This document shows, piece by piece, positions 1 through 64,000 of a stretch of DNA of 64,000 nucleotides. This stretch comes from Macrostomum lignano (taxonomy: Eukaryota): assembly GCA_002269645.1 (NCBI GenBank), contig NIVC01003412.1, forward strand, positions 1 to 64,000. The letters are read 5' to 3'. Positions within the stretch are counted from its first letter, which is position 1, and every line of letters starts with the position of its first letter. A program made the position numbers and the translations under genes. The notes beneath the pieces were generated by a model. The model was not told the origin of the DNA. It searched no databases and saw nothing but the letters and a program-made list of their open reading frames with translations.

Positions 1-129
1 AGAAAGAAGCGATGGAGGAAAAGCTGCTGCAGGAATTACCGGTAGGGAAGAACGGTGATAAAAACCAGTGATAAAATAACTGTGATAGAGGAAATGGTGA
101 TAAAGGAACCGGTGATTGGACCGGTGATA

Positions 130-945
130 CAACTGTGATGATAGAACCGGTAGAGGAAGAACCGGTAGAGAAGGACCGGTAGAGGAAGAACCGGTAGAGG
201 AAGAACCGGTAGAGGAAGGACCGGTAGAGGAAGAACCGGTAGAGGAAGAACCGGTAGAGGAAGGACCGGTAGAGGAAGAACCGGTAGAGGAAGAACCGGT
301 AGAGAAGAACCGGTAGAGGAAGAACCGGTAGAGGAAGAACCGGTAGAGGAAGAACCGGTAGAGGAAGGACCGGTAGAGGAAGAACGGTAGAGAAGGACCA
401 GTAGAGGAAGGACCGGTAGAGGAAGAACCGGTAGAGGAAGAACCAGTAGAGGAAGAACCGGTAGAGGAAGAACCGGTAGAGGAAGGACCGGTAGAGGAAG
501 AACCGGTAGAGGAAGATCCGGTAGAGGAAGAACCGGTAGAGGAAGAACCGGTAGAGGAAGGACCGGTAGAGGAAGAACCGGTAGAGGAAGATCCGGTAGA
601 GGAAGAACCGGTAGAGGAAGAACCGGTAGAGGAAGAACCGGTAGAGGAAGAACCGGTAGAGGAAGAACCGGTAGAGGAAGATCCGGTAGAGGAAGAACCG
701 GTAGAGGAAGGACCGGTAGAGGAAGAACCGGTAGAGGAAGATCCGGTAGAGGAAGAACCGGTAGAGGAAGAACCGGTAGAGGAAGAACCGGTAGAGGAAG
801 GACCGGTAGAGGAAGAACCGGTAGAGGAAGAACCGGTAGAGGAAGATCCGGTAGAGGAAGAACCGGTAGAGGAAGAACCGGTAGAGGAAGAACCGGTAGA
901 GGAAGGACCGGTAGAGGAAGAACCGGTAGAGGAAGGACCGGTGAA
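130..945 (+). repeat. 15-bp minisatellite (GAACCGGTAGAGGAA)n, over 50 copies
   Basis: Direct tandem unit with GAA/GGA/GAT variants and a few 1-nt deletions; accounts for the (PVL)n ORF 36..992. Confidence 0.95.
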
Positions 946-1415
946 GCAAGAACCGAGAAGGAAAGAACCGGTGCGATGTGACAATATTGCATTTGGGACG
1001 CTCCGTTGAATAACTGAATAGTAAATAAATAAATTTGAAAGTGCTCCCTACTATCCCTCCCTCCCTCTATCAGTAGAGCAAGGTGTGCATGAGTTCAAAA
1101 CGGACAGATTCTGAAAAACATCTCTGGCGAACCTCTAGCTTCAAGATGCCCGAGAGAACTATTTTTCACAAGTCAGAAAATGTGTTGCTAATTTTTTTAG
1201 AAGCATCTGCCGCCCATTCGGAGAGTAGTTGCAGAGGATCCGCGGGAACTCTTTCAAAAAGATGCGCTTTGCTTGCATCTTATCTGCATCTGTTCCTGGG
1301 CGGAAACTTTGAGAGCTCAAACTGAATAAGGGATCGGGATGTCTTCCGCCACACCTGCTCTAGCAGAGTAGCTGACAGGCGCCTTGCAGCAAATCCATGT
1401 TCCTTTGCCTGTGCT

Positions 1416-1664
1416 GATCTCTCTCTGATCTCTCTCTGATCTCTCTCTGATCTCTCTCTGATCTCTCTCTGATCTCTCTCTGATCTCTCTCTGATCTCTC
1501 TCTGATCTCTCTCTGATCTCTCTCTGATCTCTCTCTGATCTCTCTCTGATCTCTCTCTGATCTCTCTCTGATCTCTCTCTGATCTCTCTCTGATCTCTCT
1601 CTGATCTCTCTCTGATCTCTCTCTGATCTCTCTCTGATCTCTCTCTGATCTCTCTCTGATCTCT
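1416..1664 (+). repeat. 12-bp tandem repeat (TGATCTCTCTCT)n
   Basis: About 20 near-perfect units; accounts for ORF 1317..1673. Confidence 0.95.
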
Positions 1665-2039
1665 CCGTCTCAAGTAAAAGCTGTTTTCTCTTTCACCGCC
1701 GTCACTAAAGCAATCTGCAGTGACTGAGCTGGGGCGTGATTTTTTGCTCTAAGGCATCTGCGTTGATTAGCAGAATCCCCTCACCCACAGTTGACTAGGA
1801 AGCTGCATCCTACATTAGTAGATCCCCAAGGCGATTTCCAAGAAACCCATGGTTCTAAGAAACTATGGCTCCCAGAACACATTCGGTATTGACAGAAAAA
1901 GAACTTTTTTTGTCGTAGAGATCTGGAAAAGCTGTACTAGGCCGAACATATGGAATGATTGATCTCCTTGGATGGATAGAATAAAGCTAAGACGGACAAA
2001 ATATAGATAGAGTGGGAGAGAGATACAACGGGAGAAAAA

Positions 2040-2660
2040 ATAACGGGAGGGAGATAGAATGGCAGGGAGATAGAACGGGTGAGAGATAGAACGAAGAGAG
2101 ATAGAAAGGGAGAGAGATAGAACGGGAGAGATAGAACGGGAGAGAGATAGAACGGGAGAGAGATAGAACGGGAGATAGAACGGGAGAGAGATAGAACGGG
2201 AGGGATAGAACGGGAGATAGAACGGGAGATAGAACGGGAGAGAGATAGAACGGGAGAGAGATAGAACGGGAGAGAGATAGAACGGGAGATAGAACGGGAG
2301 AGAGATAGAACGGGAGGGAGATAGAACGGAGAGAGATAGAACGGGAGAGAGATAGAACGGGAGATAGAACGGGAGGGAGATAGAACGGGAGAGAGATAGA
2401 ACGGGAGAGAGATAGAACGGGAGAGAGATAGAACGGGAGAGAGATAGAACGGGAGAGAGATAGAACGGGAGGGAGATAGAACGGGAGATAGGTACGAGTA
2501 CGTTCTATCTCTCGTAGAACGGTAGAGCGATAGAACAGGAGGGAGATAGAACGGGAGATAGATAGAACGGGAGGGAGATAGAACGGGAGGGAGATAGAAC
2601 GGGAGGGAGATAGAACGGGAGGGAGATAGAACGGCAGGGAGATAAGACTAGTGAGAGATA
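2040..2660 (+). repeat. GA-rich minisatellite, GAGATAGAACGG(GA)n, 12-16 bp units
   Basis: Repeated ATAGAACGG core with variable GA spacer. Confidence 0.9.
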
Positions 2661-3303
2661 TAACGAGAGGACAGAGACTAATTGTGGGAGATTTTCAAAA
2701 CGGGAGAGTGGAAATCAGACAAAAGACAGAAACACAGAAATAGAACACTGAGGATGATGGACAGAAGAGACGACAGAGAAATTTATGGAAGAAAGTTATA
2801 GGAGGAGCTTTAAACAGAGAAAAAGATTGACAGGTTTAGAGAATGAACAGAAAAATCGCTGAAAAAAGCAAGGCAAAAATAGCAATCTGCTCGTAAAAAA
2901 AGTAGTCAAAAAGAGCAGCCTGGGACCACTATCGAATTTCTAAAGCACAACCGCTGGCTTCAGAAATATGCAGCGATGGAGACTGAACTACATTTGGAGT
3001 GGCGCTGTCGTCAACAGCAGATATTTATGAGCATAGCCCATATGAGCTCAAATCCATAGCCTCAATCAGAGTCAGTAATCGCACTCGATCCCTGGCTGCT
3101 AGGGGGATGCTAGGGTGGAGCAATCTGTCACGCAAAGACCATCTGTCCCTGCGTTGTTCTGTCTCTGCCGCGCCAGGGAGTATCACAGATAGTTATCTGG
3201 AGTGACAATATAACATTACTATAGAATTATCATTACAGAATTTCGACATTGTCAATCACTTTTCCAGGCTTGACTATGATCTTTTTTGAGGAATCAATCA
3301 GTG

Positions 3304-3525
3304 AGGGATTTTAGCCAAGTGGTTAGAGCGTCGAACTCATGACTTAAAGGTCGGAGGTTCGATTCTTGACCTACTACTAGTAAAAATTTGTGTCCTCATT
3401 GAGCAAGGCACTTAACTCTTCCATTGCTTCAGTTCATGCACCCAGCTGTAAAATGGGTACCAGCATTAGCTGGGTAATTGAGGGTGTGTGTGGCGACTCC
3501 CCAGCCTTCAGAGCCTTCAGATGCT
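3304..3525 (+). mobile_element. tRNA-derived SINE family 1 (CORE-like body), copy 1
   Basis: A-box TAGCCAAGTGG and B-box GGTTCGATTC, then GTGTCCTCATTGAGCAAGGCACTTAACTC...CACCCAGCTGTAAAATGGGT; homologous to four other copies in the window. Confidence 0.85.
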
Positions 3526-4179
3526 AAGGTGATCCCGCTATTAATCTAACAATCAATGAAGTTTAGTCTGGAATTTTCCAAGCCAGTGTTAAGTTCGATA
3601 AGGGAAATGTATTTTGGTCAAGCAGATTTCTCTGGACACGGCAAGCAGACCAGAGTGGAAACAAAAGTCTGCATCGTCCCTATCCAGATTAAAATGAACT
3701 TTAGTCTATGGCTTCACTCTCTACCCATCAGCGAATCAAAAACAGGCTTGACCATAGACAATCTCTACTCAACTCTGACACCCAGCCTATCGCAAATAAA
3801 CCAATTGCATTGTCACATTGTCACATAGAGTCGGAGGTTAATTCGGATTGCTGAATTTAGAAACTAAAAGGGATGTGTATGAAGAGATTTCACCTTCTGA
3901 CTTCTCGGATGTATTGTAGCTTCGTGCAGTCGTGTACGATTGAACGACGGCGGGGTCAAAAAGCGACACGGCTCAGCTCGATTTGCTGGATTGAATGTTC
4001 GTTCTCACTGGCCCGGGTGGACTTTAGTTTTCTGTGCTTGACATGAACCAACGCTCTACCATACCAGTTTTCAGCCTTTTGACAGTGAATGTCTATGGCC
4101 AAAATACTCTCGATTCAGCCAGAGCCATGCTGACGAGACTGTCTATGGTAATTATTTGCTTGGATTGAGTAATTATAAT

Positions 4180-4411
4180 TATAATAACTAATTACACCTG
4201 CCATAATGGCCAAATATCCAGATATGAAGGCTGCGTTCGGCTGTTCAGTCTAAGGACTGGGGGGGGGGTCGCCACACACCCTCAATTACCCCAGCTAATG
4301 CTGGCACCCAAGAGTCTTGCTCAATGAGGACACAAATTGTTACGAGTAGCTCGAGAATCGAACCCCCGACCTTTCAGTCGTGAGTCCGCCGCCACCACTG
4401 GGCTACAACCC
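4180..4411 (-). mobile_element. SINE family 1, copy 2 (internal deletions)
   Basis: Reverse complement matches the tRNA head and body of the 3304 and 22305 copies. Confidence 0.8.
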
Positions 4412-5199
4412 AACACCCTCTTGGCTTGTAACACGATCGGTACAGCATGCATCAGATTTACAGCGTATTTTAAATCAGCTCTCCTGGGTGCAGGTGCAAA
4501 GGCTAGTCCTTAAAATAAGCAGAAGTTGTTAGAAACCAGAGACAGCACCTGTTCCTGACTGTAATCCGATGCTACAGATGCTGTCTCTGACCATTTTCTG
4601 TCAGTTGTGCAAAGCTTACTTCTTCTTAATTTCAAGGGTTATAGATCCTGTACCCAGTGGTTGAATCAAATGTAGTTTTGGACTGATAAAATTTCACAGA
4701 TTTTTTAAGTATGCAACGCACTTCGAGCACAGAGCATACTTGTACCGAACAGGAACTAATTAAAATGGTTAAAAAAAGACTTTAATGTGAAATATTTTTG
4801 AAATTTTGATATCGTGAATTCGTCAAAATTGCTAATGGAGCCGCCAAACCAGATTTCTTTAAATAAGCGTCTCTGTCCGTGCTTTCCTTTATTCGATCTC
4901 GTCCCCTTTCTATTTGATAAAATTTCTCAACAAATCTGCTTCAGGACCCTGGATTGTTGAGCGTATTTTTCATTCCCATTAGTCCTTTGCAAACTGAATA
5001 ATCAGTTTTGATGGCTTTCTGACCCATAGTTGTACTTTTCCCTGAAACAAATCCATATTGCTAAAATTTTAGTGCAGTTTCATAGTCTAATATAAAGACT
5101 GCGCCACATATCGGGAATTGGCTTATGTCTGCTTGTAGGTTATCGTGTAGGTAGAGAGAGGTAAAGAGAAAGATAGGTAAGAAAAAGATAGCGAAAGGT

Positions 5200-5272
<73 letters not shown>

Positions 5273-6010
5273 CAGAGAGAGAGACAGAGAGAGAGAGACA
5301 GAGAGAGAGAGACAGAGAGAGAGACAGAGAGAGAGACAGAGAGAGAGACAGAGAGAGAGAGACAGAGAGAGAGACAGAGAGAGAGAGGCAGAGAGAGAGA
5401 CAGAGAGAGAGACAGAGAGAGAGAGACAGAGAGAGAGACAGAGAGAGAGAGACAGAGAGAGAGAGAGAGACAGAGAGAGAGAGACAGAGAGAGAGAGACA
5501 GAGAGAGAGAGAGACAGAGAGAGAGACAGAGAGAGAGAGACAGAGAGAGAGAGGCAGAGAGAGAGAGACAGAGAGAGAGAGAGACAGAGAGAGAGAGGCA
5601 GAGAGAGAGACAGAGAGAGAGAGGCAGAGAGAGAGAGACAGAGAGAGAGAGGCAGAGAGAGAGAGACAGAGAGAGAGAGACAGAGAGAGAGAGGCAGAGA
5701 GAGAGAGACAGAGAGAGAGAGGCAGAGAGAGAGACAGAGAGAGAGAGGCAGAGAGAGAGAGGCAGAGAGAGAGAGAGGCAGAGAGAGAGAGGCAGAGAGG
5801 AAGACAGAGTTAAGGAGAGTTAGAGAGAGTTGGAGGGATTTAAGGAGAGAGGTGGAGAGGTAAAGAGACTAGTTGGTAGAGAGAGGGGTAGAGAGAGAGG
5901 TAGAGAGAGAGGTAGAGAGGTAGAGAGAGAGGTAGAGAGATGTAGAGAGGTAGAGAGGTAGAGAGGTAGAGAGAGAAGTAGAGAGAGAGAGGTAGAGAGA
6001 AATGTAGAGG
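5200..6010 (+). repeat. (GA)n microsatellite with GAC/GGC/GGTA interruptions
   Basis: Direct inspection. Confidence 0.95.
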
Positions 6011-6482
6011 GAGAGGTAAGGTGAGTGGCTAAGGTGAGAGTTAGAGAGATCGGTTGGCAGAGAGAGTTTGAGAGAGGTAAAGCGAGTGTAAGTGCAACTT
6101 GTTGTTGCTTATTTTATTTCTCCCCTTCTCTTCTTTCCATTTCCTGATTCCTATTTTAGTTTACAAAAAATGCCCCCAGGGAACCTGTAATTATCAGATT
6201 CCCCCCCTGGCAGTTTTCTAATAATAAAATAGTCAGTTTTGATTTTGCCCTGCTCGAGCAGCATTCGACATGGGCCATTGCACGCAAGAAAAATTTGCTG
6301 TCTTAAGGATGAGAATTAGTACATTTTTCCCTTCAAGTGCTGCCCGAGCGGAAATCCATTAGGGTTAGGCTTATTTTATGCTTGTTTCATGGGCAACTGC
6401 CTAGGCCAGAGAGAGGCGATGCTCTCCCCGAGGGTTACTTGTTTGTACTATTCCAAAGAAATACTACAAAACTTATCAACTA

Positions 6483-7465
<983 letters not shown>

Positions 7466-7531
7466 CAATTCTATAACTATTTTCGTTGTAAGTGTGAAGC
7501 CCAAAATTTGTTGCAATAATTTTTTAATATA

Positions 7532-9090
7532 CTTTTTTGCGATTGAATTCGTCCAAACTGCAAAACCTTTCGTACACTAACGCTTTCTTAATGGGAGCTA
7601 AATTTAGATTATACCATAGACAACTGTGTTCACGCAAAACGGTTCATCCAGTTTGTAAAACATTTCGTCTAAACCCTTCGTCCAAACAGCTAACAGCTAA
7701 ACGGAGCGACTTTATTTGATATCACGAGATATTGAACAAAGCAAAAACAGTGTCTCTTGTTAGAATGTTAGTTCAAAATGTCTTCGTAGTCCAAACAGCG
7801 GCCGTAGTAACCCACAGTGTGATTGGTCCATTGCTGGCAGTTCTCCTGTGTAATCACGTGCAGTGCAGCTTCGACCTCTCTCTTCAAAATGTGCATCCGC
7901 CAGGCATGCAGAGTCAGGTTCGCAGCAGCAGCAGCTTGCCGATTAGAGAGCTCGTGCTGAATAGCGGGAACTGACAGTGCACTCTTCACTGATGCCTTCA
8001 GGGAAGACCCTGCGCGCTCAGTTGGGTTGAGATACGGTGAGTACGGTGGCAATTGATAGGTGCTGTGTTGCGGTGAAAGTCCAGAGACTTGAAGGTGAGC
8101 GCGGGCCCCATCAAAGATCACCACCCACTCAGCCTCCACCAGGACATCCAGCTCTACTAAGAAGTCTGCAAAATTTTGAGCTCGAAAACCTCCTTCCACC
8201 AGCGCATAGTGAACAAGTCCCCATTGCGGAGATATGGCCAAGCAGAGAGTCAGGTTTTGTCCGCGCTGGCCACATACCGTTCTCACCGCAGGCTGGCCTC
8301 GATATGCCCATCCTTGAGTTCTCGCCGTCCACAGGTTCAGCCCGAACTCATCGAGAAAAATCTGGTTCCTGTCGTGTCCTTCGTTCATCATCCACTGTGC
8401 GTACTCACATCTCGCCACCTTCACAACTGGGTCGTTCCAATCAAACGTAATCTGCCTAGCCAGCTTCAAAGTCACCAGCTGTTTGTCAAGTGCTCGACTT
8501 ATGGTTGAGACATGAGGAAGTTGACCTTCGTTGCCAAGTTGCATCAGATGGTTCCGCATCATTTGTAATGTCGCGGACGGGTTTGCCTCGAGGAACTCGA
8601 TGATTGACTCAATCTGCTGCTCTTGCAGTTGCTTCGGACGGCCACCTGCTGATGGAAGCTTCTCAATGCCCCCGGTTTGAACGTAGGTGTCGACAATCGT
8701 TTTGGCTGTCTTTCTCTTGATCCCAAGGATATCGGCCAGTTGTTTCCAATCGCGGCCTTCTTCAACAGCCAAGGCTAATCGCCTGCGGTCTTCGTTTGAC
8801 ACTGGATGGTAGGGGCCTCGGTTCATCTTCGACTGTTTTGCCGGGTTCAGAATGGAAGATATGCGTTGCTGTAGCTGAAGTGGTAGCAAAAGCGAACTGT
8901 CAATTGGGTGTTAACTATGGTAGGAACAGTACACTCGGTCTCTAGTCTAGGGGACGAAATGTTTTACAAACTGGATGAACCGTTTTGCGTGAACACAGTT
9001 GTCTATGGTATGATCTAAATTTAGCTACCATTAAGAAAGCATTTGTGGACGAAAGGTTTTGCAGTTTGGACGAATTCAATCGCAAAAAAG
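7532..9090 (-). mobile_element. Tc1/IS630-like DNA transposon, 1559 bp, 138-bp TIRs, TA target duplication
   Basis: TIRs 7532-7669 and 8953-9090 (5 mismatches), TA at 7530-31 and 9091-92, internal transposase ORF. Confidence 0.92.
7768..8826 (-). CDS. Tc1/mariner-superfamily DDE transposase, 352 aa from the ATG at 8826
   Basis: N-terminal HTH-like region; catalytic motifs IFLDEFG, VIFDGARAH, LPPYSPYLNPTE; no stop codons. Confidence 0.9.
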   Translation of the reverse strand: MNRGPYHPVSNEDRRRLALAVEEGRDWKQLADILGIKRKTAKTIVDTYVQTGGIEKLPSAGGRPKQLQEQQIESIIEFLEANPSATLQMMRNHLMQLGNEGQLPHVSTISRALDKQLVTLKLARQITFDWNDPVVKVARCEYAQWMMNEGHDRNQIFLDEFGLNLWTARTQGWAYRGQPAVRTVCGQRGQNLTLCLAISPQWGLVHYALVEGGFRAQNFADFLVELDVLVEAEWVVIFDGARAHLQVSGLSPQHSTYQLPPYSPYLNPTERAGSSLKASVKSALSVPAIQHELSNRQAAAAANLTLHAWRMHILKREVEAALHVITQENCQQWTNHTVGYYGRCLDYEDILN

Positions 9091-9244
9091 TATATTTTAA
9101 ATTTCTGTAAAAGTACAAATATATAGAATAACAAACTTCTAGATTTCGCGAAGAAATTTCCGCTTTTGTCTTTTGCTACTTAAACGACGTTAAAGACTAT
9201 GTGCATGACTTTCAATTTTTTAAACAAATAACAGGTCATTATTA

Positions 9245-9273
9245 TTATAGTTATTGTTGTTACTATTATTATT

Positions 9274-9304
<31 letters not shown>

Positions 9305-9305
9305 A

Positions 9306-9357
<52 letters not shown>

Positions 9358-9488
9358 GTTCTTATTGCTAGTATTATTATTACAATTATTATTATTAGTA
9401 TTATTATTATTATTTATTTATTATTATTAATATTACTATTATTATTATTGTTCTTATTGCTAGTATTATTATTACAATTGTTATTATT

Positions 9489-9535
<47 letters not shown>

Positions 9536-9536
9536 C
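9245..9536 (+). repeat. (ATT)n microsatellite, probably the (AAT)n 3' tail of the adjacent minus-strand LINE
   Basis: Lies directly downstream of the LINE C-terminal coding remnant on the minus strand. Confidence 0.85.
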
Positions 9537-10960
9537 AGTTGCGCACACAAAAAAGTGCTGATTTTGATTACATTTTTTGAAAATATAAAAAATCGAAGTG
9601 GAGTAAAAAAAGAAACGATCGACAAGAAAAAAGTAACGATAGTCGAATTGTACAAAGATGAATAGCACCAGTTCTTTATTCTCTTGTACCATTAGGTACA
9701 TGCACTTGTCCTCTGCGGTGAGATTCGCAAGGCTTGAGCAATTGCAGATATGTCTTCTATAAATTTCTCCCAGGTTGAACTGCATGGATTCCATTGACAC
9801 TTGAACAGAAAATGAACTTCGTTTTCTACTTCTGCGCGACACTCTGTGCAGATCAGCTGTCTTCGTAGGGAATTTTAGGTCTTGCAGTCTTTAGTGTTTC
9901 ACATAATAAGTTGTGATTGCCCAGACGAAAGTGGGATAGGGGGCTCCTACTTTCAGGGCTCAAAAATTGCAAATAATTTTCCATGGTGAAGTCTGTCTTA
10001 AAATTATAATAGAAATGCTTGAGTCGATTTCTCGACCCTTTTTCTCATGTCTCCAGAATTCAGCTTCAAAGTTCACCCTGTTTCTATACTCGTATTTGTG
10101 GCTTCGGTTCTGGTGGTTAATTGGCAGTTTTGCATCACGTTGCCATTCATCTTTGCCTTAATGCCACAGCCGCTGTACGTTGATTCGTTTACTATTTTCC
10201 AGATAACAGAGTCTTGACGGTTGCACAGTGAGGCCCAATACTGAATACTCTCTTCTGTATGTTGTACAGAAGAGGAAGTGTACCCAGTTCTGATCGCGAG
10301 CCGTTGTTGTCAGTGTTTTGTTTTAGCTGGAGCAAATCCTGAAGTTTATTCTGTAAGAGACGCGACTTAAGCTTCAGACATGAAGTATATTTTGCCACTC
10401 ACAATGCGATGTGCTCAAATTAAATAGTTGCGAAGAAAGCGATCGATAGGCGTAAAAGCTACCCACCCCTAAGGGGTGGAGTACCTGTACACTCGCGAGA
10501 TGTACAACCACGAAGGCTAGCGCTGGAGAGTTGTGCGTGCCTCACCACAAGGATCTCACAATTCTTTCGATTGGACATCTATCCAATGGTCCCAGATACC
10601 AGGACATAAAAGCTCCCCAAGCTTCTGAGGCATAAAGCACTATGCTCTCTATGATGGCCGTGCACAATTTGACGAGTTGCTTGAGTTTGACTTTTTGAAA
10701 CCTAAATAGTTTTCTAATAAACATCTTATTAAGTTCTTTGGAATGCCAGTCAATTTTTCCCTTTGCGTTTATTTGGAAGCCCAGGTATTTCCATTCATGG
10801 ACGGATTACTAAACGAAAAACAATCGCACTGTATCCTTAGGGAAGTACATGCAGCTTATTAACATTGTTTTCTGCATGTTAATCTCTAGCTTCTGGGTTT
10901 GACAGAATTCAGAAATTTTGTCAAGGCCCTTTTGCAGTTCTCGCAAATCTTCGCTTATAA

Positions 10961-11432
10961 TTCTGGTAGAACAGCACGCTTGATAATGAGAAGTTAAAGA
11001 AAGGAGATTGCGAGCATTTTCATTAGAACGACATGTTTCGCCTAACTTTAGGCATCATCGGGCCAAATTGGAATTTATTTACGTTAAATGAAGCTATGTA
11101 CATTAAAAACTGTCAACCAACTTTAAATAAACAGTTGGGTTATTCCGGGGCCGGTGCTCTCCTGAGAGTGTTCTAACGTACAACCACTACCCGGCTCTCT
11201 CTCTCTCTCTCTCTTTCTCTCTTCTCTTTCTCTGTCTGTCTCGGTTTGATCTGTTGACTCCCCCCGTGTTTTGTTATTACAATTTTGTGCATCACTGACT
11301 ATCTGCCACAGAAATGTATTTATACTCTACGTTTTGACTTAAATTAAATAAATTCCAATTTGGCCCGATGATGCCTAAAGTTAGGCGAAACATGTCGTTC
11401 TAATGAAAATGCTCGCAATCTCCTTTCTTTTA
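10961..11432 (+). mobile_element. 5'-truncated Penelope-like element with inverted pLTR
   Basis: 12-bp TSD CTTCGCTTATAA (10949-60, 11433-44); 86-bp inverted repeat 10996-11081 / 11345-11430; GIY-YIG-like C-terminus LNEAMYIKNCQPTLNKQLG at 11084-11176. Confidence 0.85.
11365..11396 (+). ncRNA. Minimal hammerhead-ribozyme-like motif (second copy on the minus strand at about 11030-11061)
   Basis: CCGATGA-T-GCCTA(AAGT)TAGGC-GAAAC-AT-GTC: variant core, 5-bp stem II, palindromic ACATGT stem III; stem I weak. Confidence 0.6.
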
Positions 11433-12067
11433 CTTCGCTTATAAAGATACACGAGCGGTCTAGCAACGTCCACCTGACTTCGTCCAATGCAAGATTTTCT
11501 TCTGTTTCTCATGGAATCACTAACATGCGAGTGTACATCTAATGTTCAGTTGGCAGGAAGTTAAATGAGCAAAAGGAAAGGCCTTGCTTACGGTTATACA
11601 ACCTGCAATGATCGGCATGGTCAAGTCGAACACACTACTAAAGTAGAAATTCTATCTGATATTCTCTAATCTGATTGCTAATTTGCTGCAACTTGGCTAT
11701 ATGAACAGCTGGGAGGGAAGTGTTCTACAGGAAAACTAATCCAAGTGTACAATCCAAGCCAAGCGTACACCATAGGACCGGAATATGTGTGCGCAATGGA
11801 CTATACAGCTAATGTACATTGCTGGGAAATTTAACCAAATTGATTTTCCTACCCAGCACGCTTTTGAAAGAGTTCATAGAGGAACTACTTCAAGTGTACA
11901 GTTCTGTGCATGTATTTTAGGAGTAGACGAGAAAAGCGGAACTATGACGAAATTTCTTAGCCAAGAAGGTTGATATTCTAAAAAAATTAGACACTTAAAT
12001 CCTGCAAACGCATTCTGCTTGTTAAAAGAAAAGCAATTTTTTGTAATAAGCAATTTATTAAGCAACC

Positions 12068-13852
12068 ATGGAAGGTTCATTTAGCGCAAGACTGTCTGAG
12101 AAGATGCGGTTCGCGGGATTCCACTCAGCGAATGCAAAAATTCAGTCGGCCATGGCGTCAGTGATTGAGGACACTCTGAGGTTTCTGGTCAAGACTGACA
12201 ATCTGCATCTGTTCGGCAGCTACTCTGACGGATGGGGCAGCTCGCTGACTCAGCTGGATGGAAGCGTGGAAGAAAGCAGCGACATTGACGTCACAATTGT
12301 TTCACTGTCAGTTCAGAGAAAATCGTTCCACCTCACTGGGGATTTGAAGAATGAGCATGGGCAGTGTCGCCACGACCACCTGCTCACACTATACTCTGAT
12401 GGCCACGCCGACATATCAAGCAGAGGTCAGTAGGTCCGGTGTCAGTTTTTACCACTGCACGAAAATGTGAAGTTTTCAATTAAAAACGTCTAGATTCCAA
12501 TTTTTCCGACCTAAGTAATTGCCTGAATAAAACGAATTCTCTTGGTTAAATTCTTGTAATAACATACTACCAAATCAACAGCCTCGGCACCAAATATTAT
12601 TCTGGGTGACCCAAACGTGAGCGTCTTCAGCGCTTTCGACATCATCGTCGCCCTGCCGTGCTGCGGATATCCGCCAATCGAGCTGCTGCTGCCGGTCTAC
12701 AAGAATCGCCGCGGTGGTGCCTCACGAATCCAGCCGCACATCCTGCAGATGCTCAGCGACGAGGTCAACAGCGAGACTCCGAGGTGTCACGTAGTCGTGG
12801 CGTCGCCTCCGAACGTCAGTCAAGGAACTCGCATGCGAGTGAGCACGACTCTGCTGGAGAGAGCTCTGCTCAGAAACCTCAACACGATTCAAGGCCAGTT
12901 CTTCCTCATCATTAAGTTTCTCATCAAGAAGGTCATCAGCGAGCGAGTCACCGGTCCGAAGACCTACATGGCCAAGAACCTGCTGTTCTACATGCTCGAC
13001 GAAACGCCCGAAGACGACTGGAAGCCGGAGAACTTGCTGACTCTCGTTCGCAAGTCGTTGCAGATGTTTGTCGAAATGATGCAGAGCTCAGACTCAGATG
13101 ATGTGTGCATGAAGCACTTCTTTCTTCGCGATGCAGCCGTGTACTTCAAGAAGGACCACCAGCCGAAATCAGAGATTATTCAAGAAGTCCAAGATGTCAT
13201 TCAGAGCCTGCTCAATGAGTTGACAGTGTTCATGGACTCGCTCTCAGAGGTCGCAGTGACTTCGGTGCAGTTCCACACCATCTTCGGTCTTCTCCTTCTG
13301 GTGGAGATGCACGAATCCAGTCATGATGAGGAGCAGGTCATGCGCGCCTTCCACACTGTGCTCGAAGCCCATGCGGCAGTGACCAAGCATTTCTCCGGCA
13401 AATCACCTGACGAGCATCTTGACGCTCTGCTGTCTCTGATTTCTCTCGTTCCCGACTGCACCAAGGTGTGCAGAGAGTGGCTGAGAGCGCTGGCTCATTT
13501 CAGGGTCGGCAAGTCGCTGGACGAGGCAGTCGAGCCGTTCGCCTATTCCATCAGTAGAGGCATCGCGTGCCCTCCGCTTGGACCCGAGTTGAGCTTTGAC
13601 GAGGCCAAGGCAGCCGTGCTGTGGATGCTGGCTGATCTGGAGCCCATGCGAGTCGAAGTTCAGAACGGCAAGATTGTCGGCTCCGCTCTTAAAGAGCAGT
13701 TTGCTATAATAGCCTCTCTTGTTGCCGCCCTGACTGACGGAGATGTGCCGGGCAGCGTTCTGGTATTTAGCGAGCTGCTCCGCAGCTCACCCGTGCTGCC
13801 TCTGATATTCAAGGACCGCGTGAGCATGACTGAAAGTTTTATGGTTGATTAG
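12068..13852 (+). CDS. cGAS-like receptor (Mab-21 family nucleotidyltransferase), 2 exons, 542 aa
   Basis: Exons 12068-12425 and 12582-13852, joined in frame by a phase-1 GTCAGT...CAG intron; GSYSDG...SDID motif, third Asp in FDIIVAL, Mab-21 C-lobe motifs RVSTTLLE and KTYMAKNLLFY. Confidence 0.88.
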
Positions 13853-15574
13853 GGCGATAAAAGCTAGTAATTATTACTCTTCTATTCCCTGAGAGCCGAG
13901 CAATTCTTTCAGAGAATTTTGATTGTTAGAGCAAATTTTTATATAGGTTTGTAAGAAACCTATAAACATATATTGTTAATAGGTTTTCGGTGGTTTGATA
14001 AAAACAACCCGCATATCCTTATTTCAGAAAACAAACCTGTCCGAGTACGGTGCGACGCTTCTGACGCAGCATCTGCGTAATGTCGTTGCTAGCGGTACGC
14101 TAGACTCTCGCGATGACGACGAGTCGAACTTCGAAGCTTCTGGTGATCACCATCGACCATTGGAAGAAGATGAACTTGACTGACTTTCGGGGGAGTTAAA
14201 AACTTATAAAAATTTACTGTTAAGGAAATTCAGTCCAGAAATTTCTCACTGGGCCTGAACGGACAAGCGCAGGTACATGAAATTCAAGAATACGGGCAAG
14301 CTTTTAGAATAAGAATCGCGTCGCCACCTCCGCAAAATGACGAGACATTCAACGATTCTGACAAAACGTCCATGTCTTCCTAAAAACGCTAACGCATCGG
14401 TGTTATCCATTGTGGTAATAATCCACATACTGAACGCCAATCAGCACTGCACCTCAGTACATTTTGCGATGCGTTAAAATTTTATCAGCCGTCAGCCACA
14501 TGTGTCTGCATCATCTCAGCCTATGGAATCTACTGGCCTTCAATTGGTGGCGCCAGCTGATTTTTTGAACTAGGTAGTGACTTTCTCCAATCTTGATCAA
14601 TAAGCCGTGGAAAGTACACTCGGCCAGTTGAAGTAACCAACTGTCTTCGAATAGTCACTGGTGGTGTGGCTATCCATGGTTACGTGACGTGGCTCCGTTC
14701 AGGTGCACCGTTATAAATGTCTGGGAATTGGAGCTGGAAATTGCCCCTTGGTACTAGAACTTACGGGAAAATATTCCCGTCATGAATACATACTCAATCA
14801 CTATGTTTATTCTGATATCAAGCTATTCGATTTAATGTAACATGCATCAAATATTATATTTATCTAACTTAAGCCGGTCGTTTTTTAAGTTACTGTCATG
14901 GATGGCATGGAGTTCTGATTCATGGTCTGTCGTTTTTATAAGATGAAGAACTTATGTATTTACTCAAGTAATAGACCGACCTCTGTATTATCGCACTATT
15001 ATACTTGGACATTTTGCCGTATGAAAATCTGTTTTTCTTTAATTTCTCTTAATAGTAGCTCGCCATACTCAATACACAAGCCGGGTGAAACACTCGTATT
15101 TACTGAAAAAGGGTTGGGCAAACGCGATGAAATGTTTTCTCGAACTTGCACTCAACTAGTGAAAGCGGAAAATTAGTTGAGGGACAATCTTATTAAAGCA
15201 AATAATCAGTTTAGAAGATGGCATACGTTCATTTTTTTACCGCGAGCTTCATTCATTCATTGCGAGCTTAATGATTGCATCTACCTGTAATTAAAGAAAT
15301 CAATCTACGCGATTCACTGAATAAACAACCATCTGTCAGATTTGTCTATCTGACACCATCGATATGGAAATAAAAGTCATTAAAATTATTTTCAGCTAAA
15401 ATACTAGTAATATTGCATAGTATCACTTTGCAATACTGAATACCGGCTACAGTGCTGAAACCCTTCGAAGGTTAGGAATCCTATAGGACGGCTATAGGAT
15501 TGCTAGAGAGAAAGTCATATTACAGATGCTAAAGTTCAAAAGCTAAGATTAGATGTAAAAACAGTGGCTAAAAA

Positions 15575-17205
15575 CCAGCTAGTCCGCGCTTCTTTCACCT
15601 CTTCGAATTTCCTGACGAAGTACTTGAAGAGGCGGGCGAAACTGTTCAGAATGAGGCTTGGAGGGTAGTGGACGAAACCACCGATGAGAGAGCTGGACTG
15701 TTCCCGGAGTTTATTGGTGTTCCCGGAGTGCATCTGGAGCCAGGAGTTCAAGGCGATAGCCCGCTTGATTACTTTGGCCAGTTTCTAACCGATGAGGCGA
15801 TCAACCTAATGGTTGAGTTTACCAATGCTTGAGCGTGGGAGAAGCTGAGAATACTTGAAGAAGATCAGGAAGAAGGAAATCAGCGATTGCCTCCGGCTCT
15901 TTCCGACTGGAAGGACTGCTCTGCCAACGAGATCAAGAAAGTTATAGCCATCATTTTCTACATGGGAATAGTGAAAAAGCCCGAAATCCAGAGCTATTGG
16001 GCTACCAGCAAGTTTCACGACAATCAATTTTTTCAAAGTGAGAACTGCTTATCTCGCAATCGTTTCCAGCAGATTCTGTCGTTTTTTTCGGTTTTATGAT
16101 TGCCGAACAGCTGATGCAGCTGACCCATTGCGCAAAATCCGGCCATTTTTGAGTTATGTACAGCAGATCTGCCAAAGAAAGTTTATGCCCGATAAAGACC
16201 TGGCCGTGGATGAAGAGCTAGTCCAGCACAAAGGCAGACTGGCTTTCAAGCAATACATCCCGACCAAACGGGCCAGGTATGGCATAAAAACCTACTGCCT
16301 ATGCGATTCAAAGACCGGCTACCTTTGGAATATTCTGGTGCATTCAACAACAGACGAAAACAACAAATCCGGGACCGAAATGGCTGCAAACCATCTCTCC
16401 ATCAGCGAGCGAATTGTGGTCGAGTTGTCAAAGAACTTGTTCAATCTCGGCTACCGAATTTTTATTGACAGCTATTTTTGCTCACACCGCCTTGCAAAGT
16501 TTCTGCTGGAGCACAACACCTTGGTGACTGGCACAATTCGCTGCAATCGTGGAATTCCACCTGAGCTCCAGCAGATGCAGATGCCAGCTCCATCGCATCG
16601 CTGCATGCGATTTGGCGATGTACTGGCTATCAAGGTTACGGACCGCAAAGCCAGTGGTGTGAAGACGCTGTACCTCATCGACTCGTTCGGTACAGCACGC
16701 AGTGTCCAGCGACAGAGAATTCGTCGAGGTGGTCAGGTGGACGTCGTCAGCAAGCCGGTTTCCGTCATAAACTATTCAAAGTGTATGGGAGGTGTCGATA
16801 GACTGGACTCTACACTTCAGCCCTACCACCCGAACAGGAAAATGTATCGCTGGCATCAGAAGCTGGGCATACACTCTGCTGCAGCTGGCGCACAACTCCT
16901 GGATTGTGTACCACCTGTCCGGAGGATCGAAGAAGTTTTTACCGTTCATGGAGAATTTGGTCGTCGCGCTGATTGACAGCTCAGGACCTGGGAAAAAGCG
17001 CTGCGTTCGCCCGTTGCCCGACGTTGGCGGAGCTGCGCACCTGCCCGGCAAGCTGCCCGCAACGCCTGGAAACCAGCGGCCCACGCGGCGCTGCCGAGTC
17101 TGCTACCGGAATGGCAGGACTAGGCGGACAGTCTTCATGTGTGAGCAATGCCCAGGTGAGCCCGGACTGTGCGTTCCCGGTTGCTTCCGAGAATGGCACA
17201 GCTAA
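15575..17205 (+). pseudogene. piggyBac transposase, disrupted (stop near 15830, frameshifts near 16090 and 16875)
   Basis: FIGVPG..PLDYFGQFLTDE, AVDEELV, FIDSYF, GGVDRLD (DDD triad), C-terminal CRVC...CEQC...LC...CF..WH. Confidence 0.88.
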
Positions 17206-17917
17206 GCAGTTCAATGATCTGCAGCACGGATGACTTTTTCGAACTGGGTTTTTATGTTTTTTTATAATTATTGGTAGAACTCGCTGCATGCGATTTTTTA
17301 GCCGCATTGTAGGCTTCAATTTTAGTATGCTGAAAAATAGTCTGCATGCAATTAACAATATGTTTACGAGCTTATCAGAATTCTCTTGGAAAGCCATATT
17401 AAATGAGCTAAGTGCCCAATAGACCCTAGCAACATAAAACTTTGCAAGTCCATGTGCCTCAGCTATGCGACTTACATTTTTAGTCTGAATAAGAAAACTT
17501 TAATTTTTGCACCTTGTCTATGCAGTAATTTATCTCATAATGTTTCGTTAAAAACGATTCTAGCCTTCGTGTTTGATGCTTCCAGGATATAATTTTGTAG
17601 CTGCGTAATGGTTTAACAACCAAAGTTTAATATATATTCCTTCTTTGAATGGCCTTTTCATATGCACTCATGCTATAACAGCCATAAAAGTTATCCCCAT
17701 TCGAAATTCAGACTGTAAATTATACGCAAAAAAATGACTCCATGCGTAATTATTGTTCGTAAGGAAATTTATAAAGTGAATTTTAGCCGCATTGTTTCGT
17801 ATTTACATGTAAGGGTAACTCTGATTATTATAAAAATATTCATGCCTGTTTTAAGATTGAGACTCAAATAAAACGTTCTACAATTTTTCTGTTGATCTCA
17901 TTCACTTTAAACTCCAT

Positions 17918-18340
17918 GGTCAGCCACGCTGTTCATTCGGATTTTCACGCAGTGTTGCCAGTGAAGGCCACGCTTAACTGTCATGACCATAGACTATCGG
18001 ACTGGTAAAAAGTGCTGTTGGTCAGCCACGCTGTTCATTCGGATTTTCACGCAGTGTTGCCAGTGAAGGCCACGCTTAACTGTCATGACCATAGACTATC
18101 GGACTGGTAAAAAGTGCTGTTGGTCAGCCACGCTGTTCATTCGGATTTTCACGCAGTGTTGCCAGTGAAGGCCACGCTTAACTGTCATGACCATAGACTA
18201 TCGGACTGGTAAAAAGTGCTGTTGGTCAGCCACGCTGTTCATTCGGATTTTCACGCAGTGTTGCCAGTGAAGGCCACGCTTAACTGTCATGACCATAGAC
18301 TATCGGACTGGTAAAAAGTGCTGATGGTCAGCCACGCTGT
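17918..18340 (+). repeat. 102-bp tandem repeat x4 plus a partial unit, subterminal to piggyBac 1
   Basis: Units start at 17918, 18020, 18122, 18224, 18326 and are essentially identical. Confidence 0.95.
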
Positions 18341-18513
18341 CCATTGGTTTTCTAGGGGTTAAGCTTCTTTACATTATTTGTTCATTACAGATTCCGTGTA
18401 GATAATGCTACACATTGGGTGAATTGATGTACATTTGCACACTTCTACTGGCATATTGAATAGTTAAAATTTGTGTTTATAATTACATGTCGATTAAAAT
18501 AAGTCTACAAATA

Positions 18514-21817
<3,304 letters not shown>

Positions 21818-22304
21818 ATCTTTTGGTAAATGAATTGTTGCTTGTCAAAAAAAGATTAAAAAACAAAAGCCTTCTAGCTTCTTTCAGCTCAAAATGTCTT
21901 CTTTTATTTTGAATACGAGCGCACTGAATATAAGTGTGCGCATGATAAATTCTCTTCTCACCTCAGGCAGAGTGAGCGAGTATTTATGCCAACAGCCAAA
22001 GACACGTGCACAGAAGTGAGAGCAAGTGCAGTGCAAGTACATCTGTACAGTAGACTTTTGCCTGCGAGCCTGATAGTAAAAAACGAAGTTCCCTTATTGT
22101 TGGTTTGGCCTAGAATTTCTCTAAGAAACTGCGAGGACAGAAGCCGCCACCAGTGCGTGTGAGAGATTAAGAGCTTTAGCTAAACGTTCGCTGTTTGTGG
22201 TTTTTTTAATCCTGAATTCTATTTAACTCTTTTCAGATCTCTAACTTTTTATCTTTTCAAAGATAAAACGTTTGCTGAGTTCTTCTCAGAAGTCTTCTTA
22301 CGAG

Positions 22305-22612
22305 GACATAATAATAATCATATTTGATTACACCTGCCCTAATAGGCAGATTTGCAACCGACAGCTCAGCCGCAGCTATTGCGCGGCGCATCTGAAAGCT
22401 GCGTACGGCTGTTCAGTCCAAAGACTGGGGGGGGGGTCGCCACAAACAATTACCTCAGCTAATGCTGGCACCCATTTTACAGCTGGGTGAACTGAAGCAA
22501 TGCAGAGTTAAGTGTCTTGCTCAAGGACACAAACTGTTTCGAGTGGGATCAGGAATCGAACCCCCGAACTTTAAGTCGTGAGCCCGACGCTCTAACCACT
22601 AGGCTACAACCG
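22305..22612 (-). mobile_element. SINE family 1, copy 3 (near full length)
   Basis: tRNA-like head GGTTGTAGCCTAGTGGTTAGAGCG...GGTTCGATTCC, CORE-like body, ATT-rich tail. Confidence 0.85.
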
Positions 22613-25078
22613 CCTTCTGGCATATGAGGGCATGCAAAGTCGTCAAACCGACAATATATGGAGCAATAGTTTATATCGTGCCAACAAGGTTTAATGAGAT
22701 CATTAAACAAATAAAATTTTCGCCGAAAAATTGCGAATTATTCGTAGAGGGAACGGTTCGATTAGTTGTTTATAACCGAGGACTTATCAGTGACTTGCTT
22801 CTGTACAAAATTACGAGTATTAGTATTCTTATATACAGAGAGGTAAAAATAACAAATAAAACAATGACGGGACACAATATAAAGATAAACGGCTTTCCGT
22901 GCCAAAAATTATTGAGATCATCAAACAAATAGGATTGCGCCAAAAAATTAAATGAACCAGTTGAAGTATCTTGCTGTTTAAACCAAAGAGTCAACTTCCT
23001 CAGTAGCTGAATTATTCTCAATAAGACACTTCTTGGGTACGCCTAAGCCTCTTTATAAAGAAAGGGGCAATAAAAAATGAAATAAACACGGCGCCGGAAA
23101 CAGCAATAGTGACGTAAAGATAGACGGATTTGCGGCCAAATATTGGTGATGGAGGACGATAAAATGCATTTAGACCAATCCAGGAAGTTGCTTGACTTAC
23201 TGGCGAAGTTGCTGGCGAAGCACTCAAAACAGTCAATGCTGAGCTGCATTTTACAAACTGCTTTTTAATACGAGCGCTCAGCTGGGGAAATTTTATCAGC
23301 ACCAGCATTGCTGTGTCACATTCGCTAAACTCAATCTCAGCGGTGTTTTTTTCGCGCAAAGAGAATCGAACTGAGGCGCACGGACCTGTCGGTCGGGTCG
23401 AAACTCTGCAATTAGTGCAATTGGAGACTGAAGAAAAACAAGACTGTAGAATTTCATCTGTAAGCTATTAACAACTGTCTAAATGCTTACAAAAACTCTT
23501 TCGCTTTTGGAACAGGCTTCAATCCACATTCACCGCTATCCTGTCTGATTAGAGACAGAACTGAGGCATCGGCTGCACTGTAGAACATGCCGAGACGCAC
23601 TGGCTGGCTCAGGTTCAGAGGCCGTCTGTACGGGTGCACCGACAGTCTGGCTGTATCTGAAACCGTTTTGATGCTCACCTCTATTTTAAAGTAGCTCCGG
23701 AGATTAAAATCAAAAACAGATGCTGAGAGTCGCTACTTACTTGCAGCAATCAGACTGCGGATCTCAGACATGCTGGAGAAGCTGGCCAGCTGCGCATCGC
23801 CTCTGATGCTGGACATTGCGGCTGTTAAATTGGCTTTGACTTTGCTCACAGCTTAGCAGTTTCCGTTGAAGCTGAGCATGTCTCTGTGGCAGAGTCCAGG
23901 GAGAATGAGCAGGAGTCTCAACTTTACCTTGGGGGCAGATTGGTATCTCGGGTCCCAGCTGGCCTGCACCGTGAGAGGCAGCCTGAAATAGAGTATTGGT
24001 ACAGCGCTGAAAGTCCTACATGTACCATATTACTGTCCGCATATGTAACTATAAACAGCGTTCAAACTCCTGAAGTAAAAACCATTCGAGCTACCTTTTG
24101 ACCACATAACAAGTTATTGAATCGCCATTCCTGGAGAAACAGCTGCTGGTAACCCCCTGAGAACCTCCCTGGATGGCGCCAACCCTCCGTCTAAAGCATT
24201 GTAGAGTTAGCAGCTTTACTATTGACAACTTTAACACGATCTGAGCTCGTAGCAACATTTCAAATTACAAATACTGATCGATTACTATATTGCCAGCGAC
24301 TTACATTAGCTGTTCAGGTGCGACCAAAAACATTCCTTGAGTCACATTGAGTGTCCCTCCTTTGTATCTGATGACCAAATCTATCTGTTGCTTTCTATCC
24401 TTTGTTTGCGAGTCCATCGTAAGTCCTTGCAGGACAAGCTGCAGGTCCTTTTCAGTCACTGAACTTTCGATGCTCCATGAGCAGCGTCCGCTGAGCTGCC
24501 TGATGTCTGTCTCTTCTGAGTAGCTTGCAGTGAGCTCAACGTGCTGTTTTTGATCATCGGAAATAATTATCGATGACATCAGCTTTGGGTAGACATTACA
24601 GTAACGGGTGGCGGCTTGGCAACTGAAAATGCAGGTTTGCAGTATATAAAGCGTTTTTATAGCTAAGTTTTTACATGCGAGCGTACGTATATTCTAGCAG
24701 TATAATCACAAAACAAAAACGACAGTGTAGTGATTTTACATATCTAAATGGTTGTAAGTATTTTAGGAGTAAATCTTAGGCCTAGTTTACTGGCAAGAAA
24801 ACTTCCGCTTGTAAAGATCTCCAAATATACATGTGGTAGACTACTAGAAGTAGTAGGATAAAATAATGAACAAAAAATTAACAATTTTTTTTGCATGCGT
24901 CAAACCTATTTTTAGTGGTACCGGTAATATCACGAAAACAGCGAGTGACTATTCTATTGTTCAAAAAACCGATTCTCAACATCTAGTTTTAGAACTACCA
25001 AAAGTAGTAAATGTTAACCTGAATGCTACCCAAGTCTCAACTTTTCTATTTCTTTCTTCCTTAATGAGGTCATTTATG

Positions 25079-25574
25079 TTCCTCCGCCCTACGCAGGGCC
25101 CTGCTTGGACTCAACAGCAGGGACATCAGGGCGGTGACCATGCCCTCTTGGGTCATGGCTGTTTTGCCAGGCATCGTTACCTCCAGGAGAAAATCCGCAG
25201 TGAGGAATGCCCATTCTGCCTCTCCGGTGTCGAGAATGCGGATCACTTCATCTGTGAATGCCCCGCCTTTACTCAGGACAGGCTCACCTAACCCGGTTCA
25301 GGACAGGCCCCAAACCCGGACCTCTCCGACGTTTTCAGGCCCGAGAATCTCTGCCAGCTCGTCCGCTACCTAAGGGCTACCGGGCGAGCGACAATCCACC
25401 TCCTGGACTCTCCGGAGGGGGACCGCGCTGCGGACGCCGGCGCCACCGGAACTCCCTGCGCGACACCGCAGCACTAGCTGCCCGTGGTCGCCAGGGGTTA
25501 GCGAAATGGGCGGCAACGCCTCATCGCTGTTTCCGGACGCACGGAGCCCCCTGCAGCTAAGTCAAGTAAGTCAA
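25079..25574 (+). mobile_element. 5'-truncated LINE 3' end (I/R1/Loa-group-like)
   Basis: 13-bp TSD GAGGTCATTTATG (25066-78, 25575-87); GHGCF...CPFC...ENADHFICECPAF zinc-knuckle; (TAAGTCAAG)2 tail. Confidence 0.85.
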
Positions 25575-26456
25575 GAGGTCATTTATGAGGTCAAGAAGTT
25601 CCTTTCTTGACCTCATAAAAAACCGGTTTGGGCTCAAGGTCGACTAATTGCATTTAAATACAAACGAAAAGTCCGAGCTGAAATCTCAGACTCGAAGCAG
25701 CCTCGAGAGGACTTGAAAACATCCAAGAACTACGAGGCTAAATCTCTGAGAGAAGAACATGTATAGATACTGTTCGGTAAGCCTTTGTTGGAGTCTTTGT
25801 TCTTTTATTATTGAGAGTCTTGCTGTTGCCGGCCGTTGCTGATCAGTTGATTTCTACAGAGTTATTGAATTTGAAGCCTCCCTATTCCTAAGGGATTGGA
25901 TAGGATCTGCGGACCGATTCCGATACTCTTAAGGGATTATAGATTTGATTGATTTTGGTACCCTAGAGTAAGAGATAAGGGCACGTCACGGCTCTGATTC
26001 TGTTATTTCTAGAAGAAGACGCCCTTACTGGAGGACCTCGTCTTTGTTATAGAGTTGACTTATTATGATTTATGATTTGATTTCTGAACTCGATGAATGC
26101 ATTAACGTCGACGGATTAAATTGTTACCTTCATTAAAGTGCTCTCATATTCGACCGACTTAAGAAGTGACGAGCTCTACTACGAACCTGCTAGACAAAGA
26201 AGAGCAGCCCGCACTAGTAAGTGATCGCTGAATTCTGTTCCCTGGCTTGAGGTCCGGAAGTGGGAGTTTCGTGTGTTGAGATACTAGACTTATTTTTTCT
26301 CTCTCTTTCTTTCCCTCTCTCTCTAGTGTGCTAAAGCGAACTCTTTACTCTCTGGGAGCCGAAGGGAGGCCTGAATGCCTTTAGTCAACTGCTCTGACAA
26401 GTGTCTAATTGCAGACAGTCTCGTTCAGTGCATTACGCTCGTACTTATGGCTTTAA

Positions 26457-29021
26457 CCCTTAGATGCTGGGTGGCTAGCAGAGCTGACCATAGCCATAGA
26501 ATAGAAGGTGACGAGAAAAAAAATTGGTAGTCTATGGCCAGTGAGGCGCAGAATTGCAGCTCCTTTCCTGCCGAACATGGTCAGCTGAGCTGACCATGGA
26601 ATAAATAGCGCACTCACTCAGTCTGTAGCACTCTGTAGCGACCACTAGAGCAACTTTCATGTACTAACAATGGCACAGAAGAAAGATGCAGTTTATTGTT
26701 GAATTAATTTCGAACTATAAAGTTAAAGGGAAAGTTAAGGTTAAAGTTCAAGCAAAAGAAGATATTTGTCCAAAAGCAACAAAAAATTTATGATTTTGAG
26801 ACGCAACTACATGTACGCTCGTATAGTAGCATATAATAATACAGGGAACAATATTGTGGTAGAGTGCCGCAGTTGGACATTTAATTATTTTTGTTTAATT
26901 AAGACAAAAATAATTAACAATATTTTTGTTTTAAAATACTAATATTTTATTATTTTACTATATTTTTACTATTTTGTCTTAAAACCTCTATATTAAAAAT
27001 AAAGGTAAAAAATTAATAGTCAATGCCGAATACAAACGCGAATTATATAGTACGGCTGGTGAAAGGAGTTCTTTAATTCAGTGATTCACATGCCACCGTT
27101 CAAAGCAGGGACTTGGGCACAGTCCAGGTGCATTCGGACACGCACTGCAGCAGAACACGGTGCGCTTCGCAGTGCCGTTGCGGTAGCACACGCGGCATCG
27201 CTTCACCGGCCTCGGGCACGATTCCCTCGGAGGCAGCTTTGATGGAAAGTGCTGCTGAGCTGCGGCCGCCGCTGGTTGCCTAGCTGCCGTTCGCTGTCTT
27301 CCTGGTCCCGTGGAGTCAACCAGTAGGGTGATGTACAGCTCTCCAGGAATTTGAAGAACTGCAGCCGGCCACCGTGCTTTGAGTATACAACCCATGCATT
27401 GTGTACAAGCAGCAGGCAGAGATGAAACCCCAACTTATGAAACCACTTGTAGGTTTTGCGGCAGCTGTCGTACGGTTTCAGCATGGCATCGAGTCGGTCA
27501 ACGCCTCCCATGCAGCGGTTGTACAGCAGGTTCGAGGCGCTTTTCTGCACTTGCACAGCTTCACCATTCTTGCGAATTCGGTTCGTCGCTACTTTCTGAG
27601 CTGAGCCGTGGGTGTCGATCATGAAGAATGTTTTCAAGCCGCTTTCCTTGCGCTCCAGAATTTTCATGGCCAGCACTGGCAGCTTCCTCATGAAAACTAC
27701 GTCATTCAACGGAACCTGCTGACTGCGCAATGCCAACGGCACTCCACGGTCGGCTCGAACAGTTGCTGTCAGCAGTGTGCTGCGTTCGTACAGAAAAGTC
27801 GCAAGCCGTACTGAAGCAAACCACTTGTCGACGAAAAGGTGATAGCCGAAACCGAGCAAGTCCTTGCAAAGGTGCACTACGATTTTCTCGCTTAGAGACA
27901 GCTGGTCACAACCGAGGTCGTCGCCAAAATGAGAGTTCTCTTCAGCAGTCGAATGTACTAGAAAGTTATACAGGTAGCCAGATGCAGACTCACAGGCGCA
28001 GTACATTTTAATTCCAACTCTGGCTCTCTTCGATGGGATGTACTGCCTAAGCTGAAGGCGCCCCTTGTACAGAATCAGGGACTCGTCGACGCTGACCTGC
28101 TGCTCCGGCTGGTACACGTTCGCGCAGAGCTGCTGAGCCAGACGGAGCAGCGGCCGAATCTTGTGCAGTGGGTCGTTCGAGGCGGGTGCTCGTGCATCGT
28201 AGAAACGAAGGAAGGCCAGCAGCTGCTTGAATCGGTCAAGGGTCAAGCCATTGGGCGATTGAAAAAACGGAGTACTGTGAATGACACTGGTGCTCCAGTA
28301 ATCATGCAGTTCCGGCTTCCGTGAGATGCCCATGAACAGGTACATACCCAACAGCTTGGATATCTCACTGCGGTTTGTGTCCTTCCATGACTTCAGCAAG
28401 CTCGAAACATCTTCTCCATCATGTGTCGCCTGCTCATACTCAGCCCAAGCTTTTGCGTTTGTCCACTCCACGATCTTATCCAGCAGCTCATCGGTTAGAA
28501 ACAGTCGTAGAAAATATTGGATGTCTTCACGGTCTTCGGGAAGGACAATGCTGGGGTTTACACCCGAAATTCCAGTGAAACTGGGGCCGTCTTCAACAAT
28601 GTCTTCGCCTGGCTCCACAAACTGCCAATCGTCTTCTACTTCGCTGATGGTGACCGACTTAGACGACTCGGAGTTCTCCGCTATTCCAGCGTCCCTTTCG
28701 GAGTCGGAAGTCAACAGAATATCCATATTTGGATTGATTTGAATTACATGAATAGAATTGTACAGAATTTGGCACAGCCCTTAATATACTAAAACTGGAC
28801 TGTCTATGGCCAGTCTTGTACAGTTTTGATAAGCGTGTGTGCAACCCATTCCAAATGTACATTCTCCTTCAACCCTAGATTAGACCAGCGATGGCTGGCT
28901 TATCGGCAGGAGTGGCAGTGCAATTCAGTTCACTGAAAACTTGAAATAGTCTATGGTCAGCTCTGCTGACCATGCCGGCAGGAACGGAGCTTTCTATTTA
29001 GGAATTCAGGCTTGAAAAGGT
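26457..29021 (-). mobile_element. piggyBac element 2, 2565 bp
   Basis: TTAA-CCCTT at 26453-61 and AAGGG-TTAA at 29017-25; internal inverted repeat about 26549-26600 / 28947-28990; transposase ORF inside. Confidence 0.9.
27078..28726 (-). pseudogene. piggyBac transposase, one frameshift near 27335 ahead of the Cys-rich C-terminus
   Basis: VSVDESL, FVDKWF, GGVDRLD; CRVC...CSAC...LC..PCF..WH in the second frame. A single indel could be an assembly error. Confidence 0.85.
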
Positions 29022-30099
29022 TAATGTAAATCCTTAAGACGACACATTTAATCGATACCGTTTGAGAGGTATTCGAGATTTTATTGGCATGCCTCTTCAA
29101 GCTACATAGAGACAGACTGTTTTTAGGAATTCAAATTATGAATGCAATTCTTACCTGGGGCACATCAGCAGCTGAAGCACCACCAACGCAGCTGTTAAAG
29201 TCGGAAATTGTAAATTCAGCATAAGCACAAGTTGCCGCCACGGGTGCAAACTCGAATTTCGCAGTTAGAATACCTTTGACCCAACTCGTAAGTCACCAGT
29301 TCAAACTTGATTGTTGCAGAGGATTAATACACTAGAATAGTTTGATGCTGTTTCACTATTGCATTAAAATATAAGTTGCATAGCCTTACATACAGGCATC
29401 TATTTCAGGCTTAAATAGATTCACTCATTTTCATCAAACGTACAGAGCACCGAGCAGTATTGTTGAGGCTAAGCAAATGGAGCTTCATGAGTGCACACTG
29501 CGCTCGTGTGCATACTTTTTTGCACGGAATTTGGGTGGGTAGTCAGGTGCTTCGCTAGCATAAATAATTTTAGTACCTTTTTAGTTATGCGAAAAAATTA
29601 AAGTAATACTGCTTATTGTTGCTTCACAAATTAAGGATAAAACCTTTGTAAACTGTTCTGTTTCTAACCTGTTTTGCACCTGAGCACCTTACAACGTTTC
29701 TGCTTGAACAAGAAAGAGTAAGCTGAGTATTTTTAGGCCAAAAATATTTTAATTTCCAATTTTATAGTGCAATAAAATGGTGCTTTATTCAAAAACAGAA
29801 TTCTTGGATTAAATAAGGAGCAATATACGTACCGTACCTCCAAGGGTTAGTGTATAAAACAAATGGATTTCACGAAAAACTAAATGAAAGATTTAAATTA
29901 TTTGCTAATCAAGGACTCATCGCTGGCTTGTTCTTGAAATGATGGGAAATCCTTCATTGATAAAAACTTCTTGATTACGCTCCTGTATAAAGGTACAAGT
30001 ATTAGGTATGTTTATTCAGAAAGTGTCCATGAAAAATTAAATAAGATGCCTGTCTGGCGAAATATTGGTGACGGAAACGAAAAAACGCGTTTAAATGAA

Positions 30100-33000
30100 T
30101 CAAGTCTGTCTATCTGGTCTGTTAAAAAAACAGTAGCTACGAGCAGGAGGGCTACTCGTACTCGATGTCTCTCGATGCGACTCGACTTTGAGCTCGAGGA
30201 CTCCGGGTGCTGCATCGAGTCTCTCCAGCTTCTCCCTGACCCAGCTGATCTTCTCCTTGTCCTGCGTCTCCATGGTGACGCGTTTCTCTTTCTCGATCAT
30301 CTCCATCTGCCGCAGGCTGAGCTCCACATGTTCGCGGCAGTCGCTGTAATGAGCCAGAGTGAGCAGCTCCTCCAAGTCCGGGTCTCCAAGCAGCTGTTCA
30401 ATCCAATGATCGAATGCGATTGCAGGTGCCCGATTGCGGAGCAGCTCAGCTTGGAGACTCCAGCTCAGGCAGCGGAAGTTCACGTACAGGTGGGAGGAGA
30501 GAGGCTGCGACAGTCTGGCTGTGAACAGAGTCTGTGTGAACTCGGGAAGGAATGGGAAGCGAGGCGGAGAGTCACAGGGGAGGCAGAACCTCCACGCCCA
30601 GTCTGAGTCTACTGGCAGTTCTATCATACTACTCCCGTACCAGCTACTCTCTTCTCGAATATCTTTTGGCTTCAATCCTGACTCAACCTGATGTCTCTGC
30701 AGCTTCATCGCGAGTCTCTCAGCTTCCTCAGAGTCTCCAAACTTTAAATGCGCCATGGCAGTCATGCACAGGGCGGAGCACTTGCACCACTGCTGCTTAT
30801 GCAGAAGCCTGAGCTGCCTCATCAGGTTGTCTTTATCGCTCGATTCCGACTGCAGCTCGCTCACACACTGATGCACCACACTGTACACGTCTGCGAACTT
30901 GTAGTACATTTCTTGGTAGGCTCTTCCTTCCCTAATCCCCGTGACAACAGGAGGCGCTGTCAGGGGCAGCAGAGTGAATGGGTGAAAGTAGAACTTCTCT
31001 GACTGCAGAGGTCTCACGAGTCTCCTCAGCTGCTCGACCACTCCACCAATGTCGCTTCTCAGCTCAAAAAGTCTTTCCCGGAGCCTCGCCTTCGTGTTGT
31101 CGAAGTCGCCGCAGATTCCAGCATTCTTGAAGTAGAGCGGAGCGTCTTGCATGAAGAAGTGAGGCATGCACTCATTGGGTGAGCTGCTTGAGTCGATGAA
31201 GCTCAGCATCATGTCGAGAGACTCTTTCAGAAGAGCGATCAGATTGCGCGGTTGCCAAGCCTCAGTTTCAGAATCTGTGCCATGCTTCTTGAGCATTGTG
31301 AAGAGCAGAGTCTTTGCATGGTAGGTCTTGAGTCCAGGTGTGTCCAGATTGAGCAGCAAGTGTCTCTTGAAGATAAACTTGATGAGTGTGAACAGCTGGC
31401 CCTGGACTGTGCTCAGCTGTCTCATGATGTCTTTTTCTTGGAAGCTGAAGCTCACTCTGAGCTCGTTGGTCGAGCTCGGTCTGGTCGCCCGCACGAGGTG
31501 AACAAAACCACTAGATGGAAGTAGTTTTCTAACTCTGTCCTTACAGAAACTGCTGCAGCAATCGATCGCATGACACGTGTCCTGTGCAGACCTCACACCG
31601 CACATCGTGGCTGTCACTGCAGGTTGGCTGCCTGAGAGTGGAGTGAGCGGAGATTTGCTTTGTGACGAGTAAAAAATGATGGGTTGGTTTGAAACTGAAG
31701 ATTTTCTACTGGTTGGTTGGGAGTTTCGAGTATTTGACTAATACACATTTTACATACTTGCCAAAAAGGCACATTTTGTTGTTAGAAGTGCGACCACAAG
31801 CTGTGTGCTACAATGCATAGGCTAAAAGGGTCTCAACGAATATCACAAAATAAATTTACCTGGAAAATTTGATAGCTCGTAAGCTAAAAGCTCTAAAATA
31901 TTGCTTGACCCTAAGAAGTAACACTGGCAACCACGGCTGGTTTTATCGAGCCCCTCGAAACGGAGGTGCTTGATGAAATTGGTGCTGGTTCCGGCGTTTT
32001 GAAGCCACAGCGAAGGTCCAGAAATGGGATGACGACGTTCTGAAGTTTGCACCGATAGCCAATCTTGGGAAAAGTCATTGCATTTGGTCGACTGCCAGAC
32101 GCCATGCTATCTGAGAAGCCAGAACAGAAAAGCTACTCTCAGCTGAAGAATCTGTTTCAGCTGAGACGCAAAGCAGCCAAGTTCGAAATCACGCAACACT
32201 ACGCCTTCCACCACATGAAGCGAGAAGAGGGTGAAGAACGTGGTTGCATACGCAAGAAGACTGCGCCAAGCGGCTAAGCATTGTAGCTTCACGGATCTTG
32301 ACGTCCGCCTGAGAGACCATTTCATTTCCGGACTCCACAACAAGGAGCTGAGATAATCAAAAAGCTACTTATCGAGAAACTGGCGAACCTAACCCGATAA
32401 ATTATTTCAATCAATCAATCCCCTACATGGGTTTCGTGTTAGCAGTTACCTGCACGTCATCATTGAGATTCGGGCTAACATGGAGGAGTGCTCGCAGTGC
32501 GAGCATCTAAGCGTCATTAACCAGTATTTTGAGTCAGGAATTTTGTCTATGATAGCATTCTGTACGTAATGTGTAGGCTTAGCCTAGTTGTTGAGGGGGT
32601 TGTAGTCCAGCGGTCAGAGCGCCGGACTTACGACCTAAAGGTCGAAGGTTCGATTCGAGATCCCACTGGAACAATTTGTGTCCTTGAGCAAGACACTTAA
32701 CTCTGTACCAGGCTCCACCAGGTCGGGCTCCGGTGGCAGCGCCTTCAGGGCCGCGCAGTGCCGCCGGCAGGTGACCCGCCCGCGCTGTAGCTGCAGCGAG
32801 TTGCCTTCCACTTTGGTAACGGTCCAGGCCTCGCTCTCGAATGGGGTTTGGCCCTTCAGCGGGTTGAAGCGTTTCCTCAGCACCTGGTCGCCGACCGCGT
32901 AGTTTTGCTCTTTTGGTCTCCGAGCAGCGTCGGCGTGCCGCTTCATTGTCAGCTTCTGCTTGCGGTCATGCTCCCGCAGCTCCTTGTCGTTGATGTGCAC

Positions 33001-36000
33001 CCGCGCTGGAGGCCGCCGGCCGGGGACGCTGTTGCCCATAGCGCGGCCCATCAGCAGCTCTGCGGGGGCGCGCCCGGTTGTGGCGTGTGGCGCCGTCTGG
33101 TACGCCAGAATCCACTCGTCCAAAGCCTCGCGCCAGTTTCTGTTCTCCGCGATTGCGGCGCGGACGACCTTGTTGATCGATCTGTTCAGGCGCTCGGTCA
33201 TGCCGTTGGCCGCTGGGTAGAGCGGAGTGATGGAGTGAATTCCGAAGCTCCTGAGGAAGTCCTTGAACTGCGCCGACGAGAATGGAGGCCCATTGTCCGT
33301 AACGAGCTCCTCCGGGATGCCGAACCTGCAGAATGATTCCCGCAGCTTCGGGATGACTGCCTCCGCTGAAGTAGACTGCATGACTTGCACTTCGGGATAC
33401 CGAGAGTAGTGATCCACGCAGACGAGCAGCATCTTGTTCTGTACCGGACCGAGGAAGTCGGCGCCGATCGACAACCAGGCGCCCTTGGGGATGCTGGACG
33501 GCTGCAGTGGCGTCGCGCTGACTGTCGGCTTATGTGACGCCATGATGCAGCTGCGGCAACTGCTGACGGCCTTGTCCGCATCTGCGCTCATCTTTGGCCA
33601 CCAGACTTTGCTGCTCAGCCTGGCCAGCGTCTTCCGCAGTCCCAGGTGGCCGGCATGTGCGAGGCTCCCGGAGGCTGCTTGGCACCACAATCCTGTCCCG
33701 CCGAAGCAGCACCCCGTCCTCCTCAGCAAGCTCGTCTTGTAGTGCATACAGTGCCCTCAGCTCCGGGTGGCCGAGGTCCCACCTGGCTCCCTGGATGGCG
33801 GCGATTGCGGCTTTGATCAGCGGGTCAGCCTGCGAGTGTCGCCTAATGTCCTCTACAGTGAGCGCTGTCGGCACCGCGGCCTGCAGTACGGCACCGATGC
33901 AGGCGGAGTCCTGCTGTGCGTCTTTGCTGCGCCCGGACATCGCTAGCGGTTGTCGGCTGAGGATGCCCGCTGCGTTCTGAGGCCCTGGGCGGTACACCAA
34001 CTTGAAAGTCATGTGCTGAATCTGCAGAGCCATTCGCTCGACTCTAGGAGGCGGCCTCGACCCTGGCGCCAGCATGTTGACCAACGGCCTGTGGTCCGTG
34101 ATCACATCGAATCGGGGCGCCGTGCAGGTAGAATTGGAATCGGAGACATCCGAATTTCACTGCCAATGCCACTTTTCGGTCTGGGAGTTTCTGGACTCAA
34201 AATCGGAGAGCGTCCGACTGGCATAGGCCACTGGTCTTGAAGTGCCGTCTCCTCGCCGCTGCGCCAAGCGTTTGAGTATCCCCCGTGTTTTCGAATGCAA
34301 GCATGGAGTTTCCCAGAAATGATTTTCTTTTCTGCGTTGAGGAGAGATGTGAGCCACTGATTTTCTCTAGAGCGCCCACCCATTTTCCGGCCCCACGCGT
34401 CAGCCAGTACTCTCTCTGGATCTCTCCAACTCTCTTTCCCTTATCTGTACTCGTAAGTAGGCAAATGTACAGTTGCTGCCACCACCCCATGCAATGCGGT
34501 CTGGGTCGACAAACAATAAATAAATACATGTAACATCGCTTCGCCCTAATGCTGTTTTTGGGATTTTTCGTGCACTGCTAAATCATGCTTTGAACTTTTA
34601 CATGAGCTAGAGAAAATCAATGGCTCACAGGTTGCACATCTGGCTCAATTGGAGCATGTGTAATAAATTATTTTTATGCGGTATACATATAATAATAATA
34701 TGTATGCCTAAAAAGCCTCGAAGATTGTCATGAAATATTTTTACTGGAAAGTATGATGAGCTAAAGGCTCAAAAACATTTAACTTTACACTAAGAAGTAA
34801 CGCTTATTTACACACTTTCCAGTACCCCGTGCCCCGTGGACCCAGTGCCCCGCAGCAAGGCACCAATCAGGCAGTCAGGGCGGCTTCGGTTTATTTTGTT
34901 TGAAATTTTCCAAGTGAGAGCAGCGACACTTCAGCAGAGCCATGCCGCCTACCGTCAATCACCCAATCACCGCTGCAACCACTCTGCTACAATGGGAGCC
35001 TGTGAATTTAAACAAACCAATGGCCCGGCTCAGCCAGTTGTCATCAGAGTTTTCGCTTTTATTTTACCTGCCAGTTGTTCCATCACCGAAACCGACATTC
35101 GCAGTCAGAAGCTGCTGGAGGCTGGGCGCCAATCGGTAGCGAATGTAAAACTGAGCAAAGTTAATGGGCTTCCAGTTGCATGCTGATCTCAGCATTCTGT
35201 TGAACCCAGCCTCACTCACCTGCTCCTACTGCCACCTGTGCGTGGCCCTTTTTGACCTGCAATTGAGTGGCGTCTCTGCATTGCTGCCGATCTCTGTTGC
35301 AGCCACCTTCCAGATGGAGCTCTTGCCCAGCAGCCAGCACAGTCCAGTCAATGTCCGAGTCTGCAGCTGTCCTGCCGTTCACTTGCACCAGACTGTTGGC
35401 CCAGCCCTCTGCGTAGTTGCCTGTCATCCGCCTGCCATCCTGTGTGACGACTCGAGCGACTTCTTCAAGCCAGTCAGCCAGTCTCTGCTGACACTTTGCT
35501 CTCTGCTCGGTGAATCCTGCCTTGGTGAGCAGTCGATGCAGCTCCTCGCTCAGGCGCCTGTCTAGCTTGGAGCCGTCTGAGAGCCTGGAATGATCCAAGA
35601 TGCGTGTGGGTGACTTGCTCAGAGTTGGATGAACAAAACAAGCAGGAGACCTGAGAGTGCAGCTGCTGCAGCACTCAGTCCAACCCAATCTCAACCCTCC
35701 TGAGTTTCGCTGCAATTTCTGTCGCGAGCTGCCAGCCTGTTTGGAAAGCGCAATGTGGCAGTGAAATCCAAACCGGTCAGACTCACTGATAGAGGCCGAA
35801 TTGAAGCGTTGAGTGGCTGCCCGCCAGGCATCTGGGCTTCTGCAATGCGTGAATGAAAGGTTCACTTTCTGGATCGGGGGTTTGAGAATTCTGTGGTGGA
35901 AGTTTTAGAAAAGAAGTGCTTGTTTCTTGCATAATATAAAATACTTAAATATAAAATACTGCTTCATTTTATATTTCTCTAAATTCTGAATTCATCCCTT

Positions 36001-37039
36001 TTTATATTAAGATAAGATTTCGACCGTAACTAGGAGAGAAAGAATCGAAGAACCACTCCCACTTATTATTCTCCCACTTTTACCAGTTAGCTATAAAACA
36101 AAAAGATAACAGTTTCATTTAGAAATTAGTGGTCGAGCCATAGTGTGCTAAACTTGATGCATGTATTCCAAAATTGGCGAAACTCCTCACTTACTCCGTT
36201 CCAATAGGATCCAGCAGTCGCAGCACCTGCCACTGCTCAAATCGCTGTGCCACCTGCGCACACGTCAGATCCCGGCAGTCTCGATGACTCGAATCCGCTT
36301 CTTTGTCCATCAGAGCCTTGGCTGCTCGCAGGTGACCGGCTTCGCACGCTCGCGACAGAACAGTTCGACTCCGACTGTCTTCAGCATGCACTGAGGCATT
36401 GAAATCGATCAGTTTCTCAATGAGCTCGTGATAACCTGCATCAGCTGCCAGCATGAGAGCAGTGGCACCAGTGCTGTCTGGCAAATCTACATGCTTTGAG
36501 CTGACTCGCTCATCATTGATCAGTGTGACAGCAAGAGCAACATGTCTTTGAGAGATGGAGAGACGAAACAGCTGTGTGATGCGAGCTGGCTGCATTCGAG
36601 AGAGAGTGTCGCTGAGAACAGAGTTCATGCCTTCGATGGCCGTTGCTGCAGTGAAGCTAAAAATGCTATTGGACTGGAAGAGCCAGTCAGGCTCGAGGCC
36701 GAGGGAAGCAACATCTTCGTGAAGACGAGAGCAAGCCGCGACTGCACAGTGGAAACGGAGATTCGCACTTTGATCTGGACTTGAGAGACAAGAGAGGAGG
36801 AACTTGACGACTTCTAAGTGACCATTTCTTGCAGCATATTCCGCAGCCTCAATGCAGCACTGGTCTCTGTTTGTTTCGCCAGAGACTGTCGACACAAGAA
36901 ACTTGACGACTTCTAATTTACCGTATTTTGCAGCCGATTTGGCAGCGTTGATGCAGCAGTTATCTCTTTTTGTTTGTTCAGCGATTATGTGCACGAGAAA
37001 CTTGACGACTTCCAACTGCAGTCCATTGGCTTGCAGCAT
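30100..37039 (-). CDS. Ankyrin-repeat / cGAS-like (Mab-21) nucleotidyltransferase fusion, 3 exons, about 998 aa
   Basis: Exons 37039-36195, 35839-35220, 31631-30100 (2997 nt, phases 2 and 1, GT-AG, in frame); ankyrin motifs; GNYAEG...DSDID; third Asp in QDTCHAI; LRVSFSFQE and KTYHAKTLLF. The start codon is tentative. Confidence 0.8.
31940..32395 (+). mobile_element. Ty3/Gypsy gag-like fragment, frameshifted
   Basis: Remnant AYARRLRQAAKHCSFTDLDVRLRDHFISGLHNKELR. Confidence 0.6.
32595..32704 (+). mobile_element. SINE family 1, copy 4 (5' half)
   Basis: GGGGGTTGTAGTCCAGCGGTCAGAGCG...GGTTCGATTC...GTGTCCTTGAGCAAGACACTTAACTC. Confidence 0.85.
32705..34330 (-). mobile_element. Ty3/Gypsy pol fragment (RNase H, H2C2 zinc-binding region, integrase core), frameshifted
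   Basis: RPVAYASRTLS, ITDHRPL, YRPGPQN, HAGHLG...CRSC, DFLGP, TDNGPPF, NGMTERLNR. Confidence 0.9.
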
Positions 37040-37440
37040 ATTTGGCAGCGTTGATACAGCAGTGATCTCTGTTTGTTTGTTCAGCAACTTTCGGCACGAG
37101 AAATTTTACGACTTCTAATTTACCGTATTTTGCAGCCGATTTGGCAGCGTTGATACAGCAGTGATCTCTTTTTGTTTGTCCAGCGATTATGTGCACGAGA
37201 AACTTGACGACTTCCAACTGCAGTCCATTGGCTTGCAGCCGATTTGGCAGCGTTGATGCAGCAGTGATCTCTTTTTGTTTGTCCAGCGATTATGTGCACG
37301 AGAAACTTGACGACATCCAACTGCAGTCCATTGGCTTGCAGCATATTTGGCAGCGTTGATGCAGCAGTGATCTCTTTTTGTTTGTTCAGCGACTGTGTGC
37401 ACGAGAAACTTGACGACTTCTAACTGACCATGTTTTGCAG
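36850..37440 (-). repeat. Tandem ankyrin-coding units of about 100 bp, three carrying a +4-nt lesion
   Basis: Repeated GTCGTCAAGTTTCTCGTG and ATCAACGCTGCCAAA; variant GCAAGCCAATGGACTGCAGTTGGAA (25 nt) versus in-frame GCAAAATACGGTAAATTAGAA (21 nt). Confidence 0.8.
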
Positions 37441-37673
37441 CAAGATTTGAAGTGTTTTTGCAAATTAGATATGTTTTCTCCCTGCTGAAGATTTAGATAA
37501 TGTCTAACATTTTCCTTGGTTTGCTGTGGAACTAGAAGATAAATATTTTTCCGGTCTATGTGTGTAGTGTTTGAATTTTGCAAGTGCAGAGAGAGGGAAC
37601 AAAGGGCGTCGCTTTGCAGCTGTAATTTTTAAACGAATTTTGAAGAATGTTATGAATCCTTCTTATGATAATT

Positions 37674-37790
37674 GGCTGCTGTCAGAGTGGCAGATGTCAG
37701 TCGCGGCTGCTGTCAGAGTGGCAGATGTCAGTCGCGGCTGCTGTCAGAGTGGCAGGTGTCAGTCGCGGCTGCTGTCAGAGTGGCAGGTGT
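37674..37790 (+). repeat. 31-bp tandem repeat, about 4 copies
   Basis: GGCTGCTGTCAGAGTGGCAGATGTCAGTCGC starts at 37674, 37705, 37736, 37767. Confidence 0.9.
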
Positions 37791-38299
37791 TTCAAAGGCT
37801 TGTACAGCCGGTTGCCAGAAAGATTTTACCGCCTTATGTCTCAGCTGCTCATCTTTTTGCAGTCTCTGGCGAGCGCTGACCACAACAGCCTTATCAATAG
37901 TAACTTATCTTCATTGCATGAGAGCTGAATTTGCCCTCTGAGCTCTCCAACCCCCAGCATGGCAACAGAGGCTGCGGCTGCAACGGCCACCCCAGCTGTA
38001 CTTGATGAGGCTGAGAGCACTCATTGTGCCTCAGTGCAGGCTGAGATCTGTAAACGTATTTAATAGCTTACTGAGCGGTGTAAAATGCTGCTCAGACTCT
38101 CACCTGTACTCAGCGTGTTTTGGTCTATTTAAAGCAAAGCAATGAATTGCTTGAAATTGCATCAGTTGGGTGAGTTATTGATTGTGATTGATTGTGAACG
38201 ATACATCATATCTAAATCAATCCAGAAAGTCAATTGACTTACGGCACTCTTGAGTTTCAGTTTCTGTCGAAGCCGCCAAATCAGTCAATACACCTCATT

Positions 38300-38702
38300 T
38301 TTAGCATCCTGTTTGCTAGAACCGCTTCCAACGGATTCATTTCTTGCATTCTGTTTTTCAGAACCGATTCCAACGGATTCATTTCTTGCATTCTGTTTTC
38401 CAGAACCGATTCCAACGGATTCATTTCTTGCATTCTGTTTTCCAGAACCGATTCCAACGGATTCATTTCTTGCATTCTGTTTTCCAGAACCGATTCCAAC
38501 GGATTCATTTCTTGCATTCTGTTTTCCAGAACCGATTCCAACGGATTCATTTCTTGCATTCTGTTTTCCAGAACCGATTCCAACGGATTCATTTCTTGCA
38601 TTCTGTTTTCCAGAACCGATTCCAACGGATTCATTTCTTGCATTCTGATTTCCAGAACCGCTTCCAACGGATTCATTTCTTGCATTATGTTTGCTAGAAC
38701 CG
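38300..38702 (+). repeat. 42-bp tandem repeat, about 9 copies
   Basis: TCTGTTTTCCAGAACCGATTCCAACGGATTCATTTCTTGCAT; open in several frames. Confidence 0.95.
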
Positions 38703-38799
38703 CCTCTTGTAAATTGTAACATCTACACACGGATTGGATGGCCCATCGACCTTTTAAGCGAAGGATTCTGATTTTTCAATCAGATGACTATAATAATGA

Positions 38800-39850
38800 C
38801 TATGGTGACTCGACTATAATTAATATCAGTGGCGTTGACACAGTAGCAGGTGATGCTGTGTCAGATGGTTTAGTAATCGTTGAAATGAAGTTAGCAGCCC
38901 TTAGCAACAGTTCTGAAATTGCTGAAATGACAGCCCGAGTATTGCAGCTTGTGAGCTCACGCGCAGTGCTTCTGCTCTCTGGAAAACTTATGAGAACGAA
39001 CATTGAACTGCTACAGTTACTGAACTCGACAGACGCTTTGTCTGATGCATCAACTTTCAGGGTTGAGCACGGACCTGACACTGCAGCTGAACCACTGAAA
39101 GACAAGATGATGCTTAAAGTTTTAGGATGCATTTTAATATAAATAAAAACTAAGACAGCAGCCATGTTCAATGCTGACTCACACGAACCCTTTAGCTGTG
39201 GCAACCGGCTTCAATTCACACGCACCAAAACCGTTTCTTTTAGGAGAGAGCACTGAGGCATTGGCTGCACTGTAGAACATGCCGAGCCGCACTGGGCTGC
39301 TCAAGTTCTCAAGTTCAGAGGCCGTCTGCACGGGTTCAACGAGAGTCTGGCTGTGTCTGAAAGCGTTTTGTTGCTCACTTTTATAATAAAATAGACAGGG
39401 AGATGGAGATTAAAAACACATTCTGCTGAGACACCGCTCACTTGCACTAATGAGACTGCAAATATGACATGTTGGAGAAGCTGTCACAGCTGTCACAGAC
39501 GCTGTCACATTCACAGCGTAGCAGTTTCAGTTGAAGCTGAGCAATGTCTCAGTGAGCAATGTCTCAGTGAGCAATGTCTCAGTGAGCAATGTCTCAATGG
39601 CAGAGTCCAGGGAGAATGAGCAGGAGTCTCAGCTTGACTTGAGCGGCACGTTGATACCTTGAGTCCCAGCTTGCCTCCACCGTGAGCGGGAACCTAAAAT
39701 AGCAATGTAATTTTATTTTCTCAATTTTCGGAACACAATTACTTTGGTCGAGTGGAGACCGTAGCACAACTTCCAGGTGCTCGGTGACCTGAGCGCCGTT
39801 ATGCCCGAGAGATACGACCGACAATGAACTAGAAAGATGCATCTAGATAT
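38800..39850 (-). pseudogene. Receptor copy C, partial and disrupted
   Basis: Homologues of exons 3-5 present. The lectin exon is broken by a 15-bp repeat expansion (39540-39600) that introduces stops, and by a deletion. No signal or CUB exon before copy D ends at 40075. Confidence 0.75.
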
Positions 39851-40074
39851 AGCTCACTCAATAGAGTCATCCTATCTTTCTGTTAAATAAAGCTTTCAAT
39901 AAACTGTTTAAATTTTGTGTTATTTTAATCTTCAAAAAAAATCTGGGATACATTATTACCAAAACTATTATTGAATTCATGAACAAAATTTCAAGAAACT
40001 AAAACACATTCACACAAACATTCAAGTTCTCACTTACATTGAATTTGCGTGGTATGCAAACAACAATCCAGCAG

Positions 40075-43000
40075 TTACTGGAATCGAAGACGTAACGACA
40101 TTACTTCTAATGCATATCTTGCTTTGCTGAGGTGGAAACTTTTACAGCTTTCGGTGGCTAACTTAATTATATAATTTTTCAACACGAATAATGCAATGCA
40201 AAATTTTTGTGGATGAGTGTAGCTCCAGCGCTGAGTCAAAACTGTAAAACTAGCCATCCAGTGGCGCAGCAGGTTGCCAATCAATGCGCCGAATGACGCA
40301 TCTGGTAGTGCATCGAGTGATGCATCGGGCGGGGCATCAGGTAGTTCATCGGGAGGCTCATCGATTTGTACATCATTTGGAGCATCCGATTGCGCATTGA
40401 TTGGTGAATTCGGTGGCATAACATCCAGTGGAACACCTGGTGGTGGTGCATCAAGTGGCTCATTGAGCTGTGCATCATGTGGCGCATCCAGTGGTGCATC
40501 GAGTGGCTCATCTGGTGGCTCATCTGGTGGCTCGTCGGGTGGCTCGTCGCGAAGGGCATCAAGTGGCGCATCCGGTGGCTCATCGGATGGCTCGTCGGGT
40601 GGCTCATCGGCTGGCTCGTCGGGTGGCTCATCGGCTGGCTCGTCGGGTGGCTCATCGGCTGGCTCGTCGGGTGGCTCGTCGGATGGCTCATCAGGTGGCT
40701 CATCGGCTGGTTCATCAGGTGGCTCATCGGCTGGTTCATCAGGTGGCTCATCGGCTGGCTCATCAGGTGGCTCATCGGCTGGTTCATCAGGTGGCTCATC
40801 GGCTGGCTCATCAGGTGGCTCATCGGCTGGTTCATCAGGTGGCTCATCGGGTAGAGCATCAAGTGGCGCATCCAGTGGTGCAACTGGTGGTTCATCGGGT
40901 GGATCATCGCGTAGAGCATCAAGTGGATCATCCAGTGGTGCATCGGCTGGTTCATCAGGTGGCTCATCGGGTGGCTCATCAGGTGGTTCATCGGCTGGCT
41001 CATCAGGTGGATCATCGCGTAGAGCATCAAGTGGCTCATCCAGTGGTGCATCGGCAGGTTCACCAGGTGGCTCATCGGCTGGTTCATCGCGTAGAGCATC
41101 AAGTGGCGCATTCAATGGCGCATCAATTGGCCAACTATAAATGGCGTTTTGGGCCATACTGCGCTGATCGTATGGGCAGCTCTCGTTTAAAAGGTAGCAG
41201 TTTTCTGAAGTACTCGTTGAAGCCTTGCTTGCATTACCTACTGAAGCGCCACCTGAAATCCCAGTTTCATGCTTAATCAAAGGTTGGAAAACATTTTTCA
41301 GTGGTTCAATATCAGCATTTCCTTTCTCAACAAACTGCTCAGAACTATTTAATGAGGTGTAACGTCTTTTGCAGACGATAATTATCACAATGGTTATAAT
41401 TACAAGGACCACCAGAATCGGACAGGAAACTCCAACAATTACAGCCAAGTTACTTGCTGGAGCTTCAGTTGAGGTATGGTCTGGTGCTGATTGCACTGTT
41501 TCTGATAATAACATTCTGCCACTTGATTCAATAGAATTTATCGGCTCTTTAGCGGTCCATTTCTGTCGCGGCGTTTTCAGAACTTTCCAAATGACCGTCT
41601 TAGCGAAACAGCTGGCTGGATAGGGTCCCATAGTGCCTCCTCTCTCAGGAAACTTTACAAGAAATGGAATCTGGCTGCTACAGCTTTTCGATTTGATTTC
41701 CGCTCTGTCCGAAGCATCCACATTCATAGTCACGCACGGACCTGTCGCGCCGTTTGACTCTCTGTAGTTATTTAAAGGTGGTTCCAGGTTAACTCGCAGC
41801 TTATTTTTCATAGCCTCTTCTGTTTTACAGAAGATGAAACGGAATTACTCACACAAAACCCTCAGATCTGAGAACAGGCTTCAATCCACATTCACCGCTA
41901 TCCTGTCTGATTAGAGAGGTCACTGAGGCATCGGCTGCACTGTAGAACATGCCGAGACGCACTGGCTGGCTCAGGCTCAGGGGCCGTCTGTACGGGTGCA
42001 ACGACAGTCTGGCTGTGTCTGAAACCGTTTTGACGCTCATTTTTATAATAAAGTAGCCATGGAAATTGAAAACAAATTATCAGAGTCGTTACTCACTTGC
42101 AGCAATCAGACTGCGGATTTCAGTCATGCTGGAGAAGCTGGCCAGCTCAGCATCGCCTCTGATGCTGGACATTGCGACTGTTAAATTGGCTTTGACTTTG
42201 CTCACAGCGTAGCAGTTTCCGTTAAAGCTGAGCATGTCTCTGTGGCAGAGTCCAGGGAGAATCAGCAGGAGTCTCAGCTTTACCTGGGGGGCACGTTGGT
42301 ACCTCGGATCCCAGCTTGCCTCCACCGTGAGCGGGAACCTAAAATAGTAATGTGATTTTTGTTTACCAATTGTCGGAACACAATTATTTTGGTCGAGTGG
42401 AGACCGTAGCGCAAAGTCATAGTGCTTGTTGACCTGAACGCCTTTATGCCCGAGAGATTTGACCGACATTGAACTAGAAAGCTCCTAGAATTATTGATTA
42501 ACTTTAACCATTGTATATTTTTATACTCGTAGTCAAGGTAAAACATCTTAGATCTACCAATATATTTTAACGTCTTGTTATTTGTACCTGAGGACATCTA
42601 GATTATACTCGTACGAAACGACCAACTAACTACCGTAACTGTATTTCCCGCAACTAGCGCTTCTAAATAGGTTAAGCAAAACAAAGCTGACCGCGAGGTC
42701 GAACTTAGTGAGTAGTACGCCGGTTTCAGTGTTAGTTTTTAAATTTGTAATTAATTTAATTGTTATGCTGTATTTTCTCACAGTATTGTCAATAGCGAGT
42801 CTGAGAAAGAATAATGTTCATAGCAGACTGAATTGCCATGGAACTTTCATGGAACAACCGTGGAATTACCACGGATTTTCGACGGAATTACCGTTTGATG
42901 TTTTCAGAGTGTTGCTACTTTTCAATTTCTATAGCTATTTGATCCTGTTATTATTTCAATCGCACCCCGTGTGAGCTATATCCATGCTCGTGCTCTATGT

Positions 43001-44154
43001 CAGTGAAATGGGCATGACTGTTTGCCTTCTTGAGTTGATCTCCATTACATTTTTTCTCAGTCTGAAAATTTTCAAGCACCAAAGGATCTCTCTATCTCAT
43101 TGACGAACATGGATTTTTGCGGTTGGACGCGAAACATCCCAGCAGTCACGGGAATTTCTCCTCCGCTGTAGCTGATGACCAACTTTGCTGATCCAGTTTG
43201 ATTCTCTCCCGATTGTAAGCGTAAGTCGGTGTTGTCGGCAGAACCAATGAGCAACCCCTGTAAGACAAGCTGCATGTCTTCTTGAGCAGCAGAATTCTTA
43301 ATTATCCACCTGCATCTCCTGTAGCTCGTATCCAACTCGTCGGTCAGCACTCTCGGAATGATGCTCTCGTCTCGGTGGAAAAAATCGTCAACTGTTATCA
43401 ATAATGTGAGCCCATTCACGCAGTAGTGGTTGGCGCCTTGGCAACTGGAAATGCGGCGAAAACGAAGACACTGACTGTAATAAACAGTGACACAAACTGG
43501 TGAACCGGTCAAAAATATTGACCAAATCATCGCTTTTCAAGGGCGGGTGCTAGAAATTAAGAAAATGGGTTTACTCGAGAAAGCTTGACTGCAACTGTTC
43601 GTACACTGCTGTCTGAGCGTTTGTGTAAAAAATAGCTGCTCCCATAGTCTTATAGTTATCAATGCTGGCAAGGGGGGCCGTAGCCCAGCGGTAGCGCAGC
43701 TGCTCTGGTGTGCCGCGACCCAGGCTCGATTCCAAGTGCAGCCACATTAATTTGGGGCTGGATTGGAATTTCGGCTTGGCTCGCCTGTGCAATTAACGGC
43801 CTTGAGAGCCAACCCCCCAAGAGGCAGTGAAATGTACATGCCTAAGAATTAATAAAGTTAGGGCCGCTGTACACTCCTGTGTGAGTGTGTGCCTGCGTAA
43901 CGTATCCGCGCGCTTGTATGCCTGCTCAGGGGAGTCGGCGAAATGGGCAGTAATGCCTCTCGCCGGTTGTGTGCCTATGTCGCCTAAAGTGCGCCAGGGT
44001 GCACACAATCCCCCTGCCTCTAATAAAAAATAAAAAAAATCAATGCTGGCACATCTAAAGTCAAGATTTAACGGATTAAAAGGCAAACTTACACTGATAC
44101 AGTCCGACAGAAAATCGTCACAGTTGCCAATGTCAGCAGGCTGACAGCACGCAT
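40075..44154 (-). CDS. Receptor copy D, 5 exons, about 840 aa, with a long (DEPP/DAPL)n cytoplasmic tail
   Basis: Exons 44154-44093, 43474-43109, 42338-42097, 42018-41853, 41761-40075; in frame (exon-2 donor GTTCGT is weak); TM LAVIVGVSCPILVVLVIITIVIIIVC followed by KRR. Confidence 0.78.
43671..44038 (+). mobile_element. tRNA-derived SINE family 2, full length with A-rich tail
   Basis: 13-bp TSD ATCAATGCTGGCA (43658-70, 44039-51); A-box TAGCCCAGCGG, B-box GGCTCGATTCC; absent from the homologous intron of copy A (about 21700). Confidence 0.9.
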
Positions 44155-44654
44155 ATCTTTTGATAATCAGATTGTACTTTGTCTAAAAACTAGAAAAAAC
44201 AAAAAGCCTTCAAGCTTCTTTCAGCTCAAAATGTCTTCTTTTATTTTGAATACGAGCGCACTGAATACAAGTGTACGCGTGATAAATTCTCTTCTCACCT
44301 CAGGCAGAGTGAGCGAGTTTACATTTATGCCAACACGTAAAGACACGCGCACAGAAGTGAGAGCAAGTGCAGTGCAAGTACATCTGTACAGTAGACTTTT
44401 GCCTACGTGCCTGATAATAACAAACGAAGTTCCCCTATTGTTGGTTTGGTTTAGAATTTCTCTAAGAAACTGCGAGGACAGAAGCCGCCACCAGTGATTG
44501 TGAGAGATAAAAGGGCTATTAGCTAAACGTTCGCTGTTTGTGGTTTTTTATAATCCTGAATTCTATTTAATTCGTTACAGATCTCTTTTAACTTTTTATC
44601 TTTTCAAAGATAAAACGTTTGCTGAGTTCTTCTCAGAAGTCTTCTTATGAGGAC

Positions 44655-44964
44655 ATAGTAATAACCATAATTGATTAAACCTACCCTAATGGGTAGATTT
44701 GCAACCGACAGCTCAGCCGCAGCTATTGCGCGGCGCATCTGAAGGCTTGCGTAGGGCGGCTGTTCACAGTTCAAGGACTGGGGGGTCGCCACACACACTC
44801 AATCACCCCAGCTAATACTGGCACCCATTTTACAGCTGGGTGAACTGAAGCAATGCAGAGTTAAGTGTTCTGCTCAAGGACACAAATTATTCCAGTGAGA
44901 TCGGGAATCAAAGCCCTGACCTTCGAGTCGTGAGTCCGACGCTCTAACGACTAGGCTACAACCC
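44655..44964 (-). mobile_element. SINE family 1, copy 5
   Basis: Same position and flanks as the 22305 copy, inside a duplicated block. Confidence 0.85.
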
Positions 44965-45379
44965 TCTTCTGGAATATGAGCGCATGCACAGTCCTCAAAA
45001 TGATAACAAAGAGCAATAGATTATATCGCGCCAACAAGGTTAAATGAGATTATTAAAAAAATTGATTTCGTCGAAAAATTACGATTTGTTCGTAAATTGA
45101 TCAGTTAAATTTGTAGCTTATAACCGAGGACTCATCAGTGACCTGTTCTTGAAATGATGGAGAATCCTCTTTGACGAGAACTTCGATGTTGAGTACGCTT
45201 TTATAGAATTACGAGTATTAGACCTTTTAAATTCGGAAAGAGACAAAAATATGAAATAAAAACGATGCCGGAACACAATATAAAGATAGACGGCTTTCGG
45301 TGCCAAGAATTAGTGAGATTCTTAAACAAATCCGAACTGTGAAATACTATCAAAACGCCCATTTTAAAACTGTGCAGAT

Positions 45380-45830
45380 CAGGCAGTTTACCAGTTTGTG
45401 CATCGCAGTGCCCCAGCAGTCAGTCTTCATTGCCATGCCAAAAAAACAAGGAAAAAATGAATTTGCATTACTCCGAAAAGCAAGTCTCATGAGCCACATT
45501 ACCAAAGTGCTGATGAGGCCACAGTACATTCCGCTCATTACGGAAACGGAAGAGAAGCTGCAAAAATTCTGAACATGGGTTTAAAGATAAACTGCAAGAA
45601 GACAGAATGCATAGTTGTTACCGAACAGAAGGAAGCCCCAGTGGGCATCATCATCATAAAAGGTGAACCTGTGAAGCAATTTTGTAAATTCAACTATTAA
45701 GGAAGTTTGATTACTTCGGATGGAACATGTGAGCAGGAAATCAAACGGAGAATCAGCATGGCAAAGGATGCCTTCCAATTAACAGATGAACAGAATCCTG
45801 CCAAATGGGAAAGGCAATATGAAAGCGAAG
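45380..45830 (+). mobile_element. Internally deleted RTE-type LINE reverse-transcriptase fragment
   Basis: SVFIAMPKK...SLMSHITKVLMR joined to LITETEEKLQK...MGLKINCKKT...FNY*GSLITSDG.CEQEIKRRISMAKDAF. Confidence 0.8.
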
Positions 45831-46749
45831 TTAAGAATTCTTGACTGTTGTTATTGTTACGGACCTTTTGGCTCTGGGGGAGTAAATTTAATCGATGCTA
45901 CTAAAGTCGTATTGGGCCTAAGGGATAAGTCTTACTCGGGAATTGGGAATTTCTTGGAATTGGGAAATATTCAAATTATACTACTTTAAGGAGTATGCTT
46001 CAAAGATACCCCTGGCGGCGTGAGTGTCCGAGCGGCAAGACACTGTCTAATCAGTCCGGGGGAGGGGGAAGGGCTACGCGATGGATCAAAGTTGTCTGGG
46101 AAACAGAGCGCACTAATGGGGAATTCAATAACTAACAAAGAATACTGGCATAGAGGATAGGATGTTTAATAAGGTAAGGAGGCAGGACGTCTAATAAAGG
46201 GAATGGGATAAGTAGGCAGGAAGCCTGGTAGGGTAAGGAGGCAGGTCGCCTAATGAGCAGAGAAGGGTGTAGGGATAGTCCAAGGCCTGGGCAGACAGTG
46301 AGTCTGGATGGAGGAGTTGGCAGAACGCCAGGTTAGACCACAGATACTAAATACCCTAGATGGTTCACTCGACTATATTTAGCAAAACTACTCTCTGTTC
46401 GGTAGTATGATCGTAAAAAGCAACATTTATTTATTCAACTAGCTGTGACGGCTTAGGCTAAAGCAAAAATAATTGACTTTGTCTACACAATCGTAAGTCA
46501 AACTTTTAATGCTACTGGTATACTAGTAATTATTTTTTTATTCATTTAACAAACATTCAAGCAACATTTTTGTGCATTGCAAATGAGAGAAAAGAACAAA
46601 ACGGGGAAATATATATAATACAGTGAAATTATAATTACCGTAGAATAAAAAAGATATAAATTTCTTGAGTTATACTCAAAGTTAGTTTATCTTGCGATTT
46701 TTGCCCATAGTTTTCTTTTTCTGGGCCACTGCACGCAGGTTCTTCATTT

Positions 46750-48520
46750 CACGTCGGCACCAATGCTCTTCATGGTGCAGCCGAAGGTGAGCAAAAGTTT
46801 AAAAAACTTGCTTATGCACCCGCGTGTGATGCAGTTCGCAGGCAGGTAGTGCTACTAATTGTAATTGTGCACGGAGGTGGTCAACAAACCGAGCTGCCGC
46901 ACGAGGCTGGATTATGAAGCTGGGTGTCAGGGCTGTAAACTCGGCTTCCATCTTCATAAATGCAACAAGCGCCACCGGCGAGGGCACAGTCAACCCGCGG
47001 GATGCATGCGAGTAGGTCTTGTGCTGGATGTGAACCCCCGCAGGTGTGGAAGCAAATTGTTGCGCAGATGACAGTGAAGAACTCGGCTTCGCTTTAGCAC
47101 ATATCCGCCAACGTACTCAGCAGCTTCCAGCGAGGCATTGCTTGCATCCTGCCAGGAGTCCAGCTTTTCTTGGAGCAGCTGCTGCTGTGGTACCTGGCAT
47201 GCAACACTGCTTGAGTTCGGTGGACCCGCTTTGGTAGTCACACAGTCTCCGGCACCGGTGGGGGCGTAGGCTGCTGTGATGCCAGCATCACAGTTGTCGT
47301 CTTCGCAGTTGCGGGACGTCGAGTCAGGCTGGGCCAGGCCGCTGGCAGCCACGGACCGCAGGGCACCGACAAAGGAGCTGAGCTCTGGTCTGTCGTTAAA
47401 ACAGTTGTGCCCGCGGATAATGCAGAAAAATTCTGAAGAGGAGAATTGTGCGATGCCCTTTGTTTCATCGATGCAAATTCATGCAACGATCTAAATCCCG
47501 GCCTTGTGGCTAGCTGTCAGGCACTCATCAATAGCTATTCCAAATCCTTCTTGGCCAAGAGTTCGAAAACAGGATAATATGCGATTGCTTGTTTCCAGTC
47601 CTGAAAGACTCATCGAAGCACAGCGACGATGGCCTCGTTTACAGGTCTGGGCAACTGCTCCTTGCTGTCATCAGGGGTTCGTGGATCGCAGCCCACAACC
47701 ATGTCACGATGTTGCTGGTAGCGCAGGCTGGGTGTAAGGCTCATTCCATCGAAGCAAAGGGTAGCAATCCGCTGCTGATTGGTCGATGATGCATCAAACT
47801 TGGACTGCAAGGATCGCATCGTCAAGTTGCAAATCCCAGGCAATACGAAATACTGTCGAATTCGCCACCTAATTGTCGACCTTGATGGTAGCGGGATTTT
47901 CCACTTATTGCGTAAGCTGACGAGCCTTTTTGATGCAGCTGAATTGAGCACGCAATGTCTGCTTTGGTCCAGCGCATGCCGCGGCTGCAAACATCACGCC
48001 TGAACTTCTGCTGCATCAGACGACTAGCTATTGAGCTGCTTAGCATGACCTTGTTTAGCATGACCTTGGTTGGTTAAGCTGTTGGCTGTTGGCATTGCCT
48101 GCTCTTCGGCCTGTGGTGGCTCACCATCAGTGCTGTTGAATGGCTGCAGTTCAGGTGGATAGAGATTGTCAGCCTCTTCGTCACTGCAAACAACCAAATG
48201 TGTCAGGTCATGTGCAATGAGGCGGGGTAGAGTCAGCTCCCTGTCTAGAAAGGCATTCCACCGTAAACGTGCGGTATCTTCATGTCGCAGAGAAGGACAG
48301 CTGTAATCATTGTCAGTAAAATGCACATTGCACACTCGCAATCCCATCTTGCGAATGGCTCCGATGTCCAAGTCGATTTCCAGCATTTGCCTCCATCGAT
48401 TCGCAACTCCGTCGTCCGCTGGAAACCTGTGCATTCGCACAGCCACTCCCTCGTCTGTTAGAGATTGCGCTGTATGGGTGCAGGTAGCTGCACACAGCAG
48501 CGCTTTGAGCTGAATTTCAT
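46750..48520 (-). mobile_element. THAP-domain P-element/THAP9-like transposase remnant, internally deleted and frameshifted
   Basis: HRFP...W...RVCNVHF...LRWNA THAP motif; LPSRSTIR...LCFDGMSL; IRGHNCFNDRP...FVGALR...NCEDD; EYVGGYV. TIR pair not found. Confidence 0.8.
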
Positions 48521-49223
48521 ATCAGTCTGGTGATTGCACGAAGCGTTGCTGGTGTTTTTGTCAGTCTGTTCTGTGCTCTGTTTGCTGGTAAGCCTCAAAC
48601 TGCAAAACGAGTATAAAATCTTTCCTTTCTCCGTCCTGCCTTGTTCCTTTAAACTCCGTATCTCGTCCCAGTTGACTACTAGCTAAAAACGAAGTCAATC
48701 AATCGATTTCTTCGACTGTCTATGACCAAGACCAACGCCTTTTTAGGATGGGTGCAGATTTTAACAGTGTGTTTTACGCCTAAGAATTTTGATCCGCTGC
48801 CAAGCTTGGCCATAGTTAAAGAATTGAAAGCGCCAAAGTTGTGCGTGTGTGATGACGCGGGCAGCCAGCCCATTATTTTCTCCAAATATTTTATGCCAAG
48901 ACAAAAAATAGAGCAAATATGAGCTTATGCCACTGGACAGAGAGTAGCAAGTCAAACTGACACACGCCTAAGAACAGCACGCCTATTCAATTGGGAGGAG
49001 GGATAGACAAATTGCCTGGGGAGGGTTGTGCGTGCTGGGGAAGAGGGGAGACAGTAAGTAGGAGGAATCAGGGAGGAATCGAGCCACTGCAGACAGTCTA
49101 AGCCACTGCAGACAGTCAGTGGCTTAGAAAATTGGAAAAAAAGACCGCGAAAGACAGCAAATAACCTTTCTGAAAAATCTGTCTCAACGGATGAACATGA
49201 ACAGCTTCGAAATACTTCACGTC

Positions 49224-51568
49224 TCAATAGACCGTGCTTTGTGGAAGACTGCATGGGGTCGCCAACATTCTCCTTCGATATGGCATCTGGAGATCATCTT
49301 GTTCATCATCAGATGAAGCAGCAGCCAATAATGGCGTTACGTTATGGCTTTCGCTGGCGCTGTTTTTCGACAATTTTTTCTTTCTTTTAAAGACGATTAT
49401 TCCCAGTACTAAAACAAAAATTAGAGGGAGAATCACAATCCCTAGAGTGATACCAACGTTCAATGAATCGCTTTCAAGTGTTTTTGCTGAGCGGCTCTTG
49501 GGTGAGTTCCAGCCTTGAATAGTTTTATGCGTGAGCACTTTTGCGGTACTCGGGTAGCACAGGTGATTCAGTTCTCTAAAAATCGCATTTCTGGAGATCA
49601 TCTTTGTTTCTTGATCGCAATTTCTGATCACCGCTCTCTCAGGAAACATAATAAGAATCGGAAATGGTCTTCTGCATTCGCTGAAATCAAAGATTGATCT
49701 CTCCGATGCGTCTACTCTAAGAACAGAGCACGGGCCTGCGATTCGACGTGGCTCGCTAAAAATCGAAATAGTAAAATTTATTTACGAGGTATTGTCCTAG
49801 CACTCAACTTTAACCAGAGCAATGTGGTAACACTTACAACTCTCTGAAACTCGATATTTGCTGAAGTTTGATGTAGTTTTTAAAATCTCCGTCCATACTG
49901 ACTATGGAAAGCACTGAGACGTCAGTCCTCTTGTAGAACATTCCGAGACGCACTGGCTGAGTCAAGTTCAGAGGCCGTCTGTACGGATGCGCAGACAGTC
50001 TGGCTGTGTCTAAAACCGTTTTGATGCTCATTTTTATAATAAAGTAGCCACGAAGATGAAAATTTAAAACAGATGTTGAAAGTTGCTACTTACTTGCAGC
50101 TATCAGACTGCGGATCTCAGACATGCTGGAGAAGCTGGCCAGCTGAGCATCGCCTCTGATGCTGGACATTGCGGCTGTCACATTGGCTCGGAGTTCGCTC
50201 AAAGCGTAGCAGTTTCTGTTGAAGCTGAGCATGTCTCTGTGGCAGAGTCCAGGGAGAATGAGCAGGAGTCTCAGCTTTACCTGGGCGGCACGTTGATACC
50301 TCGGGTCCCAGCTTGCCTCCACCGTGAGCGGGAACCTAAAATAGCAATTCAAAGCATGATATCAAATGGGCATGACTGTTTGCCTTCTTGAGTTGATCTC
50401 CATTACATTTTTTCTCAGTTTGAAAATTTTCAAGCACCAAAGGATCTCTCTATCTCATTGACGAACATGGATTTTTGCGGTTGGACGCGAAACATCCCAG
50501 CAGTCACGGGAATTTCTCCTCCGCTGTAGCTGATGACCAACTTTGCTGATCCAGTTTGATTCTCTCCCGATTGTAAGCGTAAGTCGGTGTTGTCGGCAGA
50601 ACCGATGAGCAACCCCTGTAGGACAAGCTGCATGTCTTCTTGAGCAGCAGAATTCTTAATGATCCACCTGCATCTCCTGTAGCTCGTATCCAACTCGTCC
50701 GTCAGCACTCTCGGAATGATGCTCTCGTCTCGGTGGAAGAAATCGTCAACTGTTATCAGCATTGTGAGCCCATTCACGCAGTAGTGGTTGGCGCCTCGGC
50801 AACTGGAAATGCGGCGAAAACGAAGACACTGACTGTAATAAACAGTGACACAAACTGGTGAACCGGTCAAAAATATTGACCAAATCATCGCCTTTCGGGC
50901 AGGTGCTAGAAATTGGGAAAATGATTTTACTCAAGAAAGCTTGACTGCAACTGTTCGTACAATGCTGTCTGAGCGTTTGTGTAAAAATACATTTATATGT
51001 TTCATATAGCTATAGCTGCTACATTCACCCGTGTTTCATCGAACGCACAGTGCACCGATACAGTATAGCGGTATATCAAGACGCAGTTTCTATTGACACT
51101 AACACTGTATTCTGAGGGCCTTAGATTCTGTGGAAAAATTCCTGTCAGGGACTACTTAGTCCTTGGGTAAGAGCTTAGGCGATTATTACTGTGATGCTTA
51201 ATTCTTATTGGCTAGGAAACATTAAAAATGCGACAAGGGGCAGGGCTGCGGACAAAAATGGGGATAGAGCAGGGGGGGGGGCAGCCAATCACTCTTAAGC
51301 GCGCAAAACAGAGGGAGAAAGAATGGGGGAGTGCAGGCAGATAGAGGGAGGGGGTCCACGAAGACGGCTGGGAGAGGAGGTTGGCGCAAACACTGGCCGA
51401 AGGGGGGGAAAGAGTGGAATTCACGGCCCGTGTGACCAAGTGCTCGAGACTGCGTATCAATGGAATTGTACAGGCACAAAACTGTGTATAAAATTCTTAC
51501 CCAGGGCTCGTCAGCACCTGGAGCAGCACAAACACTGCTGTCAAAGTCGGAAGTGGTAAATTTAGCAT
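49224..51568 (-). CDS. Receptor copy E, 5 exons, about 459 aa
   Basis: Exons 51568-51501, 50832-50467, 50335-50094, 50009-49838, 49755-49224; in frame; signal MLNLPLPTLTAVFVLLQVLTSP; TM VGITLGIVILPLIFVLVLGIIVF followed by KRKKK. Confidence 0.8.
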
Positions 51569-53296
51569 AAGAAGCTCGTATGAACTGCCGCCACGGACCT
51601 TAAGCAGACCAGTTAAATCGTATAGAATCAAACGATTATGACAGCATAATTTTATAATATATTTTTCATAGCTAGCTTTGCAAACGAGCATCTATCTTGT
51701 GCTTATAGTTTTTCTCGTTTTCAACCGTACAGAGCACCGAGCAGTATTGTTGTTGAGGCTAAGCAAATGGAGCTTTGAGTTCTCCGCATCACTCGCAGAT
51801 GTAGCTACGAGTACACGCTTATAAATAAGTTTTGTGCACAAAAGTTGGGTAATTATTAGGTGCTTCGCTAATACAATTAATTTTAGTACCTTGCTATTCG
51901 ATTCTCCTGTTTCTGAGCTGTAAGCAGAACCTAAGCACCTTACATCGTCTGTGCTTAAACCGTAAAAGCGAAGAAAAAAGCAAGCTGCATAAGCCAATAA
52001 TTTTTTTAATTTCCAATTTCCTGTTAGTGATGTAACCGCCCTTGTCGCCTGTCCGCTCCGTAGAGAGACGAACGCATGACTAGAGGGGGCAATGACCGTA
52101 GGCTGCCTATGACCGGGCAATGACCTGACGGACCTCCAGCACCAGACTGTCCCGCCCACATGATTAGTAGCTTTGGTAGCGCTTCGTGACCAGAGGGCCA
52201 AGGACCCACATGGACCCCACCTGTAGCCAAGGTGCAATAGTTGGTCACTCGGTCATAGTATGACCGAGTGGCTGCCACCACTCTATGTGACCTGGCGCAC
52301 CTGGATCTTTCTACCAGACCTCTCGAGGCTAGAGCCCCGCCTGGATTGGTTACCAGGGGATTTAGGCTAACAGGGGAGACGCATGCAGCCGAGTACAGGG
52401 ACTCTGCTTGGGGCATGATCGGGAACTCTGGGCTCAATCCTGGAGGATTTCTCAGCAGGGGATCCTTTGTGGCTGTGAGCGAGGCTGACTTGCGACTTTG
52501 ATTACTAAGAGTAGTATGAGGCGAACATGTACTGTCTACAGTTTAGATTGCTCAGGGCGAAGGGACGCGTCAGCATGGGGTTGCAACCTTCCTACTGCCA
52601 TTCTGTGCCAAGACTCGCTAATCCCTCTACTGCACGCACACGCGGCCCCGCAGCACGCACTCACAGGCGGGCTTTGCACGGGGAGAGGCCATTAGCTTAC
52701 CCAAACTTCCTTATGCTTTGCCACCCCGGGAGAAAGGCTTAGCAAGCCATGAGTTAAATGATGGTGAAAGATTGAATAATGATGAAGTTAGTTAATAGTT
52801 AATAATTAGGCCCTTAGGCGAATAAGCAGGCAATTAGGCGGCTTCACTATTGAGTGAAATACAGCAAAAGATACGGTATCACAATTGGCTCAGCTCTCTA
52901 ATCAGACAATGGAAAATAGGCAAACCCCGGATAAGCAAAGGCAATTAGAGCACAAATTAGTAGCAGGAACTTACCGGCAGCTGCACAGAGAGAGAGAGAG
53001 AGGCGGAGTGACCGAGGGCGGCTGTAGGCTGCAGTCAGGCAGACGGTGAAGCGGCGATGCGCTGGAGCGACGAGGCGCTGATGTAGATCAGGCGATGCTG
53101 ATGATGCTGGGCGGTATCAGACCGCTGGCCGATAGGCGAGCTCACTTGGGGAGCTAAGGATAACTTGGCGGTAACAGACCGCGGACCGGCAGGGATTCGT
53201 CTTATAGACGAATGGGTCAGAACTCAATCTGACAGCAAGTCCAAAGAAGGACGAGGAGAGGAAAAGTCTGAGGATTCTCATGCCGAAATCGCTTCC

Positions 53297-53387
53297 TTTT
53301 ATAGACCTCACAGCCGCCTCCTCAAGGTCGTTACCATGGCTCCCTCTCTCTGATTGGCTGCCGGCAGAATGACGTCAGAATGAGTCA
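53297..53387 (-). promoter_or_regulatory. Pol II promoter-like cluster (AP-1, CRE, CCAAT, TATA) facing lower coordinates, inside an unclassified LTR-like segment
   Basis: TGAGTCA 53381-87, TGACGTCA 53370-77, CCAAT (minus) 53353-57, TATAAAA (minus) 53297-303; a GTAAGT donor about 330 nt downstream. Confidence 0.45.
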
Positions 53388-55069
53388 TGATGAGAAGCAT
53401 GAGACCGGCATAGCAACATGAGAAATCGGGAAATTGCGCAATCCGGAGGTGGGGTGGGGGGATAATTGGCGCAGCGGGTGGTCGCGAAAGTGTTGCGCAA
53501 GCAAACATTGAGAACAATAGGGCTGGGGTCGAGAACAAAGGAATTGGAAATCGGGGATAATTGGGGAAAACTGAGAACAATGGAAAAGTAAACATTGGAG
53601 AAAAGGTGATAATTAGGTGCGAAAACGAGAACAAAAGAAAGAGAAAATCGGAGAAAATGTGATAATTGGTGGGGGTCGAGAGAACAAAAGAAGCAAAAAC
53701 GAGAACAATAGAAGCGGAGGTGGGGTGGGTGTCGCATGAGAAATTTGGGGAGGAGAACAATGGCGTGAGAAAAGGTTGCGCAAGAGAGAGGGATGAGTCA
53801 TCGATGAGTCATCGGGGGGAAGAAGGGGTCACACGACTTGCGTCACCGTTTGGGAGTTTGGGAGGGAATGGGGAGACGGTGAGCACACAAAATACTGTAA
53901 GTAGACACAGAGAAGGAGGGGACAGCGCAGGAAAAGAGTGCAGAGGGAGACAAAAAAAGGGGGGAGATAGAGAAAGTACAGGAAGAATAGGGCGGGAACA
54001 GAAGAGATAGGGTAGAGGGGGAGGTACAGAAAGGGGTAGGGGGCTCCGGAAAGGCAGGTGTGGCGGCAGGAGAGACGGGACCAAGGCAGCAGGAGGGGCG
54101 CAGCAGAGCGGGAGTCTCCAGGCCCGGTCGGAGACCTGGCCGAGTCTCGACAGCTCTGTGCAGAGGGTGCACGGGATAGGAGGCACTTTCGAAAAAGTTC
54201 CCATGCCCTATCCCGCGACCAGAGCGTGGTTACATCATTAGCAGAATATAATGCTTCTCTCGAAAACAGAGTTCTCAAACCGGACAAAAATAATCGCCCT
54301 GCATCTCTGCAGGCATCTCGCCCTGCTTCATTTAAAGTTCTAAACAAGAATCTGCTCTTCTCGCTGAGGACGATAATCTCAGAGAGAAACTGATTTACAT
54401 ATACGTAACAATATATCACTTGTTATATTGCGATACCATCATTACAAAAAGTCTTTATGCATCATGCAACAACAGAAAAAGCACGTGACATTTTTGGCTA
54501 AATGCAAGCTTTTTCTGTGCCGTTGAGCGTTAAACGTTAGTAAGAAAGTGTTCGGAAAAGCTTAAGAAATTCATTTTTTTCTCATTTTGCGAAAAGGGGG
54601 ATTAATTTAGAAAAAATTCCATATCGACAACAACAACAACAACAACAAAAAATACTTCTCCCGCCAACCACGCAGTGGCCAGAAATGGGGGAGAAGTCAG
54701 AGAGCGCGTCTCTGGGCCATAAAAAATTCACACCCCAGCATCGGTCAAAAGCCTGTCAGGGTATCTCGCCGCTCGCCCTTGCCCTCGCCTGCGCAGTCCA
54801 CTTAATGAATAATTACATTTTTTGGTTCCAGTTAAACGAAATAATTTTAATGAATTTAATTTGTTTACGACTTGATAAATTACAAAATTTCTATCATTTC
54901 AAAACGGTTTGGAGATAAGCAAGCTGTCCATCGGGTCTGTGAGTGAAACTTGCTCTGGTTCCGGAGTTCCGGACTTAAGCTGTTCCTCTGGTTCGAATAT
55001 TGCCTAGAATTCGAACTGTTCACCTGGTAATTAGCTAGACTGTGACCCACATCAGCTCGCGTATTCAGC

Positions 55070-56250
55070 ATGCCAGTGAAGTATGAGACAGACCAAGCCT
55101 ATGGGCTAAGGTCTGCGATGCTCCACGCCTGCCCCTATCTTCAGCAGGTAAAGTCCGGTGGGAGGTCTGCACCCTCTATTGCCGCTAGCAGCCGCGTACC
55201 CCCCCCCACGCTGTTTCGCAAGCCGACCCAGGGGTACCGGTCCCCGCGAGTGTTCAAGGTAGACCCTGGGGCTGCCGGACAGACTGGGCTCCGGCGCTGG
55301 GGACCCATCCAGTGGCTTTTGCCGAACTTGGGTATGCAGGTCTGGCTTGCCAGTCCGCAGGCCGTGGTACTGCTCAACGTACCCTCTAATGCCTAAGGTG
55401 TTTGACCGTGCCGATGGGCTGGAAGGCCGGGGAGTAGTCCGGTCGCAAGCGGTCCCCCTCCTGCTGTCGGGCCAGCCTTGAGGGTTCTTTTGACTGCCCG
55501 GTCAGGTGGAGGGGCCGGGTGGGTACCGCGCCCCTTCGAGGGTAGCCAATCAACCTTTATCATGGCCTTCGAGCCGACAATGGATAATCAAGCTATATCT
55601 AGGGACGGGGACCCTTCTAAACCCCAACCTCAGTCCGAAGGACCGGCTGGCTCTGCTGGCAGATCCAACCAGAGCTACCTAAACCAAAGTACCCAAAGAC
55701 CTGCCAGCTCTGCTGGTGGATCTAAGGGAACCGCGAGCTCTGAGCCTAAAGGACCGGCCAAATCTGGCAGATCCGACGAAGCTCAGCGGGCTCGGCTTGA
55801 GCGCAAACGCGCTAAGCAACGCGCCAAAAGGCAGGCCAAGAAGGGAGCCGCGGGGGCCAAAGCGGCGGCGTCCACCATGGATGCTGAAGCGACTGGCGTC
55901 CCAAGGCAACCAGACGGGCCGGTGAAAGCTCCGGTAGTTCAGCGGCGGCGCTCCCTGGAGATGCTGCTGCGGCTGCTGAGGCCGAAACCACGGCGCAACA
56001 AATTGCTACTGCCAACAAGGAGGTTCCTTCGGGAGCTATTTTTGCGGCGAAGGCCAAGGCCAAAATCCCGGGAGTGATCATTCAAGGTCGCGACCAGGAC
56101 TGGACCACTGGTCAGCTTCAAAAAGTGTGGAGTGCTATTGACTGCTATCTGATTGAGCTGACTGTCGAGGAGGGAATCTCCATCGGCATTTGAGCGGATG
56201 GTGCTGCGAAGCACATTCGTTCTTATTGCTTCTATTCTTCAGCAAGCAGA
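55070..56250 (+). mobile_element. Possible 5' UTR and ORF1 (gag-like) fragment of a LINE
   Basis: GC-rich leader, then a low-complexity basic ORF (LERKRAKQRAKRQAKK) that frameshifts into a globular remnant and stops abruptly; family not assignable. Confidence 0.4.
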
Positions 56251-56469
56251 ATGTCTCAACTCACTCTAAAGCAGAGACAGTGATGCTCATTCAAGGTTAA
56301 AATAGAAAATTTTATGCAATTTGATGTAATTACATGCTTGAGAATAAAATTCAGATGCAAATATTTTACATAGCTTTGCTGGAGAACTTCGACAGTACCC
56401 TAACCGGACAGTTAGGACAGAAAAACAGGGTCCATCTTCAAATACAGTGTGCATCTTCAAGGACAGTGC

Positions 56470-59035
56470 CCCCTACTCAAAGACAGTACCCCTACTTAAA
56501 GGCAGTTACACCTACTCTAAGACGGTACGCTACTCTGAGATAGTACCCTACTCTAAGACAGTACCCTACTCAAAGACAATACCCTACTCAAAGACAGTAC
56601 CCTACTCAAAGACCATACCCTACTCAAAGACAGTACCCTACTCAAAGACAGTACCCTACTCTAAGACAGTTATCCCTTCTCTAAGACAGTACCCTACTCA
56701 AAGACAGTGCCCTACTCTAAGCTAGTACCTTACTCCAAGACAGTACCCTACTCTAAGACAGTACCATACTCAAAGACAGTACCCTACTCTAAGACAGTAC
56801 CCTACTCAAAGACAGTACCCTACTCAAAGACAGTACCCTACTCTAAGACAGTACCCTACTCTAAGACAGTGCCCTACTCTGAGCCAGTACCTTACTCCAA
56901 GACAGTACCCTACTCTAAGACTGTACCCTACTCTAAGACAGTGCCCTACTCTGAGCCAGTACCTTACTCCAAGTCAGTACCCTACTCTAAGACAGTACCC
57001 TACTCAAAGACAATTAACTCTACTCATAAGGCAGTACCCTACTCAAAGACAGTACCCTACTCAAAGACAGAACCCTACTCAAAAACAGTACCCTACTCAA
57101 AAACAGTACCCTACTCAAAGACAGTTATCCCTTCTCTAAGCCAGTATCCTACTCAAAGACAGTACCCTACTCTAAGACAGTACCCTACTCTAAGACAGTA
57201 CCCTACTCTAAGACAGTACCCTACTCAAAGACAGTACCCTACCCAAAGACAGTACCTACTCAAAGACAGTACCCTACTCAAAGACAGTACCTACTCAAAG
57301 ACAGTACCCTACTCAAAAGCCAGTACCCTACTCAAAGACAGTTATCCCTTCTCTAAGCCAGTACCCTACTCAAAGACAGTTATCCCTTCTCTAAGCCAGT
57401 ACCCTACTCTAAGACAGTACCCTACTCTAAGACAGTACCCTACTCTAAGACAGTACCCTACTCAAAGACAGTTATCTCTACTCAAAAGACAGTACCCTAC
57501 TCAAAGACAGTTATCTCTACTCAAAAGACAGTACCCTACTCAAAGACAGTACCCTACTCAAAGACCATACCCTACTCAAAGACAGTACCCTACTCAAAGA
57601 CAGTACCCTACTCTAAGACAGTTATCCCTTCTCTAAGACAGTACCCTACTCAAAGACAGTGCCCTACTCTAAGCTAGTACCTTACTCCAAGACAGTACCC
57701 TACTCTAAGACAGTACCTTACTCAAAGACAGTACCCTACTCTAAGACAGTACCCTACTCAAAGACAGTACCCTACTCTAAGACTGTACCCTACTCTAAGA
57801 CAGTACCCTACTCAAAGACAGTTATCTCTACTCAAAAGACAGTACCCTACTCAAAGACAGTACCCTACTCAAAGACAGAACCCTACTCAAAAACAGTACC
57901 CTACTCAAAGACAGAACCCTACTCAAAAACAGAACCCTACTCAAAGACAGTACCCTACTCAAAGACAGTTATCCCTTCTCTAAGCCAGTATCCTACTCAA
58001 AGACAGTACCCTACTCAAAGACAGAACCCTACTCAAAAACAGTACCCTACTCAAAAACAGAACCCTACTCAAAAACAGAACCCTACTCAAAGACAGTACC
58101 CTACTCAAAGACAGTTATCCCTTCTCTAAGCCAGTATCCTACTCAAAGACAGTACCCTACTCAAAGACAGTACCCTACTCTAAGACAGTACCCTACTCTA
58201 AGACAGTACCCTACTCAAAGACAGTACCCTACCCAAAGACAGTACCTACTCAAAGACAGTACCCTACTCAAAGACAGTACCTACTCAAAGACAGTACCCT
58301 ACTCAAAAGCCAGTACCCTACTCAAAGACAGTTATCCCTTCTCTAAGCCAGTACCCTACTCAAAGACAGTTATCCCTTCTCTAAGCCAGTACCCTACTCA
58401 AAGACAGTTATCCCTTCTCTAAGCCAGTACCCTACTCTAAGACAGTACCCTACTCAAAGACAGTTATCCCTTCTCTAAGACAGTACCCTACTCAAAGACA
58501 GTGCCCTACTCTAAGCTAGTACCTTACTCCAAGACAGTACCCTACTCTAAGACAGTACCTTACTCAAAGACAGTACCCTACTCTAAGACTGTACCCTACT
58601 CTAAGACAGTGCCCTACTCTGAGCCAGTACCTTACTCCAAGACAGTACCCTACTCTAAGACAGTACCCTACTCTAAGACAGTACCCTACTCAAAGACAGT
58701 TATCTCTACTCAAAAGACAGTACCCTACTCAAAGACAGTACCCTACTCAAAGACAGAACCCTACTCAAAAACAGTACCCTACTTAAAAACAGAACCCTAC
58801 TCAAAAACAGAACCCTACTCAAAGACAGTACCCTACTCAAAGACAGTTATCCCTTCTCTAAGCCAGTACCCTACTCAAAGACAGTTATCCCTTCTCTAAG
58901 CCAGTACCCTACTCAAAGACAGTTATCCCTTCTCTAAGCCAGTACCCTACTCAAAGACAGTTATCCCTTCTCTAAGCCAGTACCCTACTCAAAGACAGTT
59001 ATCCCTTCTCTAAGCCAGTACCCTACTCTAAGACA
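56470..59035 (+). repeat. 18-bp minisatellite (GACAGTACCCTACTCAAA)n with higher-order blocks
   Basis: Diagnostic variant GTGCCCTACTCTAAGCTAGTACCTTACTCC recurs at 56707, 57659, 58501. Confidence 0.95.
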
Positions 59036-59994
59036 GCAGCATTCTACTCAAACGCAAAGATTATTTTGATTTCTATTCGAAACAAAACATTTTTTAAGGA
59101 TAGTACATACTTTGAAGTATATCTGATATTGTGCTGAGCAAACCGTTATTTTTTTCTGCGAATGACTAGCAATTGAATTCAAATATTGTCACAATTGTTA
59201 CGTCGAAATAACATAAAACGTCTTAAAACTTTCCTCAAAACAAAAGTATCATTTTCCATACAGTGGCCCTTTTAACATTAATCAATTGCTTGCCATCATT
59301 ACTGTTATATAGCTAGATTATAAATCTAGTATTACATGTCGTATAGAAGTCCTTGATCGTAACTTTCGCAGACAGATAAGGTTTCCCAGACAGTTCTGTG
59401 AGCCATTCAAAAAATCACATCATTTGAACTTCTTACACTATAGAAATAATGATGAAGACGCACTTTTTCCCAAATCCCGCGCTAGCACATGGGCTCTAAA
59501 CTTACTTGCCTACTAACAGTGGGCAATGGGCATTTTTATCCTTTTTCTGCGAATTTTCATAGAATCTATACTAGATATAATGTCTGGTCATACTAGTAGT
59601 CATAATAACATAGGCGCAGCTTTTTGGGTCATAAATCATCGCTTTCAAAGTTGGTCTGACAGCCACCTGCGCCTCACTCAGTGTTGAAGCGGGCGCCAGA
59701 TGGTCTGAGAGGATGCGGGCGGTAGCTTTTTTCTCATCATTTTGACAGGCCATCAAGATTTATGAGGCCAGAGCCTATTGTTCGTGTTCACTCAAGCGTG
59801 TGACAGCTTTGACAGCTATGCGTTTTACCCCTAAAAGTACCTTGGGATTAGCGATTAGCAATTTCTCTTCATTATCTTTCACTTTCTATTTAATAAGAGC
59901 TTTCTAATGTATATTTTCTCATTAATTTCTGTCAATCCTACGCGAAAAGTCATAAATCATTTTGTTGCGATTTTGAGTGATTTATGGCCGCACC

Positions 59995-61345
59995 TGTCAT
60001 CTTTTTACGACCCTGTGGGAACTGATAGGATCTCTCGGTCACGTGATTCTGGGTGGCAACAAGCTTAACCAATCAGAAAATTCGGCGCTCATTTTAACAA
60101 AACGGCTCAGCCAATCAGAATCGACGTGTTCCATTATAACAAACTGCTGTCCAGTTGGCGGCTATTTAAAACCGGCGTTTTTGGCCCGCTCGGACCTCAA
60201 CCTCCTGGGAACTTGGCCTCGCTTGAGACCTCCCGGAGCCTGACCGTCGTTTCTTGATCGCCGGATTGCGACTTCCCCCCATCATCATCAAGGACGAGTC
60301 CCCCGGTCATCAGCAGCGAACATCAAGTGAAGAGCATCACCTGCTAGCTAACAGCGAAGATTGTGACAGCATCATCCCGAGTCTACAGCTGCAGAGCATC
60401 AAGCCGATTCGGTCACTGTGGATTACCTGGTCTCCGGCTGCTGAGTTTCTGATTGGTTGGGTGAGAGGCTACCTAGACTTGCTTGATTGGGTGATCCCTT
60501 TTCTGTCCCCTGTTTCAGTAGCTGAATTAGGCGCACACTTTGCTCTTTTTGTTCAGTAGTGCTTTCGCTGAGGCAGAAATCATTCAATAATACTGCTAGT
60601 GGTCTAAGACTCCAATTCAATCTGAAGTGTGAAGTGAACTAAGGAGAAGATTAAATCTAACAGCTATTTTTATCGGTTTTATTTCTTTGATCGCCGATGG
60701 CTCAGATGAGTGGCTAAGCTAGTAGGCGCCGGTCACAGTGGACCAATGGCAAGGCAGTTCTCAGTCGACCAATCTATCAAATCAGTGAGCAAAACTGCCA
60801 GAAGTGCAGAATCGGCGCCAGAGATGTACTTTGTGCACTCTAGGGTAGCCAAGCGGCTCGGGTAATGAATCATGCGGTCTCCGAAGTTCGAGTTAGCCTA
60901 TCATCAGCGCTAGGAGAGGCTAGTTGGCGCGTTGAAGGCCAAAAGTACATACCTTCGTATTTAGCAATGTAATAGTACATGTAGCTACCCCATAGACTCG
61001 CCACCGCAAGAATCCCCTGCACAAGTCCCCTCTGTACCTGCATGGCCAATACGATCTAGTCCCAGCAGTGTCCCTTATCATCGGCTATGACTTCGAGATT
61101 GACAGCAAAAAGACACTAGTTGGCAGGTAAGTACAAAGCCCCTTCTAGTCGGAAGCCCGATTTCGAGAGTCCCGGTGTGGTGAGCCAGGGCGCACGGGCT
61201 GGTGGCAGCAAGTTAGTTGATCTGCGGATTAGCTAATTTCTATTTTCAAAATTCTCCCTGCTCGTCTCTCGCTGTCCCTCTCTTAGCTATAGGACCTAGA
61301 CTGTTCGCCACACGATCAAGCTACCATGGGGCTGACCATCTGACA
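59995..61345 (+). other. Unclassified LTR-like segment (TGTCA...TGACA) with CCAAT boxes and a TATA-like motif
   Basis: 5-bp terminal inverted ends, two CCAATCAG boxes near 60070 and 60112, TATTTAAA near 60165; no TSD or second LTR seen. Confidence 0.3.
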
Positions 61346-61635
61346 GGAGTGGGGGGCCAGGTCTCTAATTGATTTATTTCTGAGCCTGAGGCCCGAAGGC
61401 TTCCCTAACAAGGGCCCGAAGGTCGAAACCCATCAATAAGAGTACTAGCAAAACACAAAATTCAAGCAAATGAATTCATTTTGGCTTGGAACCGTTACTG
61501 TGTTTTTAGCTAATGATTAGTATGATGTTTGGTAACTATTATGAGTGATTTATATTACATGGATGGCAAGCGTGGATGCAATATTACGAGTAGAAGCAAA
61601 CGTGATTGTTGACAGACCAGATATTCAATAATTAG

Positions 61636-63453
61636 CTATTGGAAACAATTTAAGTTATCCTCTCCGCTCTCATTGGGTTCGAAACCGGTGCTCTCCGTCC
61701 GATTCTGTGCCGAAGTCTGTCGAACGCCATTGAAGTTCGTTGTTTCTGGTGTTTCTAGCAAACTGTAAAACGTGTCGTCCATGCTGTCCATCCGATTCGG
61801 ACAATGCCTAGAAGGCGATTGACTTTCCATGCCATCTTGCCCTAAACTGTAATACTTATCTGAATCGAGGCTGGTCATTCTGTTAAACTTTGGATTAAAA
61901 GTCTCGTCAGGTTGTGCATCTGCTGTGAAATTCTGTGGATTTTCAGGTGTAAAATCAGGTGATTCTTCAGGTATTTCGTTGGTTAGGCCACCAGAAGGAA
62001 TCGAGTTCCGTGACAGACAACTGTAATACTTGTCTGAAAACCAGCTGACGTTTGGGGTGTGGTACTCTGAATCCAAGCTGTCCGCCCGATTTTGAGCGAA
62101 TCTTTGACCCAGTTCGGTGCCAGGTGTCGCATCGGGTGGTGCATCAGGTTGTGCGTCAGGTGGTGCGTCAGGTGGTGCATCAGGTGGTGCATCAGGTGGT
62201 GCATCAACTGTCCCACCAGAAGTAGTCACATCGGGTTCCAGACTGTGCTGATCGGCTAAAGACGAGCTAAAGTTTGGGTTTTTTGGAGTGCCAGCAGCAG
62301 CATCGACTTTATCACTTTCTGAAGCGTCTGCTGGATTCCTAGGTTTTGGTTCAATTAAAGGTTGTGAAACACTGCTCAGTTTAACATCTTCTTTCTCCAC
62401 AGACGGCTCAGAACTATTTAATGAGCACAACCGTCTTTTGTAGACAATAAACACCACAATGGTTGCAATAAGTACCAGCAGAATCGGACAGGAAACTCCA
62501 AAAATGATGGTCAACTTGCTTGCTGGAGCTTCAGTTGAGGACCAGTCTCGTATTGGTTGAGTCGTTGCTGTTGGTGATATTCTAATACCGGTAATTAGAT
62601 CAGAAGAATCTCTAGCTACAACACTAGGAGCATCAGTATATGCAATGAAATGCATCTTAGTTGTCTGCTTCTGTTGCAGAGCTTCGATAACTTTCCAAGG
62701 GACCGCCCTCGCGCTACAGCTGTCTGCATAATTGTATCCTGCCGTGCCTCCTCTCTCAGGAAACTTTACAAGAAATGGAATCTGGCTGCTACAGCTTTTC
62801 GATTTGATTTCCGCTCTGTCTGAAGAATCCACATTCATAGTCACGCACGGACCTGTCGCGGCGTCTGAATCTCTGCAGTTATTTAAAGGTGGTTCCTGAT
62901 TTACTCTCAGCTTATTTTTCATAGCCTCTTCCGTTTTACAGAGATGAAACGGAATTACTCACACAAATTTCTCAGATCCGAGAACCGGCTTCAATCCACA
63001 TTCTCCGCTATCATTTCTGATTAGAGAGAGCACTGAGGCATCGGCTGCACTGTAGAACATGCCGAGACGCACTGGCTGGCTCAGGCTCAGAGGCCGTCTG
63101 TACGGATGCACCGACAGTCTGGCTGTGTCTGAAAGCGGTTTTGATGCTCATTTTTATAATAAAGCAGACACGGAGAATGAAATTTAAAACAGATGTTGAA
63201 AGGCCACTCACTTGCAGCAATGAGATTGCGGATCTCAGACATGCTGGAGAAGCTGGCCAGCTGAGCATCGCCTCCGATGCTGGACATTGCGGCTGTCAAA
63301 TTGGCTTTGACTTTGCTCACAGCGTACCAGTTTCCGTTGAAGCTGAGCATGTCTCTGTGGCAGAGTCCAGGGAGAATCAGCAGGAGTTTGAGCTTTACCT
63401 GGGCGGCACGTTGATACCTCGGATCCCAGCTGGCCTCCACAGTAAGCGGCAGC
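61636..63453 (-). CDS. Receptor copy F, exons 3-5 (5' exons not found in the window)
   Basis: Exons 63453-63212, 63128-62963, 62872-61636 in frame; TM LTIIFGVSCPILLVLIATIVVFIVY followed by KRR; the lectin motif reads GNWY instead of GNCY. Confidence 0.8.
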
Positions 63454-64000
63454 CTGAAGGCAACGTTTGTTAAATTTTAGCGGGGTTTTTATATTTTTAC
63501 TTAGGGCTGGCTGCTCGATGACTGCTCGCATCTATCCCTTCAGCCTATCAGTCAGACCAAGGTTTGGCGGCTTTTAAAGCCTGACTTGTGCCCTTCCTGT
63601 GCTGAATTCGTTGCACAGTCTGTCTTATTCTACTCGTACTGTCTTTTAAGTTGAAGCGGCTTGTGATTGGCTGATGTCGTTTTCTCTTATTTATCTTCCC
63701 ATCATCTCTCTACTCGGTAAATATTTGATTATTTATTCTGAAGGGAGCTGGAGCACCGGAGGGACGCAGGATTGAGCGCGCATGTCATTAGCACGCATTT
63801 TGAAACTGCTCTACGTGACACAAGCGCGCATTATCACTTTAAGTGGCAGCTTACTTTACTTTTAATCGCTCGTCTTTGTATTTGATCCAAAAATATCCAA
63901 AAATATATTCCTGACTGGTTTCGCATGCCTGTTTAATGCTAGATTTTTTTCTCTTGGGCTTGGCTCACAGTCATCGACTTATCTTTGAGGTGACTGCCGT

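Follow-up and report, generated by a model that had tools for sequence, protein, structure and literature searches.

Our results suggest, with a probability of roughly two in three, that this 64 kb stretch of Macrostomum lignano DNA (the window, analysed over its whole length) is a transposon-rich segment of fast turnover, in which two unrelated, lineage-expanded gene families lie side by side through a duplication-prone context and without functional coupling. The window holds two cGLR genes and six receptor-like paralogues, and its remaining recognisable sequence is transposon or satellite (Table 1). All coding matter outside the two families is transposon-derived (Pfam), namely a Tc1-like DDE_3 element, two piggyBac copies (DDE_Tnp_1_7, E = 8e-70 and 3e-47), a Gypsy-type integrase and a THAP/P-element-like remnant; Rfam and tRNA searches of the window gave no matches. 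This bears out the preliminary description, which had recognised only these genes apart from transposons, had given both Mab-21/cGAS-like genes at the same positions and had counted six receptor paralogues. The latter were recovered by self-BLASTN of the window and tblastn, all on the minus strand, with copy C as only a fragment. The two cGLR subtypes and six receptor copies together span 52 kb. By its coordinates cGLR2 lies between receptor copies B and C on their shared strand, as had been described. Hence, the claim that the cGLRs are interleaved with the array stands for cGLR2 but not for cGLR1, the sole plus-strand member, which flanks the array at its edge. Because of lesions in copies B, C and F and the GS to GN change in cGLR2, the eight units cannot all be counted as intact genes or enzymes.

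Table 1. Genes, exons and transposon-derived features of the locus, with positions in the window.
Feature	Position	Strand	Details
cGLR1, stand-alone Mab-21/cGAS-like nucleotidyltransferase	12068..13852	+	542 aa
cGLR1 exon 1	12068-12425	+	GT/AG phase-1 intron follows, frame kept
cGLR1 exon 2	12582-13852	+	
Second piggyBac copy	16038-17205	+	between cGLR1 and copy A
Receptor copy A	~21358-18560	-	most divergent copy; tblastn, frame translations, TRF
Copy A exons 0, 1, 2, 3 (approximate)	21358-21065, 19600-19357, 19170-19040, 18890-18560	-	
Receptor copy B	24645-23018	-	TAA in-frame stop in exon 1 ('GNC*AVSK')
Copy B exons 0, 1, 2, 3	~24645-24304, 23982-23741, 23656-23490, ~23390-23018	-	
piggyBac-type transposase	27203..28726	-	between cGLR2 and copy B
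cGLR2, ankyrin-repeat cGLR	30100..37087	-	Ank_2 E = 2e-21, Mab-21_C E = 5e-5 (Pfam)
cGLR2 C-terminal exon	31631-30100	-	
Gypsy-type LTR-retrotransposon integrase/RNase H fragment	32635..34105	-	Pfam Integrase_H2C2, rve
cGLR2 NTase N-terminal exon	~35600-35220	-	
cGLR2 Ank exon ORF	37087-36191	-	Pfam Ank_2
Upstream part of duplicated Ank-cGLR module	37088..38174	-	out-of-frame Ank units and conserved 5' flank
Receptor copy C	39692-38800	-	fragment; remnants of exons 1-3
Receptor copy D	43530-40075	-	intact; spliced ORF open
Copy D exons 0, 1, 2, 3	43530-43109, 42338-42097, 42018-41853, 41761-40075	-	
THAP/P-element-like transposase remnant	46990..48446	-	between D and E; Pfam THAP, TNP-like_RNaseH_N
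Receptor copy E	50888-49224	-	ORFs intact
Copy E exons 0, 1, 2, 3	50888-50467, 50335-50094, 50009-49836, 49755-49224	-	
Receptor copy F	63453-61636	-	exon 0 outside window
Copy F exons 1, 2, 3	63453-63212, 63128-62963, 62872-61636	-	

The ankyrin gene cGLR2 is one of dozens of dispersed copies of a ~8 kb module, and this copy would have landed inside the receptor array. Positions 30176-38174 match at least eight other loci at 80-90% nucleotide identity, with the intron and 5' flank included and with consistent ends; in BLASTN comparisons with L001, L002, L005, L009 and L010 the similarity extends to 38095-38174. Across the genome, the module is represented by at least 40 protein clusters, and M. 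lignano has more than 20 Ank-Mab21 proteins with 75-84% identity to that of cGLR2. Its intron, which has the same position and phase as that of cGLR1, contains the Gypsy-type fragment, an insertion that is missing at the paralogous loci. The active-site motif of cGLR2 reads MTGN-X20-DIDW-X57-QDT, with Asn in place of the Ser of GS. All of the more than 35 close paralogues in which the motif was found have TGS, so that, among these, GN is unique to cGLR2. In the upstream part of the module, the Ank repeat units measure 98-103 bp and encode the same repeat in shifting frames (three-frame translation; TRF), and a 31-bp tandem repeat occupies 37674-37790. With its GN motif and frameshifted Ank units, this copy is probably decaying.

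Judged by its sequence and predicted structure, cGLR1 is a separate, intact, stand-alone cGLR. Its active-site motif is LFGS-X20-DIDV-X62-FDI. It departs from the motif of Li et al. 2023, h[QT]GS X8-20 [DE]h[DE]h X50-90 h[DE]h, only by F for [QT], with every catalytic residue and spacing in agreement. The residues S51, D72, D74 and D139 are invariant across the alignment of the cGLR1-type family. The AF2 model of cGLR1 (pLDDT 81.6, pTM 0.87) has cGAS, MAB21L1, Cv-cGLR1 and MB21D2 (7lt1) as top Foldseek matches, among them cGAS 4k9b (E = 4.8e-7, target TM 0.54) and Cv-cGLR1 8gjw (E = 2.1e-6), in an alignment that covers ~390 columns. We infer that cGLR1 would make a nucleotide second messenger once a ligand binds its cGAS-like cage. 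Its closest relative is the M. lignano protein P0001, with 50% identity. The locus of P0001, L007, also adjoins lectin genes; these belong to an unrelated family of canonical Lectin_C genes.

The earlier identification of both genes as cGLRs is supported by the predicted fold of cGLR1, the profile search, the catalytic motif and the published catalogue, since the M. lignano cGLR family was already listed by Li et al. 2023 (PMC9980059). These authors cloned proteins of M. lignano, at least three and probably five in number, and both of those whose sequences we read fall in the family of the window (PMC9980059). The Pfam Mab-21_C matches (E = 5e-5 and 8e-4) are slightly below the gathering score. 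A profile of the family searched against PDB sequences found cGAS-like receptor 1 (8gjy, E = 1.4e-4) and cGAS (E = 2e-4 to 3e-3), and neither MAB21L1 nor anything else. Homology extends over the nucleotidyltransferase core and the C-terminal helix bundle, as Li et al. 2023 ask of a cGLR, and the predicted structure of cGLR1 is likewise homologous to that of known cGLR/CD-NTase enzymes. Of 55 M. lignano relatives, 20 fit the strict motif expression; the two window proteins do not.

In line with the animal cGLRs (Li et al. 2023, PMC9980059), both window proteins combine a caged nucleotidyltransferase core with a Mab-21 C-terminal helix bundle. The family likewise shows a lineage-level expansion, the GS...DxD...D catalytic residues are present in cGLR1, and the AF2 fold of cGLR1 resembles cGAS and Cv-cGLR1. 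The N-terminal ankyrin repeats of cGLR2 have a parallel in the ANK-cGLR fusions of Stylophora pistillata (PMC9980059). They differ from the animal cGLRs by the F before GS in cGLR1, where [QT] is usual, by GN instead of GS in cGLR2, and by an additional C-terminal helical region of ~200 aa in both; moreover, the flatworm family is a predicted enzyme family, known here from sequence and model. The fold is also common to MAB21L1/L2, with Foldseek E values (~1e-6) close to those of cGAS. Mab21L proteins are highly conserved and single-copy. In contrast, the window family is divergent and has undergone a huge expansion. It also retains the catalytic residues, whereas Li et al. predict no functional active site for the Mab21L proteins (PMC9980059).

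The six receptor paralogues are copies of a predicted type-I membrane protein with a signal peptide and a TM helix, whose ectodomain comprises a CUB-like domain, a degenerate CTLD-like domain and a stalk, and whose cytoplasmic tail is variable and of low complexity. A remote relationship to C-type lectin-like domains is indicated by a 12-member profile (A7), which matched CD69 best in the PDB (E = 3.2e-4), followed by DC-SIGN/DC-SIGNR (2e-3). CTLDs make up 35 of its 38 PDB matches (E <= 10), all aligned in register, and the match is limited to the N-terminal ~55 residues. Single receptor sequences had no match to Pfam Lectin_C, and the AF2 model of P0016, an M. lignano family member, has a pLDDT below 35 across this domain. 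Of the cysteines, C2 and C13 (the outer pair) and C134 (an inner one) are invariant, while the C1-C4 pair is missing in most members. The receptor alignments contain none of the Ca2+/sugar-binding motifs EPN/QPD and WND; a 'LEPPLNN' stretch in the raw ORF is intronic judging by M. lignano P0016 and P0017. A signalling domain was not recognised in the receptors. Hence, the label "lectin-like" holds for the remote CTLD relationship but not for sugar binding.

With CD69, KLR and DC-SIGN, the window family shares the register of the N-terminal half (C..W/M..F..CY...A....G..LA) and both Cys pairs, the inner one and that of the long-form N-terminus. It also forms a tandem array with pseudogenes, as in the birth-and-death arrays in which NK-receptor-type CTLDs evolve. 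Conversely, it is type I rather than type II, with a CUB-like domain preceding the CTLD-like one. Furthermore, its C1-C4 disulfide is mostly lost, WIGL is degenerate (VRLGM), the sugar-binding motifs are missing, Pfam Lectin_C does not detect its domain and its relatives are confined to macrostomids. The family profile matched only 34 proteins among 1.84 billion representatives, and we found no relatives beyond macrostomid flatworms; the relatives recovered for the cGLR and receptor families alike are all M. lignano proteins.

About three copies of the array appear intact (A, D and E), and three are damaged (B, C and F). Copy A has an (ATAG)n satellite in an intron (TRF). Copy B is probably a pseudogene because of its TAA stop. 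Copy C is interrupted by several in-frame stops and by a repeat inserted internally, and lacks exon 0 and the TM segment. Copy D, with a (DEPP)n repeat in its tail, is 94% identical to P0016 and has the same exon junctions. In copy F, a family-invariant Cys is replaced by Trp; in the part that was read, its exon-3 region is identical to P0017 of M. lignano, with a few residues differing elsewhere. Exon 0 of copies D and E is 98.6% identical in protein and 96.8% in nucleotides, and their exon 3 only ~27% in protein. These patterns probably reflect an array that evolves through unequal crossing-over and gene conversion. The birth-and-death dynamics proposed earlier are supported by its pseudogenes, its mosaic copies and the many insertions of transposons. 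In the exon 1-2 core, dN/dS was 0.23-0.43, and therefore selection there is purifying, not diversifying.

The stop, C to W and S to N lesions were read from one assembly and could reflect allelic variation or errors in that assembly. The M. lignano genome is highly duplicated, and the Ank units of 98-103 bp, compared to 99 bp at other loci, resemble indel noise. Nevertheless, it is very improbable that the whole array and its lesions are an artefact of assembly, whether through long-read indel errors or because haplotypes of a polyploid genome were collapsed or joined into chimeras. The receptor copies diverge by 10-30%, with copy-specific exon 3 and transposon insertions, the key lesions are substitutions rather than indels, and the independent M. 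lignano protein models P0016, P0017 and P0021 reproduce copy D, copy F, copy B and the order of cGLR2 and B.

Is the linkage of the two families general? Eleven other M. lignano cGLR loci (296.6 kb, with ±10 kb flanks, approached from the cGLR side only) contained no receptor-family exons: 15 receptor-family queries gave no matches there, compared to 121 in the window. The only other adjacency is P0021, which consists of the cGLR2 C-terminus, copy B exon 1 and copy B exon 3 read out of frame, and is therefore the counterpart of the window locus and not independent. Thus, this small, one-sided sample shows no recurrent co-localisation at independent loci within ±10 kb, although a looser linkage across tens of kb may exist. 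Two cGLR subtypes do lie within 25 kb of one receptor array, which is more than a single chance insertion and counts against a merely incidental linkage.

The preliminary description had proposed that the locus pairs surface and cytosolic sensors. A functional innate-immune supercluster, kept by selection and with CTLD-like receptors and cGLRs co-regulated or in one pathway, would fit the 52-kb grouping of the genes, their single strand apart from cGLR1, the retained order of cGLR2 and then B at the P0021 locus, and the lectin-domain genes beside the cGLR1 relative in L007. It would also fit the status of cGLRs as established pattern-recognition receptors, some with ankyrin repeats (PMC9980059). 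Yet this is improbable, as none of the 11 other cGLR loci has a receptor exon, the P0021 locus is no independent occurrence, and cGLR2 belongs to a dispersed, repeat-like module of which this copy is apparently defective. In addition, three of the six receptor copies carry damage, the family lacks sugar-binding motifs and a recognisable signalling domain, and its ectodomain core is under purifying selection. The fallback that had been offered, incidental linkage through local duplication, is the better reading of the evidence.

An alternative explanation, which we regard as unlikely, is that the receptors are non-immune, fast-evolving surface proteins of adhesion or reproduction, for instance in gamete or epidermal recognition, with the cGLRs as unrelated neighbours. 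Macrostomum reproductive genes evolve fast, the receptor family is lineage-restricted, and adhesion and reproduction proteins, too, typically contain CUB/spermadhesin-like and CTLD-like modules. Moreover, the ectodomain core is conserved, in contrast to the cytoplasmic tails, which are highly variable and of low complexity. The N-terminal domain is beta-rich in a low-confidence model (pLDDT 50-77), with CUB domains as best Foldseek matches (target TM ~0.45-0.48), including spermadhesin aSFP, neuropilin, C1r and MASP; its likeness to the CUB ectodomains of neuropilin (a1), spermadhesins and C1r/MASP comes from this model. Some family members are named 'CUB domain-containing' in UniProt. However, pLDDT is ~60 where the CUB call was made, neither Pfam nor the PDB sequence-profile search supports the assignment, and the best sequence matches are NK-receptor-type CTLDs such as CD69, which are compatible with an immune role too.

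We prefer a duplication-prone genomic context, rather than functional coupling, as the probable source of the proximity of the two families. In general, cGAS-STING is reported to be absent from flatworms (PMC4117786, PMC13563047), and STING loss has been reported in the literature for Schistosoma and Schmidtea. It is conceivable, if highly improbable, that Macrostomum, as a member of this phylum, rebuilt cytosolic sensing on a large scale from dozens of ankyrin-cGLRs, with cGLRs at this locus truly co-organised with lineage-specific CUB and CTLD-like surface receptors in an immune region like the NK complex and a non-STING receptor reading the messenger.

The window is eukaryotic DNA: its genes are spliced, microsatellites and satellites are numerous, and both DNA and LTR transposons are present. 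All protein relatives of its genes come from the flatworm Macrostomum lignano, which identifies it as M. lignano (an unannotated haplotype or homeologue) or as a sibling species. Self-BLASTN, tblastn and gene models confirmed that it holds two Mab-21/cGAS-like nucleotidyltransferase (cGLR) genes and six paralogous receptor units, copies A to F, the rest of the recognisable sequence being transposons and satellites. The preliminary description had the cGLRs interleaved with the receptor array. This is true of the ankyrin-cGLR, cGLR2, which lies between copies B and C on the same strand, but not of the stand-alone gene cGLR1, which is located beyond the array edge and is convergent with copy A. 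Besides satellites, the transposon-derived part comprises one Tc1-like DDE_3 element, a THAP/P-element remnant and piggyBac in two copies. Rfam and tRNA scans found no RNA genes in the window.

Table. Positions of the cGLR genes, the receptor copies and the inserted integrase fragment in the window.
Feature	Position	Strand	Remarks
cGLR1	12068-12425 + 12582-13852	+	two exons, GT/AG, phase 1 intron, 542 aa
Receptor copy A	~21358-18560	-	self-BLASTN + tblastn
Receptor copy B	24645-23018	-	self-BLASTN + tblastn
cGLR2, C-terminal exon	31631-30100	-	
Gypsy-type integrase fragment	32635-34105		within cGLR2 intron
cGLR2, NTase N-terminal exon	end at 35220	-	
cGLR2, ankyrin exon ORF	37087-36191	-	Ank_2 E = 2e-21
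Receptor copy C	39692-38800	-	self-BLASTN + tblastn
Receptor copy D	43530-40075	-	self-BLASTN + tblastn
Receptor copy E	50888-49224	-	self-BLASTN + tblastn
Receptor copy F	63453-61636	-	self-BLASTN + tblastn

Repeats are found throughout. The first 7 kb consist mostly of several GA-rich arrays (143-972; 5193-6000; 6567-7104). A 1.17-kb (ATAG)n satellite lies inside the first intron of copy A (19876-21041), an 18-bp satellite spans 2.6 kb (56471-59036), and a 42-bp repeat is present in 9.7 copies (38295-38702). Two copies of a non-coding repeat of 1.2-1.3 kb (21701-22930 vs 44039-45331, 83.6% identity) are located upstream of A/B and of D, respectively. This repeat, to which shorter pieces at 3303-4411 are related, is probably interspersed and unclassified.

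The evidence for assigning cGLR1 to the cGLRs is good. Its nearest relative, an M. lignano protein, shares at most 50% identity with it. The AF2 model is confident (pLDDT 81.6, pTM 0.87), and its best PDB matches are cGAS (E = 4.8e-7), MAB21L1, oyster Cv-cGLR1 and MB21D2. With its ankyrin columns included, the cGLR-family profile was dominated by ankyrin proteins; these columns were trimmed and the PDB search was repeated. Among 177,635 PDB sequences, the NTase/Mab-21 profile matched only 'cGAS-like receptor 1' and cGAS. Catalytic residues are invariant throughout the alignment of the cGLR1-type family, and the motif of cGLR1, LFGS-X20-DIDV-X62-FDI, fits the cGLR motif of Li et al. 2023 (PMC9980059) except for an F where [QT] is expected. 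cGLR1 is predicted to be an active, ligand-gated nucleotidyltransferase. Both window cGLRs also have a helical extension of ~200 aa past the Mab-21 C-terminal domain (cGLR1 residues ~340-542, window ~13250-13852), which is without counterpart in cGAS. In the cGLR1 model, this extension has a pLDDT of 75-93 over much of its length, and Pfam gave a weak TPR_IPO5-like match for the extension.

According to Li et al. 2023 (PMC9980059), most platyhelminths lack cGLRs beyond Mab21-like proteins. Their screen list nevertheless includes at least three, and probably five, M. lignano proteins, and they described ANK-cGLR fusions. Two of the listed M. lignano sequences plainly belong to the same family as the window cGLRs. 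The family assignment is therefore sound but not new; the window adds new members to a family that had been catalogued in M. lignano before. Fold, profile search, catalytic motif of cGLR1 and the published family thus all agree with the Mab-21/cGAS-like identity originally proposed. Li et al. 2023 (PMC9980059) list the ankyrin-cGLR expansion of M. lignano in their supplementary tables, without discussing it. Our literature search on Macrostomum cGAS/cGLR yielded these tables as its sole material and no dedicated study.

As an enzyme, cGLR2 presents a weaker case than cGLR1. The intron after its 'DGH/KGH' strand matches the cGLR1 intron in position and phase, and the two genes are therefore paralogues. 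Identity of cGLR2 to more than 20 M. lignano proteins is 75-84%. Yet cGLR2 alone carries the motif MTGN, compared with (M/I/L)TGS-[YF][AS][DE]GW in every paralogue where the motif was found (>35). Furthermore, its upstream Ank-coding units (window 36797-37449) measure 98-103 bp instead of exactly 99 bp as at three other cGLR loci (L003, L009, L011), so that successive units are out of frame. This might be real decay, or it might be indel noise of the assembly. We read cGLR2 as a likely decaying copy, or at best as N-terminally short and possibly inactive. As the overall explanation of the array and its lesions, an assembly artefact is very unlikely.

A unit of ~8 kb containing cGLR2 (window 30176-38174) recurs with 80-90% nucleotide identity at no fewer than eight of the other cGLR loci fetched, and was noted at L001-L006 and L009-L011. 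Its copies have in common the gene, the intron, ~1 kb of 5' flank and consistent ends, and the flank carries a shared 31-bp tandem repeat (window 37674-37790). The ankyrin-cGLR gene is therefore a dispersed high-copy module, of which the cGLR2 copy would lie in the receptor array by chance. Segmental duplication and transposon-mediated capture could each have spread it.

The exon junctions of the receptors were set by the M. lignano proteins P0016 and P0017, relatives of copies D and F. A first splice model that kept 'LRVNLEPPLNN', an EPN look-alike, was rejected because this stretch is spliced out in both proteins. A signal peptide is followed by a beta-rich domain of ~110 aa (exon 0), a domain of ~145 aa (exons 1-3), a Ser/Thr-rich stalk, a TM helix and a cytoplasmic tail. 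The tail differs completely among copies: D has a (DEPP)n repeat, B and E have short tails, and the tail of F contains Tyr. In copy D, a 24-bp coding tandem repeat (26.6 copies, window 40473-41111) produces a long acidic, proline-rich (DEPP/DAPL)n tail. That of copy F combines a short (DAPP)n with three YxxL-like motifs (KYYSCL, KYYSLG, FYSLL).

Pfam detected neither Lectin_C nor CUB in single receptor exons or in the spliced ectodomain. An exhaustive profile search recovered 34 relatives among 1.84 billion representative proteins, and hence the family is lineage-restricted. From those relatives, a profile with 12 members was built for the second domain; compared with the PDB, it matched CD69 (E = 3.2e-4) and DC-SIGN and DC-SIGNR (2e-3), and 35 of the 38 matches at E <= 10 were C-type lectin-like domains (CTLDs). 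All these alignments were in register, over the N-terminal half. The earlier label 'lectin-like' is therefore justified in the sense of remote CTLD homology. However, the domain is degenerate: most members have lost the C1-C4 disulfide, the WIGL motif is degenerate, and the receptor alignments contain no EPN/QPD or WND motif. Nothing in these alignments justifies describing it as a lectin that binds sugars.

The N-terminal domain may be CUB-like, but only on weak evidence. The AF2 model of P0016, based on 8 sequences, reached a pLDDT of 40, with an unusable CTLD part. Foldseek with this low-confidence model matched the N-terminal domain to the CUB domains of neuropilin, spermadhesin, C1r and MASP, which is weakly informative. 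UniProt naming also points to CUB, while the profile of this domain had no match among PDB sequences. The family appears undescribed, but it represents a known type of domain in divergent form, and its members could be surface binding proteins.

The suggestion of a birth-and-death locus fared well. Spliced ORFs are open in copies D and E, and also in copy A, although it is divergent. Exon 1 of copy B has a TAC->TAA change, copy C is reduced to a fragment that lacks exon 0 and contains several stops, and a Trp replaces a family-invariant cysteine in copy F. Copy D shares 94% identity with P0016; the exon-3 region of copy F equals P0017 over the stretch read, with a few residues differing elsewhere. 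A 626-bp block with exon 0 and its flanks is common to copies D and E (43006-43631 vs 50364-50987, 96.8% nucleotide identity), whereas the remainder of the two genes is strongly diverged, with only ~27% protein identity in exon 3. This mosaic pattern hints at a recent event at exon 0, either gene conversion or duplication at the exon level. Together with the damage to B, C and F, the mosaicism points to a birth-and-death array, which may grow and decay via unequal recombination aided by the surrounding repeats. Pairwise dN/dS of the exon 1-2 core was 0.23-0.43; positive selection on the ectodomain core was rejected, and this conserved core is under purifying selection. Variability is concentrated in the distal CTLD part, stalk and tail.

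Co-localisation of the two families was tested from the cGLR side, at 11 other M. lignano cGLR loci (nine ankyrin-type cGLR2 relatives and the two closest cGLR1 relatives; gene plus 10 kb on each side, 296.6 kb in total). Fifteen receptor-family queries gave 121 matches in the window vs none at these loci, and there is no general linkage. The protein P0021 (UniRef A0A1I8GKI3), a chimeric model of the Ank-cGLR C-terminus, copy B exon 1 and copy B exon 3 out of frame, was considered as a second cGLR-receptor adjacency and rejected. Since it holds copy B exon 3 out of frame, it is the counterpart of the window locus (23018-24000), which leaves the linkage without independent recurrence. At the P0021 locus, the TAA codon of window copy B is an intact Tyr codon. 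The proposed pairing of surface and cytosolic sensors thus failed to recur.

At locus L007 (NIVC01001984.1; L007 1-9500), several Lectin_C exons of canonical type are present, and the nearest relative of cGLR1, P0001, follows them 0.5-9 kb downstream. These exons showed no similarity to the receptor family of the window, and hence the lectin genes beside P0001 are a different family. L007 is thus a second, different lectin-beside-cGLR adjacency.

A functional immune supercluster of receptors and cGLRs is not supported by these results and seems improbable. That the locus is a genuine immune region of the NK-complex-like kind, in a phylum reported to be without cGAS-STING, is slightly less probable still. 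It is unlikely, though less so, that the receptors are non-immune, with an adhesion or reproductive role, and the cGLRs unrelated neighbours. We favour, with a probability of about 0.68, incidental neighbours: a birth-and-death array, a dispersed ankyrin-cGLR module and a presumably active cGLR1, the closeness of the two families being coincidental.

A functional linkage would make this a rare case, among invertebrates, of surface and cytosolic pattern-recognition genes in one complex, and this in a phylum reported to lack cGAS-STING signalling; the evidence speaks against it. The useful remainder is that the ankyrin-cGLR expansion of M. lignano is documented as spreading via an ~8 kb dispersed gene module, and that a family of CUB-like plus CTLD-like membrane proteins, which apparently evolves by birth and death, is peculiar to macrostomids.

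Follow-up and report, generated by a model that had tools for sequence, protein, structure and literature searches.

The gene described here lies on the forward strand of the window, the window being the whole 64,000-nucleotide stretch of Macrostomum lignano DNA that was analysed. Its start codon is the ATG at position 12068, which stands in the Kozak context AACCATGG with A at -3 and G at +4, and an in-frame stop is present two codons 5' of it. Exon 1 (12068-12425, 358 nt, GC 0.51) encodes amino acids 1-119 and the first base of codon 120, and comprises the N-terminal spine helix, strand beta1 with the GS motif and strand beta2 with the D-I-D motif. It ends at a GTCAGT donor at position 12426, where intron 1 begins (12426-12581, 156 nt, GT..AG with GTCAGT...AACAG, phase 1); this intron contains in-frame stops and has a GC content of 0.35. 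Exon 2 (12582-13819, forward strand, GC 0.55) is an open frame for amino acids 120-532 and encodes the remaining part of the NTase core together with the Mab-21 C-lobe and the larger part of a family-specific extension. The best database relative of the encoded protein, hereafter the query, is the M. lignano protein P0001 (BOX15_Mlig010774g2), with an E-value of 1e-159 and 50% identity over 98% of the length. In the P0001 gene (M. lignano, locus L001) the first intron is found at the identical codon (aa 119/120), the alignment of the two proteins runs colinear across the exon 1/exon 2 junction, and the second exons share 50% identity. The N-terminus of the query is colinear with both P0001 and P0004. 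The original prediction had joined two open reading frames across the 156-nt intron into a product of 542 amino acids ending at position 13852. The single resulting frame, the colinearity with P0001 and the shared intron codon bear out the junction, whereas the length and the end point are probably wrong, as a third exon was likely missed.

Splicing of intron 1 alone leaves the frame open up to the TAG at 13850-13852, which gives the 542-residue product. A third exon is proposed because of a donor at 13820, an acceptor at 14027, an exon-like GC profile and the presence of an equivalent exon in P0001. The proposed intron 2 (13820-14027, forward strand, 208 nt, GTGAGC...ttatttcag, phase 0, GC 0.33) shows splice consensus on both sides, its acceptor, tatccttatttcag, is pyrimidine-rich and ends at 14027, and an intron of P0001 falls at the corresponding position. 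The last 10 codons and the stop of the shorter model (13820-13852) fall within this proposed intron, and these 33 nt have an intron-like GC content of 0.36. The proposed exon 3 (14028-14183, forward strand) is an in-frame ORF of 51 codons with a GC content of 0.51, so that GC steps from 0.51 in exon 1 to 0.35 in intron 1, 0.55 in exon 2, 0.33 in intron 2 and 0.51 in exon 3. It would encode amino acids 533-583, an acidic tail running from KTNLSEYGATLLTQHLRNVVAS to EEDELD and followed by a stop. The third exon of P0001, in the equivalent place, codes for its last ~36 amino acids, and the two tails are alike (LSELRNFTRHLRTIVTS...IEDDID in P0001 and LSEYGATLLTQHLRNVVAS...EEDELD in the query); the proposed exon also resembles the exon-3 tail of another M. 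lignano relative, P0002 (PAA57558.1, BOX15_Mlig007108g1). It is thus likely that the true product has 583 amino acids and that the gene ends at 14183 instead of at 13852 with 542 amino acids, the stop at 13852 probably being reached by read-through into the intron. Just 3' of 14183 a canonical AATAAA was not found, and a TATAAA-like variant is the only candidate there. With the proposed third exon included, the coding sequence of about 1.75 kb is uninterrupted over three exons, and the exons have a strong GC and GC3 bias. Judged from these sequence features, the cGLR gene at 12068 is a real and intact gene.

The introns of the window are short and of the GT..AG type; microsatellite arrays and several ORFs for transposases are present as well, and Tc1-like and piggyBac-like transposase ORFs are found on either side of the cGLR gene. 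Repeats of the window are 80-93% identical at the DNA level to those of an M. lignano contig. The gene had been described earlier as stand-alone, and tblastn with eight ankyrin-bearing paralogs agrees with this: upstream of 12068 on the forward strand no ankyrin-coding sequence was detected, and the only such sequence in the window lies at 36281-36490 on the reverse strand. Many paralogs, as well as the second family gene of the window, have N-terminal ankyrin repeats. In this second gene GN replaces GS and a retroelement fragment lies in an intron, and its product is 74-82% identical to the M. lignano proteins PAA93208 and PAA68676. The exact query protein is absent from public protein sets, and no catalogued protein exceeds 50% identity to it. 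All named homologs are from Macrostomum lignano. The family is a very large one: clustered at 50% identity, it falls into ~45 groups. The representative search behind this was run with an alignment (A1) containing ~128 ankyrin columns, and most of its 346,153 matches were ankyrin proteins; only the ~45 matches covering the Mab-21 part were used, and the 10 that were looked up were all from M. lignano. Megablast with a phage collection as the target matched nothing, which is to be expected of a gene from an animal.

The active site motifs were then located on the protein, and those that had been quoted before were found in their places (FGSYSDGWG at aa 49-57, SDIDV at 71-75, FDIIVAL at 138-144 and ALAHFRVG at 422-429). 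FGSYSDGWG is encoded at 12212-12238 on the forward strand, and its G50 and S51 correspond to the nucleotide-binding G212 and S213 of human cGAS. The pattern GS..[DE]G is the usual Mab-21 version of the GS motif. Conservation was counted over 14 paralogs of 26-50% identity: GS is kept in 13 of them, D54, G55 and G57 are invariant and W56 is nearly so. SDIDV (12278-12292, forward strand) provides D72 and D74, the first two metal-binding acids, equivalent to E225 and D227 of human cGAS; this register rests on the pattern and on the whole-chain fold match, the N-lobe profile alignment being not significant by itself. The two residues are retained in all 14 members, and the predicted model places them on the strand formed by residues 72-78. 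The third catalytic aspartate, D139, equivalent to D319 of human cGAS, lies in FDIIVALPCCGYP (aa 138-150, encoded at 12635-12673 on the forward strand) on the model strand of residues 137-146, and it is followed by a C..YP motif which resembles the C..WP of invertebrate cGLRs. In the hhalign comparison SAFDIIVAL is paired with ISVDITLAL of human cGAS (97.8% probability). This aspartate is kept in 12 of the 14 members, and the two members lacking it look like faulty gene models. The signature motifs of the C-lobe (12782-13123, forward strand) are RCHVVV (187-192), RMRVSTTLLER (203-213), KTYMAKN (246-252), DDWKP (264-268) and CMKHFF (295-300), and the columns of R205, S207, E212, Y248, K251 and W266 are invariant in the family. 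All five catalytic positions of cGAS (G50, S51, D72, D74 and D139) are hence present in the query and conserved across the paralogs, as the intact acidic triad postulated in the original prediction would have it. The conservation of catalytic residues across such divergent paralogs suggests purifying selection, which argues for catalysis. The same triad had also been linked to OAS-type enzymes; no OAS structure is found among the best 50 fold matches and no OAS Pfam match was obtained, and this assignment was rejected.

The three dimensional structure of the full-length protein was predicted with AlphaFold2 on the family alignment (pLDDT 81.6, pTM 0.87). In the Foldseek comparison with the PDB, the best 50 matches listed were all cGAS, MAB21L1, Cv-cGLR1 (8gjw) or MB21D2 (7lt1), with a best E-value of 4e-7, a probability of 1.0 and TM values of ~0.5-0.55 per target. 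The Pol-beta-type fold on which the original prediction depended is hence recovered as a cGAS/Mab-21-type nucleotidyltransferase core, and in the predicted structure the N-terminal ~340 amino acids form the bilobed cGAS/Mab-21 fold. The modelled N-lobe has the elements needed for a Pol-beta NTase fold, namely the spine helix (aa 20-41), beta1 leading to G50-S51 and beta2 with D72-I-D74. At the level of sequence profiles, the Mab-21 assignment is below threshold for the query alone and holds for its family: the Pfam model Mab-21_C gives 20 bits against a cut-off of 24.1 (aa 244-322) with the query, and is found in 16 of 16 family members with a best E-value of 6e-9. With the query alone, the N-terminal Mab-21 Pfam model gave no match and cGAS chains were reached at an E-value of ~0.06. 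The PDB profile search with alignment A1 was swamped by ankyrin proteins and was repeated with a trimmed alignment (A2); the best sequence-level PDB match of the family profile is cGLR1 (8gjy, E 0.0026). In hhalign the family was set against a reference alignment made of six invertebrate cGLRs together with cGAS of human and mouse; this gave 97.8% probability and an E-value of 7e-13, and it pairs D139, R205, S207, E212, Y248, K251 and W266 of the query with D319, R376, S378, E383, Y436, K439 and W455 of human cGAS, respectively. When the N-lobe only was aligned with cGAS by hhalign, the result was not significant and a one-residue gap fell inside the DxD motif.

The core is followed by the family-specific extension of ~240 amino acids (~aa 341-583), of which the exon-2 part (aa 341-532) is encoded at 13244-13819 on the forward strand. 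By DSSP the model contains eight helices and one beta-hairpin in this region, so the helical extension that had been postulated after the Mab-21 lobe is mostly helical in the model, with the hairpin in addition, and the second gene has a homologous extension. The parallel drawn earlier between ALAHFRVG and the AMAHLKFG of that gene also holds, as the latter motif is present there. The query carries VPDC (409-412), ALAHFRVG (422-429), GIACP (446-450) and LSFDEAK (456-462), which appear in the family alignment of the extension (A3) as VPDC, LRALAhh+hG, GIxCP and LSh.EAK. Of 67 family proteins, local HMM searches found 55 in which the extension comes directly after the core; the extension without the core was seen in 3 short fragments only. 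Mean pairwise identity is 23% in the extension, 54% in the C-lobe and 39% in the N-lobe, by which the extension diverges about twice as fast as the core. The suggestion that the extension may be TPR-like finds no support here: the only TPR signal is TPR_IPO5, at 18.5 bits for the whole protein against a cut-off of 27, and no Pfam, PDB or fold match points to it. For the extension, a Pfam scan of the region alone at family level (12 members) and a sequence search of the PDB both matched nothing, and Foldseek with the isolated extension model reached a best E-value of 0.68 with a probability of at most 0.16, a weak negative in view of the low confidence of that input model. With alignment A3 as query, the homolog search brought up a single short fragment from M. 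lignano, mislabelled as ferritin; it missed known family members too, and so does not bear on the presence of the extension outside Macrostomum. Modelled alone, the extension has a pLDDT of 58 and a pTM of 0.43, and in the full-length model amino acids 340-490 reach pLDDT values of 75-93. From this drop in the confidence scores alone we infer that the extension packs on the core instead of forming a free domain.

The family was already catalogued as cGLR, and the query is one further member; the original prediction was silent on this prior catalogue. Li et al. 2023 (Cell; PMC9980059) define cGLRs by motif, by homology over two lobes and by predicted fold. They found that most platyhelminths lack cGLRs, class the M. 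lignano members as cGLRs and include five of these among 140 purified proteins (Table S3, nos. 89-93), for which the column noting active enzymes is empty; 15 of the 140 were reported active (PMC9980059). M. lignano does not appear in the count table of cGLRs and STING. Of the five listed M. lignano proteins, one is 46% identical to the query and two come close to being orthologs of the second gene. The published motif consists of GS, 8-20 amino acids, [DE]h[DE]h, 50-90 amino acids and h[DE]h, with h[QT]GS at the start. The query has this spacing, with G50-S51, 20 amino acids, D72-I-D74-V, 62 amino acids and F-D139-I. At the start it has L-F-G-S, and neither the query nor any of the paralogs tested matches the strict regular expression with h[QT]GS. 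The Q/T position was evidently not strictly applied, since the M. lignano proteins accepted by Li et al. carry M, L, F or T before GS (PMC9980059). As regards the two-lobe homology, which is to extend over the NTase core and the C-terminal helix bundle, the C-lobe and the strand of the third aspartate are significant in sequence, whereas the N-lobe sequence alone is not and is supported by pattern and fold. The predicted structure, compared by AlphaFold2 and Foldseek, is homologous to cGLR/CD-NTase enzymes. The loss of GS and of most catalytic acids seen in MAB21L1/2-type proteins does not occur, and as all five catalytic positions are present, the query is not assigned to that type. In Mab-21-like proteins that are not catalytic, a single one of these five residues is retained (Wu et al. 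2014, PMC4117786).

The comparison with known systems places the query as follows. Its nearest relatives are those of M. lignano, P0001 being the nearest in the databases and PAA57558.1 the nearest among those listed by Li et al.; they share the core, the signature motifs, the C-terminal extension, the codon of intron 1 and a third exon equivalent to the proposed one, at 46-50% identity over nearly the full length. Many paralogs have ankyrin repeats whereas the query has none. Human and mouse cGAS (4k9b, 8shy) have the same bilobed Pol-beta-type NTase/Mab-21 fold, the G-S, acid-x-acid and Asp site and the equivalents of R376, S378, E383, Y436 and K439, at ~12-16% identity. In contrast to them, the query has 62 amino acids between beta2 and the third aspartate instead of ~91, lacks the basic N-terminal tail, has an acidic and not a basic surface, and carries the extra C-terminal module of ~240 amino acids. 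Invertebrate cGLRs such as Cv-cGLR1 of Crassostrea virginica (8gjw), 8gjy ('cGAS-like receptor 1') and Drosophila cGLR1 are, like the query, stand-alone Mab-21 proteins with no Zn thumb, and the motifs GS..[DE]G, hDh...C..[WY]P, CHhV, R.S...E, SY..K and C..[YF]F are common to both. They terminate soon after the C..YF helix, whereas the family of the query carries an obligatory tail domain; those that have been characterised are activated by dsRNA or dsDNA and act through STING. MAB21L1 and MAB21L2 (5eog, 5eom) have the same fold and are among the top structural matches, but they lack GS, keep one of the five catalytic residues and have a developmental role, whereas the query has all five.

The electrostatic character of the query also differs from that of cGAS. 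The core has a pI of 5.9 and a net charge of -7, the spine helix has a net charge of +1 in comparison to +7 in mouse cGAS, and the tail has a pI of 4.9 and a net charge of -19. Because core and tail are acidic, unlike in cGAS, activation of the query in the known dsDNA/dsRNA mode appears doubtful. A side observation from the published screen, the lack of labelled activity among the relatives, points the same way, away from a classical nucleic-acid ligand.

Taken together, the locus on balance probably carries an intact three-exon gene, with exon 3 as proposed, for a cytosolic nucleotidyltransferase of the cGLR (cGAS-like receptor) type which would make a second messenger under the control of a ligand, with the extension in a regulatory role. 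In such an enzyme, two NTPs would be bound with two Mg2+ ions on the aspartate triad, and once switched on it would form a cyclic second messenger, either a di- or an oligonucleotide. The extension would pack on the core and may be the regulatory part or the part which recognises the ligand or a partner, and the ankyrin repeats of the fused paralogs may add to this recognition role. As the core, the spine helix and the tail are acidic, a protein or another non-nucleic-acid cue would be a likelier activator than naked dsDNA or dsRNA. A more far-reaching form of this proposal, in which the extension is a new sensor or gate domain for a non-nucleic-acid cue (e.g. a pathogen or host protein), the messenger acts on a receptor other than canonical STING, and a pathway rewired in this way has survived and expanded in Macrostomum, the other flatworms having lost the system, is speculative and looks unlikely as a whole.

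The main rival to the ligand-controlled enzyme is a catalytically silent scaffold or adaptor with a Mab-21 fold, which has inherited its acidic residues and binds partners through the extension, as do MAB21L1/2 or MiD49/51. It would be in line with the five relatives that carry no activity label in the published screen (PMC9980059), with MAB21L1 among the top structural matches, with the acidic surface and the absence of an evident Zn thumb, with the non-canonical F before GS, and with the loss of cGAS and STING reported in Schistosoma (Wu et al. 2014) and in the planarian Schmidtea (2026 paper). Yet paralogs of 26-50% identity show little or no change at the five catalytic positions and at the residues that contact the nucleotides, whereas the known non-catalytic Mab-21 proteins have kept a single one of the five (PMC4117786), and failure in the in vitro screen is common for cGLRs without a known ligand, 15 of 140 having been active (PMC9980059). 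We regard the silent scaffold as a tentative alternative that deserves to be kept in mind next to the active enzyme.

Less likely is a canonical nucleic-acid sensor that would bind dsRNA or dsDNA on the face of the spine helix, make a cGAMP-like product and signal to a Macrostomum STING, with the extension as an accessory. Fold and active site are those of nucleic-acid-activated cGLRs, and every cGLR ligand so far identified is dsDNA or dsRNA (PMC9980059); the acidic core and nearly neutral spine helix, the relatives not marked as active in the published screen (PMC9980059), the obligatory presence of the extension in the family and the lack of a known STING in this lineage nevertheless speak against it and make it rather improbable. 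Also less likely, and indeed very improbable, is a recent duplicate that is unexpressed or decaying in surroundings rich in transposons and itself serves no function, for although the gene is flanked by Tc1-like and piggyBac-like ORFs, belongs to a very large family (~45 clusters), encodes a protein found in no public protein set and has a neighbouring family member with GN for GS and an intronic retroelement fragment, it retains ~1.75 kb of uninterrupted coding sequence, consensus splice sites, conserved intron positions, all family-invariant residues and a strong GC and GC3 bias in its exons.

The putative ligand-controlled enzyme belongs to a phylum usually described as lacking cGAS/cGLR-STING immunity, on the basis of Schistosoma (Wu et al. 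2014), Schmidtea (2026 paper) and the survey of Li et al. 2023. Macrostomum is an exception, with dozens of cGLR-type genes whose tail domain resembles nothing known and many of which also have ankyrin repeats. The family is open to experiment, since M. lignano serves as a laboratory model, and constructs for biochemistry can be designed directly from the revised exon structure, the positions of the active-site residues and the boundary between core and extension near aa 340. The locus alone adds one more paralog to a catalogued family; its wider interest, which we consider moderate, lies in the uncharacterised tail domain and in the fact that the family has survived within a phylum otherwise devoid of the pathway.

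A second member of the cGLR family, bearing N-terminal ankyrin repeats, was found on the minus strand of the window (30100-37400). Its ankyrin exon runs from position 37400 or beyond to about 36195, and is followed by an exon coding for the Mab-21 N-lobe (about 35865-35215) and by a last exon at about 31635-30100. The M. lignano proteins PAA93208 and PAA68676, both of which are among the purified candidates in the screen list of Li et al., share 74-82 % identity with this gene. These two proteins have G-S at the GS-motif site, whereas the second gene has G-N there (MTGNYAEGW, near 35416-35418). This G-S to G-N change could impair nucleotide binding.

The long intron of the same gene holds a retroelement pol fragment (32635-34105, minus strand), in which the integrase zinc-binding and core domains are present (Pfam Integrase_H2C2 and rve). 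The GC content of the block holding this fragment is 58 %, which is atypical for the window. Three transposase ORFs were also identified, at 7768-8889 (-), 16038-17205 (+) and 27203-28726 (-). One of them is Tc1/mariner-like (DDE_3 and HTH) and the other two are piggyBac-like (DDE_Tnp_1_7), one being full length with 507 aa and the other broken by a frameshift. Long micro- and minisatellite arrays occupy positions 36-992, 1317-1673, 6493-7157, 19873-21114, 38234-38730, 40274-41276 and 56707-58899; they appear as repetitive ORFs in several frames (e.g. SIYL, PVLPL, NLT and VPYSKT repeats), and the composition profile has strong GC-skew excursions at the same places.

Because several gene pieces recur in the window, segmental duplication is suggested. 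These pieces, all on the minus strand, comprise two paralogous ORFs starting with MKNKLRVN (40075-41811 and 61636-62922), which contain Pro/Asp-rich repeats (PDEPADEPPDEP) and are predicted to have a membrane helix; two near-identical ORFs of 152 aa (43072-43530 and 50430-50888); and three similar exons with a C-type lectin-like pattern (...SF.GNCY..S...A...) at 19341-19730, 42089-42469 and 63087-63440. The Pfam scan of these ORFs and exons returned no match above threshold. A Lectin_C gene also adjoins P0001 of M. lignano, the closest database relative of the stand-alone cGLR.

The M. lignano protein P0016 (1346 aa) carries the core-plus-extension unit twice in tandem, both copies being complete (aa 23-589 and 770-1320). 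Either this protein is a genuine multi-cGLR fusion, a kind mentioned by Li et al., or annotation has joined two adjacent genes.

The number of conserved Cys and His residues across core and extension is unusual in the family alignment A2. In the numbering of the stand-alone cGLR, H88, H113, C146, C147, C188, H189, C295 and H298 of the core, as well as C412 and C449 of the extension, are invariant or nearly so. Such conservation might reflect a metal site or disulfides tying the extension to the core.

Follow-up and report, generated by a model that had tools for sequence, protein, structure and literature searches.

The DNA analyzed here, hereafter called the window, is a 64,000-nucleotide stretch from Macrostomum lignano. 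On its minus strand, from position 37039 to position 30100, ankyrin (ANK) ORFs and cGAS-like ORFs are arranged such that splicing can join them in frame. Three ORFs are present (36191..37087, 35212..35865, and 30100..31617), as described in the original prediction, and the proposed junctions, GA|gtaagt at 36194, gcag|A at 35839, G|gtgagt at 35219, and tctcag|GC at 31631, were verified as in-frame joins. The ORFs joined through these junctions encode 998 aa with a single terminal stop. When guided by paralogs, however, the product is 928 aa from four exons, with no internal stop in the 2.8-kb spliced coding sequence. The 998-aa protein is therefore an intron-retained reading, because the original prediction missed one intron.

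A protein search retrieved approximately 35 annotated M. lignano paralogs of the same architecture, in which both the ANK and the nucleotidyltransferase (NTase) parts are covered and the identity over the NTase region is 55–84%. No match to the locus product in this search exceeded 82% identity, and an exact-product look-up with the exon-4 ORF showed that its product is not on record. In tblastn alignments, the locus and its paralogs share 75–85% protein identity over approximately 850 residues in collinear order. These paralogs and the conserved splice sites support the reading that the ankyrin and cGAS-like NTase parts belong to one gene architecture. The original prediction described such fusions as a known class, and indeed Table S2 of Li et al. 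2023 (10.1101/2023.02.22.529553, PMC9980059) contains two M. lignano paralogs, PAA68676.1 (P0009) and PAA67649.1 (P0007), as cGLRs with Ank_2. The locus is a real, apparently unannotated extra copy of the ANK-cGLR family of M. lignano, which is already catalogued and uncharacterised.

Exon plan of the locus and its paralogs

The family plan consists of an ANK exon, a micro-exon of approximately 50 nt, an exon for the NTase N-lobe, and a long exon 4, in which the remainder of the NTase core is followed by the Mab-21 C-lobe and a helical tail. Exon mapping of the P0009 and P0002 (PAA63680.1) genes gave an exon plan and splice sites identical to those of the locus; this comparison does not include the full structures of P0017 and P0013. 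The first intron of P0017 is of the GC-AG type.

All features of the locus described below are on the minus strand unless noted. Exon 1, as modelled, spans 36195..37039; it begins at ATG 37039, the first usable one, and ends at GA|gtaagt in phase 2, where the position and phase of the donor are the same as in P0002 and P0009. Besides two or three ANK-like units at the N-terminus, its product comprises a helical region and canonical ankyrin repeats, and is 64–74% identical to the ANK regions of the paralogs. Tandem 33-residue ANK repeats were recognised by Pfam (Ank_2, E 2e-21; Ank, E 6e-16; Ank_4, E 9e-12). Intron 1 (35840..36194, 355 nt, gtaagt...cattgcag) has the acceptor CATTGCAG|AAGCCC, which is the same in the P0002 gene. 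Exon 3 (35220..35576) encodes the spine helices and the NTase N-lobe, with 77–80% identity to the paralogs. Exon 4 (30100..31631) is 80–85% identical to its counterparts and weakly matches Pfam Mab-21_C; it encodes the third catalytic aspartate (Asp436), the RVSFSFQEK motif, the Mab-21 C-lobe, and a helical tail of approximately 230 aa, and ends with a TGA codon at 30102..30100. An AATAAA sequence, read directly from the DNA at 30011..30016, approximately 85 nt past the stop, is a candidate polyadenylation signal.

Micro-exon 2 (35787..35839), as aligned to P0002, has a 1-nt deletion (ATTC-GGCC compared with ATTCAGGTC) and is 53 nt long, compared with 54 nt in P0002. Intron 2 (35577..35786, 210 nt, GTGAGT...CTCTCAG) is excised in the paralogs. 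The family-type acceptor of this intron, ttccag|G, lies 8 nt upstream of the acceptor modelled at the locus, with its first exon base at 35584, and its use in the locus copy leads to TAG after seven codons. Owing to the deletion in the micro-exon, family-type splicing thus results in a premature stop. The frame can be rescued only by the AG 8 nt downstream, which gives the 928-aa product, or by retention of intron 2, which is open and in frame throughout its 210 nt and gives the 998-aa product. The domain order in the original prediction (ankyrin repeats, linker, NTase core, Mab-21 lobe, and tail) stands, except that approximately 70 aa of the apparent linker is intron because the paralogs splice out 35786..35577. 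When read as coding, intron 2 makes the linker approximately 70–80 aa longer than that of any paralog, and the tblastn coverage of the paralogs has a gap at 35839..35615. One annotated paralog, P0014, retains the same intron in frame (compared with P0017) and seems to represent a similar 'exitron'-like case.

Intron 3 (31632..35219, 3,588 nt, phase 1, gtgagt...tctcag) occupies a position conserved in the family. The corresponding introns are 17,111, 500, and 359 nt long in paralogs and 154–156 nt long in an ANK-less paralog within the window. The paralog splice sites (donor GAGCAG|GTGAGTGA and acceptor CAG|GCAGCC) are the same at the locus, and the paralog proteins are continuous over the junction (HAQVAVGAG|SQPAVTAT). 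Judged from these sequences, an in-frame junction over a 3.6-kb intron is far beyond what chance would be expected to give. Intron 3 resembles the paralog intron only in its terminal 44 nt and 66 nt; the interior is transposon-derived. It includes a Ty3/Gypsy-type RNase H fragment at 34157..34357 (Pfam RT_RNaseH and RT_RNaseH_2, E ~4e-5), whose frame is broken relative to the adjoining pieces, and a 370-aa retrotransposon integrase ORF at 32635..33747 (Integrase_H2C2, E 7e-13; rve, E 9e-11). An ORF at 33530..34105, which overlaps the integrase ORF, carries the TDHRPL connection from RNase H to integrase. The order of the pol domains on the minus strand, RNase H followed by Integrase_H2C2 and rve, is correct, and the GC content of the integrase region is 58%, compared with ~47–50% in the flanks. 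No gag, RT, or protease domain was found in the intron by a Pfam search of stop-to-stop segments with E values up to 10. On this domain content, the retroelement is best described as a 5′-truncated Ty3/Gypsy fragment. A plus-strand segment at 31977..32353 is gag-like by eye alone, with no Pfam match.

The same intron holds a truncated head of a tRNA-derived SINE on the plus strand (32594..32705; A box GTAGYCNAGTGGT, B box GGTTCGATTC), which ends after approximately 110 nt and abuts the integrase fragment. Four further copies, 78–85% identical, are dispersed in the window, and all five share the consensus GTAGCCnAGTGGTTAGAGCG...GGTTCGATTC with the A and B boxes. ARAGORN called no tRNA in 29000..38500, and the SINE was not folded as a tRNA. 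The predicted Gypsy pol fragments and SINE were thus recovered, whereas the gag fragment in opposite orientation lacks Pfam support. The insertion of a Ty3/Gypsy pol fragment and a tRNA-SINE would account for the inflation of the intron to 3.6 kb.

The NTase core and its relatives

In Pfam searches, exon 4 of the locus scored 23.8 bits on Mab-21_C (E 5e-5), just below the cut-off of 24.1 bits, which three paralogs passed with 24.9–29.8 bits; the locus copy gave no match to PF03281. When a family profile was used instead, bona fide proteins with PF03281 and PF20266 were matched with E values of 1e-10 to 1e-13, and both domains were present in 10 of 10 distant relatives sampled. Searched against the PDB, the profile matched cGAS (E 0.0015) and cGLR1 only. 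A phmmer search of the PDB with the non-ANK part gave nothing useful, and cGAS was reached only by the profile.

The fold was examined on P0002 as a stand-in, which is 84% identical to the locus protein in the NTase region. An AlphaFold2 model of P0002 built with a 46-sequence alignment has a pLDDT of 91.1 and a pTM of 0.92, and supersedes an earlier run with eight sequences, in which the NTase core had a pLDDT of 59 and the Foldseek matches to MAB21L1 and cGAS were weak. The top 50 PDB matches to the new model in Foldseek comprise 49 cGAS entries and a single MB21D2 entry, with a probability of 1.00 and E values down to 9e-8; the cGAS match extends over about 360 columns. The modelled fold of this close paralog is the bilobed cGAS/Mab-21 nucleotidyltransferase fold.

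In the 46-sequence alignment, conservation reaches at least 90% at G53, S54, D75, D77, and D137, and the catalytic aspartate columns are located on strands E75-81 and E135-144 of the P0002 model. The acidic triad is kept in the locus copy (Asp374 and Asp376 at 35355..35347 and Asp436 at 31581..31579), and these columns are at least 90% conserved with bona fide Mab-21 proteins included. In contrast, the h-G-[GS] motif is disrupted: the locus has Gly352-Asn353 (35421..35416), with AAC in place of the AGC codon for Ser in the paralogs. This Ser is invariant in eight of eight sequences.

Vertebrate cGAS (PDB 4K9B and 6EDC) and human MB21D2 (7LT1) have the same bilobed NTase and Mab-21 C-lobe as the P0002 model, with approximately 350–400 aligned columns and a TM-score of ~0.5 on the target in Foldseek. 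The positions of the GS, DxD, and third Asp and the R-x-S-F-S-x-x-E-K motif match, although the sequence identity is only 13–17%. The spacer between GS and DxD is about 12 residues in cGAS, whereas it is approximately 20 residues in the M. lignano family, which is further distinguished by its ANK and helical-tail extensions.

Among other invertebrates, cGLRs that carry ankyrin repeats or death domains are known from Stylophora pistillata (Li et al. 2023, PMC9980059). Such ANK-cGLRs, which we compared with the M. lignano family by shared domains only, likewise combine a cGAS-like NTase core with ankyrin repeats, for which a role in the binding of ligands or partner proteins is presumed. Unlike them, the M. 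lignano family has a long helical (possibly TPR-like) tail and a variable number of arrayed 33-aa units containing Cys-Cys. By homology, its members may be pattern-recognition enzymes, in which ligand binding or gating would fall to the ankyrin module, and synthesis of a nucleotide second messenger to the cGAS-like core with its GS...DxD...D signature. The protein-sensing or autoinhibited synthase of the original prediction is a hypothetical function. The NTase domain of PAA86972.1, an M. lignano protein annotated with Ank_2, was cloned as entry #89 in the screen of Li et al. 2023 (PMC9980059), which covered two relatives from this species (#89 and #90); the M. lignano enzymes are not named in the main text of that study, including among the 15 active cGLRs. 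In our literature search on flatworm or Macrostomum cGLRs, Li et al. and a review were the only relevant works.

Among the closest relatives are PAA63680.1, PAA68676.1, and PAA67649.1, which have the same domain order (ANK-like 33-aa units, canonical ANK, short linker, cGAS-like NTase, and helical tail), four-exon plan, and splice sites as the locus, and are 80–84% identical to it at the protein level in the NTase region. A more distant relative is the ANK-less cGLR-like gene on the plus strand of the window (12068..12425 and 12582..13852), with 29% identity to the NTase of the locus. It belongs to the same NTase family, its GS, DxD, and D residues are intact, and its intron is at the same phase-1 position; it differs from the locus in the absence of the ankyrin exon, in its 156-nt intron, and in its C-terminal tail.

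Selection and probable decay at the locus

Compared with the M. lignano paralogs, the locus has neither the start typical of the family (MGQN.S, MDQ..., and similar) nor the first units; it carries frame-breaking 103-nt units, a micro-exon of 53 instead of 54 nt, a GN motif in place of GS, and a transposon load in intron 3 that differs from theirs. Upstream of exon 1, at 37040..37486, TRF, three-frame translation, and tblastn revealed a decayed ankyrin-like array with a 33-aa repeat. TRF gave a period of 103 with 4.9 copies. The units are 103, 103, 99, and 103 nt long, each 103-nt unit shifting the frame by +1, and paralog alignments in tblastn hop between frames −1, −2, −3, and −1. Close to the region of the ancestral start (~37470), the frame is shifted once more, and the ancestral ATG is absent from 37040..37486. 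Because the same 10-nt insertion recurs in three units that otherwise diverge, these frame breaks are atypical of sequencing errors. Bypassing of the 103-nt units by splicing was considered and rejected; the 4-nt excess is too small for an intron, and stops occur in all three frames. ATG 37039 is merely the first ATG 3′ of this array. Thus, the originally proposed start is not the family N-terminus, which is missing, and the intact 'hidden' enzyme that the original prediction implied is at odds with the broken 5′ array, the micro-exon deletion, and the change from GS to GN.

The substitution pattern also suggests that the locus copy is decaying. At positions invariant in 26 paralogs, it has 11 private changes, including G224S, G247E, G257D, S353N, and G592C, compared with a median of three; the first three replace otherwise invariant glycines of the ankyrin region. 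Two paralogs have more such changes (17 in P0019 and 13 in P0031). At silent sites, no other paralog compared has diverged as far as the locus copy. Against decay, the dN/dS values fit selection over most of the history of the copy: ~0.30 on the terminal branch for exon 4 (dN 0.050, dS 0.167) and 0.40–0.44 for the ANK region. The damage would have to be recent or partial, given that 928 codons are still open and that purifying selection is evident in exon 4.

Taken with its paralogs, the locus is probably a degenerating member of the four-exon ANK-cGLR family. In such a copy, the 5′ ANK array and the start codon would have been broken in frame, the 1-nt deletion in the micro-exon would lead to a premature stop under family-type splicing, and the invariant catalytic Ser and three invariant glycines of the ankyrin region would have been replaced. 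It is possible, but clearly less probable, that the gene is intact and functional with a short N-terminus, starting at ATG 37039, using the downstream acceptor or a retained intron, and encoding a ligand-gated cyclic-nucleotide synthase or a non-catalytic regulator. The open frame of 928 or 998 codons, dN/dS values of ~0.3–0.45, the retained aspartates, and the AATAAA 3′ of the stop are consistent with such a gene. The short N-terminus need not be lethal because, among the other annotated paralogs, there are likewise some whose start lies within the ANK region or that have no N-terminal units, the number of which ranges from zero to nine. This reading is nevertheless difficult to reconcile with the ~450-nt decayed leader and its short upstream ORFs (e.g., M-V-S-stop), the premature stop with the family-type acceptor, and the loss of the catalytic Ser and the conserved glycines; nor did the protein search or the exon-4 look-up find an annotated product. 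We consider it unlikely that the locus is a live gene that tolerates the micro-exon frameshift within a very large cGLR repertoire acting as a protein-sensing, single-chain sensor-effector immune system, although an alternative acceptor or in-frame retention of intron 2, as an 'exitron'-like 70-aa insert, could provide such tolerance.

It is more improbable still that the locus expresses its ankyrin and NTase parts separately, for instance through an alternative first exon, internal or upstream, that would start a transcript with the NTase alone. The annotated model of P0026 contains only the NTase, and its first exon is a different one, 27 kb upstream; the ANK-less gene at 12068..13852 is a natural example within the window. 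However, the sites at which the ANK exon, micro-exon, and NTase exon are spliced together are conserved in the mapped paralog genes, and most annotated paralogs contain both parts. A chance juxtaposition of in-frame ORFs or an assembly artefact, in favour of which one can cite only that indel errors may in general occur in repeats, is effectively refuted by the collinear paralog matches and the shared gene structure with its conserved intron ends, and the recurrent 10-nt insertion also argues against it.

The locus illustrates birth-and-death turnover, with unequal crossing-over in an ANK array, one conserved intron serving as a transposon sink, and a catalytic Ser lost by a point change. The locus is of value mainly for annotation: a family so far on record only as 'hypothetical proteins' and rows of a supplementary table gains a paralog that is correctly structured and probably decaying. 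The wider M. lignano cGLR family is more interesting than this single locus. If the locus were a live gene as outlined above, the family would represent a cGLR sensor-effector repertoire in a phylum from which cGLRs are otherwise said to be absent. The expansion is large and fast-evolving, with pairwise dN/dS values of 0.3–0.8 and at least 84 clusters at 50% identity. Its cores are combined with variable-number ANK arrays and, in some annotated models, are fused directly to a caspase or kinase.

A cGAS-like nucleotidyltransferase family with ankyrin repeats

Proteins of this family consist of ankyrin (ANK) repeats, followed by the NTase and a helical domain of ~230 residues. When the non-ANK region was aligned with eight relatives, G53-S54, S74-D75-I76-D77, and D137 were invariant, and the 'ELRVSFSFQEK' motif matched 'WRLSFSHxEK' of cGAS. 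Against all PDB sequences, the alignment profile matched solely cGAS and one cGLR1 (best E 0.0015). Against 1.84 billion representative proteins it gave 562 relatives at E <=1e-3, and Pfam Mab-21 (PF03281) and Mab-21_C were both present in 10 of 10 distant matches. G53, S54, D75, D77, and D137 are conserved at >=90% in a 46-sequence alignment that includes distant Mab-21 relatives. With this alignment, the NTase-plus-tail region of the paralog P0002 (PAA63680.1), a stand-in 84% identical to the window copy, was modeled by AlphaFold2 with a pLDDT of 91.1 and a pTM of 0.92. Among the top 50 PDB matches of the model, 49 were cGAS and one was MB21D2 (probability 1.00 and E as low as 9e-8, over ~350-400 columns), and the conserved acids are located on predicted palm strands. 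The cGAS-like fold is shown on this 84%-identical paralog. The profile matches, the Mab-21 domains, the conserved residues, and the structural matches of the model together identify the family as a genuine cGAS-like (cGLR) NTase whose catalytic signature is intact.

Intact family members would make a nucleotide second messenger upon ligand engagement, and the ANK module may serve recognition or autoinhibition. The NTase core has a basic pI (~9.0). In the survey of Li et al. (PMC9980059) a high pI accompanies nucleic-acid-sensing cGLRs, which is only a hint.

Some cGLRs are known to bear ANK or TPR modules (Li et al. 2023, PMC9980059), and Table S2 of that study gives PAA68676.1 and PAA67649.1, which are P0009 and P0007 of the present family, with Ank_2 domains. 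These entries bear out the original prediction that ankyrin-fused cGLRs are a known class. With these entries, both the class and the M. lignano paralog family have been catalogued before, but they are uncharacterised, and the window locus is an added member. The screen in the same study (Table S3) took in two M. lignano cGLR domains, #89 PAA86972.1 and #90 PAA45980.1; its main text mentions no enzyme from M. lignano, the 15 active cGLRs included (PMC9980059). A literature search for a paper devoted to the M. lignano ANK-cGLR family found none.

Exon plan of the family and gene model of the window copy

The 998-aa model of the original prediction, used as the query of a protein search, gave about 35 M. 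lignano proteins carrying the family NTase region (BOX15_Mlig... entries of assembly GCA_002269645.1 and UniProt A0A1I8... entries). Many align over 96% of the query with 44-72% identity; identity in the NTase region across the family is 55-84%. Outside Macrostomum, the search matched generic ankyrin proteins only. The window evidently comes from M. lignano or a species very close to it. No match exceeded 82% identity and the product of the exon-4 ORF is not on record, so the window locus seems, from these searches, to be unannotated.

The three large minus-strand ORFs are at 36191..37087 (298 aa), 35212..35865 (217 aa), and 30100..31617 (505 aa). Pfam assigned ankyrin to the first (Ank_2, E 2e-21), no domain to the middle one, and a borderline Mab-21_C to the last (23.8 bits vs the cut-off of 24.1). 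Splicing them in frame, as had been proposed, is mechanically correct: 845 + 620 + 1532 nt give 998 codons and one stop. The first donor is GA|gtaagt (intron from 36194) and its acceptor cattgcag|A (exon resuming at 35839); this junction is conserved, reading CATTGCAG|AAGCCC in P0002. The second proposed donor is G|gtgagt (intron from 35219), with tctcag|GC as acceptor (exon resuming at 31631).

The three-exon model itself did not hold. Exon structures were examined in five retrieved paralog loci, with three paralog proteins mapped fully onto DNA. The coding sequence of P0009 and P0002 is divided into four exons, namely the ANK exon, a micro-exon (42 or 54 nt), a third exon (362 or 365 nt), and a last exon of ~1.5-1.6 kb. 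The proposed middle exon holds a further 210-nt intron, from 35786 (GTGAGT) to 35577 (CTCTCAG). The evidence is threefold: in the protein alignment the linker of the 998-aa model exceeds that of every paralog by ~70-80 aa, tblastn of paralogs left 35839..35615 uncovered, and the corresponding stretch is spliced out in the paralog genes. The longer reading stays in frame because 210 nt is a multiple of three and happens to be open. The paralog-guided product is predicted to be 928 aa, not 998. The intron-retained isoform is nevertheless not absurd, since annotated P0014 retains the same intron in frame (vs P0017). In P0017 this second intron, open in frame, is 84 nt, and P0014 is near-identical; the first intron of P0017 (~6870..6965 of its locus) appears to be GC-AG, AT|GCAAGT...TTGCAG.

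The large last intron

The large intron of the original prediction is real. In the paralogs the last intron reads GAGCAG|GT(G/A)AGTGA ... CTGCAG|GCAGCC in phase 1, identical to the window, and paralog proteins are continuous over the junction (HAQVAVGAG-SQPAVTAT). Its length is 17,111 nt in P0009, 500 in P0026, 359 in P0002, and 3,588 in the window, where its likeness to the paralog intron is limited to 44 nt and 66 nt at the two ends. The shared splice sites and phase, variable size, and likeness confined to the ends show a conserved position that has been repeatedly invaded.

Of the Gypsy gag and pol fragments and SINE proposed for this intron, pol fragments and the SINE were recovered and the gag was not. 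The pol-derived pieces lie on the same (minus) strand as the host gene: an RT_RNaseH fragment by Pfam (34157..34357), a 'TDHRPL' connection (33530..34105), and a 370-aa integrase ORF with Integrase_H2C2 and rve (32635..33747). Pfam detected no RT, protease, or gag domain in the intron, and plus-strand segments at 31977..32353 are gag-like by eye only. The stretch 32594..32705 is the truncated head of a tRNA-derived SINE in which the A and B boxes are clear, and four further copies of this SINE are within the window.

The P0026 locus (NIVC01001654.1) has the exon-4 region twice: the additional copy (36281..37589 of that locus, ~90% DNA identity to window exon 4) lies ~450 nt downstream of the last exon of P0026, which suggests that the family has undergone local tandem duplication.

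State of the window copy and its surroundings

The window copy carries several lesions. The ANK-like units that precede the ATG at 37039 measure 103, 103, 99, and 103 nt vs the usual 99; a recurrent 10-nt insertion and a 6-nt loss shift the frame by +1 per 103-nt unit. In tblastn the frame order is -1, -2, -3, -1. The part homologous to the family N-terminus has one more frame shift nearby, and the family start (MGQN.S, MDQ., MSQ.) is matched by no ATG. The micro-exon is 53 nt vs 54 nt in P0002. Splicing to the acceptor typical of the family (ttccag|GCTCTC, exon resuming at 35584) breaks the frame, with TAG after 7 codons, and the frame is kept solely via an AG 8 nt downstream or by intron retention. 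The catalytic GS is changed to GN (codon AGC to AAC), and the resulting N353 would impair catalysis. At positions invariant in 26 paralogs the window copy has 11 private changes (median 3); its private changes include three ankyrin-region glycines and G592C.

We lean towards a copy that is recently or partially degenerating. The main rival, which is less likely, is a gene that is intact but short at its N-terminus. Several observations speak against decay: 928 codons are open, dN/dS of exon 4 is ~0.30 on the window terminal branch (dN 0.050, dS 0.167; Nei-Gojobori, three-point decomposition with paralog loci L003 and L002), and that of the ANK region is 0.40-0.44. Neither value exceeds the range within the family, 0.35-0.80. 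Partial or recent degeneration remains our preferred reading.

With 84 relatives (clusters at 50% identity) at E <=1e-30 to the family profile, and M. lignano in 6 of 6 strong matches checked, the cGLR-like family is, by this count, very large in M. lignano. Its size and its pairwise dN/dS of 0.3-0.8 suggest fast birth-and-death evolution. In some annotated members the cGLR core is joined to domains of effector type. The domain order is cGLR-ANK-caspase in P0122 (PAA59752.1, 1099 aa; Peptidase_C14 at E 3e-25) and ANK-cGLR-protein kinase in P0008 (PAA66964.1, 1185 aa; kinase at E 8e-49); provided that the annotated gene models are correct, both would be single-chain sensor-effector proteins. 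The window holds a second cGLR-like gene, without ANK, at 12068..12425 + 12582..13852 (plus strand; 542 aa, two exons). It shares 29% identity with the NTase region of the ANK-cGLR, with GS, SDID, and the third Asp intact, and its 156-nt intron has the same phase-1 position as the transposon-filled one.

Transposase ORFs of DNA transposons are located at 27203..28726 (minus), 16038..16976 (plus), and 7768..8889 (minus), and the first of these is only 1.4 kb downstream of the stop codon of the ANK-cGLR gene. Two of the ORFs match DDE_Tnp_1_7, a PiggyBac-type family, at E 8e-70 and 3e-47, and the other matches DDE_3 and carries HTH domains (Tc1/mariner-like). Tandem repeats at 38295..38702 (42-nt unit, 9.7 copies, 96% match) and 37674..37790 (31-nt unit, 3.8 copies) lie just upstream of the gene. 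Blocks of strong GC/AT skew (up to +/-0.36) at 1..6000, 20001..22000, 52001..54000, and 56001..60000, with a low GC of 0.33 at 20-22 kb, are probably satellite or low-complexity sequence.
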